Source of the DNA: Rotaria sordida | Lineage: Eukaryota | Assembly (NCBI GenBank): GCA_905250005.1 | Contig: CAJNOH010000668.1 | Location: 1 to 64,000 of the forward strand | Length of the DNA stretch: 64,000 nucleotides | Reading direction: 5' to 3' | Shown here: one piece after another, positions 1-64,000 of the stretch | How the letters are laid out: every line of letters starts with the position of its first letter | Position numbering within the stretch: position 1 is the first letter of the stretch | Notes under the pieces: generated by a model | What the model saw: the letters and a program-made list of their open reading frames with translations, nothing else | Databases searched by the model: none | Told to the model about the DNA's origin: nothing | Position numbers and translations under genes: made by a program

Positions 1-218
1 TAAGAATGACTTGTCACGATTATATGAACGAAGAACTGCAACTACTACACCGAGATTTTCTTCAGATGTTGTGATTTGGGGTTCAACATTCTTTGTATTC
101 TCTCCAAGTACAATATCGATACGAATAACAACATCCTATGGTATAGAAGTTGAAATTTTTCGATATTTGCCCCATAGTAATTTACTACAACCAGTAACTG
201 GTAGACCATCAAGAACTT

Positions 219-272
219 GAGGGTATGAGTGTATGAGGGTGATGATGAAAAGAAGACCCACACCCACACCCT
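219..272. repeat. Inverted pair of degenerate TGTGGG / CCCACA telomeric-type repeats. G-block 219-242, C-block 257-271.
   Basis: gagggtatgagtgtatgagggtg...cccacacccacaccc. Confidence 0.75.
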
Positions 273-505
273 TCAATATAAAACTGTTACAAGCGCAAAA
301 TGTAAGAAGAAATCGTTAAATAATACTGGCACTGGATAGTGTGGATATATGCTCGACTTTTTTTTTAAATTAAAATTTACGAAGAAAAAAATATTGAGCG
401 AAATGTAAGAAAAATTGTTGGCCTTTGGACACAGTTATGGATAAAATCAATATCTAATCAACCGGAAAAATGTAAACGATTAACATCATGACCAGAGGAA
501 GGTAA

Positions 506-1267
506 TTAAACGTTTGTGCTTGAATTTGGTGGAATAAGTTCCCATGGATAGAAATCATTGGCTATTTTCACGATTTTCTTGATTTGTTGTCGACTATTAC
601 ATAAATTTTGTTTATTGCAAGTAAAACCAAAATGATTCCAGTCAGATGAAAGTGGTGGATCACCTTGTACAAGTGTGATACGAAAATATTGACGAGGAAA
701 GATTGTCACCGTACTATCATTTCTACATTCTCCTTCGAAGTCAATCTGGTCATTCTCGATTATTTCATATCCATGACATCCATAACCATTTTGACATGTT
801 ACGGGTTGATCCTGATTATCAGAACATTGTTGAACATTGACGACCGTTGGATCGAATATTTCCTCTTCGATTTTGTCTAGTATCAGTTCATTTTGAATTA
901 ATGTTTGTATGGTTAATAGATAATATATTTTTGCACAGTCAAATGAATTCTGACAAGTGTATGTGATGTTGACATCCTTCATTTTTGGTTCATCGAATTT
1001 ATTTTGAACTGCTAGTTCTAGACGATAATTTCCTATCTCATCGGATCCGCCTGTAAGGTTCATATGAATTTCTTTTGTTACATAATTTGTACGAAACACT
1101 ACTTGACAAACATCAGTTTCAACAAGTTGTCCATCGCATCTTGATGGTAATTCTGATGGATTATTAAATGATAGCACAATATCATTACAGTTTGTACACG
1201 CGAGACAGACAACCAAAGAAAGGTTTGCAATAGAATAGAGAAGCGTAAAAGTCGTTTTACCAAACAT
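506..1267 (-). CDS. Cysteine-rich secreted protein. The ORF 506..1405 likely starts at the internal Met (MMFGKTTF...) that begins a signal-peptide-like hydrophobic stretch. ~16 Cys, single exon.
   Basis: Long minus-strand ORF with an N-terminal hydrophobic signal-like segment (LLYSIANLSLVVCLACTNC), many spaced Cys and N-glycosylation-like NxS/T sites. Telomeric inverted pairs flank it at 219-272 and 1463-1507. I do not recognise a family. Confidence 0.45.
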   Translation of the reverse strand: MFGKTTFTLLYSIANLSLVVCLACTNCNDIVLSFNNPSELPSRCDGQLVETDVCQVVFRTNYVTKEIHMNLTGGSDEIGNYRLELAVQNKFDEPKMKDVNITYTCQNSFDCAKIYYLLTIQTLIQNELILDKIEEEIFDPTVVNVQQCSDNQDQPVTCQNGYGCHGYEIIENDQIDFEGECRNDSTVTIFPRQYFRITLVQGDPPLSSDWNHFGFTCNKQNLCNSRQQIKKIVKIANDFYPWELIPPNSSTNV

Positions 1268-1462
1268 CATTATCAATGTAGTACTTACTTCGAATAGAGA
1301 AAAATGAAGAAGAAACGAAGTTGTCTTGTTGCTAGATAAAAGATGTGTGTTATTTGTCATTCTCACCAAAGATATCACCTGTTTTAATTTTATTGCATCG
1401 TTCACATTTACAAAGCACGAATGACGTTATGACATGAGACGCCCAACTGCCTTTGATGGTAT

Positions 1463-1507
1463 AGATGTGGGTGTGAAATGAATACTTACACACCCACACC
1501 CACACCC
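1463..1507. repeat. Inverted telomeric-repeat pair. G-block gatgtgggtgtg, 14-bp spacer, C-block cacacccacacccacacccc.
   Basis: Read directly in the sequence. Confidence 0.85.
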
Positions 1508-1900
1508 CAAACTTCTACAATCACCAATAGTGTATGACTTGAATTTCCTGGAATTCCTATAATTTCTAAACTGTACAAGCGTCTCCCCTTTTGATATAAA
1601 CATCTAACCGATCAATTTGTGCTATTGGCGACGACATTTATGGTAAAGTGCATTAATGTTCTACTCCATGATTTATCCGAAACGCCGCCATATACCTGTT
1701 TCATCGACTTGTGCAATAACACAACACGCATAACATGTGCACATGTATAAAGAACCGTAAAAACCATTTGTCTACTCGTTTTTTTTCTTTCCATCAAGCA
1801 ACAGACAAATGCATTATAGTCATCAGATATTACAATGTTGATTTCCACACGATTACACTATAATTTGTAGATTGATTAAAAAATTATTAATTACTTTCAG

Positions 1901-4900
1901 ATGAAGCAAACTACGATATCTACTCCATTGCTGTCACCATTCAATGGCAAAACGATTGTACTCGAACTTGGTCGTGAAATAGGTTTCAAAGCTAAACAAG
2001 AACTTATAAATTATTTACGAGAACAAAAAGCATATATTTCATATATTCTTACAGCTAGTGTATGTTATTCTTTCATATGCTACGAACACGCTGCTATTGT
2101 TGACTATTTATTTTTTAGACTGATTATGTTTTAATCACGAATAATGTAGATAGCTACAAGACACGTCGTGCGAAACAACTTGGTTTGCCACTAGTTAATG
2201 TTGAATATGTGTATGAATATCGTCGCTTGCCGCCTGGTCAAACATCGATCGATATAAGTAAATTTATCATCAAGTCAATTGAAGATCAAGAAAATTTTAC
2301 ACAGACTGGTACAATATCCATTACAGGTATATGAATGTCAACTTTTTAAAAATCATGTTGGAGATATTTATTCATTAGGATCTCGAACAAATGCAATCAA
2401 AATCAATAAATTTGATTTAACTAAAATCAAAATATGGAATTCAGACGATATTAATTTACCTCGTTTCGATGAGTTAACTCATTGTGAAATTGGAAAATGG
2501 GCCATTTTTAAAGTACAGTTCTATTCTTTTCTAGCTCTTATTTTTTTCTTATACATCTAATGTTCGTAATAGGAAACCAATGATAATTCAAATGTGTACT
2601 TTGTTCTTGAACTTCAAGTCATTCCTGAACAATACTATGATCGAATAACGAGTGATTATCGATTACGATTTCGTTATGAAAAACAAACTATTGTTAACGA
2701 TGGACAACAGCAAAATAAAAAAGTATTGATACAATATGCATTCAGTGATGATCCAAATGAACAGCAACAATTATTTGCCACGTATTATCATCGAGTAGCT
2801 ACAATGTCACGTGTAACACGAATTCGTGAGATGTTACCTGATAAATTAGGATCAAAATTATTATTACGTGTATGTTAAACGAGAAATAGTTTTTCAACTA
2901 AAAATAATTATTTTTAGTCTTTATTTACTCATCGTATCGATACACAAATACTTGATGAGAATGCATGTCAATTAATTGAATCGATTTGGTTAGAATCAAT
3001 TGGTGATTTGAATAAAATTTTGAGCGTACCACCTGAATCAATTACTCTCAAAACAGTATATTTATCCATTTTTCTATATTTAAATTTATTTTATTCCTTA
3101 TCTATTAAATAGATTATCGAAGCTGAAGCTGCACTACTTGAATTGAAAACGACTAATGATCCTCGTGCTGCACTTCGTTTCTATTCACTTATTCCTCATC
3201 GGTCACAATATACAGTTGATCTAATAAAAAATCGTCGAGTATTAACAGAAAAAATTGATTTATGTCAAGTATGTCTATTTTGTTTAATGATTTAATTTAA
3301 TTGTTCGCGTTCGTTCAGATGCTTCGAGACATGCTTACAGTCAATGAACTAACTAATTGGAATGTTAAAGCACCGATTGAAGCGAAATATCGAGCATTGA
3401 AATGTCACATTGAAACTATTGATAATTCAACACCTGAATTTAATAGTATTGCTGAATTGATTCAATCGTCAACAGATAAGTGAGAACAATTGAAGTTTGA
3501 TTTTATAATGATAACTTTGATTTTTTTATTCATTAGTGGTAAACAAATTGTTATTCATCAAATATTCAATGTAACTAAACAAATCGATGCACTTAATTTT
3601 TGCACATCTCTATCAAATCAACGACAATTATTTCATGGATCAAAATATGCTAATTTTCTTGGAATTCTTTCACGGTAAAACATTTATTTCATTTTCTAAA
3701 TAATATTTATAGTACAATTATGTATATTCAGTGGTTTAGCAATGCCAAAAATGGTAGTTGAAGAATTAGGTGTCGTACGTACTGATATTGGTTGTCTTGG
3801 TTATGGACTTTACTTTTCTGATTCTGCTTCTACATCTTTAAAATATACAACAGCAAGTACAACACGACCTGGTAGACGATTGTTATGTATTTGCCAAGTA
3901 GCACTAGGTGAATCAGCCAATTATTATTCATTTGCACCAACTCTCGTCAAACCTCACGATGGTTTTCATAGTACACATGGAGTCAAAAGAACCGAAGAAA
4001 ACAATTCAATGTTTACCGTAGGTACATTATTAGTAAAAAGAAAGTTTTCGAGTGTCCTACGAGTTAAGAAGATGATATAGGAGAAGATTTCGTACAAGTT
4101 GAAGTAAATACGTAATGAAAATTCCTCCCAGTTTGATATATATATAGAATAGATTTGAAATAAAAATTCGACAATTGATCTCGATTTCATAATTTGTTGT
4201 GTAATTATCAAAATAGGATAATGAATATGCAATCTATCAACTTGATCAACAACGTTTACTCTACATTGTGGAAGTTTCATGGGCACCGAACGATACTCTC
4301 AATATCGAATTTGAACGATTGCCAATTATTCATCATCAACAACATGCACTAAAATTAAGTGAACATGGTAATGATAATTAAATAGTTTTTGTTAAAATGA
4401 AATTCAATTAGATTATTCTGTTACATTCTAGTTGAAGTTCCAATGACAATTGAAGATGAAGTCATTGAAATAGCCGAACAAGACTATGGTTTAATAAATC
4501 CATCATCGGGAAAACTTGTACCACTTAAATCATTTCATATTCGTGCTCAAATTGTTGATACTACAGTTGAGGTAAATATATATATCGATCATTTCTCATG
4601 AAAGTCACACTAAAATTTATCATATTTCTTTTTTTAATATGAAAAAAAAAGGTTGTTCTCTATCAAGTCTATCACAATACGAGTTCGATACCAATTGAAG
4701 CTAAATATGTATTTCCTCTTGATGAAAATTCAACTGTATGTGGTTTCGAAGCACATATCAATAATAAAATTATTAAAGGTGTTGTCAAAGAGAAAGAACA
4801 AGCTAAACAAGAATATCGAGAAGCAATCGAAAAAGGACATGGTGCTTATTTGATGCATCAAGAACAAGCTCAAGTATTCAGTGTAGCTGTTGGTAATTTA

Positions 4901-6884
4901 CCAGCAAACAATGAAGTTATTATTAAAATAACTTATGTTGCCGAATTAGAAATTGAAAATGATGAAATTATATTTCGTCTACCAGCTAAAATGGCATCAT
5001 GGCAATCGAAACAAGCAATTGAAAGTAAAGATCAATCAATCGTACGATCGATTGGTATTATTGATGAAAAAGTTGAATTCAGTTTCAAAGCATCAATTCG
5101 AATGCCATATGAAATAATCAAATTATTTTCACCAACACATCGTCTTCGACGAAAATTAACTGATTGTATAGCTATGATTGAACTTATTGATAATGTCTTA
5201 CTTGATCGAGATTTTGTTCTTTCAATAACACTTCGAAGTGCTAATCTACCTCGAATATCAATTGAAACATTATCATTGGATAATGATGACAATGGAACAA
5301 CGATAGCATCGAAAAATGATGATTCTCAAGCATGTATGCTTACATTTTATCCACGATTTGAAACATTAACAAATTCGAATGAACAAATTGAACTTATTTT
5401 TATTATTGATGTATCCAATTCAATGGATGGTAGTTATGTACAACAAGCTAAACAATTAGCTCATTTATTTCTTACGAATATGAAATTCGATGATAGAAAT
5501 ATATATTTTAATATAGTTACTTTTGGATCAGGTATATAAAATGATAATTGATAGAATTATTCTATTATTCAAATTTGAATTATTTAGATAATGATGAATG
5601 TTTTCCGATTTCAACACCAACAACTAAAGAAAATCTTGATAAAGCTAAACACTTTGTTCTGGTTGATATTTTTTTGTTTTTATTACTATTGAAATATATA
5701 TATTTAACTTATTTTAGCATTCACTTATCCATCGTGGTAATACAGATCTATCTGCTGTTCTTCATCGTTATTCACTATTACCAGCATTACCAACATCGAA
5801 ATTTGGCCGTCAATTTATTATTCTCTCTGATGGACATATTCATGATCTTCAATCGATTCTTGTTCTACTCGAACATCAATCAACTATGCGTCGAGATCGT
5901 ATATTTGCATGTTCAATTGGTAATGTTGCTAACAAACATGGTTTGAAACAATTAGTGAATGGAGCAAGTGGTGGTGGTCTAACAACTGTATTCGATTCGA
6001 ACTATCGATCAAAATGGAAAACAAAAGTATTAAATATTCTCGAACAAGTTCGACAACCATGTGTTACAAATATATCAATTAATTGGCATGGTCATGTAGA
6101 TGAACAACAAAAATTTAATATGCAAGCACCGAAAATAATTCGATCATTATTTAATGGAATGCGACTTAGTGTCTATCGATTTATACAAAATTGTCATAAG
6201 GCCACATTAACAGCTACTATCGATGGACAAGAATTTGTTACAACTGTATTTAGTAGTACAATGACAACGACTAAAGGACGTATCCTACATTGTTTAACAG
6301 CTCGAGCGATTATTGATGATTATGATAATGGATTATTACATGTAGACGAGAGCGAAAATGAACTGATGAAAGTTCAATATAAGCAAGATCTTATTGATCT
6401 AAGTATCAAACATTCAGTCGTTAGTGCATACACTAGTTTTGTTGCTATCGAAGAACGTGATGCTAAAACAGATGTAAAAACTTTTCAACCAGGTTAGTAG
6501 AAAGTTAAATAGAATGTAATTAATTGCTGTCAATATTCTACTTATCTTATAGGCGTTCGTCTTCTTGATGTTATGCTCGATCGAAATATTGACTTATTAC
6601 CATACATAGGATGGGACGGTGATGTGTCAAATTTGGATACAATTAAACAGAAATTAATCGATGAACGTATTCCACTCGAAAGTGCATCGATTCAAAGCAA
6701 AAAAGAATCGATAGTCGATATTGAAAAACTTTGTGAAAAAATTTCCTATCGAGCAGGTGGTGATGCGAAATTTGATATGATGATGACTATCATACGTACA
6801 TATCGTTATGCATTGAATGAACATGAAAAAGCAAATGAAATTGAAAATAAAATGCGAAATGGTATGTTATTCAATCATAAATAA
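1901..6884 (+). CDS. PARP4-like: Multi-exon vault poly(ADP-ribose) polymerase (PARP4/vPARP)-like gene, ~18+ short exons. Domain order: BRCT (1901-2329), WGR-like (2382-2876), PARP regulatory helical domain (2918-3480), PARP catalytic (3536-4368), VIT (4431-~4900), vWA (5380-6494), C-terminal exon (6552-6884).
   Basis: Translated exons carry recognisable motifs. BRCT: GKTIVLELG...ITNNVDSYKTRRAKQLGLPLVNVEYV. PARP catalytic: H-G-S (LFHGSKYANFLGILSR), GLAMPK...GYGLYFSDSASTS, LLCICQVALGE, and the catalytic-Glu motif DNEYAIYQ. VIT: LVPLKSFHIRAQIVDTTVEVVLYQVYHN. vWA MIDAS-like: IFIIDVSNSMDG. Exons are joined by gtaagt/gtatgt...ag introns of ~40-120 bp. Exact exon boundaries were not all resolved. 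Confidence 0.8.
3536..4368 (+). CDS. PARP catalytic-domain exons (sub-feature of the PARP4-like gene).
   Basis: Exons encoding SGKQIVIHQIFNVT...LFHGSKYANFLGILSR, GLAMPKMVVEELGVVRTDIGCLGYGLYFSDSASTSLKYT...LLCICQVALGESANYY and DNEYAIYQLDQQRLLYIVEVSW. These match the H-Y-E ADP-ribosyltransferase signature of the PARP family. Confidence 0.8.
4431..6494 (+). CDS. VIT and von Willebrand A domain exons (sub-feature of the PARP4-like gene). Includes ORFs 4850-5539 and 5886-6497.
   Basis: VIT-like segment EVPMTIEDEVIEIAEQDYGLINPSSGKLVPLKSFHIRAQIVDTTVE...VFPLDENSTVCGFEAHINNKIIKGVVKEKEQAKQEYREAIEKGHGAYL. vWA: ELIFIIDVSNSMDG...LSDGHIHD...GASGGGLTT. This is the PARP4-type architecture. Confidence 0.75.
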
Positions 6885-7466
6885 ATGTTTATAGATGTCG
6901 ATTTTGAAAAAATAAATAGATCTTAAGACTGAAATGATTAGTGCAACGACAGAAGAACGACAAACATTACAACAACGATGTCAAACTAATAATTTGATAA
7001 TTATAAGTGATGATGAGTACGTAAAAGAAAAACGAAGAAAATATTGATAAATAAAATTTCATATTTTGTTTTTTTTTTGTTTACAGTGAATCATCAGTTG
7101 ACTTCGATGGTAAGACAAGTGGTAAGTAGAGCTTTCATTATAATGTAGTAACGTTTAAAAAGTATTCCAATATGATAGAACAAATTATTGTTTAGTATGA
7201 ACATTGTATTATTCAATGAGCGATTTGACTTTCATGTTGAATTCAAGAATAAATAGGAGTTCGATTTTTTTTGGATTGAATAAAAGAAGTATCAACCATT
7301 TCCGATAATCGAATGATGTAAGCCTAATTAAGGGAGATAAAGTTCGATTTCTATCATAAAATTTCAACTTTTGGATTCCATGTATAAATAAAGCAAAGAT
7401 GTTACTGTTATTTAAATCATGATGAACACAGGAAAATTATAAAAAATCCATAATATATTTGCAAAA

Positions 7467-7484
7467 CCCACACCCACACCCACA
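7467..7484. repeat. Single C-strand telomeric block (cccacacccacacccaca), intronic/intergenic within the PARP4-like locus.
   Basis: Read directly in the sequence. Confidence 0.8.
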
Positions 7485-7713
7485 TCTTGCAATCACCTTT
7501 TCCAAAGAAATATTGATATTGCATTTTCATAGAACATGCTTGTTTGAAACTCCACTTTAAAGGATTAACAAAAACCCAACGGTTGGAAAAGATGAGACAA
7601 ATAATGTCGTCGGTACGTCAATCCAATGTTCTATGTATCATTGATAATGAAATCGAATATTTATTTTTCAGTTGGGTGAAGCACCAACTGCCGCTGACGT
7701 ACCCTCTACACCG

Positions 7714-7746
7714 TCATCATTATCATCATCATCATCATCATCATTA
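7714..7746. repeat. (TCA)n / (CAT)n microsatellite. Encodes poly-Ser in the exon frame and poly-His in an alternative frame.
   Basis: tcatcattatcatcatcatcatcatcatcattat read directly in the sequence. Confidence 0.9.
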
Positions 7747-8095
7747 TTTTCACTGGAACTTGCACAAGAGATGATAAGTAAAGGTAACGTATGAATTGCT
7801 ACACATAACAAAATTTAAGAACGTGAGCATATATATAAAACGCGAATCATTATTCATAACCACGTTGATGCCGAAAATCTGGTTTCTTTAAGATTTTTTT
7901 TTAATCTAAATTAAAAGATTTTTGAAACAATTAAACAGATTGAACTGACATTTCTATAAAAATTCATTATGAAAGTCACGATTAAAAAAAGTCCTAAATT
8001 ATATAACAATCAGTATTCATTTAGGCCCATCAGTTCTATTCAACTGTTTAGAAATTGTGAAAATATCTTATATTATTTTTCTAAAAAAATTATTT

Positions 8096-9031
8096 TTTTT
8101 GTATCATTAAGAATAGTGTCTCGAAAAAAAACAATCTAGAGGGTACTTAATTATAGAATCTTTAATATTTATGACTGAATCTCAATATTTTGATTTCATT
8201 CAAAAACTTACGTATATATAAGAGTTTAATCTCGTAGTAGAGACGCAAATACTTTTGACACATTTTGTTTTTCAAAAAGTCTATAGATTATTCTGATTTA
8301 AATATTCTGCATTTTTCTTTAAGGGAAAAAAATGACTGCACCAGGAACGCGTTCATTGGCAGCACCGGGAACGTGTTCATTGGCAGCACTATCAGATTCC
8401 GATGATGAAGGCGATGATATGGGTTTCGGCTGTTTCGATGATATACCAACAGCTTCCTACTCGGCACCTCGTAAGTTATGCAAATGTTATAAAATGCGAT
8501 CTAAAAGGAATGTTGAAGTATATATATAGTAGACATTTGGACTCACTCCTCTCCTATTGTATCTCGAGAGCATTAAGTAAAAGAAGGCCGAAGATATGTA
8601 TCTCGGGATATATATTGAATTAAATATTCAAGTTCATATCCGTATATAAAAATATTATCTCAAAAAAACAACAATCTAGAGAGTACTTAATTATACAATA
8701 TTTAATGTCAACGAGTGAACCTAAATATGTTGATTTCACTCAGAAACTTGAAACTATGCTTTGATATTTAATTTGGAAATAAGAGATCTGAATCCTGTTG
8801 TAAGGAAATAAATATTCTTGTTATACTTTGTTTTTCAAAAAGAAAAAGAAATCTATAGATTATTTAATTTTACTTCTGGTTTCAATATTTTGTATTTTTC
8901 TTTAAGGAAAGATGCGTGCACTGGAAAAGGAGTCATTGAGATTACAGCCAGAATCCGACGATGACGATGATGATAATATGTTTGACATATTCGGTGATTA
9001 TGTACCAGCAGCTTCCTGCCCAGCATCTGGT
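8096..9031 (+). repeat. Tandem duplication of an intron-plus-exon unit, ~590 bp x 2. Both copies keep an acidic exon with a gtaagt/gtgagt donor. Copy 1 also contains an internal 24-bp tandem duplication (GCACCAGGAACGCGTTCATTGGCA x2).
   Basis: 8096-8330 aligns with 8690-8912 (ctcgaaaaaaaacaatctagagggtacttaattata... vs ctcaaaaaaacaacaatctagagagtacttaattata...; ...ttttgtttttcaaaaag...tctatagattat...ttctttaag in both). The exons 8332-8472 and 8913-9031 that follow are paralogous (acidic D/E run, F-G/D, PAASxxAP). Confidence 0.8.
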
Positions 9032-12000
9032 GAGTTATGGAAATTTTTTGAAGCATGATTTAAAAGGAACGTTGAAGTATTTAACATTATTGATATACGA
9101 GTATAGATCGCATATCAATAACGACTTGCTACAATATCAGAATTCTTTTCTTATTTATATTTCGAGAGGATTATGTACAAGCAGATTGAAGAAATATTTC
9201 CCAAAGTTGTACTACCAATTGTTTTTTTCATTGATGACTAAACTTCATTCAAAAACTGATAATAAATATTCACTGTAATGTTTAATTTGAGATCCAGAGA
9301 GTTCAACATTTTTGATAATCCTTGTTTTTTAAAACATACATTGCCTAATTGCTTCTGCATATATTCCTGTTGTTCTATACTTGGAATGTAGATTTTATTT
9401 TAGAGAAGAAGCCTACACCAGAAGAGCCTTCAATGCAACAACAGTTGAAATTGGCTGAATTAGAGAATGAAGACGATGCTATGGATTGGAGCATTTTGGA
9501 CACTATGAACGAGTCCTCCTATATCGACTTTAGTAAGTTATGCATATACGTATATACAACAAAATTTTATAAGAATATCCCAATAAATATCAAAATCTCT
9601 CAAAAAATGAATTGTGGAAGCTACTAAGTAACCAACGGGATAATGGGTAAATATTAGGCTTTGACTGAACGAGACATTTTTGCAAAAAGTATGTAGAAAA
9701 CTTTATTATCATTCAGTATAGTCTATTCGCTAAATGTAGTCTAATATTAAAATTGATTTATTAGATAACTATGTTCTCTCATCATTTACAAATTGAGGTT
9801 AGTTTCAACTAGTCAACTACGATTAGTACATCGGCTAATCTTTAGAAGAATAGATGAGTGCCTAGCAATTATCAAACATTATATCTTTAGCATCCCCGTA
9901 TCATTTACTCAGCACTAAGATATTTCGGGAAAGAAATCGTTCATCATAAGGGTTTTCTAGTTCATTCTTTAAAGAACCAATTGTTTTTTTTTAAATGTCC
10001 GATACGGAGAATGATATTTTGTATATTGTCTATTTGCTGTAATGCTTTCTTTACGGATTATAGCAGTTGTATTTAGTGAAGAAGAGTGATTAATTTTTAG
10101 CACAAAAATATCAATCAAAATTGCAATTGATAACAAGTGACGCGAAACAACAGTCATTAGCGGATTATGGAGAAGCTGACTTATTTGGAGACGGCAGCGT
10201 TGGAGGCGACGATTTGGTTTCTCTCCGATTCACTGTCACCCGTGATTCTTCTTTAGCGAGTCATGATTTGACTACTACAAAGATAATTCCAGGTAATGAA
10301 GATAAATATTTTACATAATCGAATTTATTTGATTTATTTTCGAAATCTGAAGCCAAACAACTTCCAATATCTACTGTTGATAAAAACTTGGAAACGAAAA
10401 AGAGTGAGAGTACAGGTAAGATCGCTAATGGCATCAGATTTATTTCTTAATATTCTTTCCAGGATCTGTGCCTGCACCACCACCATTGCCACCAGTAAGA
10501 CTGGCCCAACAATTATCAAAATCTACTGCTATGAAACGAGCGTCTGTATTTTCCATAGTATATATAATGTAGTCATTAGTGTTTTCTGTTAGACCGTCAA
10601 CTAGTAAACAACAGTCAAGTCTAATATCGGCACAACTACCTAGACCTGAAATGTTGATTCTTCCCTCCGCTACCATCAGCCATGTCACGGCTCAAGCTCA
10701 AAGTGAGACCTGAATTTGACATACTAATGCATAATTGTCTTATATTTATTTTTATTTTTTGATATTTCTACTTTAATGAGATAAAGTCACGAACAGGAAT
10801 AATATTTTTCTTTGGGATATAACTTTAACTGTCAGAGTGATGCTTTCAATAAGACATGCCTTCACTCACTGCGCAGTTCTTATGTTGATCAAAGAGATAG
10901 CATTTTGAATTTTTCCTACAAAAGCGGACAGAAAATTAAGCATAGATTTTGCTGATGTATAGAAATCATTTTCTGTATTATCCAATACTTTTTAGGCGAA
11001 AACGATCGATGTCATCTCTCGTTTCAAAAAAAAAGACCAGGAGCATCTAGATTTTTGAATAACTCATGAAATAGATTTTCAATACTTACAGAAAAAAATT
11101 AGAAAATCAGAACTATGTTTCCAACCCGTCGTAGTTAAACGACTAGAATTGAATACTGAACTTCGGCACATTTTGTTTCTTTTTTTGTCGATGTCAAAAA
11201 TTTTAAAAAGTAATAAGCTCACCTTACAAACACAAAAAATGAATTTCCTGAATGCTTGATAAATATTTTCAATCATTTCGTAATAATATATGAGAAATCT
11301 AAAAGGAGTCGTTTTGTGAATTGAAATCCTGCTTTTTTACTTTATTTTTCTCAATAATTCTGCATGAGTCTTATTAAGATCTATTAGTTCCATTCAAAAT
11401 TGAGTCTTGCTTTCTATTTTTTCGTAGCTGCTTCATTTTCGTCTCAAAGGCTACCTGCGCCTCAATCACTGCGTCCGCCGCCGCCGCCACCACCACGACC
11501 ACAATTTATGCACCATTCAGCTGCAGTGAGAGGTAGAGGTGGGATGTCAAGGCCTTTACCACCACCAAGAGATGCTACAAAAACATCGATAGCATTTTCT
11601 GAGATGCCACCGCCTGCTGTTAATCAATCTCTTCAACAAAATTTTTCTCTACCACAATCAACTCCACGTAAGATATCTCCACATGTAATGACTTTGTATT
11701 CATTGAGTAATGAATTCGTAGTGTTTACGCCCTATTATGTGGCACCGATGGTCAACATTAACAATAATAACGCATCATTTGAGAGTAATACCATCGACAA
11801 ACAAACAGCGCTTCAGAGTAGCTCATCGCCAATATCTTTAGGTGGTTAGATAATGTAAACTATAGAATATAACTCTCGTTCTCTTTTAGATTTTAGTTTT
11901 AACGACGAATTTGTCAGCAATACATGTGACTTATTTGATGTTGCACCATTGCCTGCTTCTCGTAAGTCTCAAATAGAATGATATTCATTTTTGTGTTTGG

Positions 12001-13440
12001 TGTCATTAGATTTCTGATGAATACAATGTGGATTCATTTAGATTTGGAAACTTCTGCTGCTCCTCCTCCACCACCCCCTCCACCACCTCCTCCTCTACCA
12101 ACAACAACAGCAACAACATCATCATTTTTACTTGATAATTTCGACCAGGCTTTCGTCGGTGGTAGCAGCGTTTCAAATCAAAGTAAGACTGAAATTTTCT
12201 TTTCTTTGTATCCATATTATCCGTTGTTTGGATTAAATTTTCTCGTAGTATTGCTTTTATATATTATCTTGTTCGAACGAAAAACACAGTTGAACGTACC
12301 AAAGAAAAATAGTGTTACAAACATGTTTGCTTGTCGTGAGGATCTCGAAGTAACATTAAGTACCATAGGTTCATTTGCATGTCACCTACGTTGTTAGCCG
12401 AATATTGCAATCAAATGTTTCACTTCAAAATACAAAACACGTACATAGTGCATGTTCGATTAATTATTTATGAGATTTTGTTTATTTTTATTTATTTATT
12501 TAAAACTTCCGATATGAGCGTATGTGTAATCGTTAGTCAAATAATTAGTTGAATAGTAACCATAAAAATCAAAATCTTTGAGTATAAATGTACTTTCGAG
12601 GCTAATCTGCAGCAAGTTTGCCATTTGAACAGTCAATATCATCCAAACATAAAAAGCTATAACACGAATGATTTTTCATCAACGTCCTTTACGTTTTCAC
12701 ATGAGAAGAATTAGCAATGATGAAAACTTTTGGCGATACTATCATTAATTCATTGCCAGTTATGTACGTTAGACATATTACTTTCTAATTTGATGTTCAT
12801 TTTAGGTAGCGAATCAGCAGATCGACTCAAACGGGACGAACTCTTGGACGATATTTCAAGTTGCATTGCTCCTTCTTCGCTTTCTATAGCATCACCCAAA
12901 AAGTCATATCCAACAGTATCGCTAAAAATGAAAGCGGCAACAGATGAACCTCGTAGTAGTCGTGGTGGTTGTATGGGATCTTCAACAGCAGCAACACAGT
13001 CAGCGATAAGCACTAGTAAGTTACACTCACATGAACTTCTTGTTTATCTCGATTAATAAAACGTGAATATATGTACAATTTCAGAAGCTTCGCCACGTGG
13101 TCGTACATATGGTAAGCTATTTGAAATAACTCACTCATATATTCTACTTTTTCTTCTACAGATGAAGATAAATTGCTTGAAACGAGGTGTAGGAACAAGA
13201 TAAAAGCAAAGTTTCAAGACTTCGAAGTATGTACATTAACATGTAATTTTTTGTTCGGGAATTTCATTCATTTCTAGAAGCAAGATGATGATGATAAAAA
13301 GGCAAGTTTCTTATCTAGCGAGACAACACTGAGCTCTATAGTTGGTAAAAGAAAAAATGTCGAAACGTAAGTTTTAACATATATCAAGTAGATGAACTAC
13401 GATTAATTATTAATCATCTAAATTTAGCCTTCAATCAAAA

Positions 13441-14031
13441 ATGAAAGAAGTTCCAACATCCAACACATCTATATGTGATCTCCTTCTTCTCGATGTCTGT
13501 CCGCTTGGTTTCGGCATTGAAGATATTCATGGTCAAATGCATACACTTATTCGTCGCAATACAACAATCCCAACACGTACACAATTCTATTCAGTGTTCA
13601 CAAATGCTTATGCCTATCAAACAACAGCTACCATTCGTATATTTGAAGGTGAACATAATCTTACAAAATACAATGTATGTGATGTTCGAAATTCAACATT
13701 TTTTTTTTCGATAACTTTTTCTATTGTAGACACTCTTGGGCGAGTTTAGTCTTTCTGGTCTGACAACTAATTATGCTGCTCAGACACTCGAAATCTCTAT
13801 TCGCATGGATCTTGATGCTAATGGTATACTTCATGTTGATGCTGAAGAAGCACGTTCGGCTGCCAAAGCTTCCTTTAATTTCACACCTAATAATCAACAA
13901 AGTACAATAATTATATAACTGTTTGATATTGTAATTAAATCCTATTTATATTTATATAGGATTGACAGCAGATGATATTGCGCGACATATTACATATGTT
14001 AATAGTGACCCACGTTTTACAGCTAAATCGG
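13441..14031 (+). CDS. Hsp70 substrate-binding-domain (SBD)-like exons, at least 3. No Hsp70 ATPase/nucleotide-binding domain is detectable upstream.
   Basis: Translation LLLDVCPLGFGIEDIHGQMHTLIRRNTTIPTRTQFYSVFTNAYAYQTTATIRIFEGEHNLTKYN / TLGRVSLSGLTTNYAAQTLEISIRMDLDANGILHVDAEEARS / DRLTADDIARHITYVNSD parallels canonical Hsp70 [56 protein letters not shown]...[38 protein letters not shown]...GRLSKEEIERMV. Upstream exons (12780-13370) are low-complexity. Downstream exons to ~14970 were not assigned. Confidence 0.65.
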
Positions 14032-15198
14032 GTGAGTGTTGAAAGTGTAAATGATAGTTAATTATTATTATTATTATTTTGTAGTCTATAATCGCATACC
14101 AAATGATCCATTGTATATGGTTTGTATTATGACATATTTTTAGAGTTTGTTTGTTTACTTTTCTGATCTTTTGTTAGCTCGATGGTCAAACTGAATCTAT
14201 AATGCACAATTTTTCTGGTGAACCTATCACTTCACGTGGTAATTTATTCATTATTGTTATTGACAACAATAGTATTTGAATTTAGGTCAAACGACTAGTA
14301 TTCCACTTTTCAGTAAACTGAAAGATGTTCGATCTACTACAACCATGATTGAAGAACTTTTCAATCTTCAATCCAAAGTTGTATTATTTTGGAATTTCAT
14401 TAAACATTTATTGTTTTGTATTTAATTCGAATATAGGATGGTTCATTTACATTGAATAAAGAATTAGCTGATGTATTTCATATTGATTTTGATATTTTCC
14501 ATGGTCTTGAAAACTACTTACGTAAACAAGGTTTTAACTCATTGGGTAACGTTGAATGGTTTATTATTAACGTGTAGAAATATGAGGTCTTTGTTTTTTT
14601 AGCATTGAATATACGCAATGACATTCTTCGTTTGATCGGCACGGGCGTTATTCTTATTTGGCTTGTTCTTCAAACACAAGCATCACAACAGAATACATTT
14701 CAATTTTTATTTAACATCGAACAAATCAAAGTGAGCTGAATTTTTTTTTCGATCTTCTCATTTTCTAGATTCATTTTTTTATATCTTGAAGGTTCATCTT
14801 TGCAGCCATTTACCTGCTAATATGAGCGAACAAATAAACAAAGCGATCGAATTCTATCAACAAACAAATCAACGTAATGGTATATATTGCACGCAATTAG
14901 AATTAAGTGATTCATCATGGAACATGTTTATTCAACGTATACTTATTGGTATCGATCCCGTCGATAATTAAAAAATGACTCAGCAATGACTTGTCTGCTT
15001 TTTCAAATATTTTTTCTTTTTACACTTTTATTATCCTAACCATGAAACGTTTCGACAAAAAAAAAGAAAGTTCGAAGATATTCTTATACTACTCAATTTC
15101 ATGTAGTTGGAAGAATCTTACTTGAATTGTTTTGTCGTACGGGTAATGATTCATATCCTGTGACTGAGCTCGAAAATGTTTCTTACACATCGATGAGC

Positions 15199-15251
15199 GT
15201 GTGAGCGTGGGTGTGGGTATGATCTTTCATTCACTTACATCCACATCCACA
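15199..15251. repeat. Inverted telomeric-repeat pair: gtgtgagcgtgggtgtgggtat ... catccacatccacac.
   Basis: Read directly in the sequence. It lies ~350 bp upstream of the GC-rich SDR fragment. Confidence 0.85.
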
Positions 15252-15616
15252 CTGTAGCTGAACGTTGGAATAAGAATGAGAAGTAAAAATATTTCCACAA
15301 ATTGGTAAAACTCCCATGGATTTATTCAAATTTTCTTTCCTGAGCAACGTATGATTGGACTATCTGTATTTCGAAAAGTATTTTGCTATCTTGTGCAACG
15401 AATGAACATTGAAACCAGATTGCTCCTCCGTCAACAATGACAGCGCAGAAACACACAGCAACTTCAGGTGCTACTACAAGTGAGCACGCCATATTTTCTT
15501 CTCTCTTATCTGAGTTTTTTCCTTTCTGCTATCTAATCGACGGCATAGTGGGTGTGTCCACACAACGCAAGTAGTTGCATTTTTTTCTACGTGCGTGAAT
15601 AAAAAAAAGAAGAAAG

Positions 15617-15989
15617 ATGACTAGCAGCGGTGGCATCGGCTTTGCTATGGCACAAGCCGTGCTCATCAAGAAGCATGATCTTAGCCGCGCTGGAGGCTGC
15701 ATCATTCTGACCACCGGCGTGTCCATTGATCATTTGCCACCGGGGGTTAACCATGGATGCTGGTGTGGACGGGATCATCGTCGCACTCGTGCGCGCTCTC
15801 GCCGTGGATGTGACATCCAAGGTGCGGGTCTGCGGCGTCAGCTCCGGACCCGTGCTCACCAAACTGTGGGATAACGTCGTCCAGGAACAGACGGAGCGCC
15901 AGGCTCTCATAAACTACTATGAGACGAAGACGCTTACGGGGCGTGTGGCTAAGCCCGAAGAGACGGTCGAGGCTTATCTCACGACTTAA
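15617..15989 (+). pseudogene. GC-rich (~60% GC) fragment of a bacterial-type short-chain dehydrogenase/reductase (SDR). Truncated or internally deleted, with a frameshift near 15760.
   Basis: Frame 1: TSSGGIGFAMAQAVLIKKHDL...IILTTGVSIDHLPPGVNHG. This looks like the SDR Gly-rich TGxxxGIG region and the strand leading to the active site. Frame 2: GVDGIIVALVRALAVDVTSKVRVCGVSSGPVLTKLWDN...TKTLTGRVAKPEETVEAYL. This matches the SDR xAxKAGVxGLTRALAxDL...RVNxVSPGxVxT...GRxGxPEExAxAxxFL C-terminal half. The total is only ~124 aa against ~250 for an intact SDR. Base composition contrasts sharply with the ~30% GC flanks. Confidence 0.6.
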
Positions 15990-16899
15990 CATTTATGTAA
16001 TACGCTGATGTAGAATGAAATACTAATATTCATTTTCTTTTCTGGAAGAAAGAGTTTTTCAAACGTAAAGTGTTTGTGTGTCTATCTGTCCAACCAATCA
16101 GAAAGTAGTATTTTTCGGAAATGCAATAAGCTAAGCTTCCCAATGGAACGTATGCCATTCTATTTAACTCTGATATTTTGTAAGGATGTTTTTTTCTGAA
16201 TAACTTCGTTTAGCATAGACATATTTAAAAATATCAGCTTTTTCAGATATCGTTAGAATAAAATTAATTAATTAAGAAGTAATTAACGAATATCTTTCTA
16301 ATCATATGAGAAAAATTTCAAAAATTTTAGGATAGACTGTACGACACGACCTATATTTTACGGTGAAATTTCTAGCAAGATTGGACTCCAAAAATCTCCC
16401 TCATAAAACTGGCTCTCTAAGATTCCTATCAAGCTTTGAAAAAAAAAATTTTCGTCTTATGATAATGTGCAGACCCTGAAGGATTTGTACCATTTGAATT
16501 ACGCCGCAAACAAATGATTTTGTTTATATATGGGTATATAAACTCTTCACTCGTTGTTGCGTACATTCATTTCTTCATTCATTCTATTTGGTCATATAAA
16601 TTAGTGCTGCTCTTTATTTTTGTTTTTCAGGAATCGATCGAGGGGTGCAGAATCTGTCAGAGATTCCCTGGAACAGACAGAAAAGCATAGCAAATTTTCC
16701 CCAACCTGTAAAATGTATGAGCCAAGAGGAAAAACTGATTCATAGTGCTAGAAATTACTGTCAATTATCAGAAATCACTAATAATCACTGTAATGCGTTA
16801 AGGATACACAAAAATGACTTGACGTGGTTAGAAACTACTGGAGGCCATCTGAAATCATTGATAACTATTGAATATCACCAATAATAAGGTCAAAAAGTG

Positions 16900-17140
16900 A
16901 AACCTTGATTTCTAGTGGTTTTTCATGATTTCTTATAATTCTCCTTAATTTCTAAGGATTTTTAATAATTTCTAGTTAGTAAATATAAACTAATTTCCAC
17001 TCGTAGAATCATCAGAAATGATTACAAATCAAGAAATCAGTTTGTTCCTTCTTAATTTCTAGTGATTTCTATGACAAGAAATTAGTTTTTTCCTTTTGAT
17101 CGAAATCATTAGAAATCAGAAATCAGTTTTTTTCTCCCTT
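16900..17140. repeat. Low-complexity, minisatellite-like block built from aatttctag / gaaatcag words. The adjacent region 17400-17700 is rich in GAATTCGAA palindromes and short inverted repeats.
   Basis: Recurring aatttctag, tgatttctag, gaaatcagaaatcag read directly in the sequence. 17452-17520: gaattagaattag...ctaattctaattc inverted repeat. Confidence 0.6.
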
Positions 17141-18630
17141 GGAGTATTGTCTGTTTGTCGATACTATATCGAACTCTATTTCAAGCTTTCTTTTCCTTCT
17201 CCAATTTTCTCCGAGAGCTCAGTTTTTCTCGTGAATGTCGTTCCAGCCTACAGACAGATTCTCCACTCCTGAATGAATCTTATATTGAAATTGAATAATA
17301 CCAAAATAGTGTCTCCGTAAATAAAGATGAATGCACCATGAGTTGACTAATTCAAATTCGAATATAAATGAAGACTGAACAGTATAATTTGAATTCGAAA
17401 ATAACTGCAATCGTCATCTGAAGTGAGATGGATATTTCATTGTCAGTTCAGAATTAGAATTAGTTTTTTTCCACGCAAATTCGAGTTCACGTGGACAAAA
17501 ATTAATTCTAATTCTGCTCTTACAATGATGTATATACCGCGGTTCGAATTCAAATTGAAAGCATCTGAATCTTAATATGAAGCTGGTTCTGATTCTATTA
17601 CAGGCTGTGGTCTTACAGTTGTTCGAAAAATCTGAATTATATTCGAACTCGAATGAGACAACTACTCTGAATTTCCATGTCAATTGACTTGCATTATCAC
17701 GAGAATAGATTTAATAAAGACGACAAAGAACAACAAAAGCAAGTTGGACAAAGAAATTCATAAGATAATGTACGAATATTTATTATACAAAACTAGCTTC
17801 TTCTTGATTAACATCGACAAAATAAACGCGAACTTCGATACGATTCGTATCAATATCTAAAAAAGAAAAGTCAACCAAGCCATTCATTCGATAAGATTTC
17901 TCATCATTTATTGAAAATGTCATTCGATGCCAGATTCTACGATTATCTGAAGTAACAATCGCTTTATCATGTTTATAATGATTTGATGTGAACACATTCA
18001 CTAATCGATATTTTTGCATTGCATGTTCTAATTCAATTTGAAACAAGAGCTATTCAACGAACTATCATCTTCAGATTGATATCGAAATTGATTGATTTAC
18101 TTCAGTATGAGTATTGACATTCTATGGAAGATGAACACAGAATCGATAAACTTTTTTACAGTATAAAATTTGAACTCGATAAATTTGATTTAAGTCGAAT
18201 TTTTCCATTGGAATAACTTAAAAAAACTGAAATATTCCTTGATGAAATCAGATTCTTATCTGATACATTTCTGCATAGGCATATCGTTCCATCGATGAGA
18301 TTCAACAATACAAAAAATGTTTTATCACTTCGAAATAGTGTTTCTACAAATCAAACGATTAGATCAAAGAAATCGTTTTATTTGAGTTCACTAGTGATAA
18401 CAAAGAAATACTACATGTTTTACAGAAAAATCAAAATACATCTTTAGAAGAAAAGAAATGATTAATTAACCAATTAGATGATGAAAGAAACGTTACAATC
18501 GGTCTGTGATATTGTTCAAATTTCTTTCAAGTGTCGATTTCTGTTGTTAAAGTTGTTTTTAATAACCTTTGTATACTAGAGAAATCTGGTTGGTTGTATT
18601 CAAAGCAGTTTCTAGAACAATGGTTCTGAG

Positions 18631-19632
18631 CAGGGATGCCACCTCTTCCGCTTTTTGCGGAAAGTTTCCGCTTTTTCACCTTTTTTCCGCTATTTTTCCG
18701 CTGTTCCGCTTTTTTCCGCTTTTTGATATAAAAAGGTGATGTGTTTTCAAAATACGTACAGAGCAAAACTTATTATTGTCGAATAAAGTCTTACTGTTTA
18801 CGTATCCAGTTAATCATCACTCTTATTATGTCATTCATAAAATCAATGGACGAACACAAAGCTTTTCTATGTTAGAGGGATTGTGCACTAATTGTCTGTT
18901 TGAGAATTTAAAATATCATTCTGCTTCCAATTGATAGTTAACTCCTTTTCAACTTATTTTGCCTATTGTATGTACGCAAAATAATCTCGAATCCAAAAAT
19001 TTAAATGTTTTTTAATGATCTACAGATATTGAGATTACAAATTAAGATGAAACAGATCGTGAGAATTTAATAACAGCATCACCAATTCTGAAATCAAATG
19101 AAAATAAAAATGTTGAAGCCATACTAGGTAGTTATCAAAAGAGAAAAAAAGGCATGTTTAATCCACAATGGCTACTTAGTCCTCAGTTCGCATCATTTTT
19201 ACGAGAGTATAAACCAGATTCAGCTAAAGTTCTTTGTATTGCCTCTAATGAACATTTTTCAGTACAGGACGGTGGAAAAAATACCATTGATCGTCACATA
19301 AAGTTGAAAGACACAACAACAACATAAAATCATTTCGTATAAATCGACAATTGATAACATTAACTATCAAATCTAACAAGGAGGTTGAAAAAAAACAGCA
19401 GCTGAAGAAGGTACTTTCGTATACCATGGAGTGAAGCATAGTCATTCTTATTCATTTCAACAATATTTTATGTTTTGCAATTTTGTTAAAATAAAAGCAG
19501 AATGCTATAGATATGAAAAACACTCAAAATTCTCATAAATGCTAAAAATCCGCGACGAAATAAGTTTCCGCTTTTTTTCCGCTTTTCTAAGTTAATTTTC
19601 CGCTTTTTCGACTTCATGAGGTGGCATCCCTG
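18631..19632. mobile_element. Non-autonomous hAT-like DNA transposon (~1.0 kb). It has 15-bp terminal inverted repeats CAGGGATGCCACCTC, an 8-bp target-site duplication GTTCTGAG, and subterminal TTTCCGCTTTTT repeats at both ends. No transposase ORF.
   Basis: Left end 18623-18645: gttctgag|cagggatgccacctc. Right end 19618-19640: gaggtggcatccctg|gttctgag. The TIR begins CAGGGATG as in Ac/hAT elements, and an 8-bp TSD is the hAT hallmark. Multiple ttccgcttttt(t) subterminal repeats lie within ~90 bp of each end. The internal ORFs (79 and 66 aa) have no similarity I recognise. Confidence 0.65.
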
Positions 19633-21266
19633 GTTCTGAGAGATAGTTTCAAATGAAAAACTTCAAAAGTATTAGAAATTTGGAAGAAAGAGAATGATAT
19701 ACAAAATTGTTGGTCAGTTTTAGATCATATCATCACAAATTGTCATCGAATCTCTGTAGTATATTCTTGCTGCTATTTCTCAATCATTTCTGCAGTTTTT
19801 CAAGTGAATCGACCATGTATTATTGGATTATATCATGATTCAATATCTTTTATATTGAAATTATTATTGAATATCATTACTTTTGTAATCTCTTGGAAGA
19901 AAAAAATAAATCTCAACATGATCGAGTATAAAAACTGAAAACATAAAGAAGAATAAAGGGACAATTAATGATGAGAGTATTATAGTCTTTGATGTATTCA
20001 TGCATAATGCCTTGAAAATGTAAAACTATTCATAGAAGCCATATACGATCTTTTTTCTTTGTTACTATACCAATGAAGTCACCGTAAAATGAACAAATAC
20101 TGCGATTAAAATTTAACCTTTTCAAACGTATGTTTAGAAGAAAAAAAAAAGAGTCATTATAAATATAATCTCTCAATATTATTTTTATTAAAATAACGAA
20201 TGAAACATAGAAAGAATACTAATGAGCTTTATAGAAAGAAAATTTTCTAAAATGTAATGTGCAATGAGAATGGACTAAAAGTAAAATCAAGAATGACAGA
20301 AAAGCATTAATACTCTTCTTTTATTGAATTTAATAGTAATAATTTTTTGTTAAATAGATTATTAATATAAAATAAAAGAAGAGTACGTTTGATATAAAAT
20401 AACTGGGAACATTACTTCACATTTTGTTCATAAATTAAATATCAGTAAATAAAAATAATTAATATCTAATTAAATTAATGCGTAGTAATAAAAATTAAAA
20501 CTCGATCTTGTTAATGACTTTTTACTATATTGAATTCTTCAATTCGAAGAACACTTTCATTCTAGAGATGTCCATCGCGTTTGAGAATCTACTGTCGCAA
20601 TGACACTATGAAAATCTCTTCCGCATCGCGATGATTTCTGAAAAAAAATCTGTCGTTGACACGACGCCATCGTCACGGCTGCAGCTTCGTCATGGACATC
20701 TAACTTAACTATGTTGAACACGTATTTTTAAGTGAACAAGATACAACTATCAATATTATTATAATAAAAGGTGAACTGAAATTTATGTTTGTAGAAGGTT
20801 TACACATAATATATTTCATTTTTTTCAATGATTTCTTCTGTGACAAAAAGAAAGTTTTTTTTCATAAATTTGATATAATATTTTAAAATAAGGCTTTGTT
20901 CTTGCATTATAGTCATATCTAAAGTAAATAATCATAACGCAGTGCATGTTGTTGTTTGAATATAGTAAATAATGTTTCACAAGTGACGTCTTTATAATAA
21001 TGATGACGTACTAAGAAAAAAAAAACGTCAAAAATTCCAGATATATTAGTAATATTCTCTTATACTGTCTTACTATTATTTAGTCAATGACTATAATCGT
21101 TCAAGTACTAACTTTAACTGCATCATACTAATGCTGAATAAAAGAATTCTTATCATACAATGAAGAGAAATGTTAAAGAGATGTTATCTATGTAGAAATC
21201 AACAAAAAAAATATATTTATATATAACGAAGAGCATTCATACACGTCAAAGAAGAAACACAAAACA

Positions 21267-21990
21267 ATGGAAAGCAAACTCGAAAATGGTAATGCTTCAC
21301 TTATTCAAACATCCAGTAAAATTTTTGATTGTTGATTAAATAAATTCGAAAATGTTTTCTTTTTCAAGATTCTAAACGATCTGTCTTCGGAACATTAACA
21401 TTATGTTGTATAATCTTCTTATGTATTGTATTATTTCTCTGTGTTCTTACATTACCAATAATTCAAATCGTTATGGGAAGTTTATATATGCATTCATGTC
21501 CTATGAATCCTCATCTACCAATATATCTTATTTCTGCTGGTGTGGCTATATTAATTCTTATAATTACATACACTATAGAAGTAATATTCTTTTCAAATAT
21601 TTCATAAATTAACAAAAAAATCCCTAGCGAATTTGATCATTTTCAAAGAACGACAGAGGCTGAATTCTTAGTTTTTAGGTTCCTACAGACAAATCAAGAC
21701 TCTGGACTATTATAAAGATCGTCGTAGCAATCTTATGTCTTACTTGCTTTATAACTGTAAGTCAAAGTTCATTAGAAATTATCAAAAGTTGTTTCAAACA
21801 ATTGGTACCTTTCTCATTTTAGGGAAGTGTTTGGATTTTTCGTGACAAAGGAATAGTTCAATATCATAATCCAAAATATTCAAGTACATATTGTGAATAT
21901 TTACTATTCAGTACTGCCTATGGAACAATGTTCGTCAATTATAGTTTGTTTTTCGGTGCTGTATGTTATAGTTACAAATCTCCAAAATGA
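21267..21990 (+). CDS. Small (~180 aa) multi-pass transmembrane protein with 4 exons. Cys-rich TM helices. Family not recognised.
   Basis: Exons 21267-21288 (MESKLEN, donor gtaatg), 21369-~21584 (SKRSVFGTLTLCCIIFLCIVLFLCVLTLPIIQIVMGSLYMHSCPMNPHLPIYLISAGVAILILIITYTIE), ~21670-21758 (VPTDKSRLWTIIKIVVAILCLTCFIT, donor gtaagt), 21823-21990 (GSVWIFRDKGIVQYHNPKYSSTYCEYLLFSTAYGTMFVNYSLFFGAVCYSYKSPK*). Reading frames are phase-consistent across the first intron. Confidence 0.5.
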
Positions 21991-22262
21991 TAATTCATTA
22001 CACTATAACTTGTTCACTAATAATATGCAAATATTACCACATTGAACTAAAATAAAATCTTACAAAACTCTTTTTTATATTCAATTTGATAAAAAAGATG
22101 CTGATCCTTTTACTATAGAAGAATGCTAATGAGAAATAATGACAACATCAATATAAATATATATACGAAATTAATAAGTACAACTTGAAGATGAACTATT
22201 ATGTAGAAAGTTTATGGTTGTCCTTGATGATACAGAAAATTGGCACTATTGCAACGAACACG

Positions 22263-22315
22263 GATGTGGGTGTGGATGGCGCGAAGACTCAGAACCCCTA
22301 CCACACCCACACCCC
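22263..22315. repeat. Inverted telomeric-repeat pair: gatgtgggtgtggatgg ... cccctaccacacccacacccc.
   Basis: Read directly in the sequence. Confidence 0.85.
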
Positions 22316-24335
22316 AAACGGCAGCAAAATGTTTTTCGCTTCTTTCCTCTGCTCTGATAAATCTCCAACAATCGACGATAGTTTTCAAAAAAAAAATGTT
22401 CTAAAAAAAAAAGGAAGTCAGATTATTGACATAATTCAGCATATAACGATGATTTCATTGAGGAAAATCAAGCCCTATTATTTAGAAATTCAAAGTAAAA
22501 GTTTTTATAAAAACATCGTGTCATCCACTATTGCCTTCTGTAATAGAACATATATGTTTCTGCCTTTAATATAACTATCGATTCAAATAAAATATATCGA
22601 ACTTCATGTCATTGATATGAGTAGTGAATTCACTTTTCGATAACTGCTCATATTAAATGACAAAATCAATGCTGACGATATTGTTCATCTTATTTTATGA
22701 AATCAAAAAAAAAATTGTCACTCTCAGTTGATCTATATGTTTACTCTAAACATCAACAGTTTCGTTTATACAACTCCATTAAAAGTGACTTGAATGATCC
22801 AAATAATAAGTACAGTAGATTATGACTCGAACAATCGGAACTTCACTGTCATATCGGTATTCGACGTGATATTTCTAACATAAATATTCAGCTTCATTAT
22901 TGAATAAAATATTTTTTCTTAGATTTGTTATGCTCTTTTCAACCTTTCTGTTATCTCATATATTCATAAAATATTCAATACTTCTATCGTACCTTGAAAA
23001 TTTTTGAATTTTTATATTAGGTGCTATTTTCGTTAAATGCTATTTTTAAGAAAGCGCGAATATTAATTGATTTAATGATTAAATGTTTCATACAAAAAAT
23101 ATTTTCTTTTCATCGGCAGTTGTTGAATTCTTATTAAAACGATTTGTTTTATCTATATTCAATTTATGTAAATTATATGATTGTTTATTTCTGTTGAATT
23201 CATGATCACATTCTCAGTAAAAATATGTCTTTCGCCAGGTTGAGTAAAAAATACGACAACATAGATCCAAGCTCTATTGTAAACACGAGTGATAGATTAT
23301 TACCAATCTAAGAACAGCTTTTCATTTAAAAGTTAAATCTTAAAGATGACACACAAACTATACAATCATTATTTAAAATCTAGAATGAAAAATATCATTG
23401 TTAACAATCGAAGAAATTTTTATGCAAAATCCTAATGTTCGATATGAAAAACAAACTATGGAGTTGTAACTTAAAACTCAAAGTTCGTAGTTACATACCT
23501 ACCAAGTTTAGTAGAATTCTTTTACTTATATATTCTAACCTTGAACATGAAAAGAAACTATAAAGCTATGATTTTCATTTCAAAAATAATATCTTCCTAA
23601 TGTTAGAATAATTTTTTGCTTGCATATCATAACTTTAGAGAAGAAAAACAAACTGTGGATATGAAAATAAAAATATATCAAGTTTCACTCATATTTCTTA
23701 AAATTTTGTTTAGTGATCATGAATCTATTAGGAAAATAATCATATAGATTTATTTGTAAACAACTTATTTAAAAAGAAAAATAAATTAATATTTAAATAA
23801 AAAATATATTTACACATAGTTATTTATTCGTTTATGTAACTAAAAAGAAAAAGTATCTGAAATACGACTAAGCCGTCTATATCAATTAGAAATTATAATT
23901 ATAGGAAAACTTTAACTTTTGCCAGAATTATATGAAAGTGCCTGGACAAATTTTAATTTATAATTATGACAAAAGTTTATCTTTTATCTCTTTGCTACAA
24001 TTAGTCGCTGGCGTTATTATTTTTTTCCATTTATTTTTGAATTGATATTATGCAGTTAAAGGCTCATTTATATTCAAAGTCGAATTAGGCAACTCATGCT
24101 GAAATCACATTTAGCCGTTGTATGCAATGTATATGGCTCAGTAATTAAAAAGCCTTTTTTCAAAAGAAACTGACACACAAATGAGGAACTTGGAATTTGC
24201 TAGTCGTGCATACTAATGACATCCACATTCTTTCACAACGTCAAGAAATCAGTTAAGATAAATAAATGAACACGTAGAGAAAACTAACATACTACAAGAA
24301 CAAACGCATTTACAAGTCTTCATATCTCGAATAAA

Positions 24336-25286
24336 ATGGCATCATCTATTATTTCATCATTTGCTTTTGCTGAACAACAAATAACCATATATTTGGGCAT
24401 ATTCATTCTCTTCGGAGGTGTCCTTGGTGGACTTCTCAATATCACTGTTTTTCTGAGTCTCCAAACGTTTCGACAGAGTTCATGTGCATTTTATTTAACT
24501 GTGATGTCAGTTGTCAACATTGGTCAATTGATTACAGGTCTGCTCAGTCGTATAATGATCACTGGATTCGGCATTGACTGGACCCAAATGTCTCTGTTCT
24601 ACTGTAAAATTCGCTCGTACTGCATTATAACCTCTGCACTGATCTCCTTGAGTTGTTTTTGTTTGGCAACAATTGATCAATACTGGGCCACTTGCTCTTG
24701 TCTCCGATGGCAACGGTGGAGTAATATCAAGCTAGCTCGTCAACTGTCAGCAATCACTGTTCTCATTTGGATTCTTTTCAATATTCCATATTTCATTTAT
24801 TCCAACCATATTGTGTCAGCTACAACGGGCCGAGTGACTTGTCAGATTACAAATAATGTCTTTCAACAGTTCTCAACCTATGGAATAAATGTCACTTTTA
24901 CAAGAATTTTGCCTGTCAGTATATCATTCTTGTTAGGAGTGTTGGCCTATCGCAATGTGGAACAACTTGCTTATCGAACAGTGCCGATTGTTCGACGTGA
25001 GTTAGACAAACAATTGACAGTGATGGTTCTTGTGCAAGTTGTCGTTACTTTCTTTACAATTGTTCCATATAGCATTATAAATATTCTATTAACGATTTCT
25101 AACCTCACAACAGATCCGATCATTAGAGCGGAGCTTCAGTTCATATCTACTTTGTTCATGTGCATATTTTACATGAATTTTGCGGTAAGGATACGTATAT
25201 TATGGAGTCATCTGAAAAGTGAACTTGTGTTTAGAGTCCATTCTTCATTTATTTTTGTGTGTCAGATCGATTTCGTCGACAACTGA
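24336..25286 (+). CDS. Seven-transmembrane rhodopsin-like G-protein-coupled receptor. Essentially a single exon, with a possible short 3' intron at ~25186.
   Basis: 316-aa ORF with seven hydrophobic helices. TM1 is followed by GGLLNITVFLSL, TM3 ends ...LATIDQYWA (DRY-like position), and a basic third intracellular loop reads RNVEQLAYRTVPIVRRELDKQLTVM. The spacing matches class-A GPCRs. Confidence 0.65.
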   Translation: MASSIISSFAFAEQQITIYLGIFILFGGVLGGLLNITVFLSLQTFRQSSCAFYLTVMSVVNIGQLITGLLSRIMITGFGIDWTQMSLFYCKIRSYCIITSALISLSCFCLATIDQYWATCSCLRWQRWSNIKLARQLSAITVLIWILFNIPYFIYSNHIVSATTGRVTCQITNNVFQQFSTYGINVTFTRILPVSISFLLGVLAYRNVEQLAYRTVPIVRRELDKQLTVMVLVQVVVTFFTIVPYSIINILLTISNLTTDPIIRAELQFISTLFMCIFYMNFAVRIRILWSHLKSELVFRVHSSFIFVCQIDFVDN

Positions 25287-27129
25287 GATATGTGGTCTTC
25301 GAAATTCATCTCCAAAAATATCGACGACAAGAAATTGTTATAAATCAAGGCACCCCAGAAAATGTGTGAACGTCGCTTAGAAAATCTTTCATAACAATTG
25401 AAAACAGCACAGTTGTTTTTTTGTTGTAATTGTATTAAAGAAATTTATTTGTAATTTGTCGTCTATCAGTGATCAATAAATATCTCTATGTTCGACTTAG
25501 AAGAAAAGTAGACTTTAGATTTCTTCTGTAATCTCTGTAACAAAAAAATTTTTACGCTCCGACAAAAATCTTCGATTATCAACAGAAATATACATGCAAA
25601 CATGTTTTATATGAGAGAATTTACGACGTGAAACTCTGAACATCCTAGGTGTCTTCGGGTAAAATGATGTTCAAGCGCTGCTTTCTTACATTTACCTAAA
25701 AACAATGCCTACAAATGGCCATCCAATATGCGTTTTTTTTTTCTGCTGAAGGTGTGTAAAAACAGCGTTTATCAAGATCCTGTAATTTAAGGGAACCTGA
25801 ATATTTTTGTCTCATTTACAATACGTCCAAGCTAGACAACAATGACCAGACAAATTGTCTAAAAATGTTCGGTCGCTAGTAATCTAACTGATGTTGTGTA
25901 AAGATGTTCAACTATTTCTGTTTCTTTAGATTGTTCGGTGGATTGAAAACCAATCTCTTCAGGTACTCGTTTTGTCAAAAGAGATATAATAGAAGCGGTT
26001 GAGGTTTTTTTTAAGGCAAACTATATGAAAATGTTTAGGTTATGTAAATTTACACTATAATCGACACTCATATGGCCTTTACACAAAGAGAAAAATATAT
26101 TCTGTTTTTTTCCTTTCTACGTTCAAGTGTAGCAGCAAGCCTTGACTGTACTATACGTTGAGATCAATTATAGCTCTCTTTTCAGTAAATATGACACAAT
26201 CTCACAGTGTCAAATAAAAATCATATGTAAACAATTCCAGGTTTCATCTTTTCTGAGTTAAGAACAAGTTAAGAAAATGATAAAAGATCTCACTGTTTAA
26301 GATCTATGTGTCAATCATATCTCGGTCCCAGTACGCCATGAGCCCGAGTCCTTTTGGGTTTTTCTTAGTCTCAGTGAGCCCTACTTGTAGCCAAAATATG
26401 GAGTCAAACGGCGTTGGACAGTTGGATATGTTTTCTCGTTAACCAGTTCGAGCAATGAGAACATCTCGAACTGATTTATCGACTAACACAATACGACGAA
26501 CGGCTTTTGACTTTAAGTATGTAAATCTTTTTCACTTCTTCTATTATTCAAAGAAAATCTTGAAATCATAAAACTATTTTGTCACCTTAAATTTTTATGA
26601 AATAACCAATGTTTTTACTTTGTCCACTTTTAGATGATTATTTGACCAATAGTCGAAACGCGTCGTATGGTGCTTTGAATCTATTCGATGAAAACTCACC
26701 ATCACACCTTCACCCTTACCATAAAAGACAAGTGTTGAAAGAAATAGCCAATTTGGGGTTGAAGACATGTTTTTTCCTTCAACATGCTTCTTCGAAACTT
26801 TCAGCGTGCCCTAACAACTTTTTAGAGAAATGAGAACGATTTACCGTTCAATGCATCATCATAGAGACAAAATATGAGAGAATCAGCATTAAAAGCCTAT
26901 AATTTGATCTAGTCAAAAAATATATACTCCTATTTTAGTCAATGAGGATTAACGCCAAAAACATCAACGAGACTTGTAAAATAAAGACATAGAAAGAGTA
27001 TAAAATGCTCATTTTATTTAATGCGAAAAACATATTATAAACTTGTTTTATTTTAAAGAAAAATTGTTTGAAAAGTGCTGCATTATTTTTGCAAAATATT
27101 GCATTAATACCAAGTCAATTATGAACATT

Positions 27130-30100
27130 ATCGGTACACAAACAAGACTTCTGTTCAACTCTTCCGCTCACCTCCAACCAAACATTACTACTCGCTCTTA
27201 TCATCGAACTCCACATCACAAACAAACATCCACCAAGACACTTCTGTTCGTCCCTTTTGCTCACTTTGAACCATACCTTGCCACTCCCTCTCGTCATCGC
27301 ATACAACGTCGCAAAGGAACATTCATTATCAGACTTCTGTTCACCTAGTTTGCCAACTTCCAACCAAACGCTGCCACTCACTCTCATCATCGGGCATTAC
27401 ATCATAAATGCACATGCATAATGATACTTTTGTTCACCTTTTTTGCTCATTTCCAACTAAACGTTGTCACTCGCTCTCATTATCTAATATTACACCACAA
27501 AGGAACATTCATAATGATATTTGTGTTCACCTATTTTACTCAATTCAAACCCAACGTTGTCACTTCCACTCATCATCAAACATCACATCACAATCAAACA
27601 TTGATAAGCAGAATTCTATTCACCTTTTTTGCTCACATTGAGTCAAACATTCCCAATCACTCTCATCATCGTACATCATATCACCAACAAACATTCATAA
27701 TGATACTTTTGTTTACCTCTTTTGCTCATTTCGAACCAAACATTGCCGTTCACTTTCATCATCGAACATCACACTACAAATGAATATTACTCATAACACT
27801 TCAGTTCGCCTCTTTTGCTCACTTCGAACCAAACATTGCCATTCACTCTCATGATCGAACATCACATTACAAACGAATATTACTCATAAGACTTCAGTTC
27901 ACCTCTTTTGCTTATTTCGAACCAAACATTCCTATTCACTCTCATCATGGACCATCACATCACAATCGAATATTCATAACCAGAACTCTTTTCCCCTCTT
28001 TTACTCAATTCGACGCAAATGTTGCCACTCAGTGTCATCAACGAACATCACAGCACAACCGAACATTCATTATCAGACTTCTGTTCACCTCTTTTGCTTA
28101 CTTCAAGCCAAACGTTGCCACTCACTCTTATCATCTAACATCGCCTCACAAACGAACATTCATAAGCAGAATTCAGTTCACCTCATTTGCTCACTTCAAA
28201 CCAAACGTCACCGCTCTCTCTCATCATCGAACATCACACCATAAACGGACATTCTTCACCAGGCTTTTGTTCACCTCTTTTCCTCACTTCAAACCAAATG
28301 TTGCCACTCATTCTCATTATCGAACACCACACTACAAACGAACATTACTCAAGATACTTCCGTTCACCTCTTTTGCTCACTTAGAATCAAACCTTGTCAC
28401 TCTCTCTCATCATCGAACACCACATCACAAACGAACATTCATTATCAGAATTCTGTTCAACTAGTTTGGTCACTTGAAACCGAACGTTGTCACTCACTCT
28501 CATCATCGAACATTACATCATAAATGAACATTCATAATGATACTTCTGTCCATCTCTTTTGTTCACTTTGAATCAAACCTTGCCATTCACTCATCATGGA
28601 ACATCACATTGCAAATGAACATCCATAAAAAGGCTTCTGTTCACCTAGTTTGTTCACTTCGAATTGAACGTTGTCACTCATTCTCATCATCAAACATTAC
28701 ATCTTAAACGAACATTCATAATGATACTTTTGTTCACCTCTTTTGCTCATTTCGAACCAAACGTTGGCACTCACTCATCATCGAATATCACATCACAAAC
28801 GAACATTCAGCAATATATTTCTGTTCACCTCTTTTGCTCACTTCGAACTAAATATTGCCATTCACTCTCATCATGGAACATCACATCACAAACGAACATT
28901 CAAAAGCAGAATTTTCTTCATCTGTTTTGCTCACTTTGAACCAAACGTTGCCATTCACTGTCATCATCGAGCATCACATCGCAAACAGACATGCATAAGC
29001 AGAATTCTGTTCACCTCTTTTGCTCACTTCGAACTAAACATTGCCATCCACTCTCATCATCGAACATCACATCACAAACGATCATGCAGAAGCAGAATTC
29101 TGTTTACCTCTTTTGCTTACTTCGAGCCAAATGTTGCCACTCACTCATCATCGAATATCACATCAGAAACGAACATTCCTCAAGATACTTCTGTTCACCT
29201 AGTTTGCTCATTGCGAACCAAAGGTTGCTATTCACTCTCATCATTGAACGTCACATCACAATCGAACATTCATTATCAGAATTTTGTTCGCCTCTTTTAC
29301 TCACTCCGAACGAAACGTTTTCACTCACTCTCATCATCGAACATCACGTCACAAACGAACATTCATTATCAGATTTCTGTTCACCCCTTTTGCTCAGCCT
29401 GAACCAAACTTTGCCAGTCACTCTCATCATCGAATATCACATCATAACCAGACATTCATCACCAGACTTCTGTTCACTTCTTTTTCTCACTTCGAACCAA
29501 ATGTTGCCACTCATTGTCATCATCAAACATCACATCACAAACGAACATTCATTATCAGATTTCGGTTCACCTCTTTTACTCACTGCAAACCAAACATTGC
29601 CACTCACTCTCGTCAACGAACAAGACACCAGAAACGAAGATTCATCAATATACTTTTGTTCACTTCTTTTGCTCATTTCGAACCAAATGTTGCCACTCGC
29701 TGTGATCATCGAACATCACATCATAAACAAACATTCATGAACATACTGCTGTTCACCTTTTTTTACTCACTTCGAACCGAACGTTGTCACTCAATCTCAT
29801 CATCGAACATCACATCGCAAACGAACATTCCTTACAATACTTCTCTTCACTTCTCTTGCTCATTTCGAACCAAACATTGTCACTCACTCGCATCATCGAA
29901 AATCACGCCACAAACGAATATTACTCAAGATACTTGTATTCACCTAATTTGCTCACTTTGAATCATAGATTGCCACTCACTCATCATGTAATATCACATC
30001 ACAAACGAATATCCATAAAAAGACTTCTGTTCGCCTCTTTTGCTTGCTTCGAATGAAACCTTGCCAGTCACTCATCATCGAGCATCACATCACAAACGAA

Positions 30101-30295
30101 TATTACTCATAAGGCTTTCGCTCATCTCTTTCGCTTACTTCGAACTAAACGTTGCCATTCACTTTCAGCATCGAATATCACATCACAAACGAACATCCAT
30201 AAAAAGACTTCTGTTCACCTCTGTTGCTCAATTCGAATCAAACATTGCTACTCACTCACATCATCGAACAGTGCATCACAAAGGATTTTAACAAC
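27130..30295 (+). repeat. Tandem array of a 93-bp monomer, ~34 copies. Approximate consensus: TTCTGTTCACCTCTTTTGCTCACTTCGAACCAAACGTTGCCACTCACTCTCATCATCGAACATCACATCACAAACGAACATTCATAATCAGAC. Copies are 80-90% identical with no length variation.
   Basis: Successive occurrences of the ttcacct core fall at 27342, 27435, 27528, 27621, 27714, 27807..., exactly 93 bp apart. The array continues to ~30295. Overlapping + strand ORFs in all three frames (219, 249, 225 aa) are artefacts of the stop-poor CA-rich composition. The minus strand is closed. Confidence 0.9.
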
Positions 30296-30299
30296 ATGT

Positions 30300-32050
30300 T
30301 GCATCAACTATCCATGCATCAATGAGAACAACTTTGAAGTGAAATGGTCGCTATAGTTAGAGGAGTATATGTCATGTGGCAAACGGATAACTATGAATAA
30401 TATCATATCCGTTTATTTTCACGAAGCTGAAAGAAATAATGGAAAAATTTTTGTTAGTTTATAATCACATATCAAATGAATAGTTATAACGCTTTTTGAA
30501 ACTCTCGGAATGCTTCTATTCATCTATGTGTCCTACTTACTTTGAAGGTTGAACCAATTCATTGACCGAATGACTTACAGTAAATGAATAATTATCAAAT
30601 TTAGAATTTCATTCACGTATTTACTACCATCTAGGTGGAAGATGTTGCATTGGTACGAAAGAAAACAATCACAAGTCAAATGATTGATTATCATTATTAT
30701 TGTGTTCATCAATAGTGTTCATTGCGAATCGAATATTACCTCTCAGTACTGTTGATCAAATATCGTATGATTAGTGAATAAGCATCATCATGGTTTTGTT
30801 CATTTATCTTAGCCACTTTGAAATAAAAGATTCGAGTTTTGTTGATTTCAAAATGATGTCATGATATACCAACATTTATTCGATAAGAAATTTGTTCGGT
30901 TATCTTCGTACATGCCTAATTAAATATTATAGATCAATGTACTAGTCGAGGGTGACAAAATCTATAGATCAACATAACGTTCCCAATGACGTTGTTCACC
31001 TATCTGGTTCTTTTATAACATATGGAACCATGCAAGATTGTCTAGTGATCCAAGATTGCATAAAAGCTGAATCATTAGGATCACTCTTGGACCAATTCTT
31101 CTATTCAATAGTATGATATTTGTTAAAATAGAATCTTGACGAATATGCACTTTTGAACGATGATGTGGCAAACGTTTGATCATAATTCTTCCAACGACTT
31201 TGTTCATCTATCTCACTCTCTAAGCACATGTGCTTTCTGACCTATCAACTTGATCAACGATCACATGAAAAGAAAATCATACGTATTTTGGATGGTATAT
31301 TCACCTATTTTACTTACTATGATGCAAATTTTTCGATGGATGCGTGCGTTCTACGATTACATCACAAATAAATCGTTATTAGCCATGTGAAACTTGTTAA
31401 ATAATTTTGTTCATCTATTGTATGCCCATAAAAGCAGGAATTCAAGAAAGATAAATTTATCGAGAGTCATTAGTCAAATGAATGATCATCATCTCCTATA
31501 GGTTCTGTGCATGTATTTTGTTTACATCAGAGTGAATATTTTGATTCAGTGTTTCAACAGTATTCGCATGATAATTGCGTGATTTTAATAAAACCAATGA
31601 GACTGTTCGTCTATTTTCTTTAATATCAAGCAAAACTATGGAGTCGCTAAACACAAAGAAGCTAATATATCCAATGAATCGGTCGAATCATTGTTCTGTT
31701 CGCTTATTTTGTTTTTTACTTTAATGCAAATCTTTGCAGTTCCTTCTCAAATTTAAGATCATATGAAACATGAATGATCATAACGACATTGGCCGCATTT
31801 GGTGCAAGTATTCTATCCAAAAATCTTGTTCACGAAGTAGAGAATCGATAGAGTCTATGTAGCAATTGAAATTTTGTTGCAATTGAATAACCTCTAGGAC
31901 GATAGTATTCGCTTATCTTGACTTTTCGAAGCATATTATGAAGGTTTTGAAACGATTATAGTTAGCATAAGAACCGAATTATTAGGACCACCGTTAACAT
32001 CCTATTCATTTATTTTTCTTTCTGTAAACGAAAGCTTTATTACAGCCAAC
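30300..32050 (+). repeat. Decayed relatives of the 93-bp repeat with irregular 90-200 bp spacing. They share the (t)tgttca(c/t)ctat(t)t and catcatc/gaatgatcat words.
   Basis: Recurring ttgttcatttatct (30794), gttgttcacctatctgg (30990), ctttgttcatctatctc (31198), tattcacctatttta (31300), ttttgttcatctattg (31408), ctgttcgtctatttt (31604), ttctgttcgcttatttt (31694). Confidence 0.55.
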
Positions 32051-35000
32051 TGCCGAAAAATCATACGATAGATGAATACTGATAACAAAAGTTCTGTACA
32101 TGTATTTCTATCTGTTAGGAGTAACTACTTCAAAATGTTGTATTAATCAATGGTCACATAAAGCATGAATAAGTTTGAGGAAGCTTCTTGCGCACTGTAA
32201 AAAAAAAGATAGAATATTGAATCTTTGCACTAACTGCAACTTTTCATAAATCCTTTTAAGGTTTATGTCGATGTCCTAAACCCTTTAATAGAATAGAATA
32301 GATATCCTAAACCCTACAGGGATATAATAAGGATATCATAAACCCTTTCGTAAACCCTTTTGGAAGGTTTATTATTCTACGCTTTTTAATGACAATGTAT
32401 TTGCCGGGTGGAACAAATCTTTGATATTCTAAAGATAAAAGTTACATGTGTTCAAAATAATTTCAAAATAAACTTGACAGCTTCTTTTCTGAGGGACCAT
32501 ATTGATAATGTTCAAGTATCTATCAAGCAACACAAAAATCTCAGTCTTTCGAATAGAACTGTACATGTCGAATTCTCGAACCGATTTCAAATAGAGAGTA
32601 TCTTACATTTGCAATGTTCGCAAATAGAAAAATTTCAGTTTCACTAATTATAAGGGTATAGTCTGATGATATCCATTAAAGACTGTAAGAAACATGTAAA
32701 CATGCTGCTCTTAAGATTCATCATGTAATACCATGATTATTCTCGATCCAGTTCAGTTTGACCCTAAAAATACATATATATCTGTATATAATTGATGATC
32801 TCTTTCTATACCCGATTCATTCATTCATTCATGCTGCTTTCTATATCCTGTGTTCAATATTTTTAACACAAGTTTTAACACTTTCACTCGTTATATATAT
32901 AAATCCTGTTTTATTTAAATTTCAGGCGCAAAGAAATTTTATTAGTTCAGAGCTAGATACTAAAAATACCTGACGAGCTGGATTTTCAGCATCAAGAAAT
33001 CATATTGGTCAAGGCTTAGATAAAATACCTCTGAATGGCGGATAGAAGAAAGGAAATTGGTTCGACAGCTTTCTCTAGAGAACCAAGTGGCATATATTCA
33101 TAGCCACTAATTGACATAAGCATCTTGTGTGGTTCTTCAGCCATATCTGAGAAGCGCTGAATACATTGATGAATCACTACTTTACCTGTGGCCATCTTGA
33201 ATAGTGAAGGAGTTTAAACAACCGCTGGAGAATGGAAGATCTGAAAATCCAAATAAAGAAAGCAATCACTATTATTGCCGCTAAAATATGATATATTCCG
33301 ATTTTTCTTGAATGATCTGAGAACCCAATGTCCTAGCGGTCGAATATTTCCACTGTTGGATGAGGCAAACTGAGCGAAATAGATTCAGTGCGTTCTATTA
33401 GTTTCTAGGAAACTGATTTCCTGCAAAGATATAGGCAACAGATTTAAAATGCGTATGATGACCGTAATGGGCTTAATGGCCATAATGGATATAATCAGCA
33501 TAATAACCGTGTTGCCGCAGACTCCCGCAGTGCATACAAAGAGGGCCTCATCCTTAATTAAGTGAACGCTCTCTGTGTACATAAAGACGCCCTCACTCTC
33601 ACCCAGAGACGTGCCCTCTCGTCCTCACTCTTAGCAGAAATAGATGCCATTCGTGTACATAGCAGAGATCGAATATTAATTTGTTTATTCGAGTAATTTA
33701 GCGACTTTTCTCGTATTGCGAGAATATAATGAGCATATTTTTTGTGATTGGCTTACGCACCACGCTATCAAGAATGATAAAAATTAATAAGAGAAAGAAC
33801 AGATTTTTCCTCTCTTTCTCTGTTCATATTGGTGCTCTTTATTTTTTCTTACTCTTAATCCTTTCATATTTTAGTAAAGAGTTATTCAAAAAATGGTGGC
33901 TGGCATTTAAAAAAAAATCCGACATTAGTATCTCTAATGTGATCCCTCGCAAGTAAAATTAATTGATTTTGTCTAATTTAAAGCCTCATGGAAAAGAACG
34001 CTTATGCCATTAGAAATCAGCTCGTTGAGCTCTACAAATTGGTATCATTTCGATTTAAAATGACGCGTCATACTTGGGAACCTTCCCTCGTTAGAATTTT
34101 ATTTGACTTATACTTAATTAAGTAATAAAATAATTTAAATGAGCAATAATGAAATTGAGCAATAATTATATAGAATGAGCAATAATTATATAGAATGAGC
34201 AATAATTTATTTAAATTAAAGGTAAATTTTATTTAGTAGAGTAGATGTTATATAAAAAGGGTGTTATAGTGTGACTCGCTTATATATCTTTTTTTTCTTT
34301 CTTCTCTTCTACGATGTCATACAGATGACAAGTACGACACATTCATGTTGGAGTTGACTTTAAAATATTTCAAAATCAACTCCGATATATACATATATCT
34401 TCTGTTTTCTTTCTCTCTTCTTTCCTTTCTCTCACTTGGATATTTCTCTTCTCTTGGTGCTGTTCAGGTATATTTTCCTTCTTTGTCATGTTTTCTTTCT
34501 AGGATGCTCGATTTTTTCCTAGCTCATTCATATATATAATTACCATTTCTACAATAAAGTAGTAGTTCAGTATTGATGTGTTAGATCAATCAGCCGTTAA
34601 CAAAGGGCAATATGAATTCGTTTACAAAATAAAATATGAAAAGAAAAGAAGGCAGACTATCTAAAGCAAAAAAAGCTTTATTCGCACAATAATATACAAT
34701 TTTTTCATTTTTCTTTTTTTTTAATTGTAAATAGTTTTTTATTTCTCTAATTCGTATAGAATAATGTAGTTTTTCTTTGTTTTATTGCTAAAATATGAAA
34801 TTACTACTGCTACTTAATGAATTAATTATTGTACATTTAATAATATAAAAGTAGTCAAATAAAGTTTTGTTTATTGCTCAAAATTTTTTGCTAAATCATA
34901 TTTTAATTACTGTCCATTCTGGTATTTTTATTGCTCAAATAAATACAAGACATTTTATTTTTCTATCAGACGTCAAACTCTGGCATGAGAAGAAATTATC

Positions 35001-35574
35001 TTAATAGGGCAGGCTGAACACAATTAGTGTAGTAGTATTTACCTTTAAAGAATATCTAAGCACTGTCGTAATCGAAAAAAATAGGCAAATACACTGGCTG
35101 TAAATATAAGCAAATGTAAAATAACTGATGTAAATTGCGACGAGCGCACGTTTTTATCTCTTCTTTATTGTTGTGATTACTGATGCATAGAGCTACTTTC
35201 TTTCGCTTTACTAAAAAAAAATCGAGCTGATCGGTCGACAAACGAAAGTATCAATAGCGAACGATTTTTTTTCTTGTCATGCTCGTCAAGAAGGTTATCA
35301 GTAATTAATATATGAAGAGAAAAAAAGGATGTGATATCGACTAGCTCTATTACTTTAACGAAACACGTGCTGGTAGACAAATATGAAAGTCTGTTGTCAA
35401 CTTATTTTCATCCTTCGTCTTAAATGCAACGATGGTGTGTTGTTATCACCTTCTGTACAAAGAGAGGATGAGTAATACCGTCGTGCATTCTCACATCATG
35501 ACGAGAAAAACACAGGATTAGTCTCATAAAAGAGTCTTTAATCCCAATACTGGGCTATTACGACAGAATTTTAA

Positions 35575-36160
35575 CTAAGAGCAAAACAACTGATTCCATG
35601 ATTCTGTGGTTCTGTTGATTCCAATAATTTCAAAATGATTCTTGCCACCGGAATCAATCATTTTCGTCTTGTAATTTCTACTTTTTTCTTTATATAATCA
35701 GTGAAAGAAATTTATTTCCATGATGCTCTTTATGGCAGACTTTTCGTTTTGTGGTCTCCGCACTATTCGCTTCATTAGTATTTAATATATTTGTTGTCAT
35801 CAGTGACTGGTGCTATATTCTGTGTCACTCAAACGAAAATAAAGAGTGATTCTTGTGATATCCTGAGGGAATGACTCAAATGGGAACAGCTGATTCTGAC
35901 GGTCAAAAACATTTTGCAATCACTCAGAATTATCGAATTAACAGTTTCTCCCTTATTGCCTACTGATGAAACTCTTGACTGAGAACAGTTTATATAAGAG
36001 TAAGCCAACCACCATCAACTGAATTCTCTAGTTTACATCGAATTCAAGTGACTCCAGGTAATTTTAAATGACTTCAAGTGTTTCGCACTGATTCTAAGTA
36101 CTTTCATTGATTCTGAATGATTTCATGTGATTCAAATGCCACAGAATCAGTTGTTTCTTC
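35575..36160. repeat. Possible MITE or foldback element (~580 bp) with imperfect terminal inverted repeats (aacaactgattc...tgtgg / ccacagaatcagttgtt) and internal gattctg / tgattc word repeats.
   Basis: Left 35586-35616: aaacaactgattccatgattctgtggttctg. Right 36131-36152: ccacagaatcagttgtttcttc, the reverse complement of aacaactgattctgtgg. No ORF. Confidence 0.3.
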
Positions 36161-37181
36161 CTTGACAAAAATACTAAAAAGAACATGGTAATATTTGGAA
36201 ATAATATCAATTATGACAATTTGTAAAATTAAAAATATTACCTGGTTCAGTATAAAATCGTTTTGATATTATAGTAGACGAATGAGAGAGTATCGAACTC
36301 AAGAATATATCTGCTTGTACTATCAATTAGTTTTATGAATGTGGATTTTATTCTTATCTTCACTCGTACTCTATGTTTTCGTCTTTCCTACTATTGATAT
36401 TCTAGAAGAAATGTAAGCAAAAGAAATATTATTTTTTCTGACATAGTGTGCATTAAGACTATTTGAAATTCAAAAGCTATCACAATCGAGGCAATCAATG
36501 AATTGTTCTTTATGTTATCAAGTAGAGCTTTTCTTCATATTATTCTTTATTATCAAAATATCTCATGACCGTATTCAGTCGTTTTTTGTTTTTGAAAAGA
36601 TACAATTTGTCTCGGAGAAAATTATTTTTTTTTTTTTTAAATATATGCACATTTGATTATATAGAGAACAATGCATATGATGAATAGAAAGAATAAGGAG
36701 ACGAGTAAAATTGATTCTTCGGACAACACGCTGTTTGTTATAGTTATGAGTGTGAATGATGGAGAAGTATTAATAACAAAGTCGCGTTTAATTTTATGTT
36801 TAATTACAATCTGCTCCATGTCTACAATACACTATAATATTCCTTTCAAATATGTTTAAACATGAACGCAAATCTAGATGTTAAAACTTACCATTGGATT
36901 TATAAAGTTGATAGAAGCGAAATATTACAATTATATGCATTTACATTTGTTGTTCTAGCATCTGAACTTCAAATGACTACTCGTGATTGAGTACATTATT
37001 TTTATTCTATGTCGTAGTTATCGTGTGATCATTTCAATCAGTGATTCGAATATGCACGAATTTGAAATTTCGTTAACATATTACCTCCAATATATTGTCC
37101 CTGTAAGTATAATCTGAAACAACATTTGTGCGTTCATTCATTAGGTCTTATGATGAACTGGAGAGTTCGAACAACTATACA

Positions 37182-37222
37182 GGGTGTAGGTGTGGATTCC
37201 TCTATTTCTATGGACACCCACA
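37182..37222. repeat. Inverted telomeric-repeat pair: gggtgtaggtgtgg ... cacccaca.
   Basis: Read directly in the sequence. Confidence 0.75.
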
Positions 37223-39099
37223 ATGATCTCAAAGTGTTATTACAAACTTGTTAGTGTTGATATTTTATACATCTACGTTTTCGAGATGTTAATAGCGTTA
37301 TCAAGCTCTCTGGTTCAATGGTGTCTGAATCTGTTTGTGACAGCGTCTTTGAGAAGTATACGATATCCTTTCTCATCTTTTTCGCCTATCAACAATGACA
37401 ATTTTTTATTGAAAGACATACTATAAGCTCAGAAGACTATTTGCTCTTATTTCTCTTATAAAAGAATTTCGTATTTGTCTATTATTAACAAAAATTTCAA
37501 TTGGTTTGATCGATTTTGATTTTTCGTTTGAAGATCGGTGATTCAAAAACCACGATTTTACTCATGCCTATTCTTTACATGTGAAAGAAAATATTATAAC
37601 CTGCATCATTTTTTTATTTACGTCGTATGCGACAGTCAATATACTGACACGAATCTTTTTTCAAGCAGTTGTCCTGTACACAGGCGAATGGATATGATAA
37701 GAACGAAAAAAAAAGGAATGCGTTACTTCAGTTTGCTCTTTTATTTTGTATTTGTATCTTCATTGTTTCTCATCAGTATTTTGCTCTTTACGGTTCTCAT
37801 TATATTCTATTTTTCCTTTTTAATTTCTCTCTTAATATTCCTTCAAGCATGAATTGATAGTCAGCGTATTAGTATCGATGATACGGAGTGTAACCCTTGA
37901 TTTTGAATATAGTTGTTCGTTTAAACATATATCTATTTCTTTCTCTTATCGGGTAATAAAAAGAAGTCGAATCATTATACGATCCCTCGTGCCATTTACA
38001 TAACAATGCAATAATAAATACACACTAATGATTCACAGGTGAGTAAAATAGATTAAGTATAATACATATTGTTGTCGTCATCTTTGATTACATTGTTAGA
38101 CATCGAAAAGAATGAAAAATTGATAATTTCAAATCTTATCATAATGCATAGTTAAATGAGTACGAATAGCTAGTAGAATCCAATAAGCATGTATTGATGA
38201 GAGTGTGGATGCTCATGATACAAATTTTTGCCTAAAAATCAAGTTAAAATTATAGTCTAAACTATACATGATGTGAAATATCAGCAAACAAACAGTTGAC
38301 GATGTTCATATCAAGTATCGACTAAACAAGAATATTCTTCCGATGACTATATCAAAAACTTACTTTGAGAAAGAGTCAGCTCATGGAACTGAATCATATT
38401 CGAGAAGTACCAAGATTAAATACTACATCACTGAGTTTTTTTATAGATCTCGAAAAATGATTGTAACTTACTTATTTTTTATAAATCAGTACGCATGTAT
38501 TCGTTGCATGATCATATTTTTAGACATTTTTCAGAAAACAAAATCTCACAGACGTTACTATTATGCATGGGTATAGTCAAGTGAAAAATATCTTTCTCGA
38601 TTATTAAAAATATGATTTATAGATATTCTGTCAACCTCACAATCTGAGAAACGCATACTATATCGGAGACAATATTTGAATGAATTAGAATTTCATACGC
38701 TAGACAATATCGATTCATTATCATGCTTAACTTTTAGAACGATAAACTACTATGTATTATTATTACATTTCGATCTTTATGGGTGTCAAATATTAGCCAC
38801 TTGTGTCTTAATAGAAATTTGTTTTTGACAAAAATATTTTGATTGAACATGTAATGTTAAATAGAAGAAAGAAATAAGAACTATCTAGAAGACAATTAGT
38901 AATTTCCAAATGTAGCAACTGTTTAATGTCTTTTTGAAAAGCTTACTCTATTGAAGCTCGTACAGACGAAATTGCATCTATGTTTCAGATATACTTATTC
39001 TATCATTCACGTTACAAAACACGTAATATAGTATCGCAATTCTATTATTGGTTAATATCAATAGTTTCGTTAATCATCTATTGATTTAAATATTGTGAA

Positions 39100-40773
39100 A
39101 TGATATATTTTGTAATATCCATAATTATTGGAATTATTTCGTATATAATCTACAAGAGATACAAAAACTCATTGAAGTCTCCTTCTACCACTACTCAGTA
39201 TGATCATGCCATAATTCTTGGAGGGAGCATTGGAGGAATCGTTACTGCAGCTTATTTATCTAAATATTTTAAACGAATAACTATTATTGAATCAGATGAT
39301 GTACTAAATGATATATTTATGAAATCTACACCTAGCGAAATATTAGATTATCGATGTCGACTTGAAAATCCAACATCATTAGGACGTTCAGGTGTTAGTC
39401 AAATATATCAATTACATGGACTTCAGGCTGAAGGTTATAAAATATTACAAGAATTATTTACTAATATAAAAGACAAATTATTCAATGAATATGGTGTTCG
39501 TACTTATTCAACAAAAAACGAGATCAAAGTAGCAATTGATGGTGTAGTCTTAAATCAATATTTAACCAAAGATATTGATTGGTTAGGTATTGATCGTTTT
39601 ACATTAGAAATAATTTTAAGAAAAGAATTCTGTTTGAAATTCAATAATCAAATTGAATGGAAATGTAATAGTAGAGTAATGAAATTAATTGTTAATCAAT
39701 CATCAAATATTGTTAAAGGTGTAAAATATCGATCAAAGAAAAATATCGATTCATCATCATTATTTGATATCTATGGAGATTTTATTATTGATTGTACTGG
39801 TCACAATACATCATCATCTAAATGGTTAAAAGAGAGTTTGAATTTAATTGTACCAACTGTACAAATACATTTTGGTGGTGGTGCTGTTACATTTATTGGT
39901 GAAAGATTTCGAACCGGTAATCTAACATTCGATTCAGCGGCTGTAATTGGTGTCATTGCTAATCCTCCGAAGAAAAATACTAGTTTTATTCTAAGTCCAG
40001 TGCGACAAATCAATACAACTGATCAAAATTCATTAGGAATATTAACAGCATGTGCTATAACCTGTGTTAATTCCGAATATCCACCTAATGATTCATATGA
40101 AAACTTATTAGAATGGACAAAAGAAAATCTAGATCCAGAATATTTTACGGTTATAAAATCAATAAAAATTTCTAGTCCAATAATTCCAAATCGTCATGCA
40201 ATTGATGATCGAAAGTATGTCGAAGTACTCGGTAAAAAATGGCCTCAAAATTATGTATTAATAGGTGATGCTATGTGTACATTTAATCCACAATATGCAC
40301 AAGGTATGACACATGCATGTAGACAGGCAAGAGAATTAGGAAAAATCTTTGGCGAAAATTGTCATAAATTAAAAGATATTTCTCATATTTTTAATCGTCG
40401 TGCTTCAAAAATTACTGAAGAATGTTGGCTTGCTTCGACTGTAAATGATTGGAAAATACCAACATTAAAAGTAATTGAAACAAATAAAAATGGTCAAGTG
40501 AAAATTTATCAAAGAGGTTATCATTCGGATATAACTAACAATGATGAACCACGAACACCTTTAAAAATACGATTTATGCAATGGTATAATTATTGGTTTT
40601 TTCAATGTGCATCGAAATCTGAACAATTAGCTACAGATTTCCTATTTGTTGTCAATCAATCGAGCAATCCATTAATATTAATGAAACCTACAACTTTTTT
40701 TAGAGTTATTCGTATGGCATTCATGAATTATTTAAAGGAGAAAGGTCTTTTTGGTAGAAGATCGACTTCATAG
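39100..40773 (+). CDS. FAD-dependent monooxygenase (class A flavoprotein hydroxylase / halogenase-like fold) with an N-terminal transmembrane anchor. Single exon, 557 aa.
   Basis: N-terminal helix MIYFVISIIIGIISYIIY. FAD-binding Rossmann GxGxxG: AIILGGSIGGIVTAAYLS. Second FAD motif YVLIGDAMCTFNPQYAQGMTHA (the GDAxH/NPxxGxGmn consensus of PHBH-family monooxygenases and flavin halogenases). The ORF is intronless, unlike neighbouring metazoan-type genes, and is bounded by telomeric-repeat islands at 37182-37222 and 41761-41822. Confidence 0.8.
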   Translation: MIYFVISIIIGIISYIIYKRYKNSLKSPSTTTQYDHAIILGGSIGGIVTAAYLSKYFKRITIIESDDVLNDIFMKSTPSEILDYRCRLENPTSLGRSGVSQIYQLHGLQAEGYKILQELFTNIKDKLFNEYGVRTYSTKNEIKVAIDGVVLNQYLTKDIDWLGIDRFTLEIILRKEFCLKFNNQIEWKCNSRVMKLIVNQSSNIVKGVKYRSKKNIDSSSLFDIYGDFIIDCTGHNTSSSKWLKESLNLIVPTVQIHFGGGAVTFIGERFRTGNLTFDSAAVIGVIANPPKKNTSFILSPVRQINTTDQNSLGILTACAITCVNSEYPPNDSYENLLEWTKENLDPEYFTVIKSIKISSPIIPNRHAIDDRKYVEVLGKKWPQNYVLIGDAMCTFNPQYAQGMTHACRQARELGKIFGENCHKLKDISHIFNRRASKITEECWLASTVNDWKIPTLKVIETNKNGQVKIYQRGYHSDITNNDEPRTPLKIRFMQWYNYWFFQCASKSEQLATDFLFVVNQSSNPLILMKPTTFFRVIRMAFMNYLKEKGLFGRRSTS

Positions 40774-41760
40774 AATTCTCTAAAACATACTTCTTCATAC
40801 AGTCAAACAATAAATTGTTCTTTTTTCTTTTGTGTTCTGTCAAGATTGATATGTTTCTACATGTGAAGGGGATGGGGAAGAAAAGAAAGCAATAAAGCAT
40901 ATCTTTAATCTGTGCAAGAAAATCTTTCTTCATCTTTATTTTTCGAACAATGAATCATTTTTGAAAGTTGTGATATTGACTTATGTCTTTTATTCAGTTT
41001 CGCAGTGTCACGTTATCTAAATACACTCGTAAGTGTTGGTAGTCTTCTATTAGTAACTATTTCGATCGCATTCTGGCGAACATTTGATGTCTGTTGAGAA
41101 CTTGCAGGAAACTCGGATCTTTAGTTGTGATACAAGTTTAAGAGTTATGAGTATTATATGATTTCTAATTCAATTTCAAGTGAAATTGGCAAGATTTACA
41201 CGGAAGAAATTGACTAGAGGGATAAAATTGTTTTCTTGTTATAAGAAACAGTGAAGTCGCTGAAATCGAATAACCATGGATGAACGAGCAAGTGCTTCTT
41301 GATGTTGGATTTCAGAACACTCCTACCCACCGCTGCTCATATGACATTGTCTATTTTGTTTTTTTTCTCTTTCTAGACACTCCTTGATAATCTGTGATAA
41401 ACAACTTGAGTAAAGCGTATGTAACATATGAGATATGGGTATCACTAATATATACTGCGACATATGAAGGAACTTCCTGGATTCACAATGTGTCAAAATT
41501 TATATTTTCACATTTTTATGTTCGATGACTAGTGCATCTTATATGTTTTTCAGACAAGTCATCTGAGAAATGTATAGGATAGAACTTATCAGGTTTAAAA
41601 TTTTCGATCTCGAAGAACTAGATGAGATCTTGTCAAATTTTGAGGTATGTTTAGATTTCCACAAACAGCCAATTTCCAAAATTACTATAAAATCCTATAC
41701 AATACAGAGACTAATCCATAGCAGAAATACAGAAATTTACTAGAAAGTGCAGAAAGGGGG

Positions 41761-41822
41761 ATGTAGGTGTGGGCATGGATGCGTTGTGTAGATAGTATCA
41801 TTGATTCACCCACACCTACATA
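41761..41822. repeat. Inverted telomeric-repeat pair: atgtaggtgtgggcatggatg ... cacccacacctacat.
   Basis: Read directly in the sequence. Confidence 0.8.
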
Positions 41823-41889
41823 TAACTATATGCAGGTCCCGCGCGAAGGTCCCAGGATTGGAAGGGGTGCAATGGGTCCTGAGGCAGCT

Positions 41890-42500
41890 AAGCTTGAGCG
41901 AAGCAAAAATTTTTTCAGTGGCGTAGCCAAGGGGAAAGAGGATCGGTCCCTTTCCAAGAAAAATTTCCTGATGGAGTACAGAGTTCAACTTTCGCGAAGC
42001 GAAAATTTTTTTTTACTATGATGGTCCCCCTTGGAACCCTGGTTCCTCCTCTTAGAAAACTTCTGGCTACGCATCTGATTTTTTTTCGCATTAGATCTGA
42101 TATTAATGTTTCTCTTGCAACCTAAAATGTAACAATTTCTCGCAAAGCAAAAGCTTTTTGCAACCTTCTTAAAAAACTCGACTTTCTCGGGCAAATTTTC
42201 AAGAAGACAATTCATGTCCAATGTAAGAAAATTTTTCAACAATTCGGCCGGCGAAGGCGGCCACGCTGGTGATGATTGTTCTCGATTAGGTCTTTCAAAG
42301 GGAAAATCGACTAAAGTTGGAAGTTTTTCTAAGTTAACTTTGGTTACGCAACTGTTATTTTTTGCGAAGCGAAAACTTTTTTCAGACTTATGAAAAACTC
42401 GTCTTTTGCTTATTTTTTTCGAAAGGAAAGAGTGTTGCGATAAGTCGTAACAATTTTGCCGCCAAAGACGGCCACCTAGTGATGATTGCTTGAAAATAAA
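41890..42500. repeat. Complex repeat of roughly 2-3 tandem ~220-bp units. Each contains (g)cgaagcgaaaa(n)tttttt, ...aaaaactcg(a/t)ct(t)tt... and g(c)cggc(g/c)aa(g/a)(g/a)cggccac(g)ctrgtgatgattg(t/c)t motifs. It also carries an inverted gcgtagcca...tggctacgc pair. The minus-strand ORF 41985-42509 is probably spurious.
   Basis: 42243-42285 ggccggcgaaggcggccacgctggtgatgattgttc vs 42453-42490 ttgccgccaaagacggccacctagtgatgattgcttg. gcgaagcgaaaa at 41990, 42364 and 41898 (variant). 41926 gcgtagccaagg vs 42058 ctggctacgc. Confidence 0.5.
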
Positions 42501-42884
42501 GCTGCTCACAAGGTAGAAAACCGTAAAATTGTCATAAAAATAGAAAAATCATAGACATTTTTAGGCTGAATACGCTCATATGATTATTCCTTCGCGAAGA
42601 GACAAATTTTAACATCTCAGAATTTTCTAGAAAAACCATCGTTTTACACTGGGTTTCGAGGAAAAAAAACCATCTAATTTCTTCAACTTGCCATAGAACT
42701 TCATGTTTTTCACCGATATAACAACTATAGTTTACAATTATTCGGGAAAGGTCATCCCCTAACTCCCTCTCTACTCAGAATCCTTTTGGGAGATGTCTGA
42801 AAAACCTCTAACAGGGAAGATATTTTAAAAGTTAAAAAAAATTCATCCACTTTGCTGGCTAATAATAAATAATTTTCAATTATT

Positions 42885-43650
42885 GTGGGGGTGTACACCC
42901 TCCTACACCCCTCCCCACTTTCGCGGGTGCTGGGTACAAGATAATCATATTCTCTTGTACCAAGATCTTGAATCAGATCTTGAGTACAGATATGGAAGAT
43001 CTTGGGTAAAGATTCATAAGATCTTAGGTGTGGATTCATAAGATCTTGGATACATATTAAGATAAAACGTGTTGCATGAGGCGTGATTTGGGACACAATG
43101 TATAATACATTTTTGAAAGCGTCGTTCGAACCTATCAAATAGTGCATTCATTATTTTTTTTCTATAAAACCATGTTATGACATTTTTTCAATTTAGTTTA
43201 ATTTTAATTATTCCTATCCCAAATAACTGAAGCAAGTCAGATCTTAGAATCTGCCTGACCTTGAGATAGTTCGATCTTCATCAGACTGCTTCAAGGTAGT
43301 CCTCTCTCAATCATCGATCGAGATCAGCATGTTCTCGAATGATCAACACTAGAGAAATAGTTTTAAAAAACAAACTATATTGAAAATGTATGTTTTGTAT
43401 GTTCAATCACGTTGTTTCTGTATGGCTCTGTATGCATTAAAAAACGGCGAATGACTAGTCAACATGTAAACACTAATGATGTCGCTCTTTTACTCAAGTT
43501 CTTGTGAGAAGACAATAGTAAACGATGTCTTTTCTATGATCTTGACAAGATCTTAAGTACAGATTTATCCGATACAACCAAGATATTCACATACAAATTA
43601 TCTTTTCAAGATCTTATGAAGATCTTGCTTACAAGATGTTCGACTAGGGA
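42885..43650. repeat. Element bounded by clusters of the palindromic word AAGATCTTG. Clusters lie at 42956-43065 (6 copies) and 43541-43640 (5 copies). The element begins at a zero-spacer inverted telomeric junction GGGTGTACACCC.
   Basis: caagatcttgaatcagatcttgagtac...gaagatcttgggtaaagattcataagatcttaggtgtggattcataagatcttgga, then ...gatcttgacaagatcttaagtac...caagatcttatgaagatcttgcttacaagatg. 42889-42900 gggtgtacaccc is a perfect 12-bp palindrome. Possibly a DNA-transposon remnant. The minus ORF 42752-43147 is probably not real. Confidence 0.35.
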
Positions 43651-44324
43651 TTTGTTCTTTTACCTTTAATTTAAAACAAGTAATGTTTAAGTACCTAATA
43701 GGAATTACATTAATAAGACCCTTCTTTTATTATCAAATGAATCGTCAACTTCGATTTTTTTTATTACAATAAGTTTTAGGGTCATCATTTACATTTACTT
43801 TTTTGTTCTGGTCTTTGTCATGAATCAACCATTTGAGTCATGTTGTTTTACGAAAAAAAGTCAAATACACAGAACAGAAAAATGTCGACAGTCGTCAGAA
43901 TGATTCTCTCGCCTTTTATTTTGCAACATACTAAATTTCACAACTACCGAGTTGGATGTGTTATATACATCACATTTCTAGATACTCCTATCAACTGAAT
44001 GCATTACTTCAACGGCTACCAAACGTACTAGATAATATTTGTGTATAGTTTCACATGATAGAAATCTCGTATAATTAGTATAAATTTCGGAAGTACGTCT
44101 GTCACTCGGCAATTTTGCTTTGTATTACATCGAGACATCTACACTTACGTCATCTTCCATCTTCACTGACCTATCACAAGTAAAGCAACGATACACTTTT
44201 GTTTTTCTCTGCAGTTGTTAAATCATCCACTTTTTGCGTACATACATGTTACTAATTCTATAAAAAATTTTATTCATAGTAACGAAATCAACTCTTATTA
44301 CAAGCGTAACAACTTACTTTTAAG

Positions 44325-47300
44325 ATGAATATCGAGATGAATCCTTCTCATACGAAACCAAGTTTTTGGTATTGTGATGTATGCAAGCGTAATTTCGATC
44401 ATGGGACGTTTCGTTACAACTGTATCGTGTGTCCCGATTATGACCAATGTAAGGAATGTACAGCGACGATGTGCCCACCACATCCTCACTCTTTAGTTCT
44501 CGAGTTGGCTTTTGGTGATGGAGAAAATACAACTTCCAATGGGAGAACTATGGCATCTGCAATTGAAGCAGCGATAGAGATCTATTGTGATCGTCAATGT
44601 CTGGGAGTACGAGACTTCGATAAAGATAATCCCGAACACTATGCCAATACCTACTCATGGCAAACTTACAAGACAGTGGGAGATCGGTCGATAAATTTTG
44701 GCCATGGACTACGACGTTTGATCGAACCACGTGATTATGTTGGTATTTGCGCATCGAGTCGACCCGAATGGGTTATATCAGACTTTGCATGCATGTTACA
44801 AAATTTTATTGGTGTACCGATATATTGTCTTTTGAATGATCGTGATACTGCTTTTATCGTTAATAACACGAATATATCCTTGATCGTTTGTGACAAAGAG
44901 ATGCTACCGAAATTTATTCGACTACGCTCAGAGTGTCCATCACTCCGTTATCTCGTTTGCATGGAACCAATTCTTCATACGACTACAGGTAGGAATAGAT
45001 ACCATTCAAATTTCATGAGCTCTTTTAAGGGTCATCTAAAAAGTTTTCTTGGCCAGATTCTTCAATTTATCATGAATCTTGCTAGTTCTAGAATATTACT
45101 GATATTCAATGAAAAATCATCCTTTCTTCGTTCATTTTGATCTATGAAAATCACATTGATTGTATCAATTTATTTTGTTGTAGACACGAACAGTAATGAA
45201 TTGTCGAATCAATGTTCCACCGGTTCTTATCAGTCGTTCTTGAATTTTGATAAATACAGTGAAGTACCGAAGAAAAAAGATGGTCTTTCGATTCACTACA
45301 TTGGTGATATCGAAAAAATGGGCTCTTGTAAACGATACAATTATGTCCCTATCGAGCCGAATGATATTCTCACCATCATTTATACAAGTGGTAGCTCCGG
45401 CTTCCCGAAAGGAGTCATGATTTCTGACAGTGCTTTGAGAAGTCTTTTTTCAGAGGAACTTTCACCATCGACTGGCGAACAAGTGACGTTCTCCTATCAA
45501 CCACTTGCATGGTATGGTGGACGAAATAACTTGATTGGAACGTTTCTTCTTGGAGGATGTGCTGGATTCTTCACAGGCAATCCATCTCGGCTGATGGAAG
45601 AGTTGGCTTTGGTAAGACCGATGGTTTTTCCTGCTCCACCAAGTATTTGGAATAAAATTTATTCCGAATTTAAATCAGCTCTTGCATTGACTATGGTCGC
45701 TGATTCACAACAACATGCTGAAGTAGAAGAAGAGCTTCTTCGACAGTTCTCAAAATTAATTCCATCAAGGTGTAATACGATCGCTATCGTCGGTGCCCAA
45801 ATCAGTCCGTTAGTACTCGACTTTATGCACAAATGCTTTCGACACTGTCAAATCGAAGATGGTTATGGAATCACAGAATGTGGAGGTGTAGCATTCAACA
45901 ATCGTTTCGATCCAACTGTTATCTATCGACTTGAATCAGTTCCTGAAATGAACTTTACACTTGAAGATCAACCTTTCCCACGCGGTGAACTTTTAACAAA
46001 AACACGTCAAATGTTTTCCGGATATGTCAATAATCCGACCGAAACACGAGCAGCATTGACCGATGACGGTTTCTTTCGTACTGGCGATATTGTTGAACTA
46101 CGTCAAATCCCAGATAGACCACCTTATGTCTATATAATTGATCGCAAGAAGAATTTCTTCAAACTTTCCAACGGACAATTTGTGTCTCCTGAGTATCTTC
46201 AGGGTATCCTCACTCGAAGTGCTTTCATCGAACAGATCTTCATTCATGGTGATCTGTATGAAGACAGTGTCACTGCTGTTATTGTACCCAATCGAGATCA
46301 CGCTCAAGCATTTGCCATTGAGAACAATATAACGTCGCTCGAATCGGATCCGAAATTTTACGACGCAATCATGCGTGATTTGCATGAAATTGGTACCAAG
46401 GAATCACTTCGAAAGCATGAAATTCCATCACGAATAATTATTGATTTCGAACGATTCACCGTCGAAAATGGATTGCTCACTTCATCCTTGAAGCCTTGTC
46501 GTCCCAAATTGATTGCTCATTATGCAAAGCGATTGAAGACAACAAACACATTGGAACAACGGTTGAAAACCATCATCGAAACAGTCACAGGTCAATCGTT
46601 GACGATCAATGATCATGTCAACTTTCTAGCCACCGGTGGTAACTCTTTGGCAGCCGTACGTTTATCACGAATGGTTCGCGAGGATCTCGGAATCACTCTG
46701 CCACTCAATATTCTTTTCCAATCCGAGATGAATCTCAAACGTTTGACAGAGTTTGCTCAAAATCCTTCATTGATTCAACACGATTCGATCGTCTCGCGAC
46801 TCCTACATGATGCCGAACTTGATCTCAATATTACAATTGGCAAACCAAAAATACTTGCTAGCTTCCCATCGATGGTTTTCGTGACGGGTACAACAGGATT
46901 TGTTGGTGGTTTCTTATTATTCGAAATGTTGAATAGATATCCGATTGATTGTAAATTCATTTGTCTCGTTCGATGTGAACAGTCGACGAATCCATTAGAT
47001 CGTATTCAAAAGAATATGGTTTTTCTTCATCTATGGCAAGACCATTTTCGAGAACGTATCGTACCGCTACGAGGCGATCTTTCTCAGACTCAGTTTGGAC
47101 TAGATGACAAGACTTATGCATCAATTGCAGCGCAAATTGACCTCATTTTTCATTGTGGTGCCACTGTCAATTTCCTATTACCCTATAGCCAACTTTATGG
47201 TTCGAACGTTTGTGGTACTCGAGAAATCATTCGTCTTGCAACTTATCCGTCCAACTGTATTCCTGTACAATATATATCGACAATCAGTGTTCTACCACCG

Positions 47301-47927
47301 GGTATTGTCGAGGAAATGCATATTGACGCTATCACACCACATTGTCTGACCACTGGTTATGGACAGAGTAAATGGGTGGCAGAGAAACTTATGAGAAAAG
47401 CTAGCTGTTTTGGTCTACCAGTTGTCATCTATCGGCTTGGCTCAATGTGCGCTAGCGTGAATAGTGGTGCCTGTAATCCACTCGATCTTCATACAATATT
47501 CATCATTGCCATATTGAAGACAGGTTCTTATCCGACCGAAGCGCTCAGCATGAGGCTCGACACTTTACCAGTGAATTTCGCTGCTAGCAATATCGTTCGT
47601 CTGAGTCTCGTTCGACCTGATGTGTATGGAAATGTCTATCATGTTGTTCATCCTGATGGTGGAGTGACATTTCAGAATATCGTTACAAGTGCGAAATTGT
47701 ATGGTGTAAAAGTAAACGATGTTCCTTTCGAACAATGGCGATCAACGATGCGAGGCCATTCATTTGAATCAGCCGACGAGTTGCTATTCGAGTTGATTTT
47801 CGGAAAACGATTAATATTATCGGCCAAACAATTTTACAGTATTGTATCTCCACTCAACATTCCGGCTATGGACAACGACTATACAAATAAATGGTTAGCA
47901 TTTATAATGCAAAATGTTCGACATTGA
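44325..47927 (+). CDS. NRPS-like carboxylic-acid/acyl reductase: N-terminal ZZ-type zinc finger, adenylation (AMP-binding, ANL), thiolation (PCP), and thioester reductase (R) domain. Two exons (44325-44988, 45184-47927; intron 44989-45183), ~1135 aa.
   Basis: ZZ: YCDVCKRNFDHGTFRYNCIVCPDYDQCKECTATMCPPHPHSL. A-domain cores: A3 IIYTSGSSGFPKGVMIS, A5 EDGYGITECGG, A7 FFRTGDIVEL, A8 IDRKKNFFKLSNGQFVSPEYLQ, A10 LLTSSLKPCRPK. T domain 4'-PP site: NFLATGGNSLAAVRLSRMV. R domain: VFVTGTTGFVGGFLLFEML (TGxTGFLG NAD(P) motif) and GYGQSKWVAEKL (YxxxK). Intron: donor ACAG|gtagga at 44988/44989, acceptor ttgttgtag|AC at 45183/45184, phase-consistent (…HTTT-D-TNSNE…). ORF 45144's MKITLIV start is therefore not a real start. 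Confidence 0.9.
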
Positions 47928-48251
47928 TGACATGTCATCATTTTCTATAATCATGTGAATCATTTTTGTAATATGTGCGGATGTTACACAAATAATAATA
48001 TATTCGGATAGAGAAACAACTTTCATTGTTTCAGTACAAGATAAAATTAATAGTAGAAAGTATATCCTGGAATTTTTTGGACGGTCAAAGAGATATTTAT
48101 TAAAAAGGATGAGTTGCATAAAAGCTAATATTGATTTGCACATACAACAAAAACAAGATCATTTTCGTTTCTTGTATTGTTTTGTGTACATTGTTTTGAC
48201 CAACTAAATACAAGTCAAATAACTTGTACAAAGAACTGGTTGCTTTGTTTG

Positions 48252-48614
48252 TAGGGGTAGGGTGGAGTGCGGTTGTGGTTGCGGGTGTGGATATCGGTGT
48301 GTGGGTGTGGATGTGGATGAAGGAAGTACCTATACCCACACCCACACCTACCCATACACATCCACGCCCACACCCACATGCACACCCACACCCCACACCC
48401 AGTGTGGATATGGGATGTAGGTGTGAGGTAGAACAAAATCAACCAACTCAGGTACATACTTACAGCGACAGCGCCAACCACACCATAAATATTCCTAATA
48501 TCCAAATTCAAGTTTAAGTCAATGCGACATGATTGCCATCTTGAGGGTGAGTGTGGATGTGGGTGGATGGGTGTACGATTGTTTTCAACAACACCCATAA
48601 TCACCCACACCCGC
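48252..48614. repeat. Largest telomeric-repeat island with the block order G, C, G ... G, C. It sits immediately 3' of the A-T-R gene. The overlapping ORFs (48100-48396, 48215-48610, 48224-48517) are artefacts.
   Basis: gtaggggtagggtggagtgcggttgtggttgcgggtgtggatatcggtgtgtgggtgtggatgtgg / cccacacccacacctacccatacacatccacgcccacacccacatgcacacccacaccccacaccc / gtgtggatatgggatgtaggtgtgaggt / gggtgagtgtggatgtgggtggatgggtg / cacccataatcacccacacccgc. Confidence 0.9.
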
Positions 48615-48759
48615 AGTTATACTACACTGTCGATATCTCAGCTGGAGTGTAACTTGTACTCATATTCTTTTAAGCTTTTTCTGCTGCATATGTGACGTAG
48701 GGTGCACCGATTTTGAGCTCAAAAGCTTTTTAGTACTTCAGGGATTTGACCGTAAGAGA

Positions 48760-48910
48760 ATCAGTATCAGGTTATAGGTGTTATGATACACTCTTAAGGA
48801 CATAGTCATATGAGTATGCGTATAAGGATATAGGTGTAAGGATATAGACATACAAGTATAGGTACAAGAATATAAGTATGTTGGTATAGATATAAGGATA
48901 TAGTTATAAT
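48760..48910. repeat. Low-complexity (GGTATA / AGGATATA / TATAGGT)n block. A second similar block lies at 49915-50040.
   Basis: gttataggtgttatgata...gtataaggatataggtgtaaggatatagacatacaagtataggtacaagaatataagtatgttggtatagatataaggatatagttataatggtataggc, and aaggtataaggatatagccataagaatataagtatacgggtatagtcatacgggcataggtatgag. Confidence 0.7.
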
Positions 48911-49459
48911 GGTATAGGCAAGTTGAAGGAAGTTCAAAATTTAAGCAGAAATTTAGCTTTTTTTGTTTTATGTGTAGTGAGCTCAACGAGTTACATAGGA
49001 AAAGTGCCATGTTAGAGATTTGAAAGTTGGTTTTCTCTGAACAAAATTCAAAATAATGAGTTTTTCAAAAGCATGCCAAATGAATCAAGTTTTAAATATA
49101 ATGCCGAATTCTCGTGTTTATTGATGTGTCGAATTCCAAAAGTAATCTTTTGTAATTCTGCATGTAAAACTGTACATAAAATACTAGATTATCCGTTCTT
49201 GTGGTCTAAAATGAACGGTGTTCCCTCGAAACATGAGTAGAACCCTGATAAAATGCCTTCTGTGTGCATTGTCAACTTATCAAGTATTTTTGCATAAACG
49301 ATGAAAAACTTTCTTTTAGTAGATTACAGTTAGTACACCAATGAAAAAAAGGAGCGTGCCTGTTTAAAATAATAATGATGCATTGCTTGAAAAATCATGT
49401 TTTTTATATCAGTGGTACGATGATTAAGAATGAACTCATGTTTGGACATTGTGATCATC

Positions 49460-49720
49460 AAAATCTTGCTTTCAAATAAAATTCAGGTGATATTTAAAGC
49501 CAGCATAAAAAGCTGAATCGAATAACATAGATCTTATTACAAAATATTTTTCATCGAAATTTGATCCCTTCTTCTATGGCTTATTTGAAGTGATTTAATC
49601 AGAGCTCCCGTTCGGATTGAATTTCGATAAAAAATATTTTGTAATAAAATCTATGCATTTCGATTCAGCTTTTTATGCTGGTTTTAAATATCATATGAAT
49701 TTTATTCGAAAAAAGTTTGG
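49460..49720. repeat. Long inverted repeat (foldback) with arms of ~100 bp around a ~60-bp centre at ~49590. Flanked on both sides by the GGTATA-type low-complexity blocks.
   Basis: 49490-49580 ttaaagccagcataaaaagctgaatcgaataacatagatcttattacaaaatatttttcatcgaaat is the reverse complement of 49612-49700 atttcgataaaaaatattttgtaataaaatctatgcatttcgattcagctttttatgctggttttaaa, with a few mismatches. Confidence 0.7.
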
Positions 49721-50159
49721 ATGATTAAAATGTCCAAATATGAGCTCGTCTTAATTATTTGGGATTTTCTTCAGCGAAAGCCAACTTTCAAACGCGTAAT
49801 GTAGTATTTTTCCTATGTAATTCGATGAGTTCTATTCACATAAAAAAAAAGACAACAAAAATAAATTACTGCTTTAATTTTGAATTAGCTCTACCTAACA
49901 AGGTTAAAGATATAACTGTAAAGGTATAAGGATATAGCCATAAGAATATAAGTATACGGGTATAGTCATACGGGCATAGGTATGAGAATACAGTCTTACA
50001 AATACAGCTGTAGGAATTTAGTTATACGGTATAGGCGTAGGGATTTAGACAGTGAGGTGCCACCATTCCGATCTCATTTGTAGGGTATAGCCATTACAAT
50101 GTGGCAACAACATAGGTGGATTTTGTAAGAATTGCTGTGAATTTTAATCGAGTAATATA

Positions 50160-50300
50160 GTAGAATAACTGTTTCTGTTGTTATAATCGATTATGACTAA
50201 TTATAACCGGTTTTTAATCGATGACAAATTGGTTCCTAATCGATTCGTCGTCGATTAAAGAGATATGGTTATAATCGATTTTTAATCAAATTGTAACCAA
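50160..50300. promoter_or_regulatory. Cluster of at least 6 (T)AATCGAT(T) motifs, which contain the ATCGAT palindrome, in ~140 bp. Possible protein-binding site array or TE subterminal repeat.
   Basis: taatcgagtaa, ttataatcgatta, tttaatcgatgac, cctaatcgattcg, cgtcgattaaag, ttataatcgattttt read directly in the sequence. Confidence 0.3.
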
Positions 50301-50858
50301 TTTTAATCTGATTTTTGCCGTATTTTTTTTATATGGGATAGATACTGCTGTCTTAGTGTTATTCATTTAGATTTCCGTTGGATACCATTGAATGCGTCTC
50401 CGTCTCGTTCGATGAATTTATATGAAAACATATCACAGGCACACGTATGTCAATGTCACTGTTCACAACGACATTGATACGAATGTCAACATTCGCATTC
50501 ATATGCACCCTTTTCAAACTTTCGATACTAGCGATGTTTAGGACTGCGAAGCAGTATCCGATACTGAAACAGCTGATTATTCAGCCGAGGGTCAAGCGAG
50601 TCACGTAGACGAGCGTTACTTGTAGCTAATAGACAAATGAAAATTTTCAGGAAACTCGATTTTTGCTGAAGAATTAGGTAGAAGTGAAGCTGAGTAAACT
50701 AGTAAAATTTTTACTCAGCTAGTGTGGATATTGGTGTCACTGGTAATTGTTGAAGAAGGCGTCACAGACATTAGTTGCAGAATCAGATTTCCAACATTGT
50801 CTATTCAATTAATTCGATCATGTAGACAAACGAAGGAATCTTGAAGTGTGATTGAGGC

Positions 50859-50908
50859 ACACTACACCTCCACATCCTAAGCTGCCCACACTCGTACCCA
50901 CACTCGCA
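50859..50908. repeat. Degenerate C-strand telomeric block (cacactacacctccacatcc...cccacactcgtacccacactcgcatcc) ~230 bp upstream of the ART-TPR gene.
   Basis: Read directly in the sequence. Confidence 0.6.
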
Positions 50909-51136
50909 TCCTTCTTGTCAATAATCGACTTATCATCAGCTCGCACAAGACGATCGCATATAGCACACGTCAGTAGTCACCTTATTCAGCATGAAAATTT
51001 GTTCAAGATAGTAACGAAATGCTTGCCTCAGTAAAATATTTCGTTATGTCTTTTCATGAAGAATTTTTAGCTAAAGTATAAGCGGATCTGTTTCGTACCT
51101 TATGCAATACCGTTCTATGAATCATTTAGAAGAATT

Positions 51137-53422
51137 ATGTCGAAGATATTGTCATTATCGACTGAAAATATTTCAATCCCGTCACAACATCTACCTCTAT
51201 CTGCAATTAATGGGGACAACAAAGAAAATACAACTCTTATTTGGTTTGATCCAAACATTGGTTCATGCGAAGATATCAAGATTACGATGAACCGACTTCG
51301 AAAAATAAGTGATTATACTGTGTTTCATACCGAACTTGAATTCTGTGTCACTTTGATCAAATCAATTCAAAATGGAAAAGTATTCTTGATTACATCTGGA
51401 AAACGTGCCTCAGAACTCTTGCCACACATTGTAAATCTTCGTCAAATCGATTCAATCTTCATTTATTGCACAAAGTCAAGTGAATATGAGCATTTGATGA
51501 AGACCTATTCGAAAATAGTTGGTATCTATGTGGATATCGAGTCACTGTGTGCATCCATTAGAGAACAAGTTGATCTAGTTGACAAGCAACTGGAAACATT
51601 TAGTTTCTTTGATCAACATCAGAAGTCGACCAAAGATCTATCGAAAGAATCAGCCGAATTTCTGTGGTTTCAGCTGTTCAGTCATGTAATCTTAAGTCTT
51701 CCACACGATCAACAAGCTAAGTGCCAAATGCTCAATTTCTGTCGTCAGTATTATCGTGGAAATAATAAGCAACAGAAACTGATTGATGACTTTGAACAAA
51801 ATTATCAGCCTGAGTTAGCTATTCAGTGGTATTCAAAACAATCTTTCATCTACAAACTAGTTAACAAAGCTTTACGAAGTGAAGATATCGATCAACTTCA
51901 CACATTTCGATTTTTTATTGGAGATCTCTCCCACAGTCTTAAACGTGAGCATCAAAAGATTGCTCGATCTGGAGAAAAAAACTTGACTCTTTATCGAGGA
52001 TTGAGGCTATCAAATGAAGAACTCAACAAACTCAAAGAAAATCAAGGAAAACTCATCTCGACTAATGGATTTTTATCAACTAGTCGACGTCGATCACTAG
52101 CGGTTGCCTTTGCAACCAAACACACGACACGCACTGATGCTTTACCCATTCTCTTTCAAATCGAGTACAATGTGAACAAACTAGATGATTCTGTTATCTG
52201 TGCAGATATTGCTGAATTCAGTGATTATCCAAAAGAAGAAGAAGTTCTCTTTGATTTTAATGCTGTATTTCAAATCGAAAATATTCAGCGTGATGCACAA
52301 CTATGGATCATTAAAATGAGTGCATCAAGAGATGGACAAACCATTACACACGACTACATCGATTTAATGCGTCGTGAAACCGACGAAAAAACAGTGCCCA
52401 TCATGTTTGGAAGATTAATGTGTCAAATGGGTCAGTACGACAAATCTTTCAAATATTTTGAACAGCTCTTACTTCACCCAAATGGCGAAGATCTAGCATC
52501 AATCGAATTCAATATGGGTCGAACGCTTCATGACAAAGGTGAACGGAAATCAGCTCTGAAATACTATGACAGTGCTTACAACCGAATGATGAATGTCGAT
52601 CCACCTCGAATCAAAGACTCAGCATCTGTGCTCAACAATATTGGAATTGTTCTTCAGCAGCGTGAAAAATATGAAGAAGCATTGGATTTCCATCAAAGAG
52701 CACTCAAAATACGAAAGAAATATTTTCCCGTCGAACATCCTGACATTGCTCTCAGTTTAAAAAATATTGGTCCTGTGCTCAAGGAACAAGGAAAATACAA
52801 CGAAGCTCTCGACTACTATCAGCAAGCACTTAAAATACAAGAACAATATTATCCGCGCAGTCATCCAATCATTGCTTCTAGTCTCATTATCATTGGTAAT
52901 GTTTGTCGTAGTCAAGAAAAATTCGATGAAGCCCTTGAGTTATATCAACGAGCCTTGAAAATGCTACAAGAATGTTATCCAACAGACCATCCCGACATTG
53001 CATGGAGTCTCAGCAGCATTGGTTCAATCTTTCAAAATCGACAGGAGTACCAGAAAGCCCTCGATATGTATCAACAAGCTCTCACCATGAAAGAGAAATA
53101 TTATCCTACAGATCATGTCTCTATTGCATGGAGTTGCAACGATATTGGATCTATCTTACAAGCTCAAGGAAAATACGATGAAGCCCTCAACTATCATCAA
53201 AGAGCACTCCAAATATTAGAAAAGCACTATCCTGCAACTCATGTCAATATCGCTATTAGTCTAAGAAATATTGGAGAGAGTTACGAAAATCTAAATAATT
53301 CAAAGTTGGCGCTCAATTTTTACAAAAAAGCATTGGTTATTTATAAGAAAAGTCTGCCTGTGGATGATCCTGTGCGAAAGAAAACTGAAGAAACTATTGG
53401 TCGACTCTCTTCCTTGGAATGA
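51137..53422 (+). CDS. ADP-ribosyltransferase (R-S-E clade, arginine-ART-like) fused to ~8 kinesin-light-chain-type TPR repeats, preceded by an uncharacterised ~170-aa N-terminal domain. Single exon, 761 aa.
   Basis: ART triad with proper spacing: TLYRGLRLS (R), GFLSTSRRRS (S-T-S), DYPKEEEVLFDF (E-x-E). TPR_10/12-like 42-aa repeats: EALDFHQRALKIRKKYFPVEHPDIALSLKNIGPVLKEQGKYNEALDYYQQALKIQEQYYPRSHPIIASSLIIIGNV... repeated through ...ALNFYKKALVIYKKSLPVDDPV. Confidence 0.8.
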   Translation: MSKILSLSTENISIPSQHLPLSAINGDNKENTTLIWFDPNIGSCEDIKITMNRLRKISDYTVFHTELEFCVTLIKSIQNGKVFLITSGKRASELLPHIVNLRQIDSIFIYCTKSSEYEHLMKTYSKIVGIYVDIESLCASIREQVDLVDKQLETFSFFDQHQKSTKDLSKESAEFLWFQLFSHVILSLPHDQQAKCQMLNFCRQYYRGNNKQQKLIDDFEQNYQPELAIQWYSKQSFIYKLVNKALRSEDIDQLHTFRFFIGDLSHSLKREHQKIARSGEKNLTLYRGLRLSNEELNKLKENQGKLISTNGFLSTSRRRSLAVAFATKHTTRTDALPILFQIEYNVNKLDDSVICADIAEFSDYPKEEEVLFDFNAVFQIENIQRDAQLWIIKMSASRDGQTITHDYIDLMRRETDEKTVPIMFGRLMCQMGQYDKSFKYFEQLLLHPNGEDLASIEFNMGRTLHDKGERKSALKYYDSAYNRMMNVDPPRIKDSASVLNNIGIVLQQREKYEEALDFHQRALKIRKKYFPVEHPDIALSLKNIGPVLKEQGKYNEALDYYQQALKIQEQYYPRSHPIIASSLIIIGNVCRSQEKFDEALELYQRALKMLQECYPTDHPDIAWSLSSIGSIFQNRQEYQKALDMYQQALTMKEKYYPTDHVSIAWSCNDIGSILQAQGKYDEALNYHQRALQILEKHYPATHVNIAISLRNIGESYENLNNSKLALNFYKKALVIYKKSLPVDDPVRKKTEETIGRLSSLE

Positions 53423-53539
53423 TAAGCTTTTATGCATCGATACGGAAAGAAACACGATGAACTAAAATCAGATTGGTTATATTCATTCACGATTTTGTTT
53501 TGTTGAAATAAATCATAGCAACAGCAATTTCCTACACTC

Positions 53540-53630
53540 GGGGTGTGAGTGTGAGGATAGTTCTTCTATTCATCCACACTCGCGCTCGCTTCAACCCGCA
53601 CTCGAAAAACCTACACCCACACACCCACAC
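53540..53630. repeat. Inverted telomeric-repeat pair 3' of the ART-TPR gene: gggtgtgagtgtgagg ... catccacactcgcgctcgcttcaacccgcactcg...cctacacccacacacccacac.
   Basis: Read directly in the sequence. Confidence 0.8.
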
Positions 53631-55274
53631 TTTTTTCGAGACATTGAATAACTTGGCTGATCGCTGCCTAGAGTAATGTAGTAAACTTAACAGATTTACA
53701 ATCAAAATACCAAAGTAACGATGAAATACTAAAAATTTAGTATTGTGGTAATTTGTCTCGTCCTCTGCCTTTCTAACAAAACAAAACTTAGCAGCATAAT
53801 TAAATTTTGCGACAAAAAGTGAGGCCGTACAAACTCCGTATGATCATTCAGTCGCCACAGCAGGGAAAGGCTACGAATAAACAGCATGATATGGATTTGT
53901 CGTTACCGACTTTGAAGAGAAAAATGCCCAAGGAGACCAACCCCTTGCATTGGCTACAAGTTGATGAAATATCTTCGTAAGTACGGCCCCACTGTCGTTT
54001 CTTTAGAAGTTATATTTATACAAAAAAAAATTGAAGTGGTGCAATAACCTTAGAAAGTGATTCATCATCAGCCAGCCTCTTGTTAACTGTGCTATTTAAC
54101 ATGGTTTAACTCACTCAAATGAGCTATTCGCAATCAAAGTTTTAGAACAAAAATTAGCTGCTAGTATTCTTCTTGTTCTATGTAATATTTTACTCAAGAT
54201 TGTTCTTGTAAACAAAGTCTTTTTCTTGTTATCAAGCACAATTTTCAAACAGCAGTGGATGTTTTCGTCGTTCAATAACATCGCCATTGTTCAGACACTA
54301 GTCTGTATTGTGTAGTTATTTAGGCCTTTTAAGCTTCTGGAGTTATTTTTTCTTTCATTCAGGCTACTTTCACTTCAGGCATCCTGTATTCACTCTACTA
54401 ACAAGGGAATCTGTTTCAGACAAAATTTTTGTGTGTGAAGTCAATATTTCCCTGTTACGTTGGAAGAAGGACTTAGTCTAAACTTGCGATTGTTTAGATT
54501 CGAGCTACGAGACGTGTTTCTTAATTCTCATTTTCAGATTCTGTCTATACATAGCAGTGTTTCGCAATTTTTTTTCCTAAAACCATCGACAAAGCCATAG
54601 CATCTTTAACAAAATCTGTTGATGCAGCGTCATGTCACCTTAGTATTGATTTCCTGTTGTTTTGTTTTGCATGTTCGAAAAAAATCACCAACTGAGACTC
54701 AACGAGGTGCACCATTCTTCATTTGCTTATCGATTTTTTCTGTGCAAATGGAAAGAGCTTCTCAAGTGTACCCTGTGCAAATATATCAACTTTTCACGAG
54801 AAAGAACAAGAAAAGTATGTGGGTCGATCAAATTTTTGTTGCTCGTTCCCGATGACTGATGCGGCCCAAACAACGCATTTTATTTTGTCAGAAAATGAGG
54901 GGAGCAGGCATAGCGTTTACTTCGACTTTTGAAAATGGTGAAAGAGCTGAGATAAATAACATTGATTCAAAGCCACCACGACTCAAACTCCTATTTCGTC
55001 GAAAAAATTCATACGTCTGCCAGAGACAGAACATAGACATTGAACTTCAACGCACAGACTTTCATGAATCATCCTGCAGATTGATAAAGCTTCTTTTCAA
55101 TCAATTTGTGCATTAGCTACGAAAAACCTCAAGAACTAGCCCATCTAGTTCAATAAACTGCAGATCACGCTGTGAACACAAAGGTGACAATGCGATCGAA
55201 TGCTACTTGCGAAGAGTGGTAATGAGTCTCCGCTTTGCTATCAGCGGCTAGAAGACAAATATTGTTCATGTCAC

Positions 55275-55490
55275 CGTGTGCGTGTGGGTGTCGTGTTGAT
55301 GAGGAGTAGGTGTGAGGTGGATTTGAGGTGTGGGGTGTAGATGTGGGTGCGAGGTATGTGGGCGTGTGGGTGTGGAACCGGTGTCAGCGTAGGTCTTGTT
55401 TGGACCTGCATCCTACACCCGCACCCCACCCGACACCCACACTTACACCCACACCACGCCCACACCCCACACCCACACCCTTCTGTATAA
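55275..55490. repeat. Telomeric-repeat palindrome of ~215 bp. G-strand arm ~105 bp, 32-bp centre, C-strand arm ~78 bp.
   Basis: gtgtgcgtgtgggtgtcgtgttgatgaggagtaggtgtgaggtggatttgaggtgtggggtgtagatgtgggtgcgaggtatgtgggcgtgtgggtgtgg | aaccggtgtcagcgtaggtcttgtttggacctgcat | cctacacccgcaccccacccgacacccacacttacacccacaccacgcccacaccccacacccacaccc. The ORFs 55271-55465 and 55328-55510 are artefacts. Confidence 0.9.
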
Positions 55491-55740
55491 GTTTTGATTC
55501 TGCCATATAATAAGAAATTCTAAACATACCTGATGAGTCCCTACAGCAACAATGAAACATTATATGATGCTTTGAATCTATCTAATACGAGAAATACACC
55601 CGCACCTCAAATTTTATTTTGACGATAGAGATATGTTTATTGATAAATATTCAATAGAAAATATTTACCAAAATTACAGAAAAAAAATTTTTAAACAAAA
55701 CCACCAATCTACTTTATTTTGTGAATGATCGTCGTTGCAT

Positions 55741-56580
55741 TCATCCTCTTTCCTTTTTCACTAGTTTTTTCAAAAACCAATCCCACCGGAGTGTGAGTTC
55801 CTCCATTATTGAATCAAAATCAACTTCATTTCCTTTCCCTTCACGTATTCTCGTGCGAACCAACAACCATTCACCATCTTCGATCTCTGACAGATCATCT
55901 TCATTATGAATTGTTACATTTCCTTTCCCTGCTTTCGCACTTTTGAGTGTTCTTATAATTGCTTTAGTCGTTTTCAATGTTATCATATTGATATAAACAT
56001 TATGCTGTTTTTCTAAAGAAGCGATATAACCATCTCTACCGATAAATCGACTACGTTGCACTTTTTTTGCAGCTTCGTTTAGTGAATTCAACTTTGGCTT
56101 TCTTGCAATTTTATATGGTAAATAAAGAAATCTTCCATTTTTAAGTGCTTCGCGTGAGTTACTCCTTCTGTTTTTTCCTAGCATAGATTCTCGAACATCC
56201 ATAATTTGCTTTTCTTCAAAATCAGATGAATCATTATCAAGTTTTATAGGTTTATCAACAGTTGATGTTGATAATACGCATCTATGTGAAATCCAATTCT
56301 CTTTTATAAATTTTTCTAACCTGTACAATGATAGAAAAAGTTTGAAATCACTTGTTTTATCTCGATCTATTTTATCAGTAAGAATTTTCAATTTCATTAC
56401 TTTATTTTTTCGATCAATAGAAACACTTGTTGGTGTTTCCTGGTCAATAATGTTGCATGTACAACATTGGCGAGGTATATTTCGTAACTTACATACAGGT
56501 ATACAATTTTGTTGTCGAATTTCATTGACAACAGCATGAAATAAGGAACGATACCTTGGATTGTGTACAAGACAAGCCAT
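55741..56580 (-). CDS. Hypothetical basic protein (280 aa from ATG MACLVHNP...) with an N-terminal Cys cluster (CLVHNPRYRSLFHAVVNEIRQQNCIPVCKLRNIPRQCCTC) and a K/R-rich middle. Single exon.
   Basis: Long minus ORF (55741-56616 from an alternative start; first ATG at 56580). A TATATATATA box lies at 56631-56640 (minus-strand upstream). The gene is exactly bracketed by a telomeric-repeat palindrome (55275-55490) and an inverted telomeric pair (56873-56933). I do not recognise a family. Confidence 0.5.
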   Translation of the reverse strand: MACLVHNPRYRSLFHAVVNEIRQQNCIPVCKLRNIPRQCCTCNIIDQETPTSVSIDRKNKVMKLKILTDKIDRDKTSDFKLFLSLYRLEKFIKENWISHRCVLSTSTVDKPIKLDNDSSDFEEKQIMDVRESMLGKNRRSNSREALKNGRFLYLPYKIARKPKLNSLNEAAKKVQRSRFIGRDGYIASLEKQHNVYINMITLKTTKAIIRTLKSAKAGKGNVTIHNEDDLSEIEDGEWLLVRTRIREGKGNEVDFDSIMEELTLRWDWFLKKLVKKERG

Positions 56581-56630
56581 TATGTAAGGGAGAAAACGAA
56601 TGCATGAAAAAAACAAAAAGCACTATTTTA

Positions 56631-56640
56631 TATATATATA
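56631..56640 (-). promoter_or_regulatory. TATA-box-like element ~50 nt upstream of the ATG of the 55741-56580 gene.
   Basis: tatatatata read directly in the sequence. Position relative to the first ATG (56580) is consistent with a core promoter. Confidence 0.3.
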
Positions 56641-56872
56641 GGAAGAAGGATTGTGCAATAACAAAGAATAATTCAACCATCATGTGAGATGCAAAATGAA
56701 AGAACAAACATTAGTCATGATGATTGTTAACAAGATAAGGGAAAATAATCTTTTTCCAAGTTGATCATTATTAGTTGATTTTCTAATTATTCATAATACG
56801 AGAATATTTCAAGTCATCGAAGATAAATAGAAAATGTGTATATGAAAATTGAGAAAACTTGAAAAACGAATG

Positions 56873-56933
56873 ATGGGTGTGGGTGAGTGTTCACTAAGAG
56901 ACAATAACATCCACACCGACACCCACACCCGCA
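56873..56933. repeat. Inverted telomeric-repeat pair: atgggtgtgggtgagtgt ... catccacaccgacacccacacccgcac.
   Basis: Read directly in the sequence. Confidence 0.85.
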
Positions 56934-57408
56934 CTCTCAGTGAAAAAATTAAAAGTCATATTTTATTTTCACAACTGAATCAGTGTCTATTTCGTCATTA
57001 CTCTCATGTGAACATGATATGTCTCATTGTTGCATTTATTCTTTGCTGCAAGTTATCTTTTTTTTTTGTTGCCGTTGTTGACTCATATGCACACTTCTAT
57101 ACCTTTCTTCAATCATTATTTTCGATCAAACATTCGTATTCATAGTATCACAACGGTGCTCCTACCAGCATTATTCTTTCATTCTGCACTGAAAATAAAA
57201 GTACTGTCTCTCGAGAGCTTGTATATATTTTTTTTTTAATCAAAGAGCAAATATAATTTCGGCCTCAGATAACGTTAAGGGAAAGAGAGAACAAAACGCA
57301 TAAAGTGAGTAAGCATTTTCGTGCATACTAATAGCTCGTTTTTCTGTATCACTATTGACATAAACATCGACATCAGGTGCCTAACTTAGACAGTTTTCTT
57401 AATACTTT

Positions 57409-58449
57409 TTGGTTCTTCGTTCAGGTAAATTGACAGATATGATTATGATTATCGGATTTGTTATTTTTCTTTATATCACTTATCGATTGTATCGACACTT
57501 TTTTCCTGAAGCTAATGTTAATCCTCATAGCAAATATGTTCTCATCAGTGGATGTGATAGCGACTTCGGTAATGTCCTAGCTATCGAACTTGACAAACAA
57601 GATTTCAATGTCTTTGCTGGTGTCTAGAGCGCGGATAGTAAAACTTTACTGGCTAATCAACTTTCTTCAAGAGCAATTGTCTTTTTACTTGATATTACTC
57701 GACAACAAGACATCGATTCGGCTTACAAAATGATCAAAGAAAAGACGAATACTCTGCATGCTTTAGTCAACAATGCAGGTATTTCTACTGCTGGTCACAT
57801 TGACTGGATCACCTTAGAATCAATGCGTCAGGTGATGGATATCAATTTTTTCGGACACGTAGCCATGACTAAAACATTTCTACCTCTGCTAATTAGTAAA
57901 CGAGACTCGCGCGTAGTGAACATTTGTTCGGTGGCCGGCTTCACATCTCCACCATCTGGTTCAGCCTATTGTGCTTCTAAATACGCTCTGGAATCGTTCT
58001 CGGATTGTTTTCGTTGTGAAATGCTTGCCTGGAGGTTGCATGTAAGCATTATCGAACCAGGCATCATGCAAACGTCAATTATTCAAAAGCATGCACAAGC
58101 CGTACGTGAGGTAGGAATCCAATTATCGGCTGCTGTTCGAGAATGATGGGGCGAGGAATTTTTGAAGTATCATTTTGAAAGTTTAAAAACCAATATTTTG
58201 GTTCGGTGGGCTGAAGATCCAATTAAAGTAATAAATGCACTTCAACATGCAATAAAAAGCAAGTCACCATGTATTCGTTATCGACCTGGTTCGCAGTCTA
58301 AATTTGTTTACTTTCCTTTATCAATAATACCTGCCTGTTTAATCGATTTTTATTATACAAAAACACGTTCCGTACCCGTTCTGCCGCAGGCGTTACTAAG
58401 CAACTCAAGCCATAAATTCAATTTGAACACAATTATTAGTGAATGTTAG
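57409..58449 (+). pseudogene. SDR9C-type microsomal short-chain dehydrogenase (retinol / 17-beta-hydroxysteroid / 3-hydroxybutyrate dehydrogenase-like) with an N-terminal membrane anchor. The otherwise single, continuous reading frame is interrupted by two in-frame stops (TAG 57625-57627, TGA 58144-58146).
   Basis: IIGFVIFLYITYRLYRHFF (anchor). YVLISGCDSDFGNVLAIELDKQDFNVFAGV*SADSKTLLANQLSSRAIVFLLDITRQQDIDSAYKMIKEKTNTLHALVNNAGIS matches the TGCDSGFG...VxAGCL...LDVT...GLWGLVNNAGI pattern of the SDR9C family. NICSVAGFTSPPSGSAYCASKYALESFSDCFRCEM (S...YxxxK active site). Then ...SAAVRE*WGEEFLKYHFESLKTNILVRWAEDPIKVINALQHAIKSKSPCIRYRPGSQSKFVYFPLSIIPACLIDFY (the family C-terminal region). All three ORF pieces (57409, 57730, 58162) are in the same frame. 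Confidence 0.7.
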
Positions 58450-59616
58450 TTCTTTCAAGATATATTCGTAACTAAATATTGAACTCGATATACTATAACC
58501 AGCTTCGTTTATTATTGATATAGATGTGTTCTCACACAAAACGTGTCCTTTCATTCGCGAACCATAAAATCAAAACTAAAAATCTATTAAATTTAATTTT
58601 AGTTGTTTTTTTTCAATTTAATTTATTCAAATTTAAAATAGTCTTAAGTCTAAAATTTTCGATTTTCAAGTTTCAAAAAAAATTTACTGATATGAATTTT
58701 AAAATAAGTTCAAATTTCAGTTATTTTTTTAAAACTTGTTGAAATTTATAGAGTTCGCTAAAGTCTGAGTTTTATTATTTCAATTTAGTGATCTGCAATT
58801 TGTAGGGTGTGCTAAAATATATAGTAATGCTTTTTTTATCCTTAATTTATATACAAAAATCATAGATACAAAAAATGATATGCTTAACCAGACGACTCAG
58901 AAATATAGATGTTAACGTGCATCTTCTCTTGACGAACACAGTTCGATTTTCCAACACCTCAGTTGGAAAAAATATCAAATTGTTACAACAAGTAACGATA
59001 CAGTCTCTTTAAAAACTCGTTTTATCTTTAACTGAAGTTGTTCTTAGTTTAGCTCAAGATCCTTGCTCGTGCACTATGAGTAGTACTTTATCAATAACAA
59101 AAGAAAAAAAAACAGTTAGTACATTCTAGTTTTGATTTCTATTGAAATTCTTCGAAGCTAATTAGATTCAAAGGAAGATTTTAGTTCAACTAAAATCTAA
59201 CGTTCTCTACAAATTGCAGCATGCTTAGTAAAAAAAAATAAGTTTTTATAAATATCTTTTAAAACAATTCACTTTCAATATTTGTTCGCAGTAATCGGGT
59301 TTTCAAAAGCTGAATATAAATTTTAATCGTCTTACAAAAAAATTAATAAAATTATCAAATTTAAATTAAACGAAATTTTAAAAATTTTAATTTACTTAAT
59401 TATCCATCAGATAATCATCGCGCTTCTTCGCATCAAAAAAAGTAAGTCTAATTAGAGTTTTTCTAAGATTTAGTCCATCCTTCAAACCTTAAATGTTTTC
59501 ATCGGAATCGTTCTAATAGTTGAGACGAATGGTGTAATTTAATTGTTAGGATGAGATCGAAATAGTTTCTTTATAGCATTAATTAGTTCTTTTCTGTATA
59601 TGCTATCCGATAGCAA

Positions 59617-60452
59617 CTACAAGATGACGGATGTGGTATATGATAAACTATAGATAAGTTTCGTTAGTTGAAAAGCAAAGTAATATTCGAGGGAACTTAA
59701 GTATTGAACAGACAAGAAGCCCAATATATAAACTGTAGCTAATGGTGTAGAAAGTAAAATATGGGAAATCACTTGGACAAATAGCATGCGAGCAAGTTGA
59801 TGTTCAGTACGACGGAATCGTGTAGATGTAATAGGAACAACACGAACTGCCTTTGCATTGTATATGGTCAGGATACCGAAGATTAGCATTAGAAATGGAG
59901 GAATAAAGCTTAAGAGAACTGCTTGAATAATCGGATATATACGCCTATAAACTGTTGTTGGTAAAATGCAGCATAGAATCGCTTGACCTGGTTGTATATT
60001 GAGCAGTACCAGAGAACTAATGAAGAAAAGAGCGATAAAGGTGAAGACAAATAAAATAGACCATCGAGCAACAGACAAATTGCTAAGATGTCGTCGTTGA
60101 AAATTTGATGAACTAACACAATATCGATCGATCAAAGCTAGTACAATTAAATACGGTGACACTACGAGAGATACTGTTGAATATAGAGAATAACTTTACA
60201 CCATAATTGAGAATTGCTAGTTGGATCTATTTGATAGCTAAGGGATAAAAGATTAAACATGAGAAGAAAGATTGAGAAGAACAAATTGTTACTAGCAAGT
60301 GCGAGAAAATAATGAGAACATGGATGATTGTACAATACAGATTTTCTAAGCACAATTATATTGAGCAGATTTCCGATGATTCCGATCACCATACTGGGAT
60401 GTACGGTTATTCGTGTGAGTAGAGCAATGAGTTGAACATATGAATTCATCAT
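59617..60452 (-). pseudogene. Rhodopsin-like GPCR split into two overlapping ORFs by a 1-nt frameshift at ~60162, within TM3 just before the DRY motif. Possible pseudogene or sequencing error.
   Basis: ORF 60162-60452: MMNSYVQLIALLTRITVHPSMVIGIIGNLLNIIVLRKS...WCKVILYIQQYLS*. ORF 59617-60162: (V)SPYLIVLALIDRYCVSS...AVRVVPITSTRFRRTEHQLARMLFVQVISHILLSTPLATVY... The conserved GNxxN in TM1, C in ECL1, DRY after TM3 and a basic ICL3 are all present. The two frames abut at 60162. Confidence 0.6.
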
Positions 60453-62905
60453 CAGATTTTTGTGTCTATTGAGTTGATCTGAAGAATATGAAACGTTTCT
60501 TACTTTAAAATATTTCTTAGTTTCATAAGTTATTTATTATTGAATCTGATCATAAAACCAACTTACAGATCTTTTTGCTTAGGAGAAAAAATTATTTTCA
60601 TTCAGTCATTGAAAACGATAGGATTACATGACTTTCACAAAAATCTTACAATTTCTGTCTCATATGGTAACAAGAAAATAAAGCTTCAAGACTAGAGTCT
60701 CGTATAAAACCAAAAACAAAACATTCTTCTAGTTCCGATGAAACCATATCCTACTGTGCAATTGTTGTTTACACTAGAGTATGTTTTATCATGTATTTTT
60801 TAATGGAATAGTCCTTGAATATTCAAAACAAAAACCAGATTTAGTTATGGGCGATTTCAAAAGTCTTCTCCCAAGTTTCGCTGACTAAATATTTTTCTCA
60901 TATAAAGAAACAATTATATAATGCTACATTTTTTTTTATTAAACTCAAACAACTATTCTCTTTGTTCCTGAAGAGTTCTATTCAAGCAAGTCAGAAAATA
61001 ATTTGTTACTATAAATTTCTTTTTACTTTCTGAAGGAGAATTACTTCTTAAGATTTCTCATATTTTTTTCTTAATTTATAAGGTAGATTTTTATCTCATG
61101 TACAGTGCTGGTCAATGAAATTTTCTGCCGTTGTATTTTTTTGTTTTTTATTACCATAGTTCTTTTATTTATTAACCTATTGTATATAGAAAGAAAACTC
61201 GAAACGCATTGCATTTGTTGATGTATTTATGTTGAAAATTAAATGCAATTAAAAGTGTAGAGACTATATTAGAAAGAAAAAATGACATTTTCTTTTCTAT
61301 AGGGTGTTCATAATGTTTTGACATTTTTTTTTATTTCGCATATATCTCAGCTTGAGAGAACGATGAGTTGTTGTATTTCTTCTTAAAAGATGAGCTGTTG
61401 TGAAAGTTCTACAAAAGTTGTATATTCCAAGTCTTACAACGAATCAGAAAAGTATTCGAAACATTTCCAGTAGAATAGGTAATGACATTGTTATACAAGT
61501 TGTTTATTTTGAATATGAGAAGAAAACATTAGAGCAGATAAAAAGAATTTTTTTGGATGAAAATTCAAGAGTATATTGTTTACCTGCGTCACGATATATG
61601 CGAAATAGAAAATGTCATAACATTCTGGGCATCCTGTAGAAAAAAAAATGTGTCATTTTTTTCTAATATATTTTTTACACTTCTAACTACATTTGATATT
61701 TAACATAAATACACCAAAAGATGTAGCACGTAGAAGGCTTTCTTTCTATATATATAGTACGTTAATCAACAAAAGAACAGTAGTAATAAGAAACAAAAAT
61801 AAAATAAAGAGGGACAATTTAATTAGCCCGTACTGTAGATTTAATCATCAGTTTTATCTTAAATTTTCATCAGCTAAATTTACTGACATATGTAGGACTG
61901 AGAATGCTTAGGGTGCACTGACGTAAAAAAAACTCTTGCATGAGTGTTTCATTCACCATTATTATTATAAAAAGAAAAATGTGCACAGATAACGAATGAA
62001 ATATTATATTAATTACAATTGCTCATAAAAATCCATGGAGAACATATTCACATACATTGAGTTTTATTGAAATTTACATTTTTGAAAAACTTTGTTTCAT
62101 AAAGTTTTGTTTTTTCATCACATGTTTATAAATATCACTGGTCAAGAAATAGAGATGTCTCAAAAATCCAGCGCAACAATTCATGTATTTCAATTTTATC
62201 CTTTCATTTGAGCTATAGTTTCAGCTAGGGAATTGAAACTTACAATATTATACATCTCGGCTAGACATCTAGGTAATAAAAACTTCAGACTCCTTCGTTG
62301 AGTAAAATGCTGATTCGTCCAATATCATTTATAATGAAGGATTATTTCTATGATGTTGAATTACTGTGTTTGCAACATGCTGTATGTTGCATATATTCCA
62401 GCAATGATGAATGATAAAAAACTTGATTTTTTTTTCAAAAGATGTGCCATGAAAAGTTTTACAAAAAATGCCGGATCAAATTTCAACTTACATGTTTTGA
62501 TGATTTTTCCTATAGCCAACATAAAGCTTCTAAATATTATTGCTGCTTACCATCGTATTTATAGTAATAACAATTTTCGGAAGACTTTTTTCATTTTGCA
62601 TACATCTCATCTTTAGAAGACAACAAAATCTTAATCTTTTTTTTTTCAACAAATGCGTCATCGAAAGCTCTACAAAAACTGAATGAAGAAACCTCTATTG
62701 CCTTACTCGGATGATTTTTTTCTAGATAGTCAGAAGTGAAGATTTAGGTTATGTTGTTATTGGATGTTCAAAAATGTTTGCAACATATCTTATTTTGCAA
62801 ATATCTGTGCAAAGACAAATGATAAAGTTTTGATTTTTTTTTCTTCAAAATATAAAGCATAAAAAGTTCTACAAAACTTGTAAGAACACATACTTATCGA
62901 CTTAG

Positions 62906-62957
62906 GGCGGGGATGTGGATGATCACAAGATTGATGTCCACATCCATACCCACACAC
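62906..62957. repeat. Inverted telomeric-repeat pair: gggcggggatgtggatg ... tccacatccatacccacacac.
   Basis: Read directly in the sequence. Confidence 0.75.
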
Positions 62958-63334
62958 TTCCGTCACATGTTTCATATCGCTTATACGATGCGCTTGCAAA
63001 ATGCATCAAAGTTATTTGTCATAGAAAAGAATGATGTCATAAAACTAAGAAAAACAAAAGTCCAAAGATCTTTTTGACGAATAAAGTTGATTATTTTATA
63101 CTTTTCGAATTTTATTTGTACGTCATTGACCAAACTTTATGACACATGTTTGTTGAAAGAAAACAAGATATTATCTATTGTTGTATGTATCTCATAAAGA
63201 TGCTTGCGACTGCTATACAAAAAACTGAGTGTGTTTTAATGTGAAAAAAGAAACGAATGATTATCTAATCTTTTTACCTATTTAAAGAGAATATTTTTCT
63301 CTCCATTCGTTTATAACTTGTACCAATGCATTAG

Positions 63335-64000
63335 ATGGATATTTATTCAGAAGACGATTATGTCATAGTATCCTGTATACTAGAAGATAGACAAATAAAT
63401 TCAACATCAACAGATACTTTACTAACGATTTCAAACCAGTTAAATATTTCTCAATCAAAGGCAACTTCTAACAAAGCAGATCATCATATTTTTCGCGTTC
63501 ACTGTCTTTCAACAAATAAAACTTTAAAAGACAAGAAGTACACTTCAGTGGATGATATTAAAAAGGATGTTTTTGCCTTATTCAAAGACGGAACATTCAA
63601 TGATGACAATAGTATTCTGACATACATAGACAGCAGTAATGTTGAAGTTCCATTAACTTCCGTGCCTGACTTACCTCAAAAAGGCTATTCTCAAGATTTA
63701 TTTATCAGATTCGTATGTATTTTGTTCAAGAACTATTGAATTAAATATAGTTATAATTTCGTTTATAGATTAATCCTGCTTGTCCTTTGTGTTCAAATTC
63801 TTTTGGTATTGTTGATCGTCAACGACTGTTTCAATGTTCGAATGTTAAATGTGGTGAACAGTATTGTAGCCATTGTGTTCAAGCTATTCAAGGTTTACCT
63901 CCTAAACATCCATTCGTATGCATTAGTTGCAAAAATTATGTAACTCCGCAACATAATGTCTTAATTGAGAAGTATATAATCTGGGAGAGGATGTATAAGT
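63335..64000 (+). CDS. 5' part of a multi-exon gene running off the window. Exon 1 (63335-~63715) encodes an N-terminal globular region. After a gtatgt...tag intron, exon 2 (~63768-) encodes a Cys-rich zinc-finger-like region (CPLCSNSF...CSNVKCGEQYCSHCVQAIQG...CISCKNY).
   Basis: ORF 63335-63739 followed by a donor-like gtatgtattttg and an acceptor tttatag at ~63767. The next frame is open to the window end with regularly spaced Cys/His. Confidence 0.4.

Follow-up and report, generated by a model that had tools for sequence, protein, structure and literature searches.

Head-to-head islands of the telomeric repeat in the bdelloid rotifer Rotaria sordida as probable joints between repeat-bearing DNA ends

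Introduction

The stretch of the Rotaria sordida genome analysed here ("the window"; contig CAJNOH010000668.1, positions 1 to 64,000) raises the question of how the telomeric repeat of a bdelloid rotifer came to lie between genes, time and again and in one particular arrangement. The bdelloid telomeric repeat is TGTGGG (PMC7943196, PMC8494291). Thirteen islands in the window consist of a degenerate (TGTGGG)n block (G arm), a spacer of 0-31 bp and a degenerate (CCCACA)n block (C arm), both arms being composed of units of the organism's own telomeric repeat. A description of such a paired, inverted arrangement in bdelloids was not found in the literature searched. An initial annotation of the window had offered two origins for the arrangement, namely the end-to-end joining of telomere-capped fragments and the tandem insertion of elements that end in inverted telomeric repeats. 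The analysis covered a pooled sample of 232.5 kb of non-redundant bdelloid DNA from six species, with 120 non-bdelloid loci (1.07 Mb), each containing (TGTGGG)3, and 120 metagenome loci as controls. The source data are draft assemblies built on short reads.

Results

Islands in the window

The twelve islands listed in the initial annotation were all recovered, each being G-rich, then interrupted by a short spacer and then C-rich on the + strand, and the segments between them read 5'-C-block...G-block-3' as described (Table 1). The statement that every island is a pair applies to the thirteen islands with two arms, but not to the lone (CCCACA)3 block, which had not been listed. The region formerly given as one island (48252-48614) is present but compound: a G block, a C block and a directly abutting G block are followed, after approximately 117 bp of unique DNA, by a second G-to-C pair.

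Table 1. Telomeric-repeat islands, selected genes and segments in the window. Arm coordinates refer to the + strand.
Feature	Position	G arm	Spacer (bp)	C arm	Remarks
Island 1	219-273	219-247	8	256-273	
Segment, islands 1-2					1.19 kb; one Cys-rich gene, 506-1405, minus strand
Island 2	1462-1510	1462-1477	9	1487-1510	
Lone C block	7462-7487				Perfect (CCCACA)3 without G partner; one-sided exception
Island 3	15196-15253	15196-15224	10	15235-15253	
Island 4	22261-22317	22261-22279	16	22296-22317	
Island 5	37181-37224	37181-37197	13	37211-37224	C arm short
FAD-dependent halogenase-like gene	39100-40773				Plus strand; island 6 downstream of gene
Island 6	41757-41823	41757-41780	24	41805-41823	
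Island 7	42884-42919	42884-42895	0	42896-42919	Weak, degenerate; junction TGTGGGGGTGT/ACACCCTCC...
Island 8 (compound)	48252-48427	48252-48319	8	48328-48403	
Island 8, third block	48402-48427	48402-48427			Abuts C arm directly; sole C-to-G junction found
Island 9	48543-48616	48543-48572	13	48586-48616	
ART-TPR gene	51137-53422				Plus strand; stop codon 116 bp before start of island 10
Island 10	53538-53632	53538-53556	16	53573-53632	C arm degenerate
Island 11	55273-55482	55273-55377	31	55409-55482	Largest, 210 bp; arms of 105 and 74 nt
Segment, islands 11-12					1.39 kb; one gene, 55741-56580, minus strand
Island 12	56870-56938	56870-56890	15	56906-56938	
Island 13	62904-62957	62904-62922	11	62934-62957	

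Orientation and chance

Shuffling the window with a first-order Markov model yielded a mean of 3 blocks and 0 pairs; the paired-island pattern is real and far beyond chance. With a strict threshold, the window alone holds 10 G-to-C pairs versus 1 C-to-G junction. In the six bdelloid species, 33 G-to-C pairs with spacers of 6-57 bp were counted against a single C-to-G junction (p = 4e-9), so that the strong G-then-C bias noticed earlier is upheld. Neither control was biased, with 4 G-to-C versus 2 C-to-G in the non-bdelloid loci and 12 versus 7 in the metagenome loci, where only non-ascertained pairs were considered. The ratio of pairs to credible lone blocks is about 33 to 10, which argues for a coupled origin of the two sides rather than for independent rare events. 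The polarity is not explicable by hairpin formation, since both orders form hairpins equally well. The only C-to-G junction (48402/48403) has a spacer of zero, as expected if repeats were added directly to a fresh break next to a C arm already in place. Plain one-sided interstitial telomeric sequences (ITSs) of the vertebrate type were rejected as a description of the islands, most arrays being two-sided pairs and one-sided blocks (such as 7462-7487) a minority.

Reliability of the assemblies

It had been considered earlier that the junctions are artefacts, and a mis-joining of contig ends with telomeric repeats via low-complexity sequence might be suspected in short-read drafts, in which reads might not easily span the largest islands (>150 bp). 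This is extremely improbable. Most islands are 41-91 bp long and therefore shorter than a single sequencing read, with unique spacers and flanks. Moreover, base-for-base identical islands recur in independent assemblies from different isolates (L004/L005/L006/L007/L008, L009/L010, L002/L003 and L135/L136), and the paired architecture is present in at least four Rotaria species as well as on short environmental contigs (L153, L154, L161, L163, L221 and L250).

Arms, joints and spacers

Partner arms are independent tracts, neither fold-back nor mirror copies of each other, their similarity being 0.555 compared to 0.579 for non-partner arms (p = 0.40). This includes island 11, previously described as a 215-bp palindrome (55275-55490): it is no sequence palindrome, and its arms are not mirror images and no more alike than non-partner arms. 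Arm lengths span 12 to 243 nt and are correlated within an island (rho 0.50, p = 0.011), which fits a shared age and also fits a single-step origin. The outer arm halves contain fewer mismatches per nt than the inner, joint-side halves (0.171 versus 0.202, p = 0.009); the outer, first-added halves are the cleaner ones, and decay is heavier at the joint side. Substitutions in the arms are mainly G>A (173 of 334). Where the arms meet unique DNA on the outside, the junctions vary, many of them beginning in the GGGTGTG register.

The initial annotation had suggested a check on whether spacers share sequence. One duplicated pair in L009 excepted, no shared spacer or core sequence beyond chance was found (mean pairwise score 6.32 versus a background of 6.27), and the spacer-to-spacer comparison revealed no common telomerase-RNA-derived fragment either. 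At the two L009 junctions (10979 and 15033), an island core of approximately 50 nt is near-identical, while the flanks are unrelated, which indicates that islands can also spread by copying or conversion. The spacers of the pooled pairs are longer than simple end joining would be expected to leave; the proposed, though unproven, explanation is that they combine filler with inner repeats that have decayed.

Transposon hallmarks

Target-site duplications (TSDs) were not found, since no direct repeats abut the islands and flank scores are at noise level; inverted flanks around the islands and conserved terminal or subterminal sequence at the island edges were not found either. A Pfam scan of 30 window ORFs of at least 90 aa identified no domain of a transposase, an integrase or a reverse transcriptase, and an Rfam scan of the whole window at the gathering threshold gave 0 matches, the hammerhead ribozyme included. 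An ORF with a hAT dimerisation domain adjoins an island in L004; nothing ties this ORF to the islands.

Two candidates were rejected on these grounds. For DNA transposons with terminal inverted repeats (TIRs), MITEs or foldback elements, TSDs are missing, the termini are heterogeneous, the arms unmirrored and no core is shared except in the L009 pair. For additions of the Athena/Terminon type, no reverse transcriptase domain (Pfam, ORFs of at least 90 aa) and no hammerhead are present and the repeats are opposed. The pattern is not a product of Athena-type healing, in agreement with the initial view that internal telomere healing with distal addition would give another orientation.

It is unlikely that the island itself is the unit, be it a hairpin-forming, MITE- or foldback-like insertion or an element under selection as a regulator, insulator or terminator, in that case composed of putative telomere-protein binding sites and placed between genes. 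The fairly uniform size of the islands, their intergenic position near gene ends, the imperfect stems of 10-13 bp into which they can fold (z -1.3 to -3.4), the core duplicated at two sites and the C arms frequently terminating in CCACACCCT, which we take to resemble a CACCC-box, would suit such a unit. However, a common core or spacer and TSDs are missing, the range of arm lengths is wide and a hairpin function leaves the absence of C-to-G pairs unexplained. Furthermore, islands are found irrespective of whether the neighbouring genes are convergent, divergent or in tandem, their positions are not conserved between orthologous genes, and gene-dense core loci are without them.

Segments, compartment and homology breaks

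The inter-island segments are 0.1-15 kb long, with joints every 2-5 kb in the gene-bearing region. They do not carry solely foreign genes: multi-exon metazoan-type genes (PARP4-like, Hsp70-like and GPCRs) are present too, as is a paralog relocated from the island-free ancestral locus of a native bdelloid gene. In A. vaga, the 20.8 kb of the ancestral syntenic locus of the 55741-56580 gene family are free of blocks, and in A. steineri this locus has no more than one decayed island; the dispersed Rotaria paralogs lie amid islands. The islands are restricted to one genome compartment; core syntenic loci are without them.

Islands lie close to homology breakpoints: of 13 ends of homology between paralogous or orthologous loci, 6 are situated within 150 bp of a block, versus 1.55 expected (p about 0.002), a proximity confounded by the fact that both fall in short intergenic DNA. 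In L258, homology stops about 10-16 bp short of an island and gives way to unrelated sequence. The collections searched contained no allelic or closely related haplotype of the window, and an empty-site allele was not recovered. L001, the closest paralog of the 55741-56580 gene (85% nt identity), has matching flanks without islands, and islands at orthologous genes of other Rotaria species are found at different distances from the gene. The islands therefore look like lineage-specific junctions and not like inherited cassette ends, and the presence or absence of whole capped cassettes as units, raised earlier, is not supported by these comparisons.

That the segments are mobile cassettes bounded by inverted telomere-like repeats at their termini has little likelihood as an explanation. 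Such cassettes would be mobilised by a transposase or a site-specific recombinase, in the manner of ciliate telomere-bearing elements or integron cassettes, and inserted side by side. They would accord with a unit of homology between loci that comprises a single gene and a few hundred bp of flank (window 55614-56809 versus L001, window 38333-40792 versus L257, and a block of 2.6 kb in L257 and L258), with gene neighbours that are wholly different between congeneric species, with the island core common to the two L009 junctions and with imperfect-palindrome junctions loosely reminiscent of attC sites. The tandem insertion put forward in the initial annotation is disfavoured by the missing TSDs, conserved ends and core, by the unmirrored arms of variable length and by the lack of transposase, integrase and reverse transcriptase domains in the ORFs searched. 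The island-free paralog and the varying island-to-gene distances also stand against cassettes. Moreover, nearly all blocks lie in G-to-C pairs with spacers of at most 57 bp, so that each cassette would need exact side-by-side insertion. In the ciliate transposons TBE1 and Tec, the ends read 5'-C-rich telomeric repeat...G-rich repeat-3' inside the chromosome. These elements have defined inverted terminal repeats, TSDs and a transposase of their own, hallmarks which are absent from the bdelloid islands in the window.

Discussion

Telomere-to-telomere joining of ends, the first of the two origins initially offered, is the best supported one: each island is probably the joint of two DNA ends, both of which bore short de novo telomeric tracts. 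According to this model, each broken DNA end would gain a short telomeric repeat tract on its 3' end, added either by telomerase, the role of which is assumed here, or by another 3'-end-templated process, and two ends capped in this way would then be joined end to end in a small neotelomere-to-neotelomere fusion. Since repeats go only onto 3' ends and 3' ends face into the break, the product would read unique DNA-(TGTGGG)n-filler-(CCCACA)n-unique DNA, an order whose reverse could not arise from the joining of two repeat-capped ends. The joined ends may have come from a single break or from different capped fragments. After joining, the tracts would decay via G:C to A:T transitions, and islands would now and then recombine or convert with one another. 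The stretches between islands would represent the DNA from one joint to the next, in a compartment prone to rearrangement and probably similar to subtelomeres, which would house native genes, relocated paralogs and foreign-type genes.

The identical orientation rule is predicted by classical fusion of chromosome or chromatid ends with breakage-fusion-bridge (BFB) cycles, or by stepwise accretion at a terminus, both of which are improbable here. Long islands would be in line with such events (L009 48-375 with arms of 129 and 189 nt, L257 1322-1587 with a G arm of 243 nt, and island 11), and interstitial telomeric repeats in an HGT hotspot of A. vaga have been interpreted as the possible trace of an ancient fusion (PMC8494291). 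However, one flank of an island is not the inverted copy of the other, as it would be in a BFB palindrome, and the segments are a mere 0.1-15 kb long. Along the window, no monotonic trend in decay or length was found (rho 0.38, p = 0.19), and ordered terminal accretion is therefore unsupported.

If joints between neotelomeres are the correct explanation, the islands would be a readable record of how bdelloids rebuild and reshuffle shattered chromosomes; the head-to-head form, which is rare elsewhere, is dominant here and tiles a germline region. In vertebrates, telomerase inserts ITSs at sites of double-strand break repair (PMC8537989, PMC7215372). Head-to-head TERC-ITSs are rare among them (3 of 41); to explain these cases, it was proposed that a second telomerase extended the opposite side of the break (PMC8537989). 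Geometry and proposed mechanism of these head-to-head vertebrate ITSs, described by the Nergadze/Giulotto group, are the same as those of the bdelloid islands; vertebrate ITSs, however, are mostly one-sided, whereas the bdelloid islands are mostly two-sided. The "fusions of neotelomeres" in cancer genomes (PMC11293586) are alike in combining de novo addition at breaks with subsequent fusion, giving inverted repeats at non-telomeric positions. These fusions are somatic and occur in unstable tumours, whereas the bdelloid joints are germline-fixed in several species, decayed and located between intact genes. The human 2q13 fusion ITS also consists of degenerate arrays placed head-to-head (G-strand, then C-strand) with independent arms, but stems from a single whole-chromosome fusion with subtelomeric duplicons on both sides, in contrast to the dozens of joints and short segments in bdelloids.

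Among bdelloids, subtelomeres contain short telomeric stretches close to foreign genes, as well as Athena/Terminon elements that telomeric repeats truncate at the 5' side (PMC2861651, PMC6431247). That compartment resembles the one described here in the repeat unit, in being a gene-poor, HGT-rich and dynamic region and in having host genes between repeat-marked units. Athena-type addition gives repeats of the same orientation on both sides of the element, with a hammerhead ribozyme next to (ACACCC)n, whereas those of the window islands form opposed pairs. In Adineta vaga, fragments of chromosomes are maintained over generations, and a few deletion breakpoints bear telomeric repeats; the BIHER model proposes heritable fragments which are stabilised by de novo telomeres, later seen as "scars" (PMC13564844). 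BIHER favours faithful homology-based restoration and does not describe two-sided head-to-head joints (PMC13564844); relative to this model, the islands would represent the result of end joining that became fixed in the course of evolution.

Polarity of the telomeric islands

Twelve islands had been reported for the window in the initial annotation, and all of them are present with the polarity described there, a G-rich (TGTGGG)n block followed by a C-rich (CCCACA)n block. A search that tolerated repeat decay, accepting 12-mers with at most 2 mismatches from any phase of the repeat, gave 13 G-then-C islands in the window, with G arms of 12–105 nt, C arms of 14–76 nt and spacers of 0–31 bp; the segments between them measure 139 bp to 14.9 kb. 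After Markov shuffling, the window yielded about 3 blocks and 0 pairs. The further claim that every island is a pair applies to these 13, but not to a perfect (CCCACA)3 block at 7462–7487, which is located inside or just past the multi-exon PARP4-like gene and has no G partner; one-sided telomeric insertions such as this one are common in vertebrates. The reported island at 48252–48614 exists, but is compound and includes the sole C-then-G junction (48402/48403, zero spacer). The supposed 215-bp palindrome at 55275–55490 consists of two unlike arms, as judged from a comparison of arm similarity.

The polarity was tested in a pooled, non-redundant set of 232.5 kb, comprising the window and loci of R. 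sordida, Rotaria sp. Silwood1, Silwood2, R. socialis, Adineta vaga and A. steineri. In this set, 33 G-then-C pairs (spacers of 6–57 bp) were counted against one C-then-G junction (binomial p = 4e-9), and the remaining C-then-G gaps, all of at least 125 bp, are the segments themselves. Random capture of telomeric DNA does not fit this distribution, since it predicts both block orders. Among 120 non-bdelloid contigs containing (TGTGGG)3 (1.07 Mb), 4 G-then-C and 2 C-then-G pairs were found, while 120 metagenome contigs, which had been chosen by one G-then-C pair, contained 12 G-then-C and 7 C-then-G pairs besides the one used for selection. Both controls are unbiased, so the TGTGGG repeat does not in general show this polarity. 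The metagenome scan for a stringent G-then-C pair returned mostly non-bdelloid contigs (GC 0.22–0.69) and served as a negative control and as a source of a few environmental bdelloid islands. One metagenome contig of non-bdelloid appearance was also picked up by the scan (L244, 5725–11238), but its head-to-head array is a microsatellite-like GT/CA sequence (GT-rich over about 1.1 kb, then CA-rich over about 4.4 kb); it is not telomeric and was set aside.

Mis-assembly is very unlikely as the source of the islands. The majority of them are shorter than one sequencing read, their spacers and flanks are unique, the same islands are found in identical form in independent assemblies from different isolates, and the structure also occurs in short low-GC environmental contigs.

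Anatomy of the islands

Partner arms are not mirror copies of each other, and an origin by fold-back or hairpin copying was rejected for this reason. Their similarity was 0.555, compared to 0.579 against arms of other islands (p = 0.40). Arm lengths within an island correlate (rho 0.50, p = 0.011). Since the two flanks of an island are not inverted copies, BFB palindromes were rejected; no target-site duplications were found in the flanks. As single strands, the islands form modest imperfect hairpins only.

At 31 islands (window and comparison loci L002–L250), the outer junctions are heterogeneous and show no conservation on the side of the unique DNA. Many telomeric tracts have the GGGTGTG register at their start, with A or T as the base immediately before it (AAGGGTGTGGG, TTGAGGGTGTGGG; C-side form CCACACCCT(T/C)), and the DNA preceding these starts is A/T-rich. 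This register could reflect alignment of telomerase on non-telomeric 3' ends. The outer halves of the arms are closer to the repeat than the inner ones (0.171 versus 0.202 mismatches per nt, p = 0.009), and over half of all substitutions (173/334) are G>A. No gradient of island decay was found along the window, and thus none of terminal accretion.

The spacers are A/T-rich. A shared purine-rich core (GAAGAC, ACCGAC), either read through from telomerase RNA or belonging to an element, was considered, and k-mer enrichment was borderline; it was rejected, as direct alignment of spacers revealed no excess similarity over random intergenic windows. The enriched inner motifs (GTGTGGAT, GTGTGAAT) are decayed repeat variants. 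The single exception to unshared cores is a pair of islands located 4 kb apart in comparison locus L009 (10979–11045 and 15033–15097), in which about 50 nt (inner G arm, spacer and start of the C arm) are nearly identical, without any relationship between their outer arms or between their flanks. Copying or gene conversion from one to the other is a likely cause, and islands can thus be copied or converted between sites.

Gene content of the window

The window is assigned to R. sordida, a philodinid bdelloid, since its FAD-dependent, halogenase-like ORF is 100% identical to a protein of this species, a truncated gene model on a 77-kb contig; exact searches with window proteins had given no hits. 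Genes were placed with Pfam. No reverse transcriptase or transposase domain was detected among the 30 scanned ORFs of at least 90 aa, and no Rfam family, hammerhead ribozyme included, matched the window. Athena-type retroelement addition does not fit the islands, as it gives repeats in the same orientation beside a hammerhead (PMC6431247).

Genes called in the window, with coordinates, strand and evidence
Gene	Position	Strand	Evidence
Cys-rich gene	506–1405	minus	Pfam scan
PARP4-like, multi-exon (domains PARP, VIT and VWA)	about 2279–9600	plus	Pfam
Hsp70-like gene	about 10296–13749	plus	Pfam
Rhodopsin-type GPCR (1/2)	24336–25286	plus	Pfam
FAD-dependent, halogenase-like ORF	39100–40773	plus	Pfam
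NRPS-like adenylation-thiolation-reductase gene	44325–47927	plus	Pfam
ART-TPR gene	51137–53422	plus	Pfam
Bdelloid family gene without Pfam domain	55741–56580	minus	
Short-chain dehydrogenase	57730–58449	plus	Pfam
Rhodopsin-type GPCR (2/2)	59617–60452	minus	Pfam

The FAD halogenase-like and NRPS-like genes (39100–47927) lie 3.5 kb apart with two islands between them. Both belong to a type of biosynthetic gene that bdelloids are reported to have acquired horizontally, and the FAD family has more than 90 homologs in these animals. A GC-rich patch at 15617–15989 (54–68% GC versus about 33% window-wide) is the remnant of a short-chain dehydrogenase (Pfam adh_short_C2, profile positions 150–214), whose relatives share 52% identity at best; it looks like decayed foreign DNA. 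It was rejected as a fragment cut at an island: the island at 15196–15253 is about 360 bp away, and the patch is a pseudogene with an internal deletion and a frameshift.

Several repeats were also observed. A tandem array at 27145–30282 (93-bp unit, 33.8 copies, 76% identity) has a strong excess of C over G (GC skew as low as -0.49) and coincides with several mechanical ORFs; it could be either a satellite or a gene with repetitive coding sequence. A foldback-like element (48933–49884) with inverted repeats at 48933–49057 and 49754–49884 (76%) and a central self-complementary stretch (49420–49758, 78%) is located immediately to the right of the compound island 48252–48616. Two 250-bp inverted repeats of 75% identity (61098–61346 and 61593–61840, about 250 bp between them) may delimit a small DNA transposon.

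Paralogs and homology breakpoints

The gene at 55741–56580 belongs to a bdelloid family whose ancestral locus shows synteny between A. vaga, A. steineri and R. socialis, its neighbors being conserved in Adineta and R. socialis alike. In Rotaria species, the family has many single-gene paralogs at dispersed positions. No block was found in 20.8 kb of the A. vaga core locus (CP075492.1, 7.84 Mb), and the A. steineri core locus contains at most one decayed island; the surroundings of the dispersed Rotaria paralogs are rich in islands. In A. steineri, about 5 kb (8514–13553 of the locus) separate the 130-aa gene from XPO7, compared to about 400 bp in A. vaga. This extra DNA includes one decayed G-then-C island (11472–11540), and no repeat blocks were recognizable at its borders. 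The R. socialis locus carries a lone C block (11017–11033) just 3' of the family gene, where homology with both Adineta loci is already over and the downstream neighbor is different.

The window copy aligns with its closest paralog, at locus L001, over 55614–56809 (85%), which is nearly the whole inter-island segment. At L001, no islands are present at the flanks matching this segment, and the proposed movement of whole capped cassettes as units is not shown by these data. Readings of the islands as a mobile-cassette system or as a selected element are considered unlikely, having failed each defining test that was run. Among putative orthologs of three Rotaria species, the common sequence comprises the gene and a few hundred bp, and the neighboring genes are entirely different.

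An R. sordida paralog of the FAD gene (L257) and its counterpart in Silwood1 (L258) lie in loci with six and three G-then-C pairs, respectively, and 0 C-then-G pairs in either. Their homology extends over 2.6 kb and ends approximately 10–16 bp ahead of an island in L258 and 150 bp ahead of a different island in L257, followed by unrelated sequence. Overall, homology ended within 150 bp of a block in 6 of 13 cases versus 1.55 expected (p ~ 0.002), a comparison confounded by the occurrence of both in short intergenic DNA. The breakpoint between loci L004 and L006 of the same species, beyond which the upstream sequence differs, is not at an island.

Proposed origin of the islands

We favor, with moderate confidence, the reading that an island is the joint of two DNA ends, each of which received a short telomeric tract before joining. 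Telomeric repeats can be added to 3' ends only, and at a break the 3' ends face into the break. Repeat addition to both ends followed by joining would for this reason give a G block and then a C block, and could not produce the reverse order. The zero-spacer C-then-G case would require a second break beside an existing C arm and direct addition of repeats. With two-ended extension, the polarity, the independence of the arms, the heterogeneity of the outer junctions and the messier inner ends are accounted for, as are the missing transposon hallmarks, the zero-spacer C-then-G junction and the link to homology breakpoints. Pairs outnumber credible lone blocks by about 33 to 10, and two-sided addition is thus coupled and the rule.

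Differing ortholog neighborhoods and relocated paralogs argue that non-adjacent ends were often joined. An island may be either the rejoined sides of a single break or the joint of separate capped fragments, including foreign DNA. The initial interpretation is partly supported: the telomere-to-telomere joining of ends is retained as the likeliest origin, but not the transfer of whole cassettes as units. A more far-reaching version, which we consider unlikely, is that gene-sized, telomere-capped linear fragments are heritable intermediates in bdelloids, fused cap to cap, with islands recombining later. Such fragments could be native, duplicated or foreign, and holocentric chromosomes would enable their persistence. 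Cap-to-cap fusion would then assemble fast-changing compartments rich in horizontally transferred genes, the quasi-palindromic islands would serve as recombination sites shuffling single-gene segments, and the islands would be a fossil record of horizontal gene acquisition and at the same time belong to its machinery.

Significance and comparison with known systems

It has long been an open question by what means bdelloids rebuild shattered chromosomes and acquire foreign genes. If the islands are joints of ends provided with telomeric repeats, each of them is a dated, base-resolution record of past breakage and joining, and this would be an animal germline with routine two-sided telomere addition at breaks. 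Genome scans could then tell where breaks are repaired by joining rather than by homology, how frequently single genes change their place, whether joints are entry points of foreign DNA, and whether the neotelomere-stabilized fragments proposed for A. vaga leave an island signature. The high interest of the islands lies in this prospect of reading bdelloid chromosome repair and gene capture from genome sequence.

No description of paired opposed repeats in bdelloids was found in the literature searched; the key papers of the Arkhipova laboratory lie outside this search and may mention them. The islands are head-to-head interstitial telomeric joints, a known type, with unusual regularity. In vertebrates, telomerase inserts short interstitial repeats at sites of break repair, and rare head-to-head cases have been attributed to the action of a second enzyme on the opposite side (PMC8537989). 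Fusions of neotelomeres were observed in cancer genomes (PMC11293586). In A. vaga, a 2026 study found that chromosome fragments persist across generations and that telomeric repeats are present at some deletion breakpoints, for which transient neotelomeres leaving scars were proposed (PMC13564844); persisting fragments and transient neotelomeres are the premise required by the reading of islands as end joints. The bdelloid islands differ from all these precedents in scale, with joints every 2–5 kb in gene-bearing germline DNA of several species, and in that two-sided telomere addition, a rarity at vertebrate breaks, is here the rule.

Follow-up and report, generated by a model that had tools for sequence, protein, structure and literature searches.

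The 64,000-nt stretch of Rotaria sordida contig CAJNOH010000668.1 analysed here (the window) very probably encodes an orthologue of PARP4, the vault PARP, in which an Hsp70 substrate-binding domain (SBD) is the penultimate domain; all parts of the gene lie on the forward strand. The best overall explanation of the locus, and one that we regard as likely, is a PARP4 whose internal SBD would be displayed in the vault as a peptide binder. Few ribonucleoprotein particles of animal cells are as large or as abundant as vaults, whose function is unclear (PMC12280208, PMC4038475), and PARP4 is their sole enzymatic component, with targets that are not established (PMC12280208). A conserved SBD beside the vault-docking domain offers a testable idea of how clients may enter the vault. 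The bdelloid host is relevant in this respect, as the MVP genes and the PARP genes of Adineta vaga are both induced after irradiation and rehydration (PMC10809525).

In our model the gene spans 1901-14971 (+) in 40 exons and encodes a product of 2,263 aa with the order BRCT-WGR-HD-ART-VIT-vWA-linker-SBD-MINT, where the linker comprises approximately 570 aa and the connector from SBD to MINT approximately 55 aa. The exon chain was obtained by dynamic programming and then corrected by hand, using as guides P0198, a full-length PARP4-like protein of A. ricciae (2063 aa), and P0228, a Rotaria sp. model. Every intron of the chain is GT-AG, the reading frame is open, and there is a single stop. It should be kept in mind that an open exon chain is easily found when introns can be chosen freely. 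Three micro-exons (4069-4103, 12249-12359, and 12709-12763) are probably spurious and were removed, and two short, real-looking exons were restored with the same two guides.

Exons 1 and 2 (1901-2326, +) hold the start codon, an ATG at 1901, and the BRCT domain, and are collinear by tblastn with P0198 from its residue 1; Pfam recognises BRCT in P0198 (E=7e-4) and in other PARP4 orthologues, with no direct match on the window model. The exons for WGR, the helical domain (HD), and the ADP-ribosyltransferase (ART) follow at 2379-4367 (+), where Pfam reports PARP (E=5.5e-25) and PARP_reg (E=2e-4), and six further exons at 4432-7016 (+) encode VIT (E=1.5e-36), vWA (Pfam VWA, E=1e-9), and the remaining ITIH-like region. 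Model residues 205-1258 align with residues 189-1216 of human PARP4 in one collinear match (E=3.5e-186, versus 2e-20 for PARP2), and the human PARP4 catalytic fragments 8sx1 and 8swy match at E=1e-58 and 2e-42, respectively. The H-Y-E motifs are intact (LFHGSKY, GLYFSD, and NEYAIYQ, at model positions 449, 489, and 561).

At the other end of the gene, 14334-14971 (+) encodes an all-helical MVP-interaction domain (MINT or MVP-ID) and the stop codon. The corresponding Pfam family, PF26156, is precomputed on P0001, which is 98% identical, and on other rotifer copies. When a profile of the rotifer domain was run exhaustively with HMMER against 1.8 billion proteins, it retrieved the C-termini of vertebrate PARP4s (shark, emu, and fishes) at E=5e-7 to 8e-4; the alignment of the C-terminal domain, when run through a word-indexed search, reached rotifers only and no vertebrate PARP4. 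Comparison by hhalign with human PARP4 1569-1720 gave a probability of 95% (E=3.4e-8, 123 columns). The AlphaFold2 (AF2) model of the C-terminal part, built from 54 sequences, is adequate for the SBD and only moderate for MINT, where pLDDT is 55-74. Both this domain (~200 aa after the SBD) and the rest of PARP4 at 1901-7016 had been overlooked in the earlier note on this DNA.

Human PARP4/vPARP (UniProt Q9UKK3; PDB 9BW6/9BW7, 8SX1) thus serves as the natural reference, sharing with the rotifer protein its domain order, including a long disordered linker, as well as homologous C-terminal domains and the H-Y-E motifs. The rotifer protein differs in carrying the SBD ~55 residues ahead of MINT, and no Hsp70-derived domain was found in human or other vertebrate PARP4s, either in our searches or in the published domain scheme (PMC10450202). 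It also differs in two of three highlighted human MVP-contact residues: S1614 is kept, but K1618 is replaced by N, and R1689 by an invariant Q.

The SBD itself is encoded by three canonically spliced (GT-AG) exons on the forward strand. The first (13428-13674) contains the interdomain-linker motif DLLLLDV and beta-strands 1-4 with pocket residues I, F, A, and I; the second (13730-13901) contains beta-strands 5-8 and EISIRMDLDANGILHVDAEE; and the third (13960-14031) contains the start of lid helix A, RLTADDIARHITYV, and it is within this exon that Hsp70 homology stops. The spliced C-terminal product of 364 aa matches Pfam HSP70 at E=1.9e-26 (92.9 bits, against a cut-off of 20.6), and the match joins its residues 11-150 to positions 377-511 of the 599-position profile, that is, to the linker, SBD-beta, and the start of helix A only. 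The closest solved structures in a sequence search of the PDB are the SBDs of BiP and Hsc70 (E=1e-25 to 1e-23). In the AF2 model all eight SBD strands are present at pLDDT 70-89, helix A covers residues 138-150, and Foldseek superimposes the model on crystal structures of isolated SBDs with an rmsd of 1.6-2.2 A over ~140 columns. The resemblance to an Hsp70 SBD, in sequence and in predicted fold, is far above chance.

Residue-level comparison points the same way. DLLLLDV, at model residues 1916-1922, aligns with DnaK 389-394 and with the DLLLLDV of Hsc70; the DnaK pocket residues I401, F426, V436, I438, and I472 correspond to I, F, A, I, and I, and the arch residues M404/A429 to I/A. Most pocket and arch residues are invariant among nine aligned rotifer copies. 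Shared with HSPA8, BiP/HSPA5, DnaK, and lid-truncated or isolated SBDs (PDB 5E85, 7A4U, 4WV5) are therefore DLLLLDV, the eight-stranded SBD-beta, the pocket and arch, and the start of helix A, at 42% identity to the SBD of HSPA8 and 34-42% to solved SBDs by Foldseek. Unlike canonical Hsp70s, the rotifer SBD is embedded in an unrelated enzyme, lacks the nucleotide-binding domain (NBD), lid helices B-E, and the EEVD/KDEL tail, and carries a two-residue insertion together with an unusual NAYAYQTT loop that is invariant among rotifer copies.

The absence of the NBD was checked by tblastn of three full-length Hsp70s against both strands of the whole 64-kb window (E<=1): no ATPase domain was found, and the only matches fell at 13456-13885, within the SBD exons. 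An ATP-regulated client cycle in cis is structurally impossible without an NBD. In place of helices B-E and the tail, the chain runs from helix A into a disordered connector and then into the helices of MINT, and the C-terminus reads ...GIDPVDN. The connector (14085-14333, +) is conserved and predicted to be disordered; its invariant columns (alignment A3) are the Y, L, and G of DPLYMLDG and the N, F, G, and E of NFSGE, and residues 153-199 fall below a pLDDT of 50. We considered DPLYMLDG as an intramolecular pseudo-substrate, an idea that is unsupported, as the AF2 model places this segment outside the SBD cleft.

The earlier note had proposed an orphan SBD behind a disordered N-terminus, either as a stand-alone protein or as a chimeric or decaying Hsp70 copy. 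Much of its description holds: all the SBD peptides that it quoted are present on the forward strand, save that the residue before RLTADD is Q and not D; SBD-beta and the beginning of the lid were correctly named; the NBD is indeed missing; and the exons directly upstream (12890-13366) are low-complexity, rich in Ser, Thr, and acidic residues, as it had said. An ATPase-less SBD behind a disordered region therefore stands as a description. The words orphan and decaying do not, as set out below.

Decay of a former Hsp70 gene, or an artefact of assembly, would be suggested by the missing NBD, by the absence of most lid helices, by the two-residue insertion, and by the unusual NAYAYQTT loop. Yet selection on the SBD exons is purifying: dN/dS, computed exon by exon with introns kept out of the alignments, is 0.18, 0.20, and 0.28 against three loci, values similar to those of MINT. 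No stop or frameshift interrupts the SBD in the window or in the four other loci inspected, namely those of A. steineri (L001) and R. magnacalcarata (L002) and two of R. sordida (L003 and L004), the first of these being an allele whose SBD is without change relative to the window. The exon-intron structure of the SBD is identical across loci and most pocket residues are invariant. The comparison with other bdelloids that the earlier note had advised shows that the NBD-less SBD is conserved in three genera, with copies 50-98% identical in which NAYAYQTT never varies, and over 3.3 kb the window agrees at 99.57% identity with a second, independent contig of R. sordida. Both readings, a pseudogene remnant of Hsp70 (decaying or chimeric) and a fault of assembly, are effectively refuted.

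Whether the SBD belongs to PARP4 or to a neighbouring gene requires more careful weighing. Many automated Rotaria models present SBD-MINT as a separate protein of 300-670 aa, and split annotations (P0002-P0007, P0016, P0019, and P0135) are what one would expect of a distinct gene, with its own promoter and a product consisting of a disordered N-terminus, SBD, and MINT, downstream of a truncated PARP-VIT-vWA gene. Long non-coding stretches within the linker (9030-10100, 10703-11427, and 12183-12889) could house such a promoter, and a Met directly ahead of the SBD is frequent, if not universal. We nonetheless consider a separate gene improbable. Most split models are flagged as partial or start within linker sequence, and the apparent split in A. 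steineri stems from an assembly gap: the two annotated genes of L001 are parted by a scaffold gap of 10 Ns alone, which lies inside one continuing Pro-rich repeat ORF. The order and strand of the parts are the same in A. steineri (L001), R. magnacalcarata (L002), and R. sordida (L004), so that PARP4-SBD-MINT collinearity is kept across Adinetidae and Philodinidae. Fused single models exist in four species, spanning Rotaria, Adineta, and Didymodactylos: P0198 (A. ricciae), P0201 and P0203 (D. carnosus), P0228 (Rotaria sp.), and P0255 (A. vaga). Of these, P0228 is 89% identical and maps onto both the linker and the SBD exons of the window. In addition, P0280, from a metagenome contig (L005), is an uninterrupted ORF of 1,756 aa with PARP-VIT-vWA-linker-SBD. 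Finally, MINT is the ancestral C-terminus of PARP4, and a separate gene would need fission to have been repeated in every paralogue.

We thus strongly infer that all parts lie on one transcript, with the SBD as an internal domain of PARP4 and not an orphan; a short SBD-MINT isoform from an internal promoter may exist in addition. It is worth remembering that automated annotation of bdelloid genomes often splits PARP4, and apparent "orphan" SBD proteins are the result.

How might an SBD without its ATPase operate in such a protein? Human PARP4 docks through MINT on MVP repeats 3-5 at the inner vault wall, and MINT brings whatever is fused to it into the vault lumen (PMC12280208). Given the two replaced contact residues, docking of the rotifer MINT is an assumption. 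On that assumption the SBD would be displayed in the vault lumen, on a long flexible tether and next to the PARP catalytic domain. Engineered vault cargo with a MINT/INT fusion places its polypeptide directly N-terminal to MINT, exactly the position of the rotifer SBD; unlike that cargo, the rotifer arrangement is natural and conserved, with vault residency that is putative. Devoid of an NBD and of helices B-E, the SBD would be unable to cycle with ATP or to latch, and would therefore stay open at all times and bind extended hydrophobic stretches of peptide with fast exchange. Peptide binding is what conservation of residues, and that only, leads us to expect. Clients that are unfolded, or proteins that target Hsp70, might be recruited or retained in this way and then sequestered or ADP-ribosylated. 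A lidless, nucleotide-independent peptide-binding module, tethered in the vault by PARP4, is our best reading of the domain, and the "holdase/decoy-like" function that the earlier note had raised remains a live idea. Peptide capture as the actual mechanism is a tentative proposal, to which we give slightly less than an even chance.

The linker ahead of the SBD bears on a different possibility. It occupies 7087-13366 (+) as a chain of open, GT-AG-bounded exons rich in Pro, Ser, Thr, and acidic residues, the exact set of which is uncertain. Its introns measure 170-1071 nt, six of them 411-1071 nt, compared with 47-80 nt elsewhere in the gene, a contrast that counts against a single transcript. 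Several segments have homologues in the linkers of rotifer models in which linker and SBD are joined: 10106-10527 in P0003 and P0011, 11409-11846 in P0005 and P0228, 11987-12136 in P0021, and 12895-13098 in P0228. The exon at 8324-8470 (+) resembles the hinge and C-terminal tail of ribosomal P1/P2 (APGT..AAPGT..SDSDDEGDDMGFGCFDD), with weaker copies of the P-stalk tail at 8952-9029 (DDDDDDNMFDIFGDY) and 10172-10225 (GEADLFGDG). Human RPLP2 residues 76-115 match 8338-8439 at E=0.005 in a tblastn search within the window, and similar matches appear in L001 and L002; against the PDB the motif is not significant (E=7.9). These P-stalk-like pieces are a motif resemblance.

Such pieces are not confined to the window. 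Portions of Hsp70, actin, calmodulin, ubiquitin, 14-3-3, and ribosomal P-stalk tails occur in the linkers of invertebrate PARP4s, namely in those of bdelloids, molluscs, an echinoderm, hemichordates, amphioxus, and a jellyfish, and always C-terminal to vWA. The models with actin, ubiquitin, 14-3-3, or calmodulin pieces include those of oyster, Aplysia, amphioxus, Ptychodera, and Rhopilema. The source proteins are represented only in part: actin by residues ~1-60, 14-3-3 by its C-terminal half, and the P-stalk by nothing but its tail, as in Aplysia, where the linker matches positions 68-88 of the 88-position Pfam profile Ribosomal_60s. Outside the bdelloid models, the closest parallels to the rotifer SBD are K1PUC2 (P0299) of the oyster Magallana gigas and P0280, both with an Hsp70 SBD or fragment in the post-vWA region. 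The oyster protein has a partial SBD (profile positions 417-517) at its extreme C-terminus and an actin-like piece upstream, whereas P0280 retains more of the lid than the rotifer SBD; MINT is not recognisable in either model.

Hub proteins of this kind are factors that many toxins of bacterial, viral, and plant origin bind, alter, or need for their activation; among them, calmodulin, 14-3-3, ubiquitin, actin, and the P-stalk serve bacterial and plant toxins as cofactors or targets. Plant NLR integrated decoys and the NLRP1 "tripwire" are known cases of conserved host pieces embedded in proteins linked to host-pathogen conflict. The SBD could be read as an integrated bait or decoy instead of a holdase, an imitation of Hsp70 aimed at toxins or pathogen proteins by which Hsp70 is bound or modified; in that case it would belong to an array of hub mimics (the actin N-terminus/D-loop, calmodulin, ubiquitin, 14-3-3, and the P-stalk tail), and an intruder that engaged it would be led into the vault near the PARP domain. 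The hub fragments lie C-terminal to vWA in several phyla, their partial nature fits epitope mimicry better than autonomous function, the window linker has P-stalk-tail mimics of its own, and DLLLLDV is kept although there is no NBD for it to dock on. At the equivalent position, which the hub fragments share, recurrent positive selection acts on the mammalian linker (exon 30), for which a role as pathogen interface has been proposed; that PARP4 serves in defence is a published hypothesis (PMC4038475).

Some fused models could, however, be annotation chimeras, and the calmodulin exons of L004 could belong to a nested gene. Selection on the SBD is purifying and not diversifying, yet conservation is also what one would expect of a decoy whose target is conserved. 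The toxin link is drawn solely from general knowledge, and the hub-fragment modules are putative interactors. Embedded host-protein pieces are what the PARP4 linkers have in common with NLR integrated decoys; there is no sequence or structural relationship, and both the NLR decoys and the NLRP1 tripwire serve as analogies only. Taken together, we regard the bait reading of the SBD as an unlikely rival to the peptide binder that we prefer.

The wider claim that the SBD is an element of an ancient metazoan feature of PARP4, a modular array of hub mimics between vWA and the vault-docking domain, seems to us similarly doubtful. If it holds, the array might act as bait that draws intruders, or endogenous partners of the hubs, into the vault lumen, there to be ADP-ribosylated or sequestered, and in vertebrates a disordered exon that evolves rapidly would have taken its place. 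Literature searches for bdelloid and PARP4, and for PARP4, Hsp70, and substrate-binding domain, returned no paper, and searches for PARP4 as a decoy or with the names of the hub proteins gave nothing relevant among the top-ranked titles and abstracts; the array is undescribed in the literature searched, and its pattern suggests bait. Should the array prove real at the transcript level, the "pathogen interface" hypothesis would be tied to identifiable binding modules open to expression and screening, and should it truly serve as bait, the vault would gain a concrete function in innate immunity or quality control.

Two smaller observations concern the relationships of these domains. Ahead of strand 4, the loop of all PARP4-embedded SBDs has Q-T where Q-P is canonical, and these SBDs also group together in a neighbour-joining tree that carries no bootstrap support. 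As to the donor paralogue, the signals are mixed: BiP scores slightly higher in the PDB search, and RNTTIPT and DANGIL look more Hsc70-like by eye.

The region was inspected as nucleotides and translated in all frames, and nine exons on the forward strand, running from 13428 to a stop at 14969-14971 with canonical GT-AG introns only (47-61 nt), give a 364-aa product. Residues 11-150 match Pfam HSP70 (E=1.9e-26), covering the profile only at 377-511 of 599; this takes in the interdomain linker and beta-sandwich and, of the lid, the first turns of helix A. The top PDB relatives are the substrate-binding domains (SBDs) of BiP, HSPA2, Hsc70, and Hsp70-1A (E=1e-25 to 1e-23), with DnaK next (~1e-20). 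In an AF2 model (54 sequences) the eight SBD strands reach a pLDDT of 70-89, and the domain fits crystal structures of isolated SBDs to 1.6-2.2 Å over ~140 columns. A tblastn search of the 64-kb window with three full-length Hsp70s matched only the SBD exons (13456-13885) and revealed no ATPase domain (NBD). The earlier note had described an Hsp70 SBD without an ATPase domain, behind low-complexity exons, and Pfam, PDB, AF2, and tblastn all agree. Compared with Hsp70 chaperones the window protein is without two defining features, the NBD and the lid; since both are missing it is, judged from its sequence, not an Hsp70 but a carrier of an Hsp70-derived domain.

Beyond helix A, the next ~200 residues are no longer Hsp70. 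In the nearest database protein, P0001 from Rotaria sordida (98% identical), as in its relatives, this part is assigned by precomputed Pfam annotation to PF26156, “PARP4 MVP-ID C-terminal domain” (here MINT). A profile built from five rotifer copies found 69 proteins in an exhaustive search of 1.8 billion representatives. Among them are bdelloid sequences and vertebrate PARP4 C-termini (sevengill shark, emu, several fishes), along with unnamed metagenome/Logan fragments and some low-scoring proteins that seem unrelated (helix-hairpin-helix, helicase, fungal). Against human PARP4 1569-1720, taken from an alignment to PDB 9BW6, hhalign gives a probability of 95% and E=3.4e-8 over 123 columns.

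In human PARP4, the helical MINT/MVP-ID docks on MVP repeats 3-5 at the inner vault wall, and proteins fused to it are loaded into the vault (PMC12280208; PMC10450202). When the window MINT (14437-14968) is aligned with human 1569-1720, three residues reported at the human MVP interface can be compared: S1614 is kept (GFNSL), K1618 is N in rotifers, and at R1689 every bdelloid copy has Q (IYCxQLEL). The interface may have co-evolved with rotifer MVP, or else docking differs. The MINT part of the AF2 model is of moderate confidence only. The connector between SBD and MINT (14085-14333) is predicted to be disordered, and invariant in all rotifer copies are Y, L, and G of DPLYMLDG and N, F, G, and E of NFSGE. 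Its hydrophobic LYML core, adjoining the SBD, could point to an intramolecular pseudo-substrate, an idea that the AF2 model supports neither way (connector pLDDT <50).

Upstream, open segments at 1901-7016 on the same strand as the SBD contain VIT (E=4e-33), vWA, and PARP catalytic sequences by Pfam. The N-terminal 1,335 residues align with full-length human PARP4 in one collinear match (205-1258 against 189-1216, E=3.5e-186); the second-best family is PARP2 (2e-20). The PARP H-Y-E motifs are intact, the Pfam order along the whole model is PARP_reg, PARP, VIT, VWA, HSP70, and the window protein has the sequence-level features of the PARP4 family. By dynamic programming, an open chain could be traced between the ATG at 1901 and the stop at 14971. 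Once corrected against orthologous proteins, the model comprises 40 exons with GT-AG junctions throughout and encodes 2,263 aa with a single stop; a shorter variant without four linker exons is also open. In this model the SBD lies ~55 residues upstream of MINT, and a disordered tether of ~570 residues leads to a catalytically competent-looking PARP.

Because introns can be chosen freely in the linker, where six measure 411-1071 nt, an open chain alone is weak evidence for one gene, and we consider four comparative arguments stronger. First, PARP4-SBD order and strand are common to loci of Adineta steineri (L001) and Rotaria magnacalcarata (L002) and to an R. sordida paralogue (L004). Second, in A. 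steineri (CAJNOI010000034.1) a 1,857-aa “PARP” model stops 63 bp before a 543-aa “Hsp70” model; the break falls at a 10-N scaffold gap (9885-9894) that interrupts a Pro-rich repeat, beyond which the same frame stays open. A gap in what reads as one continuous PARP4 ORF has produced two annotated genes and an apparent stand-alone “Hsp70” protein. Third, PARP/VIT/vWA are joined to HSP70 (and PF26156) in several single models: P0198 from A. ricciae (2,063 aa), P0201 and P0203 from Didymodactylos carnosus, P0228 from Rotaria sp. Silwood1, and P0255 from A. vaga. P0228, at 89% identity, has a linker that maps to window exons at 8347-8517, 11409-11666, and 12895-13098. Fourth, a metagenome contig (ERZ4231652 NODE_5113, 1517-6787) holds an uninterrupted 1,756-aa ORF with PARP, VIT, vWA, FG-like repeats, and Hsp70 SBD in that order. 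Part of the lid is present there and MINT is absent, a separate BRCT ORF lies upstream, and the contig could represent an intron-poor eukaryote or a transcript. Collinear loci, fused models, and this ORF strongly suggest that the SBD belongs to PARP4, and the earlier label of “orphan” is not supported. The gene is split in many other bdelloid annotations, which we attribute to the repetitive linker and fragmented assemblies; a short SBD-MINT isoform may exist in addition.

Selection also bears on whether this is a decaying Hsp70 copy, as had been suggested. A second contig from R. sordida shows 99.57% identity across 3.3 kb, with nine exonic differences (five synonymous, four not) and none within the beta-domain. 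Nei-Gojobori dN/dS, calculated exon by exon, is 0.18 for SBD and 0.20 for MINT exons against the R. sordida paralogue, 0.20 and 0.23 against R. magnacalcarata, and 0.28 and 0.37 against A. steineri, where synonymous sites are near saturation. Exon boundaries are conserved, and no compared locus, the second contig included, has a premature stop. The DnaK pocket, I401, F426, V436, I438, and I472 with arch M404/A429 (numbered as in the 1DKX literature), aligns with I, F, A, I, and I and arch I/A; Q433 and T437 are retained. Across nine rotifer copies, most of these positions do not vary, nor does the unusual loop FTNAYAYQTTATIRIF. Taken together, SBD dN/dS of 0.18-0.28, stop-free loci, and conserved exon boundaries, pocket, and loop lead us to reject a pseudogene.

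A search with the window PARP4 core, followed by Pfam and BLAST on the matches, indicates that invertebrate PARP4 orthologues often contain, always on the C-terminal side of vWA, fragments of abundant hub proteins. The carriers come from molluscs, an echinoderm, hemichordates, amphioxus, a jellyfish, and bdelloids (P0264-P0270, P0275, P0279, P0280, P0290, P0299, P0315, P0335; rotifers P0203, P0230, P0231, P0244, P0253, P0255). Hsp70 SBDs occur in bdelloids, the oyster Magallana gigas (K1PUC2), and the metagenome ORF; actin residues ~1-60, with a near-perfect D-loop, in oysters, a brittle star, an acorn worm, and a jellyfish; calmodulin in several bdelloid paralogues (including A. vaga P0255 and L004) and Pinctada; ubiquitin in four gastropods; the C-terminal half of 14-3-3 in amphioxus, Ptychodera, and Didymodactylos; and ribosomal P-stalk C-terminal tails in Aplysia and some fishes. 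Most vertebrate PARP4s are without hub pieces; a motif like the P-stalk tail is seen in two fishes (P0284, P0323).

In L004, four exons at 3453-4179 code for almost an entire calmodulin (85-96% identical to human CaM 2-133). They sit after the vWA exons (1-863) and before the SBD exons (from 6572) of the PARP4 paralogue, and in public annotation they are combined with PARP4 linker exons into a gene called “AIF-1/EF-hand”. The order VIT-VWA-calmodulin-HSP70-MINT is found within single models in A. vaga (P0255) and A. ricciae (P0253). The P0203 linker has a 14-3-3 fragment (residues 1202-1264, E=1e-12, profile positions 155-217 of 223) and a weak, below-cut-off Cdc37 N-terminal match (1599-1655, E=6e-4), both preceding a shortened SBD. 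Some fused hub-piece models may be annotation chimeras.

Linker exons of the window, on the forward strand, also contain acidic-hydrophobic motifs like the P0/P1/P2 stalk C-terminal tail (SDDDMGFGLFD): ...SDSDDEGDDMGFGCFDD at 8338-8439, where the motif reads GDDMGFGCFDD and the Ala/Pro/Gly hinge is imitated too, DDDDDDNMFDIFGDY at 8952-9029, and GEADLFGDG at 10172-10225. Related motifs lie at 8503-8547 and 8785-8862 in L001 and 6090-6128 in L002. Support for the window motif is weak (E=0.005 within the window) and not significant against the PDB.

Where canonical SBDs have Q-P, the PARP4-embedded ones share Q-T, and they cluster in a simple NJ tree (no bootstrap), which hints at one old capture. 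The mammalian linker at the equivalent position is under recurrent positive selection and has been proposed as a pathogen-recognition surface (PMC4038475). Together with the hub pieces and the Q-T cluster, this allows, and does not demonstrate, a reading of the PARP4 linker as a bait array.

Lacking an NBD and lid helices B-E, the SBD would, by comparison with Hsp70, be neither ATP-regulated nor latched, and so would bind extended hydrophobic segments with fast exchange; the adjoining MINT, by comparison with human PARP4, would locate it in the vault lumen. A plausible role is the capture of unfolded clients, or of proteins targeting Hsp70, for sequestration or ADP-ribosylation, and the SBD is possibly holdase- or decoy-like. 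Irradiation and rehydration induce several MVP genes, along with many PARP genes, in the bdelloid A. vaga (PMC10809525).

The Hsp70 piece is absent from the vertebrate PARP4s examined and from the published human domain scheme (PMC10450202). In the literature searched we found no paper on bdelloid PARP4 or on PARP4 with an Hsp70 SBD, and nothing relevant among the matches listed for PARP4 with decoy or hub-protein names. The arrangement is present in public automated annotation and apparently undescribed. SBD-MINT is an unexpected architecture for PARP4, and it offers a concrete experimental handle on vault function.

Two other features of the window are worth recording. Some 650-1,000 bp past the PARP4 stop, a relatively GC-rich stretch (15617-15989, forward strand) has two ORFs that overlap in different frames. 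The second matches short-chain dehydrogenases over their C-terminal third (adh_short_C2, E=3e-6), and the stretch resembles an SDR fragment, perhaps foreign, that is broken in frame or contains an intron. At 27145-30282, ~34 copies of a 93-bp unit form a tandem array (76% matches, 0 indels, period divisible by 3) that coincides with strong negative GC skew (-0.3 to -0.49) and may represent a minus-strand coding exon made of repeats.

Follow-up and report, generated by a model that had tools for sequence, protein, structure and literature searches.

The locus raises the question of what a GC-rich, SDR-coding stretch is doing in the AT-rich DNA of a rotifer, where it came from and in which state it arrived. 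A sequence-only reading had taken it for a recently arrived, already truncated and frameshifted classical bacterial SDR of about 60% GC in DNA of about 30% GC, lying at positions 15400-15992 of the window (the whole 64-kb stretch of DNA that was analysed). We consider it probable that an SDR gene gained by horizontal transfer has left a non-functional remnant at positions 15617-15989, derived from the fungal/eukaryotic side and set in a subtelomere-like mosaic of Rotaria. The compositional contrast was borne out, since the remnant, on the plus strand, is 373 bp long with 58% GC between flanks of about 30% GC; the coordinates had to be narrowed, 15400-15616 not being SDR sequence. In sliding windows of 200 and 50 nt, GC climbs from about 0.30 to 0.54-0.68 across about 15620-15985, falls abruptly past 15985 and is back at 0.26-0.32 within 25-50 nt of the island edge. 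When the 64-kb window was cut into 1-kb bins, the bin holding the island reached 0.44 GC and all remaining bins were at or below 0.41. The GC3 of the island is 0.685 against 0.15-0.39 in the seven other window genes measured, and it equals or exceeds that of the genes of its closest relatives (0.48-0.63). No shift of base composition toward that of the host was observed. The host is a Rotaria bdelloid, as a neighbouring ORF of 927 aa shares 93% identity with Rotaria sp. Silwood1 and its region shows 92.5% nucleotide identity to that genome over 3.2 kb. An Hsp70-like gene upstream, which ends at 14971, GPCRs and a Rotaria NRPS-like gene share the same assembled window with the remnant, a linkage that stands at the level of the assembly. 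The GC3 contrast, the non-metazoan best matches and the Rotaria neighbour gene are in agreement with the earlier view of a foreign-derived, un-ameliorated remnant in bdelloid DNA.

The remnant is composed of three surviving blocks (Table 1), which together keep about 123 of about 259 codons (aa ~20-33, ~136-162 and ~163-237), close to the half of an intact enzyme first estimated. The first ~20 codons, ~102 internal codons (aa ~34-135) and the last ~22 codons have been lost. The SDR peptides quoted from two frames are present, in frame 2 (15617-15745, MTSSGGIGFAMAQAVLIKKHDLSRAGGCIILTTGVSIDHLPPG) and in frame 3 (15753-15989, MDAGVDGIIVALVRALAVDV...TGRVAKPEETVEAYLTT and stop), and the description of the gene as truncated and frameshifted holds. 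The only frameshift is the extra G of the G5 run. After removal of one G, an unbroken ORF of 123 codons runs from the ATG at 15617 to the TAA at 15989, and the corrected reading PPGLTMDAGVDG aligns without gaps with KPGKNWSQTAGVAG of P0001, an mRNA-like eukaryotic contig; a homopolymer error could be the source of this frameshift. By tblastn, P0001 matches block A with 10 identities out of 13 (its aa 21-33 on 15626-15664), block B with 50% identity (aa 129-162 on 15644-15751) and block C with 46% identity (aa 167-237 on 15759-15980), for a joint E value of 4e-18.

Table 1. Features of the island and of its upstream side (positions in the window).
Feature	Position	Strand	Remark
Inverted head-to-head telomeric pair: gcgtgtgagcGTGGGTGTGGGT, 19-nt spacer, catccacatCCACAC	15199..15253		ends 364 bp before ATG
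Miniature head-to-head telomeric motif GTGGGTGTG/TCCACAC	15548..15563		54 bp upstream of remnant
AT-rich 5' boundary gtgaataaaaaaaagaagaaag	15590..15616	+	abuts ATG; in-frame stop 7 codons upstream
Block A, ATG and Gly-rich cofactor-loop/helix piece MTSSGGIGFAMAQAVL	15617..15664	+	aa ~20-33 of 259-aa homologues
Block B, frame 2, IKKHDLSRAGGCIILTTGVSIDHLPPG	15665..15745	+	aa ~136-162 of homologues
G5 homopolymer with sole frameshift (one extra G)	15742..15746	+	continuous ORF when one G is removed
Block C, frame 3, LTMDAGVDGIIVALVRALAVDV...TGRVAKPEETVEAYLTT and stop	15747..15989	+	aa ~163-237

The Gly-rich dinucleotide-binding motif of the SDR superfamily (TGxxxGxG / GGxxGIG) is present in block A, and the beta-1 strand that precedes it is absent. 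This motif, SSGGIGFAMAQAVL, is the best match of the family N-terminal HMM in the six-frame window (E 0.004, next 0.36), and its counterpart in Tilletia reads GIGLAVAQAVL. The stretch missing between blocks A and B is the core of the Rossmann fold. Two short stretches that resemble each other, FAxAQA.. and ..AAMAAAKA, bracket the loss of these ~102 codons, in which the reading frame is preserved. Residues A10-L16 of block A (15644-15664) can be aligned with either side of the deletion, which indicates microhomology at the junction. No homology to the first ~20 codons of the family could be detected in the AT-rich 5' boundary, and the missing SDR parts were not found elsewhere in the 64-kb window. 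A single further SDR signal in the window, at 57727-58134, comes from a classical SDR that is unrelated (about 23% identity). Splicing from an upstream ATG (15438, donor AA|GTGAGC at 15480) to the SDR frame was also considered and rejected, a stop being met from every candidate acceptor before 15617. Exon skipping was rejected because the introns (aa 21/22, ~122 and 148) of L002, an intron-containing eukaryotic gene among the top matches and the nearest relative at the genomic level, do not coincide with the ends of the deletion at aa ~33 and ~136. The fragment is unbroken across two of these intron positions (aa 21/22 and 148), and L004, a second such gene, likewise lacks those introns. Around the island, TIRs, target-site duplications and repeats were limited to short matches at chance level, and neither a 3' poly(A) nor a target-site duplication was found at the island itself.

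The frame-corrected 123 aa are recognized by PF13561 (adh_short_C2) with 32.5 bits and an E value of 8e-8 (cutoff 27 bits), the frame-3 piece alone with 27.8 bits, and PF23441 (SDR-like Rossmann) gives 27.3 bits against a cutoff of 27. A word-indexed protein search with the fragment returned no match, whereas the full HMMER scan did find relatives: phmmer against 1.84 billion proteins gave a best E value of 3e-17, and this best match, searched back on the window by tblastn, gave 4e-18. A complete Rossmann-fold domain of ~250 residues is absent, and the island is a gene remnant rather than an SDR member protein. The positions of the YxxxK motif are occupied by D...D in the fragment, and Y and K are absent in 39 of the 39 aligned relatives (e.g. 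TAGVAGA), so that the label of classical SDR is unsupported. Judged from the alignment, the subfamily is an atypical 'GW...RVN' SDR without YxxxK, common to fungi and bacteria. The best matches of solved structure (E 2e-9) are the PDB entries 6nkh, 6nkk and 6nkm, which we take to be the fungal MalC/PhqE enzymes; aa 26-121 of the fragment align to residues 150-242 of 6nkh with an identity of about 35-40%. The fragment and these entries have in common the layout LTxG...PxxGW...R(G/A)LAVD(L)...RVN..SPG..T.LW...TGR.A.PE..AEAYL and the lack of YxxxK. In contrast to them, the fragment encodes only ~47% of the fold, the W, the N of RVN and the P of SPG are replaced, and it bears no sign of a reductase or Diels-Alderase role. 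An enzymatic function is presumably absent, since the C-terminal strand and the greater part of the Rossmann core (aa 34-135) are missing.

The age of the remnant was approached from its composition and its decay. The 123 codons contain no in-frame stop, and in simulations the probability of finding none drops below 0.05 by K ~0.3, which suggests that neutral substitutions have stayed below about 0.3 per site. With the GC3 value, this makes the earlier claim of a recent arrival plausible in relative terms only, whereas two results weigh against it. No donor with more than 50% identity was found in the databases searched, and 8 of the 19 family columns conserved at 80% or more are mismatched in the fragment, compared with at most 3 in the 39 real members; RVN has become RVC, PG has become SG and GGS has become GGC. 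A residence longer than one would judge from the composition could account for these changes, and so could a divergent donor. They are also what speaks for an intact arrival, perhaps followed by a working spell, with the deletions and the frameshift acquired later in place, as the altered near-invariant columns suggest a constraint relaxed for a time; moreover, the ATG stands exactly at the 5' edge, the ORF is open bar one homopolymer slip and further foreign genes of the same window are intact. However, the GC3 of the remnant is unameliorated when compared with the resident foreign-type genes (halogenase-like 0.15, NRPS-like 0.35), a functional spell of consequence should have altered the codon usage, and a rotifer homologue is absent among the matches with readable source names. 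Three truncations or deletions and one frameshift with no stop are a better fit to breakage at integration, and we hold decay in place to be unlikely, although it retains more weight than the other rivals considered below. That the gene worked for a long time before it decayed is less probable than that the fragment was dead on arrival.

The preferred course of events would then be as follows. Foreign DNA, possibly cDNA, may have been captured while a broken or uncapped chromosome end was repaired, a route long proposed for horizontal transfer in bdelloids. By the time of its fixation, the fragment had most likely already been broken and rearranged through microhomology-mediated joining. If left alone, it would be expected to drift toward about 30% GC and then to disappear.

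With respect to the donor, the search of 1.84 billion representative proteins gave best matches from outside the Metazoa. The closest relatives, none of them more than 50% identical to the fragment, are genes of fungi or eukaryotic genes with introns. The top matches are P0001, L002, L004 and named fungi (Tilletia, Ceratobasidium, Copromyces, Meredithblackwellia, Sarea), together with a single bacterial MAG; among the ~20 best matches whose source names were looked up, 6 of the 7 named proteins are fungal. L002 and L004 carry short introns of spliceosomal type and adjoin eukaryotic genes such as RabGAP, PRP38 and CAF1A. No donor or relative above 50% identity was found in the protein collections, nor in the JGI metagenome contigs and the 185,579 prokaryotic species genomes that were scanned by pattern-plus-tblastn. 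The donor call is consequently based on a 114-column alignment, neighbour-joining and HMM scores. In the neighbour-joining bootstrap, the named bacteria were split from the fungi and the fragment in 468 of 500 replicates. The fungal HMM scored 83.4 bits on the fragment and the bacterial HMM 64.0 bits, a difference of 19.4 bits, and the leave-one-out controls (24 fungal and 9 bacterial) were all correctly signed. The fragment shares with the fungal group the 'KKHDL' length variant, two residues longer and absent in all named bacteria, as well as the xPEE and TLTGRV motifs. The best metazoan-type match in the PDB, a DHRS4 entry, reached 28 bits compared with 40 bits for 6nkh. On the best reading of these comparisons, the fragment would belong to the fungal/eukaryotic side of the atypical SDR subfamily.

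The bacterial origin first proposed, i.e. a recent transfer of a classical bacterial SDR now decaying, does not fit these data well. Bacterial members of the subfamily are indeed found in Paraburkholderia, Methylobacterium, Streptomyces, Mucilaginibacter and Microlunatus, with 35-42% identity to the fragment, many soil bacteria are also GC-high, and bacteria are the commonest bdelloid donors, with 59% of foreign transcripts (PMC3499245). Against this stand the neighbour-joining result, the HMM difference, on which the nine bacterial controls were all negative, the fungal-type longer segment with its xPEE motif, the lack of any close relative among the prokaryotic genomes scanned and the missing YxxxK. 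In addition, the signals for a bacterial RBS, promoter or terminator at the island, of which the sequence-only reading had proposed to look for residues, did not exceed those of shuffled sequence. A bacterial donor is in our view quite improbable.

A contaminant read fragment, fungal or bacterial, stitched into the rotifer sequence during assembly would explain the abrupt change of composition at both edges. It would have to explain as well an insert of only 373 bp with rotifer-like AT-rich DNA on both sides within one 64-kb window, and a host telomeric 9-mer 54 bp away. Furthermore, the remnant is rearranged in three blocks with a ~102-codon deletion and does not correspond to one continuous segment of a donor genome, a structure that chimeric reads do not yield, and such an artefact appears very improbable. 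It is scarcely credible that the 123-codon ORF is real, with the G5 run as a sequencing error, and encodes a domesticated mini-protein, for although the ORF is uninterrupted from ATG to TAA once one G is removed and the internal deletion is in frame, the lack of aa 1-20, 34-135 and 238-259 leaves the Rossmann core incomplete, conserved residues are altered and no identical or similar ORF was recorded in the collections searched (island ORFs of 85, 78 and 107 aa were looked up).

The surroundings of the remnant are best read as a subtelomere-like mosaic of Rotaria. TGTGGG is the bdelloid telomere repeat, and in bdelloids horizontally acquired genes and TEs are concentrated in subtelomeres with such repeats (PMC7943196, PMC8494291). 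The inverted telomeric pair, announced at about 350 bp from the island, was found close to that distance (Table 1); in it, an exact GTGGGTGTGGGT precedes a C-strand arm that is degenerate, catccacatccacac. The window contains 8-9 head-to-head pairs, all in G-then-C order. The miniature motif nearest to the remnant is an exact telomeric 9-mer, of which 0.78 are expected per whole window in shuffles. The association of these motifs with the capture event is a spatial one.

To our knowledge, no other animals have acquired as many genes by horizontal transfer as the bdelloid rotifers. The described cases are almost all old, ameliorated, intron-bearing and functional, and for this reason the entry step of the transfer is inferred and not seen. 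Gladyshev, Meselson and Arkhipova reportedly described, in 2008, foreign genes and pseudogenes in bdelloid subtelomeres. Their finding is cited as ref. 8 in PMC3499245, and a genome-wide view is given in PMC8494291 and PMC5916493. As in those regions, the present locus has a non-metazoan gene among host genes and short tracts of TGTGGG, in a region that is rearranged and poor in genes, and its probable donor class is well represented, fungi accounting for about 23% of bdelloid foreign transcripts (PMC3499245). In contrast to the bdelloid foreign genes, the remnant is very short, un-ameliorated and made of three blocks, neither intact nor domesticated with introns, and no ortholog of it was seen among the bdelloid proteins returned by the searches. 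It resembles the filler DNA of repaired breaks (NUMT/NUPT-type, microhomology-mediated end joining) in being short, promoterless and probably dead on arrival, with truncated ends, an internal junction in microhomology and neither TIRs nor target-site duplication; it differs from such filler in that its source is another organism and not an organelle, and in that it adjoins telomeric repeat junctions and not a generic break. The remnant is a presumably young yet ordinary case of the known uptake of foreign DNA by bdelloids, which alone leaves the picture unchanged. It adds a minor data point on the appearance of incoming DNA in its raw form (short, rearranged and for the most part dead), and it points to fungi, besides bacteria, as a source of the bdelloid foreign-DNA stream.

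The window was also compared with the Athena and Terminon Penelope-like retroelements (PMC5537684, PMC3846280), which it resembles in its co-oriented ORFs followed by reverse-complement (ACACCC)n tracts and in its subtelomere-like region. Unlike in these elements, neither a reverse transcriptase nor a GIY-YIG domain was detected in the window ORFs tested, the tracts are mostly head-to-head G/C pairs and not single 3' tracts, and the SDR remnant bears no retroelement hallmark. We tentatively put forward a wider reading, unlikely in our present judgement, in which the SDR scrap would be a fresh footprint of uptake: chromosome ends that are deprotected or healed would have short alien fragments ligated to them, and the (TGTGGG)n-spacer-(CCCACA)n junctions would be the scars of serial end-to-end joining of telomere-capped blocks. 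If this were true, un-ameliorated fragments beside such scars would allow the mechanism and the rate of capture to be read directly from genomes. The NRPS-like gene has different neighbours in Rotaria sp. Silwood1 and in an ENA contig, as seen in 10-kb flanks that stop short of the SDR site, and in Rotaria sp. Silwood1 the NRPS-like block is likewise flanked, amid these other neighbours, by head-to-head telomeric junctions.

The GC content rises from 0.30-0.42 to 0.54-0.68 across ~15620-15985 (50-nt windows) and is back at 0.26-0.30 by 16000 on the 3' side, the remaining 64-kb window lying at 0.23-0.41 GC per kb. The compositional island is genuine and its edges are sharp. Frame 2 (15617-15745) translates as MTSSGGIGFAMAQAVLIKKHDLSRAGGCIILTTGVSIDHLPPG and frame 3 (15753-15989) as MDAGVDGIIVALVRALAVDVTSKVRVCGVSSGPVLTKLWDNVVQEQTERQALINYYETKTLTGRVAKPEETVEAYLTT, followed by a stop. 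The GC profile and these translations bear out the oddly composed stretch and the two short-chain dehydrogenase/reductase (SDR) peptides claimed by the sequence-only reading; of its coordinates, 15617-15989 hold SDR homology and 15400-15616 do not. The 927-aa ORF at 45144-47927, of adenylation, thiolation, reductase architecture, shares 93% identity with a Rotaria sp. Silwood1 protein and 65-67% with Adineta proteins, and the NRPS-like block 43650-48238 is 85-92% identical in nucleotides to Silwood1 contigs. Furthermore, 22 near-perfect TGTGGGTGTGGG sites were found in the window versus 0.03 expected by chance, TGTGGG being the bdelloid telomeric repeat hexamer (PMC7943196, PMC8494291). The surroundings are therefore rotifer DNA, as had been stated, and specifically Rotaria; judged by sequence identity, the host is close to, yet distinct from, R. 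sp. Silwood1.

The frame-joined reading matched Pfam adh_short_C2 with an E-value of 8e-8 (32.5 bits, cutoff 27-bit). When 1.84 billion representative proteins were scanned in full with HMMER, 133 matches had E below 1e-3, the top one being P0001 (259 aa, E 3e-17, 50% identity). By these comparisons, the SDR homology of the island is well above chance. Three blocks were defined by tblastn of P0001 against the window (see table). By this layout, three stretches of the gene are missing from the remnant: ~20 codons at its start, ~102 in its interior (aa ~34-135), which make up most of the Rossmann core, and ~22 at its end. The same search revealed no other pieces of the SDR gene in the window. 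With a profile built on the 27 N-terminal columns of the family, the site of the short block 1 was the best of the six-frame window translation (E 0.004 vs 0.36 for the next). Since residues A10-L16 (15644-15664) align on either side of the internal deletion, the junction lies within microhomology. The frame change stems from a single surplus G within the G5 run 15742-15746; removal of one G gives an open 123-codon ORF, from ATG 15617 to TAA 15989, which aligns with homologues without gaps. A 13-nt direct repeat is present within the island (15657-15669, CCGTGCTCATCAA, and 15850-15862, CCGTGCTCACCAA; 12/13 matching), and the junction of the internal deletion coincides exactly with its first copy. 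Template switching might have left this repeat, or it could have arisen by chance (roughly 0.05-0.1 expected). A second, unrelated SDR exon of classical type was observed at 57727-58146 (adh_short E 1e-31, YxxxK-type 'YCASKYAL', 43% GC). With ~23% identity to the remnant's subfamily, it was ruled out as source of the remnant.

This subfamily is found in fungi as well as bacteria. P0001 is encoded on an mRNA-like contig (1,029-nt, 50% GC), and another match, P0005, corresponds to one exon of a three-intron gene (introns short, ~40-50 bp) on a 105-kb contig, adjoining RabGAP, PRP38 and CAF1A fragments; the match P0002 is also interrupted by an intron. Source names were sought for 20 of the best 23 matches and seven carry one, the names among these 20 being Tilletia, Ceratobasidium, Copromyces/Pseudoneurospora, Meredithblackwellia, Sarea and one Microlunatus MAG; no rotifer protein occurs among matches with available source names. 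In a 114-column alignment, the fragment shares the longer 'IKKHDL' segment with the fungal group and carries the fungal-type motifs LAVD, TxLWD, TLTGRV and xPEE, whereas all named bacteria show a 2-residue gap and LPVGRVGE. Neighbour-joining separated all named bacteria from all named fungi plus the fragment in 468/500 bootstrap replicates, the sister of the fragment being P0001 in 256, Tilletia in 124 and the match P0009 in 89 of the 500. The fragment scored 83.4 bits with a fungal HMM vs 64.0 with a bacterial one, and in leave-one-out controls 24/24 fungal differences were positive and 9/9 bacterial ones negative. Its best solved structures were 6nkh, 6nkk and 6nkm (E 2e-9 to 1e-5), which we take to be fungal MalC/PhqE enzymes. 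By several lines, then, the fragment belongs with the fungal/eukaryotic members of the subfamily. The bacterial donor previously proposed does not agree with the alignment motifs, bootstrap split and HMM scores, which are those of a fungal-type gene; residual bacterial regulatory signals (RBS, terminator), suggested as a check, did not exceed chance at the remnant. The YxxxK motif is absent from the fragment and every aligned relative, and therefore the label 'classical' is also wrong, the enzyme being atypical. None of the collections searched contained a relative above 50% identity, and pattern-plus-tblastn searches of JGI metagenome contigs and 185,579 prokaryotic genomes gave none closer.

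The GC3 of the remnant is 0.685, against 0.15 (halogenase-like) to 0.39 in other window genes, foreign-type ones included, and 0.48-0.63 in the closest relatives' own genes; no amelioration is visible. In forward simulation under an AT-biased model, the probability that 123 codons stay stop-free was 0.10 at K = 0.2 and 0.04 at K = 0.3. Of 19 columns with a family conservation of at least 80%, the fragment departs from 8, compared with no more than 3 for any of 39 real members, and the fragment's fungal HMM score is below that of every real member. Overall, the findings indicate a young insertion, whose neutral divergence does not exceed the non-coding divergence from R. sp. Silwood1 (~15%), and a sequence not under selection; the donor lineage would be unsampled. 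Given three large lesions, no stop and just a single 1-bp slip, the remnant would be better explained by breakage with microhomology joining during integration than by slow decay. The earlier observation is confirmed, and its interpretation in part: the island is a piece of a foreign gene, young and broken, close to telomeric repeats of a bdelloid, but the donor type does not stand, and 'caught in the act' goes further than the data. The remnant is a new case of a well-known phenomenon, of some value both as a case without amelioration and for drawing attention to the head-to-head telomeric junctions. An intronless 557-aa ORF (39100-40773) weakly matches tryptophan halogenase (flavin-dependent halogenase); because its GC3 is only 0.15, it is, unlike the remnant, a foreign-type gene wholly ameliorated to host composition.

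Telomeric tracts and remnant blocks
Feature	Sequence	Position	Remark
Block 1	window	15626-15664	P0001 aa 21-33, tblastn
Block 2	window	15644-15751, frame 2	P0001 aa 129-162, tblastn
Block 3	window	15759-15980, frame 3	P0001 aa 167-237, tblastn
Telomeric pair	window	1466-1507	
Telomeric pair	window	15199-15253	364 bp from remnant
Telomeric pair (miniature)	window	15548-15563	54 bp from remnant
Telomeric pair	window	22265-22314	
Telomeric pair	window	41766-41816	
Telomeric pair	window	48283-48401	
Telomeric pair	window	48551-48612	
Telomeric pair	window	55282-55480	
Telomeric pair	window	56874-56930	
Telomeric pairs	L006 (another sequence, own coordinates)	7067-7235, 7456-7519	
C-strand tracts (ACACCC)n, single	window	256-271, 7466-7484, 37214-37222, 53613-53630	

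The last exon of an Hsp70-like gene ends at 14971, 646 bp upstream of the remnant, and the telomeric pair claimed nearby was found in between, followed by a second, miniature one. No TIRs, target-site duplication or 3' poly(A) were detected at the remnant. From its position, the SDR fragment may have been captured at a head-to-head telomeric junction. The Hsp70-like gene (11400-14971; Pfam Hsp70 match 13441-13749), divergent and multi-exon, is the nearest host gene upstream and is preceded by proline-rich ORFs with poly-P runs at ~11450 and ~12050.

The 8-9 pairs across the window all read (TGTGGG)n followed, after an AT-rich spacer of 13-40 nt, by (CCCACA)n, never the reverse; with four C-only tracts, they are all situated between gene-sized blocks. 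The NRPS-like gene shows 93% aa and 92.5% nt identity to R. sp. Silwood1 and 80% to an ENA contig, and since its block has different flanking genes in all three genomes, the block has moved. The tracts look like junction scars from block assembly, because Silwood1 has the same paired structure ~660 bp upstream of this block amid entirely different neighbours. The pairs may have been left as scars when telomere was joined to telomere, or may represent 3' hairpins belonging to telomere-attached elements. This layout agrees with published bdelloid subtelomeres, dynamic regions where HGT, TEs and telomeric repeats are enriched (PMC8494291, PMC7943196). The tracts, with two C-only ones 3' of plus-strand genes, recall telomere-attached Athena/Terminon elements (PMC5537684); in contrast to these, the window ORFs tested showed no reverse transcriptase. 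The long ORFs are mostly plus-strand, and the C-only tracts at 7466 and 53613 lie shortly downstream of such genes (VIT/VWA; TPR-ART).

The NRPS-like gene, of carboxylate-reductase type (44325-47927; ZZ, AMP-binding, PP-binding and NAD_binding_4 domains), is apparently split by a short intron around 45040-45182. A 761-aa ORF (51137-53422) carries both an ADP-ribosyltransferase domain (ART / ADPrib_exo_Tox) and a long TPR array. Upstream of it lies an inverted repeat (49470-49711; 98-nt arms, 89% complementary, 46-nt loop), and a spacer-less palindrome (17432-17533; 51-nt arms, 80% complementary) occupies AT-rich DNA downstream of the remnant; both could be MITE-like or hairpin elements. Finally, a tandem array of ~3.3 kb (27100-30370; 93-bp unit, ~26 or more copies, 60-80% identical), with very strong C-over-G skew (~-0.5) and several overlapping plus-strand ORFs of 220-250 aa, is probably a repetitive coding region of 31-residue repeats.

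What the first reader, a model, noticed from the sequence alone, without database searches (positions are those of the whole stretch)
18623..19640. Ac-like non-autonomous hAT element with intact 8-bp TSD
Perfect 15-bp TIRs CAGGGATGCCACCTC/GAGGTGGCATCCCTG are flanked by a perfect direct 8-bp GTTCTGAG. The TIR starts with the CAGGGATG of maize Ac. The perfect TSD and TIRs indicate recent mobilisation, implying an active hAT transposase somewhere in the genome. TTTCCGCTTTTT subterminal repeats (5 left, 3 right) would be the transposase binding sites.
Basis: seen in the sequence. Interest (0 to 1): 0.55.

Follow-up and report, generated by a model that had tools for sequence, protein, structure and literature searches.

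The report
Deleted hAT transposon copy in rotifer
This is a 1-kb internally deleted, non-autonomous copy of a hAT-type "cut-and-paste" DNA transposon in the bdelloid rotifer Rotaria sordida; the call is correct, but it is an ordinary mobile element of a kind already known to be recently active in these animals.

Summary
There are perfect 15-bp terminal inverted repeats at 18631-18645 and 19618-19632, a perfect 8-bp duplication GTTCTGAG on both sides, and subterminal TCCGC repeats found nowhere else in the 64 kb.

The window is Rotaria sordida, a bdelloid rotifer. The same 1-kb element, with identical boundaries and the same internal deletion junction, sits at other loci with different flanks. 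These are in R. sordida, in Rotaria sp. Silwood1 and in one metagenome contig (88-99% identity).

It is collinear with about 2.9-kb elements in R. socialis and Rotaria sp. Silwood2. Those elements encode a roughly 700-aa, four-exon transposase with a hAT dimerisation domain. The Silwood2 copy is open in all four exons. About 1.9 kb has been deleted from the window copy, leaving a decayed zinc-finger fragment.

The duplications seen across the family fit the Ac/Hermes target pattern nTnnnnAn, not the Buster pattern.

So the hAT, non-autonomous and Ac-type calls are supported. Three things are not shown:
- No active transposase of this subfamily was found in R. sordida. Only a sister family with changed repeat sites (TCCGA) was found intact there.
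- No empty-site allele could be searched for.
- Several copies in short-read assemblies lack duplications.

This is a new member of a known kind, of low interest.

The parts
18623..18630 (.). Left copy of the 8-bp target-site duplication, GTTCTGAG
   Evidence: Identical to 19633-19640. Fits nTnnnnAn (T at position 2, A at position 7).
18631..18645 (+). Left terminal inverted repeat, CAGGGATGCCACCTC
   Evidence: 15/15 complementary to 19618-19632. Homology to every other copy starts exactly here.
18646..18724 (+). Left subterminal repeat array. TCCGC cores start at 18647, 18667, 18686, 18697, 18705 and 18715. One inverted core (GCGGA, 18657-18661) makes the quasi-palindrome TTCCGCTTTTTGCGGAA at 18646-18662.
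   Evidence: Spacing is about 10 or 20 bp. The offsets are conserved in the R. socialis and Silwood2 long elements. The first 94 bp are 92.6% identical to R. socialis, against 74% for the interior.
18725..19045 (+). Remnant of the region upstream of the ancestral transposase gene (5' untranslated region or promoter). The ancestral start codon is lost here.
   Evidence: Collinear with L007 upstream of its ATG at 1717. The stop-free frame begins only after TAA at 19043-19045.
19046..19327 (+). Decayed remnant of transposase exon 1, the N-terminal BED-like zinc finger. It is a 93-codon open stretch in which the second zinc-binding Cys is replaced by Ser (CIASNE). A 1-nt deletion ends the frame at KLKDTTTT*.
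   Evidence: 38 and 97 homologues, nearly all from Rotaria. Frame comparison with other copies.
19328..19464 (+). Frameshifted continuation of exon 1 (AAEEGTFVYHGVKHSHSYSFQQ in another frame), running up to the deletion breakpoint.
   Evidence: Left homology to L007 ends at window 19464, which equals L007 2176.
19465..19548 (+). Remnant of the region just downstream of the transposase stop codon. The junction at 19464/19465 marks a deletion of about 1.88 kb.
   Evidence: homology resumes at about L007 4057; all five short copies share this junction.
19549..19617 (+). Right subterminal repeat array. TCCGC cores start at 19549, 19567, 19578 and 19599, all on the + strand.
   Evidence: The core 29 bp from the right end is kept in every copy, and in the sister family at 28 bp as TCCGA; the 50-bp core is kept in four of the five short copies and as TCCGA in the sister family.
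19618..19632 (-). Right terminal inverted repeat, GAGGTGGCATCCCTG
   Evidence: Homology to the other copies ends exactly here.
19633..19640 (.). Right copy of the target-site duplication, GTTCTGAG

Best explanation
Window 18631-19632 is a non-autonomous member of a Rotaria-specific hAT transposon family. It is a Ds-like internal-deletion derivative.

**Origin.** A roughly 2.9-kb autonomous element has short inverted ends, arrays of TCCGC repeats inside each end, and a four-exon gene for a roughly 700-aa transposase. That transposase has an N-terminal BED-like zinc finger, an RNase-H-like DDE core and a hAT C-terminal dimerisation domain. One copy lost about 1.88 kb, from codon ~153 to just past the stop codon. 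The loss probably happened during gap repair after excision.

**Spread.** The stump kept everything needed in cis, and transposase supplied in trans moved it to new sites. Here it was pasted into a GTTCTGAG target in gene-poor DNA, and repair of the staggered cut duplicated the 8 bp.

**How it probably works.** By analogy with Hermes, several zinc-finger domains of a multimeric transposase would bind the helically phased TCCGC sites. The quasi-palindrome next to the left terminus would be part of this. The catalytic core would cut at the CAG termini.

**Shown:** identity, boundaries, deletion origin, multiple loci, superfamily.

**Inferred:** the binding role of the repeats, the repair origin of the deletion, and how recently it moved.
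For: **1. Real structure.** See the observation check.

**2. Other loci.** The same element is present with the same boundaries, different flanks and no shared flanking sequence.
- L001, R. sordida: 99.25% identical.
- L009, metagenome contig: 98.6%.
- L006, R. sordida: about 90.8%, with its own perfect duplication GTCTCCAT.
- L003-5 and L012, Silwood1: L012 has a 7/8 duplication.
- Sources.

**3. One origin.** All short copies share one deletion junction, so one derivative spread by transposition.

**4. Long relatives.** The element is collinear with long elements.
- L007, R. socialis: 2964 bp, perfect duplication GTGCGAAT.
- L013-15, Silwood2: 2925 bp, 100% identical to each other, different flanks, all four exons open.
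- Sources.

**5. Superfamily.**
- Dimer_Tnp_hAT scores 27.9 bits (R. socialis) and 32.1 bits (the R. sordida sister family), against a cut-off of 21.4.
- A family profile hits Hermes transposase 4D1Q at E=0.004. That alignment matches SIPCSNAFVESVFS to Hermes SIPASSAASERTFS.
- An AlphaFold model of the sister-family transposase P0050 has pLDDT 73.8. Its 12 best PDB matches are all Hermes, E 2e-10 to 1e-7.

**6. Target pattern.** The five duplications in the family have T at position 2 in 4 of 5 and A at position 7 in 5 of 5. None has TA at positions 4-5. nTnnnnAn is the Hermes preference (PMC10368747) and nnnTAnnn is the Buster preference (PMC3517528).

**7. Conserved ends.** The ends are more conserved than the interior: 92.6% and 86%, against 74%.

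**8. Repeat sites.** The offsets are conserved, and a sister family has TCCGA at the same offsets.

**9. Coding remnant.** It is a pseudogene: start codon lost, Cys replaced by Ser, frameshift.
Against: - No full-length copy of this subfamily was found in R. sordida. The search went through annotated proteins only, so absence is weak evidence.
- Both R. socialis long copies carry one nonsense mutation each.
- L001, L003-5, L009 and the sister-family L010 have no duplication at all, and L013-14 show none either. This is probably mis-joining at a repeat in short-read assemblies. L007 and L008 are the same locus in two assemblies and diverge exactly at the element's right end. Real rearrangement is not excluded.
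- No empty-site allele could be looked for.
- The zinc finger matches Pfam zf-BED only below threshold (E 0.014-0.02).
Confidence: 0.93

Rival explanations
1. The element has the same identity but is a dead fossil. It moved in the past, and no transposase able to move it is now made in R. sordida.
For: - Among 97 homologues, the only R. sordida proteins close to this subfamily come from short copies (P0045, P0080, P0081).
- The long R. socialis copies each have a nonsense codon.
- A copy about 9% diverged from the window copy (L006) still has a perfect duplication, so perfection is no proof of youth.
Against: - The window copy is 99.25% identical to a copy at another locus. It has only 3 private substitutions in about 930 bp.
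- An intact long copy exists in a congener, as 100% identical copies.
- Nowell et al. 2021 report that many bdelloid DNA-transposon copies have 1% divergence or less (PMC7943196).
- Transposons are often masked before gene calling, so a protein-based search can miss them.
Confidence: 0.4
2. The element is moved by the transposase of the sister hAT family that is intact in R. sordida. That family is represented by P0050 (713 aa) in a 3187-bp element, L010.
For: - P0050 has an open four-exon gene, a hAT domain at 32.1 bits and a Hermes-like fold.
- Its inverted repeat, CAGGGATGCCAGATC, shares the first 11 bases with the window element.
- Its repeat sites sit at the same offsets.
Against: - Every subterminal site differs at the same base: TCCGA against TCCGC.
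- The zinc-finger region is only about 40% identical.
- That pattern looks like a specificity switch that separates subfamilies.
Confidence: 0.12
3. The inverted repeat plus direct repeat is a coincidence, or the segment was copied by segmental duplication or recombination rather than by transposition.
For: Several copies lack duplications.
Against: - Shuffles gave 0 of 30 hits at 12 bp.
- Homology among copies begins and ends exactly at the inverted repeats, and flanks are unrelated.
- There are three independent perfect 8-bp duplications, with a chance of about 1 in 65,000 each.
- The long relative encodes a hAT transposase.
Confidence: 0.01
4. It belongs to another 8-bp-duplication superfamily, such as P elements, or to the Buster branch of hAT rather than the Ac branch.
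For: - The zinc finger weakly resembles the Spin-doc finger (E 0.002-0.06).
- Hermes is the only hAT transposase that appeared among the solved-structure matches, so those matches cannot tell hAT branches apart.
- The P element transposase is a distant fold hit (E 0.024).
Against: - The hAT dimerisation domain scores above the cut-off.
- Hermes matches are 8 orders of magnitude better than the P element match.
- No duplication has the Buster TA core.
- The Tip100 branch remains possible, because its target preference is undescribed (PMC3942097).
Confidence: 0.05

Closest known systems
Maize Ds elements, the internal-deletion derivatives of Activator (Ac); also the hobo deletion derivatives and the Drosophila BuT2 short copies described in PMC3942097
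   Same: - The derivative arose by internal deletion of an autonomous hAT element.
- It keeps both termini and the subterminal repeats and loses the transposase.
- It has 8-bp duplications and spreads to new loci using transposase made elsewhere.
- The first eight terminal bases, CAGGGATG, equal those of Ac (recalled from memory).
   Different: - The host is an asexual bdelloid rotifer.
- The repeat motif is TCCGC, not Ac's AAACGG-type motif (Ac's motif recalled from memory).
- The repeats point the same way at both ends.
- No autonomous partner has been found in the same genome so far.
Hermes from the housefly, the structurally solved hAT transposon (PDB 4D1Q, 8EDG, 8SJD; PMC10368747)
   Same: - A related rotifer transposase is predicted to share the Hermes fold.
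- The target pattern nTnnnnAn is the same.
- Short repeats lie inside the ends and are arranged asymmetrically between left and right.
- A quasi-palindromic pair of sites sits right after the left inverted repeat. In Hermes, two BED domains bind such a pair cooperatively.
   Different: - Protein identity is only 13-16%.
- The site sequence differs: TCCGC against AAG(T/C).
- Binding has not been tested here.
hAT-derived MITEs such as Mar in Drosophila willistoni (PMC3517528)
   Same: It is a short non-autonomous hAT derivative with conserved ends and duplications, and related full-length copies exist in relatives.
   Different: - Mar is a Buster-type element (nnnTAnnn) and lacks coding remnants.
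- This element is 1 kb, keeps a recognisable exon-1 remnant and has Ac-type targets.
- It is better called a deletion derivative than a MITE.

Membership tests
hAT superfamily (element level) | 8-bp target-site duplication | tested here: met
   Duplications found:
- Window: GTTCTGAG, perfect.
- L006: GTCTCCAT, perfect.
- L007: GTGCGAAT, perfect.
- L012: 7 of 8.
- L015: TTCCGAAT.
- Sources.

Several short-read-assembly copies lack one.
hAT superfamily (element level) | Short inverted termini (10-25 bp) beginning with the hAT-type CAG / YARNG motif | tested here: met
   The termini are 15 bp and perfect, and start CAGGG. The length range is from PMC3942097. The YARNG consensus is from my own knowledge.
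hAT superfamily (protein level, tested on the long relatives) | hAT C-terminal dimerisation domain (Pfam PF05699) | tested here: met
   - P0046 and P0039, from the element collinear with the window copy: 27.9 and 26.8 bits.
- P0050: 32.1 bits.
- The curated cut-off is 21.4.
- The window copy itself has lost this region.
hAT superfamily (protein level) | RNase-H-like DDE catalytic core with an inserted all-helical domain, plus the CxxH and RW motifs | tested here: met
   - Foldseek: the 12 best PDB hits are Hermes, E down to 2e-10 and TM about 0.6 relative to the target.
- The motifs DASN, GADNTNVN, CYCHILHN, RWLS and YVESIFS are present in the long copies.
- The glutamate and the CxxH motif aligned to Hermes by HMMER.
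- The two aspartates were assigned by motif only.
hAT superfamily (protein level) | N-terminal BED-type zinc finger | tested here: inconclusive
   - The long copies have a Cx2C...Hx5H pattern with upstream F and W.
- Pfam zf-BED scores only E 0.014-0.02, and the Spin-doc finger E 0.002-0.06. Both are below their cut-offs.
- The model shows a small beta-beta-alpha unit at residues 60-93.
Ac family of hAT (as opposed to Buster) | Target preference nTnnnnAn rather than nnnTAnnn | tested here: met
   T at position 2 in 4 of 5 and A at position 7 in 5 of 5. TA at positions 4-5 in 0 of 5. The sample is small. The patterns are from PMC10368747 and PMC3517528.
Ac family of hAT | Transposase groups with Ac, hobo and Hermes in a phylogeny | not tested
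   No reference transposase sequences were available to build a tree. Among solved structures only Hermes matched as a hAT transposase, so the fold match does not discriminate. The Tip100 group is not excluded.
Non-autonomous (deletion-derivative) element | Has the ends of an autonomous element but lacks a functional transposase gene | tested here: met
   - Collinear with L007 at 1287-2176 and about 4057-4250, with 1.88 kb missing.
- The remnant is only 93 codons, with a lost start codon, a Cys-to-Ser change and a frameshift.
Non-autonomous element | Mobilised in trans: several copies of the same derivative at unrelated loci | tested here: met
   Five or more loci share one deletion junction and have unrelated flanks.
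Currently active element | Presence/absence polymorphism, or a functional transposase source in the same genome | not testable with these tools
   - No DNA search of the R. sordida assemblies is offered.
- The nearest neighbouring gene (a receptor at 24336-25286) has no hit above 64% among the available proteins, so homologous contigs could not be fetched.

The most novel reading that the evidence does not exclude
The large share of family copies without any target-site duplication might be real rather than an assembly artefact. Two of those copies are 98-99% identical to the window copy. That would mean bdelloid rotifers often relocate or reshuffle DNA transposon copies by recombination or break repair between copies, not by transposition.

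Separately, the same-offset TCCGC to TCCGA change between sister families would be a clean natural example of a transposase and its binding sites switching specificity together.
Probability: 0.08. Interest if true: 0.5.

Novelty: new member of a known kind. Interest (0 to 1): 0.17.

Why it matters
Bdelloid rotifers are the classic long-term asexual animals, and theory predicts that their transposons should die out. A young-looking, precisely bounded non-autonomous hAT copy is one more concrete example of cut-and-paste elements having moved recently in this group. It has near-identical copies elsewhere in the species and an intact partner in a sister species. That general conclusion was already reached genome-wide by Nowell et al. 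2021 (PMC7943196). The family gives a well-defined substrate for transposition assays: ends, repeat sites and an open transposase gene from Silwood2. Beyond that it is routine repeat annotation.

Tried and rejected
- **Exact-protein look-up to identify the source contig.** The 761-aa TPR protein of the window had nothing on record.
- **Empty-site test through the neighbouring receptor gene.** The best homologue is only 64% identical, so no orthologous contig could be fetched.
- **'Full-length' candidates.** P0048 (528 aa) and P0081 (544 aa) turned out to be chimeric gene models that swallowed an exon from a short copy.
- **Metagenome scan.** A both-ends pattern found only one contig, L009.
- **Single-sequence search of solved structures with P0046.** It found nothing meaningful; a family profile was needed.
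- **Six-frame Pfam scan of the surroundings by DNA reference.** Open frames were read by eye instead.
- **Displaced duplications, scaffold gaps or shared flanks around the copies that lack duplications.** None were found.
- **Rfam scan of 18000-20300.** No match.
- **Arensburger et al. 2011.** The paper could not be opened. The target patterns were taken from papers that cite it.
Full report
**1.

CAGGGATGCCACCTC lies at 18631-18645 and its perfect reverse complement at 19618-19632. GTTCTGAG abuts both ends, at 18623-18630 and 19633-19640. The element is 1002 bp. No other good match to the terminus exists in the 64 kb.

A perfect inverted repeat of at least 12 bp flanked by a perfect 8-bp direct repeat occurs once in the window, and in none of 30 shuffles.

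TTTCCGCTTTTT-like 12-mers occur 8 times in the window against 0.76 expected. All of them lie within about 90 bp of the two ends.

Counting the core TCCGC gives a fuller picture:
- Left end: six direct copies at offsets 16, 36, 55, 66, 74 and 84, plus one inverted copy at offset 26.
- Right end: four copies at 79, 61, 50 and 29 bp from the end.
- Interior: none.

All direct copies are on the + strand, so the two ends are not mirror images. The inverted copy forms the quasi-palindrome TTCCGCTTTTTGCGGAA immediately inside the left terminus.

**2. Host and setting**

The window is AT-rich (27-40% GC) and has long intron-poor reading frames. Its 927-aa acyl-CoA ligase/reductase frame is 99% identical (825/836) to a Rotaria sordida protein. 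The source is therefore this bdelloid rotifer.

The insertion lies in a gene-poor stretch of about 12.4-24.3 kb that holds only fragments: an Hsp70 piece and a broken dehydrogenase-like patch. Removing the element and one copy of the duplication restores no long reading frame. Rfam finds nothing in 18000-20300.

**3. The interior is a decayed transposase fragment**

Frame 19046-19324 is a 93-codon open stretch. An exhaustive HMMER search found 38 relatives. A profile search found 97, nearly all from Rotaria species.

Intact relatives read ...GVFNPQWL..FLREYK.DSTKA.CIACNE.FS.H.GGKNDIDRH.K.K.H..., a Cx2C...Hx5H finger. The window copy is damaged in four ways:
- The ancestral start codon is lost.
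- There is a stop codon at 19043.
- The second cysteine is replaced by serine.
- A 1-nt deletion truncates the frame.

It is a pseudogene remnant.

**4. Other copies**

Contigs fetched through homologous proteins carry the same 1-kb element, and homology starts and stops exactly at the inverted repeats.

| Locus | Source | Identity to window copy | Flanking 8-mers |
|---|---|---|---|
| L001 | R. sordida | 99.25% | differ |
| L009 | metagenome contig | 98.6% | differ |
| L006 | R. sordida | about 90.8% | perfect GTCTCCAT |
| L003-5 | Rotaria sp. Silwood1 | about 90.5% | differ |
| L012 | Rotaria sp. Silwood1 | not calculated over the whole element (BLAST pieces 88-93%) | AGTACGAA / ACTACGAA (7 of 8) |

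Flanks of different loci share no similarity. L002, a 633-bp contig made only of element interior, suggests assemblers break at this repeat. The differences between copies are mainly gains and losses of repeat units in the subterminal arrays.

**5. Origin by deletion**

In R. socialis, L007 carries a 2964-bp element with termini CAGGGTTGCCACCTC, TCCGC arrays at the same offsets and a perfect duplication GTGCGAAT.

The window element aligns to L007 1287-2176 and then to about 4057-4250. The breakpoint is at window 19464/19465. About 1.88 kb is missing, from codon ~153 to just past the stop codon.

All five aligned short copies share this junction. One deletion derivative therefore arose once and then spread, across at least R. 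sordida and Silwood1.

The termini are better conserved than the interior: 92.6% over the first 94 bp and 86% at the right end, against 74% inside. That is expected for sequences required in cis.

**6. The encoded protein is a hAT transposase**

The long element has four exons and three short GT-AG introns, and encodes 706 aa.

- Pfam Dimer_Tnp_hAT scores 27.9 and 26.8 bits against a cut-off of 21.4.
- The motifs DASN, GADNTNVN, CYCHILHN, RWLS and YVESIFS are present.
- A family profile hits Hermes transposase at E=0.004, aligning the glutamate motif.
- An AlphaFold model of the R. sordida sister-family protein P0050 has mean pLDDT 73.8. Its twelve best solved-structure matches are all Hermes, with E down to 2e-10.
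- The BED assignment of the finger stays below Pfam thresholds.

**7. Is there a live partner?**

- L007 and L008 are the same R. socialis locus in two assemblies. Each has one CGA-to-TGA nonsense codon, at different places.
- In Rotaria sp. Silwood2, three assemblies hold 2925-bp copies that are 100% identical. They have different flanks and all four exons are open. This is an intact candidate autonomous element in the genus.
- In R. sordida itself, only short-copy-derived proteins of this subfamily were found.

R. sordida does have an open 713-aa transposase of a sister family, in a 3187-bp element (L010). Its terminus CAGGGATGCCAGATC shares the first 11 bases with the window element. Every one of its subterminal sites reads TCCGA, at the same offsets: 16, 36, 55, 66, 84 on the left and 50, 28 on the right. 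That concerted change argues the sites are read by the transposase, and it argues against easy cross-mobilisation.

**8. Target pattern**

The five duplications are GTTCTGAG, GTCTCCAT, GTGCGAAT, A(G/C)TACGAA and TTCCGAAT.
- T at position 2: 4 of 5.
- A at position 7: 5 of 5.
- TA at positions 4-5: 0 of 5.

nTnnnnAn is the Hermes preference (PMC10368747) and nnnTAnnn is the Buster one (PMC3517528). So 'Ac-type' is supported. The Tip100 group is not excluded, because its preference is undescribed (PMC3942097) and no tree was built.

**9. Mechanism by analogy**

In Hermes, BED domains of several protomers bind short subterminal repeats. A quasi-palindromic pair next to the left terminus is bound cooperatively, and the two ends are asymmetric (PMC10368747).

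The rotifer element has the same layout. Its sites are spaced about 10 or 20 bp apart, that is, on one face of the helix. This is inference and nothing was tested.

**10. What remains unexplained**

L001, L003-5, L009, L010, L013 and L014 show no duplication. No gaps, displaced repeats or shared flanks explain this.

The best clue is that L007 and L008 match up to the last base of the element and then diverge. That points to mis-joins at a multi-copy repeat in short-read assemblies. The L007 copy, from a newer assembly, and the window copy both have perfect duplications. Real rearrangement cannot be ruled out.

**11. Age and activity**

The window copy has 3 private substitutions in about 930 bp relative to its two closest relatives, so the insertion is probably young.

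Nowell et al. 2021 already reported that many bdelloid transposon copies, mostly DNA transposons, have 1% divergence or less (PMC7943196).

**Verdict**

The call is correct and well observed: a non-autonomous, Ac-type hAT deletion derivative. It is a new member of a known kind, and interest is low.

Noticed in passing
window 26000-30000: A strongly C-rich stretch (GC skew -0.3 to -0.49). It has overlapping long frames of a repetitive 'HHRTSHHKRTF..FTSFAHFEPNV' type, which looks like a tandem or minisatellite-like array.
   Followed up: no
window 15590-15990: A GC-rich patch in AT-rich DNA. Short-chain-dehydrogenase-like frames (SSGGIGFAMAQAV...) are split over two frames. It may be a decayed gene of foreign origin.
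   Followed up: no
window 13414-13746 (+): An isolated fragment of an Hsp70 substrate-binding domain ([33 protein letters not shown]), probably a pseudogene piece.
   Followed up: no
window 24336-25286 (+): A receptor-like (GPCR family 1) frame whose best database relative is only 64% identical, although the window is R. sordida. This stretch may be missing or unannotated in the published short-read assemblies.
   Followed up: partly
L001 6001-12070; L003 5001-7803: Public gene models (P0081 'pentapeptide repeat protein', P0048) include an exon taken from a short hAT copy, so they are chimeric annotations.
   Followed up: partly
L007 codon 177 and L008 exon 4: The two R. socialis assemblies of the same long hAT copy each carry a different single CGA-to-TGA nonsense mutation. 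These are independent C-to-T changes at CpG.
   Followed up: partly
L015 4896-4903 and 6416-6423: The same 8-mer, TTCCGAAT, follows the right end of one Silwood2 element and precedes the left end of the next one 1.5 kb away. This suggests an insertion in a tandem unit or a cyclic assembly path.
   Followed up: no
L013 1-443: A mariner/Tc1-type transposase gene lies about 3 kb upstream of the Silwood2 hAT copy.
   Followed up: no
L010 2561-5747: A sister hAT family in R. sordida has an open 713-aa transposase. Its TCCGA sites sit at the same offsets as the TCCGC sites of the window family. No target-site duplication is present in the two assemblies that hold it.
   Followed up: partly

Follow-up and report, generated by a model that had tools for sequence, protein, structure and literature searches.

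Classical animal satellites, such as those of Meloidogyne, Tribolium, and bivalves, are characterized by concerted evolution, by the "library" model, and by conserved boxes that lie beside variable segments. Helitron/HINE-type and foldback elements contain central tandem-repeat regions that are able to seed satellites. Within the rotifers, tandem repeats account for 0.84% of the genome of Adineta vaga, and some of them carry N4-methylcytosine (PMC8885841); this was the only published chromatin context found for bdelloid tandem repeats. In the monogonont Brachionus asplanchnoidis, satellite DNA is reported to drive genome-size variation (PMC8447722). Interstitial (TGTGGG)n telomeric repeats mark subtelomere-like regions in bdelloids (PMC7943196, PMC8494291). 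A search of the literature for a described bdelloid satellite of the 93-bp kind found none.

The array examined here lies in a 64,000-nucleotide stretch of the Rotaria sordida genome (contig CAJNOH010000668.1, positions 1 to 64,000), referred to below as the window. An ORF next to the array has 100% identity to a protein of R. sordida, in line with a bdelloid source. It is very probably a non-coding satellite array, with a monomer family of 92-96 bp that is found in R. sordida, Rotaria socialis, and probably bdelloid metagenome lineages. The 93-bp family is an ordinary, previously undescribed satellite family. As in the classical animal satellites, its monomers of ~100 bp are arranged head to tail, most of them carry species-diagnostic substitutions, variant monomer types are shared among lineages, arrays hold anywhere between 3 and more than 130 copies, and monomers at the edges of the window array are more diverged than interior ones (rho 0.51, p 0.002). 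It differs from those satellites in the small size of the window copy (3.1 kb), in its position among genes, and in its strong decay (76% pairwise identity), and in that the Rotaria host is an ancient asexual.

The tandem repeats of A. vaga are comparable to the Rotaria arrays as the same kind of feature in the same animal class (PMC8885841). The B. asplanchnoidis repeat is likewise a rotifer satellite, with a copy number that varies between individuals, but it belongs to a different rotifer class and, as described in PMC8447722, forms large genomic elements of highly abundant satellite repeats, whereas the Rotaria arrays are on the kilobase scale. An asymmetric unique flank beside a tandem array, together with inverted array blocks in relatives, recalls the Helitron/HINE and foldback elements, but no termini, hairpin, or Rep/helicase were seen at the window array, and the flanks lie in synteny with a host gene. 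The array shares its neighborhood with the telomeric repeats, and its strand is C-rich and G-poor like theirs, but the 93-bp monomer contains neither a hexamer periodicity nor the telomeric hexamer. Origin from telomeric hexamers was rejected on the missing hexamer periodicity. Interstitial (CCCACA)n tracts occur in the window at 22.3 kb, 41.8 kb, and some nine further sites, and 22 telomeric hexamer dimers were counted (0.02 expected). For the window copy, these gene-dense, telomere-repeat-rich surroundings speak weakly against a centromeric satellite.

Array anatomy and flanks

The features of the locus are listed in Table 1. TRF returned a single array (27145-30282, period 93, 33.8 copies, score 3090), in agreement with the count of about 34 copies in the preliminary description, and no other large tandem array was found in the 64-kb window. 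A profile built from the monomer gave 34 plus-strand nhmmer matches within the array, with E-values of 1e-18 to 1e-26 per monomer. Twenty-seven of the 34 monomers are 93 bp long, one is 94 bp, the last is truncated to 81 bp, and five (m16, m18, m22, m31, and m32) are 91 bp and carry an identical 2-bp (CT) deletion. A spacing of exactly 93 bp with no indels, as originally described, is thus confined to the first 15 monomers, the 91- and 94-bp units breaking the register. The identity of 80-90% noted earlier fits the comparison of monomers with their consensus (80-93%), but between monomers the mean is only 76% (range 66-91%). Division of the monomer into 3 x 31 bp proved to be arithmetic only: 29 of 93 positions match at lag 31, which does not stand out from other lags, and a 31-bp sub-repeat was rejected. 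Pairwise comparison of the 34 monomers revealed neither a higher-order repeat nor a drop in identity with distance; their relationships are star-like, at ~14% from the consensus. The plus strand of the array is G-poor (G 9.8%, C 29.3%, A 30.3%, T 30.6%), and the GC skew of -0.42 to -0.58 is restricted to the array.

Table 1. Coordinates of the satellite locus in the window
Feature	Position	Strand	Evidence
Probable degenerate partial monomer; sharp 5' edge of array	27085..27144	+	Alignment of the L003 array reaches 27085
Satellite array, 34 head-to-tail monomers	27145..30285	+	TRF, monomer alignment, nhmmer profile
Decayed flank, old degenerate monomers	30286..32190	+	Profile matches, box-A recurrence, autocorrelation, flank homology
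Lineage-specific insert, five ~31-bp units, core TCCTAAACCCTTT	32191..32395	.	Direct repeats; breaks up conserved flank
Distal flank end common to L002	32396..32580	+	L002 5376-5561, 62.8% identity
Relic of ADP-ribosyltransferase-family (ART) gene, N-terminal 57 aa only	33016..33195	-	tblastx/tblastn

Two boxes of the monomer, box A (ACTTCTGTTCACCTCTTT) and box B (AACATCACATCACAAACGAACATT), recur in what follows. The probable partial monomer at the 5' edge contains GAACAT and CACAAAC, like box B, and the monomer profile found no further match upstream of it. On the 3' side, the preliminary description of a decayed flank was borne out: degenerate monomers extend over ~1.9 kb and repeat about every 100 bp (~96-104 bp, in part as ~205-bp dimers). 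The strongest autocorrelation lags in this flank are 196, 208, 306, 404, and 96; from 30797 to 32016 the plus strand has nine occurrences of the box-A motif, spaced roughly 100 or 200 bp apart; and the monomer profile has plus-strand matches at 30700-30787 (E 5e-4) and 31299-31372 (E 0.01). Array monomers of other species can also be aligned to the window flank, which has a GC content of 0.32 and a GC skew near 0. The insert beyond it is missing in L002, where the alignment skips from window position 32190 to 32396. In the second R. sordida assembly (RSOR410), L035 3067-13601 corresponds to window 32396-42932 at 98%. The ART relic is 45-51% identical to its full-length counterparts in L025 and L006 (tblastx, tblastn), is oriented toward the array, and serves as a syntenic marker of the locus. 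The best protein match of a neighboring GPCR is 64% identical. In a paralogous halogenase region (L036), no array was found within 10 kb upstream.

Related arrays and concerted evolution

The comparison set included 30 metagenome loci (L001-L030) together with L035 (R. sordida), L037 and L038 (R. socialis), L039, and L040. R. socialis has the array-plus-flank locus as well (45 x 93 bp), as do many metagenome contigs, in which copy numbers run from 3 to more than 46; within a single group of related lineages from metagenomes, the orthologous locus has 3 to 22. An array in metagenome contig L040 spans at least 11.7 kb, is 94% homogeneous, and has a consensus identical to that of the window at 87 of 93 positions, which weakens the premise that a multi-kilobase array is remarkable in a bdelloid. 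The flank is colinear with that of the window in L002, L003, L025, L037, and L039. Its identity to the window is 65.8% over 3.4 kb in L002 (array end included), 60% in R. socialis L037, and 54-58% in L003, L025, L018, L027, and L039. Past the flank, the same ART gene is present in L005/L013, L011/L028, L006, and L025. Upstream of the array, the window, L002, and L037 have no detectable similarity to one another, and orthology is therefore drawn from the downstream side alone. These alignments show that an array was already present at the locus, upstream of the ART gene, in the ancestor that R. sordida and R. socialis share; its oldest units persist in the degenerate 3' flank, which can be aligned one-to-one between species.

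Mean monomer identity is 0.764 within R. sordida and 0.677 within R. socialis, against 0.650 between the two species. The nearest neighbor of a monomer is conspecific in 33/33 and 41/44 cases, respectively, and 12 diagnostic columns separate the monomers of the two species. This grouping of monomers by species is concerted evolution. In each lineage, the array may have been re-amplified and homogenized from one variant monomer, and the probable route is unequal exchange between sister chromatids or homologues together with gene conversion, acting mainly in the array interior. Since the time of the common ancestor, the window monomers have diverged independently.

Among the window monomers, GC-to-AT transitions are 2.8 times commoner than AT-to-GC transitions, and the substitution spectrum implies a stationary composition of GC 0.29 with a skew of -0.16 (CI -0.34 to 0.03). 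These AT-biased, nearly strand-symmetric substitutions are wearing away the GC content along with the G-poor skew, and the monomers are drifting toward the AT content of the genome. That mutation is still strand-biased and thereby causes the skew is not supported, C>T being about as frequent as G>A and the confidence interval of the equilibrium skew including 0. A test for CpG hypermutability in the monomers was not significant (0.158 versus 0.116, p=0.064).

Across the consensus monomers of 10 lineages, boxes A and B do not vary, while the monomer center does and the flanks are near saturation. Positions that are conserved between lineages also vary less inside the window array (0.098 versus 0.228, p=1.5e-4), which hints at constraint, although ascertainment or inherited ancestral variants could also explain it. 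The number of G residues per monomer ranges from 2 to 19 across lineages. C/G transversions make up half of the differences fixed between R. sordida and R. socialis, and in every such case it is R. socialis that carries the G. Neither the lineage-specific G content nor these transversions would be expected from simple neutral decay. Two features are left unexplained, namely the two conserved boxes and a strand-specific depletion of G that differs between lineages.

Alternative explanations

The chance that the array encodes, or recently encoded, a tandem-repeat protein of 31-residue His/Ser/Thr-rich units is vanishingly small. Its appeal comes from the period of 93 (3 x 31), shared by R. sordida, R. 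socialis, L032, L039, and L040, from the reported forward ORFs of up to 249 aa (ORFs of 219, 249, and 225 aa do exist), from an annotated 169-aa protein on the R. socialis array (CAF3471721.1), and from array proteins predicted by metagenome gene callers. The three forward frames are open in a relative sense only, as they contain 13, 28, and 16 stops and none is open along the array, and the 2-bp and 1-bp indels of the 91- and 94-bp monomers shift the frame. Substitutions among monomers have no codon-position bias (phase means 0.129/0.157/0.143, permutation p=0.69), and Fourier power at period 3 ranks 30 of 47. Homologous arrays in L001-L030 have periods of 92, 94, and 95 bp, which are not multiples of three, as well as 96 bp, and the ORFs predicted on them therefore cycle through all three frames. 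No Pfam domain was supported, apart from a "faint" zf-FCS match, and RSOR410 has no gene model over the part of the array and flank contained in L035. A coding region is effectively ruled out by the stops, the frame-shifting monomers, the lack of period-3 bias, and the non-triplet relatives, and the satellite favored in the preliminary description, strand-biased and non-coding, is upheld; the long forward ORFs exist because one G-poor 93-mer with a single stop triplet was amplified. The analysis flags the array-derived "proteins," present in public sets as 51 ORF clusters, as annotation artifacts, the GenBank R. socialis entry included. A structured RNA gene array (tRNA, 5S, snRNA, and similar) was also rejected: an Rfam search of the array gave no match at the gathering threshold or at E<=1, a tRNA search found none, and folding energies showed no excess over shuffled sequences (z-scores +1.18 and +0.40). 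That the array is collapsed, expanded, or chimeric through assembly is highly improbable, even though single-N scaffold joins occur in the array and at the flank in the second R. sordida assembly (L035 664, 2431), which also has two 90%-identical versions of one 487-bp stretch, and the assemblies differ by 4-12% in the array versus 1-2% in unique DNA. The window contains no N, and the longest exact internal repeat is 34 bp with every array 41-mer unique, so that collapse, a concern raised at the outset, is unlikely. In addition, the independent assembly has colinear arrays with identical monomer order, and homologous arrays are carried by R. socialis and many metagenomes. An apparent "5-monomer duplication" and "flank deletion" in RSOR410 were rejected, both junctions being single-N scaffold joins.

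It is very unlikely that the array and its 3' flank are the tandem-repeat interior of a mobile element (Helitron/HINE-like, foldback, or MITE-derived); the shared "locus" would then reflect copies of an element and not orthology. Consistent with such an element, the array and downstream flank are common to the window, L002, and L037 while their upstream flanks are unrelated, one monomer type occurs in differing 5' contexts (L020 versus L003; P0239), array blocks are inverted in L015 and L040, and a mariner-like transposase gene lies 1 kb past the flank in L039. Yet in a large metagenome group the flanks are homologous on both sides, at 72-83% upstream and 80-94% downstream, with the same host ART gene next after the flank; the relic of this gene is kept in the window. 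Wherever the contig is long enough, the array-plus-flank unit is always followed by this ART gene and is not found at unrelated sites; arrays without the flank do appear in other contexts. Within the 64-kb window neither the monomer nor the flank has a second copy, no transposase or Rep/helicase ORF adjoins the array, and a search for TE ORFs across 25.3-39.1 kb found none. No terminal repeats were found around the array-flank unit; Helitron-type termini are recognizable only from several copies. A functional role, compatible with a satellite origin, is also unlikely: the satellite would be a chromosomal element whose boxes and G-poor strand are kept by binding of chromatin proteins or by a G-poor non-coding or small RNA, and it might nucleate heterochromatin (4mC/H3K9me3), act as a boundary, or take part in centromere function or pairing. 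In its favor are the invariance of both boxes around a varying center, the lower variability of conserved sites inside the array as well, the retention of the array at one locus where flanks are only 54-66% identical between lineages, and the deposition of 4mC on "certain tandem repeats" by the A. vaga N4CMT (PMC8885841); the chromosome-level A. vaga paper makes no mention of centromeres or satellites. On the other hand, box A belonged to the scan pattern and the protein search favors conserved words, which introduces ascertainment bias, and some conservation of the consensus is expected anyway, since weak homogenization slows consensus change. Moreover, the arrays have decayed to 76% (R. sordida) and 68% (R. 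socialis) identity, one lineage is down to 3 copies, and RNA structure is absent. Still less probable is the specific proposal that the family is a sequence-constrained chromosomal element, defined by its invariant boxes and a lineage-specific G-poor strand arising partly through fixed C/G transversions, which are not expected from the local mutation spectrum; such an element could be a binding platform for chromatin proteins or a template for a G-poor RNA. The default reading of the satellite array is neutral or heterochromatic DNA, "no function" being a default and not a result.

Implications for bdelloid genomes

Under the default reading, the array is of little importance and adds one more satellite family. 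Bdelloids do carry satellite arrays larger than 10 kb, and, for concerted evolution in ancient asexuals, the locus offers a dated natural experiment: it has decayed in R. sordida and R. socialis, has recently been homogenized in other lineages, and varies between 3 and more than 46 copies. A role in 4mC/H3K9me3 nucleation, or at centromeres or in pairing, would matter if true, bdelloid centromeres being undescribed. Should the boxes or the G-poor strand be functional, they would open a first way into bdelloid chromatin elements that are defined by sequence.

Anatomy and non-coding character of the array

Tandem Repeats Finder identified one array, at 27145–30282 (period 93 bp, 33.8 copies, 76% matches), and no other large tandem array in the 64-kb window. 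Monomers delimited by anchored alignment and MAFFT numbered 34, in agreement with the approximately 34 copies of the preliminary description. The exact 93-bp phasing without indels proposed there did not hold: 27 monomers are 93 bp long, five are 91 bp, one is 94 bp and the final, cut one is 81 bp, and exact 93-bp slicing keeps register for the first 15 only. All five 91-bp monomers carry an identical CT deletion within CACTCTCAT. The earlier figure of 80–90% identity fits comparison with the consensus (80–93%) but not monomer pairs (mean 76.4%, range 66–91%), and the consensus has no excess of matches at a lag of 31 bp, so the suggested 3 × 31 substructure is arithmetic only. Pairwise identity among window monomers neither drops with distance nor shows higher-order periodicity; divergence is greater at the array edges than at the centre (Spearman 0.51, p = 0.002). 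The array begins abruptly on its 5' side, preceded by one degenerate partial monomer at most (27085–27144), and is free of N, its 41-mers all being unique. On the + strand G makes up 9.8% and C 29.3%, with a GC skew of −0.42 to −0.58 that is again about 0 from 30.3 kb.

Of the three open forward frames reported earlier, the ORFs exist (219, 249 and 225 aa), but the frames hold 13, 28 and 16 stops, and each ORF spans two frames because monomers of 91 and 94 bp change the reading frame. The G-poor consensus 93-mer contains one stop triplet, against about 4 expected from composition, so open frames follow from amplification of one such unit. No period-3 signal was seen in monomer variability (means of 0.129, 0.157 and 0.143 for the three phases; p = 0.69 by permutation; period 3 only 30th of 47 in Fourier power), as for a non-coding satellite. 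On the stops, the frame shifts and this lack of codon-position bias, a protein-coding array was rejected, and the strand-biased non-coding satellite preferred at the outset was borne out. A structured RNA was also rejected: the array gave no Rfam match at the gathering threshold or at E ≤ 1 and no tRNA, and on neither strand did three monomers fold more stably than shuffled sequence (z = +1.18 and +0.40).

Related arrays have been called as "proteins" in GenBank, UniRef and metagenome catalogues, including the R. socialis loci L037/L038 (CAF3471721.1, CAF4872432.1) and the predicted proteins or ORF clusters P0001–P0003 and P0238–P0286. These are annotation artefacts. One such array-derived "protein" has a faint zf-FCS Pfam match.

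Related arrays and the shared locus

Protein searches with the array ORFs led to the arrays of metagenome contigs L001 to L004 (tabulated below), and a DNA-pattern scan added 30 further contigs. Consensus periods among related arrays are 92, 93, 94, 95 and 96 bp. An exhaustive protein search yielded 51 array-derived ORF clusters, one being a GenBank R. socialis protein whose contig carries 45 monomers, most of 93 bp (68% matches). Contig L040 comprises 11.7 kb of this satellite alone, 94% homogeneous and with inverted blocks, and matches the window consensus at 87 of 93 positions. Orientation switches within one contig, as head-to-head and tail-to-tail blocks, were seen in L040 (1–11754) and L015, and in L039 the array-end junction recurs in inverted orientation (2240–2328), 2.6 kb upstream of the array there.

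The end of the window array and its 3' flank are colinear with L002 (65.8% over 3.4 kb, resuming at 32396–32580), with R. socialis (60%, E = 2e-46) and with L003, L025, L018, L027 and L039 (54–58%). Beyond the flank, an ADP-ribosyltransferase (ART)-family gene oriented towards the array was found in L025, L006, L005/L013 and L011/L028; the window relic has full-length orthologues in the corresponding position in L025, L006, L013 and L011, and R. sordida probably lost the gene by deletion. The largest metagenome group shows homology on both sides of arrays of 3, 15 or 16–22 monomers, which favours an orthologous locus rather than a mobile unit. On the upstream side, however, the window, L002 and L037 lack detectable similarity to one another, and arrays are present in other contexts (L020, L015 and L040). 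Between the metagenome contigs L013 and L011, identity is 77% in the upstream flank and 93% in the downstream one; the intervening array may separate DNA of different genealogies, as at a recombination or conversion breakpoint.

Turnover, decay and conserved boxes

Several results show that 30286 to ~32190 descends from the array's monomer family, confirming the decayed flank described earlier. The monomer profile has weak + strand matches at 30700–30787 (E = 5e-4) and 31299–31372 (E = 0.01) and four further, marginal ones; outside the array, matches in the window are confined to this flank, with none upstream or elsewhere. Box A, one of the two conserved monomer motifs, has nine + strand occurrences from 30797 to 32016, some 100 or 200 bp apart, direct-repeat families are spaced 204–208 bp apart, and the eight top autocorrelation lags are all near multiples of 100. 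Array monomers of other species also match the flank (L002, E = 2e-7; L003, E = 3e-6), whose composition is genomic (GC 0.32, without skew). At the point where the window has an insert of 31-bp units, the second R. sordida assembly, RSOR410, has a 585-bp foldback (L035 2432–3016; 274-nt arms, 92% complementary) adjoining an N, suggestive of a local hotspot for insertions or a break in the assembly.

Twelve nearly fixed diagnostic columns separate R. sordida from R. socialis monomers (e.g. T in 97% of the former, A in 93% of the latter), and the nearest neighbour of each R. sordida monomer is conspecific; homogenisation of each species' array thus postdates the species split and was followed by decay. 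Substitutions of A or T for C or G prevail in the window array (C>T, 0.122; G>A, 0.129; reverse changes, 0.04), with no significant CpG excess, and the implied equilibrium (GC 0.29; skew −0.16, CI −0.34 to 0.03) is near flank composition. Between RSOR410 and the window, unique DNA is 98–99% identical and the array only 88–97%. An apparent duplication and flank deletion in RSOR410 were not trusted, as both coincide with single-N scaffold joins.

Two boxes, ACTTCT.TTCACCTCTTT...TCACTT and ACATCA.AT...AAA.CGAACA.T, do not vary among the consensus monomers of 10 lineages. Within the window array, too, variability is lower at the sites conserved between lineages (p = 1.5e-4, scan box excluded); ascertainment bias and shared ancestral variants may be partly responsible. 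A monomer contains between 2 and 19 G, depending on the lineage. The fixed differences are enriched for C/G transversions, with C in R. sordida paired with G in R. socialis at 6/12 of them (p = 0.002 against the local spectrum), and all eight G-involving differences have G on the R. socialis side (p = 0.008). The boxes, the low within-array variability of conserved sites, the G range and the C/G differences are unexplained.

Genomic neighbourhood

The neighbourhood is a subtelomere-like, foreign-gene-rich setting. The window contains 22 dimers of the bdelloid telomeric hexamer, (TGTGGG)n = (CCCACA)n (PMC7943196, PMC8494291), against 0.02 expected. Several of these repeats form head-to-head (−,+) pairs 35–50 bp apart, with genes flanked by them. 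The halogenase-like, NRPS-like and ART-TPR genes, side by side, are foreign-looking and typical of bdelloid subtelomere-like regions; the halogenase-like ORF matches a Rotaria sordida protein at 100% identity. For the receptor ORF the database search returned no near-identical R. sordida protein, and it may be an unannotated gene or a pseudogene. About 5.2 kb of RSOR410 (L035 13601–18769) is absent from the window at ~42.8–42.9 kb, and the adjoining window segment 43630–42933 appears inverted in L039 (817–1463), upstream of the array there. Both observations indicate structural variation near 42.9 kb.

Features of the window and of related arrays
Feature	Position	Strand	Detail
Rhodopsin-family receptor ORF	24336–25286	+	nearest database relatives just 64% identical
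Insert of five 31-bp units	32191–32395		core TCCTAAACCCTTT; no counterpart in L002
ART-family gene relic	33016–33195	−	first 57 codons only, at 33195–33025
Trp-halogenase-like flavoprotein	39100–40773		
NRPS-like adenylation/thiolation/reductase enzyme	44325–47927		two ORFs, split at 45140–45144
ADP-ribosyltransferase-TPR repeat fusion (ART-TPR)	51137–53422		
Interstitial telomeric repeats (CCCACA)n	257, 1493, 7467–7484, 15206, 22265/22300, 41762/41809, 48300–48378, 48552/48604, 53610–53629, 55277–55477, 56916–56933		
Fixed C/G transversions between the window and L037 arrays	alignment columns 37, 48, 54, 58, 76, 82		
L001 array			94 bp × 46 copies; 96% matches
L002 array			units of 95 and 92 bp
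L003/L004 array			94 bp × 14 copies

A literature search found no publication describing this satellite. The array is an old, decaying, non-coding satellite of a Rotaria-wide family at a conserved locus, undescribed in the literature found, yet of a well-known kind.
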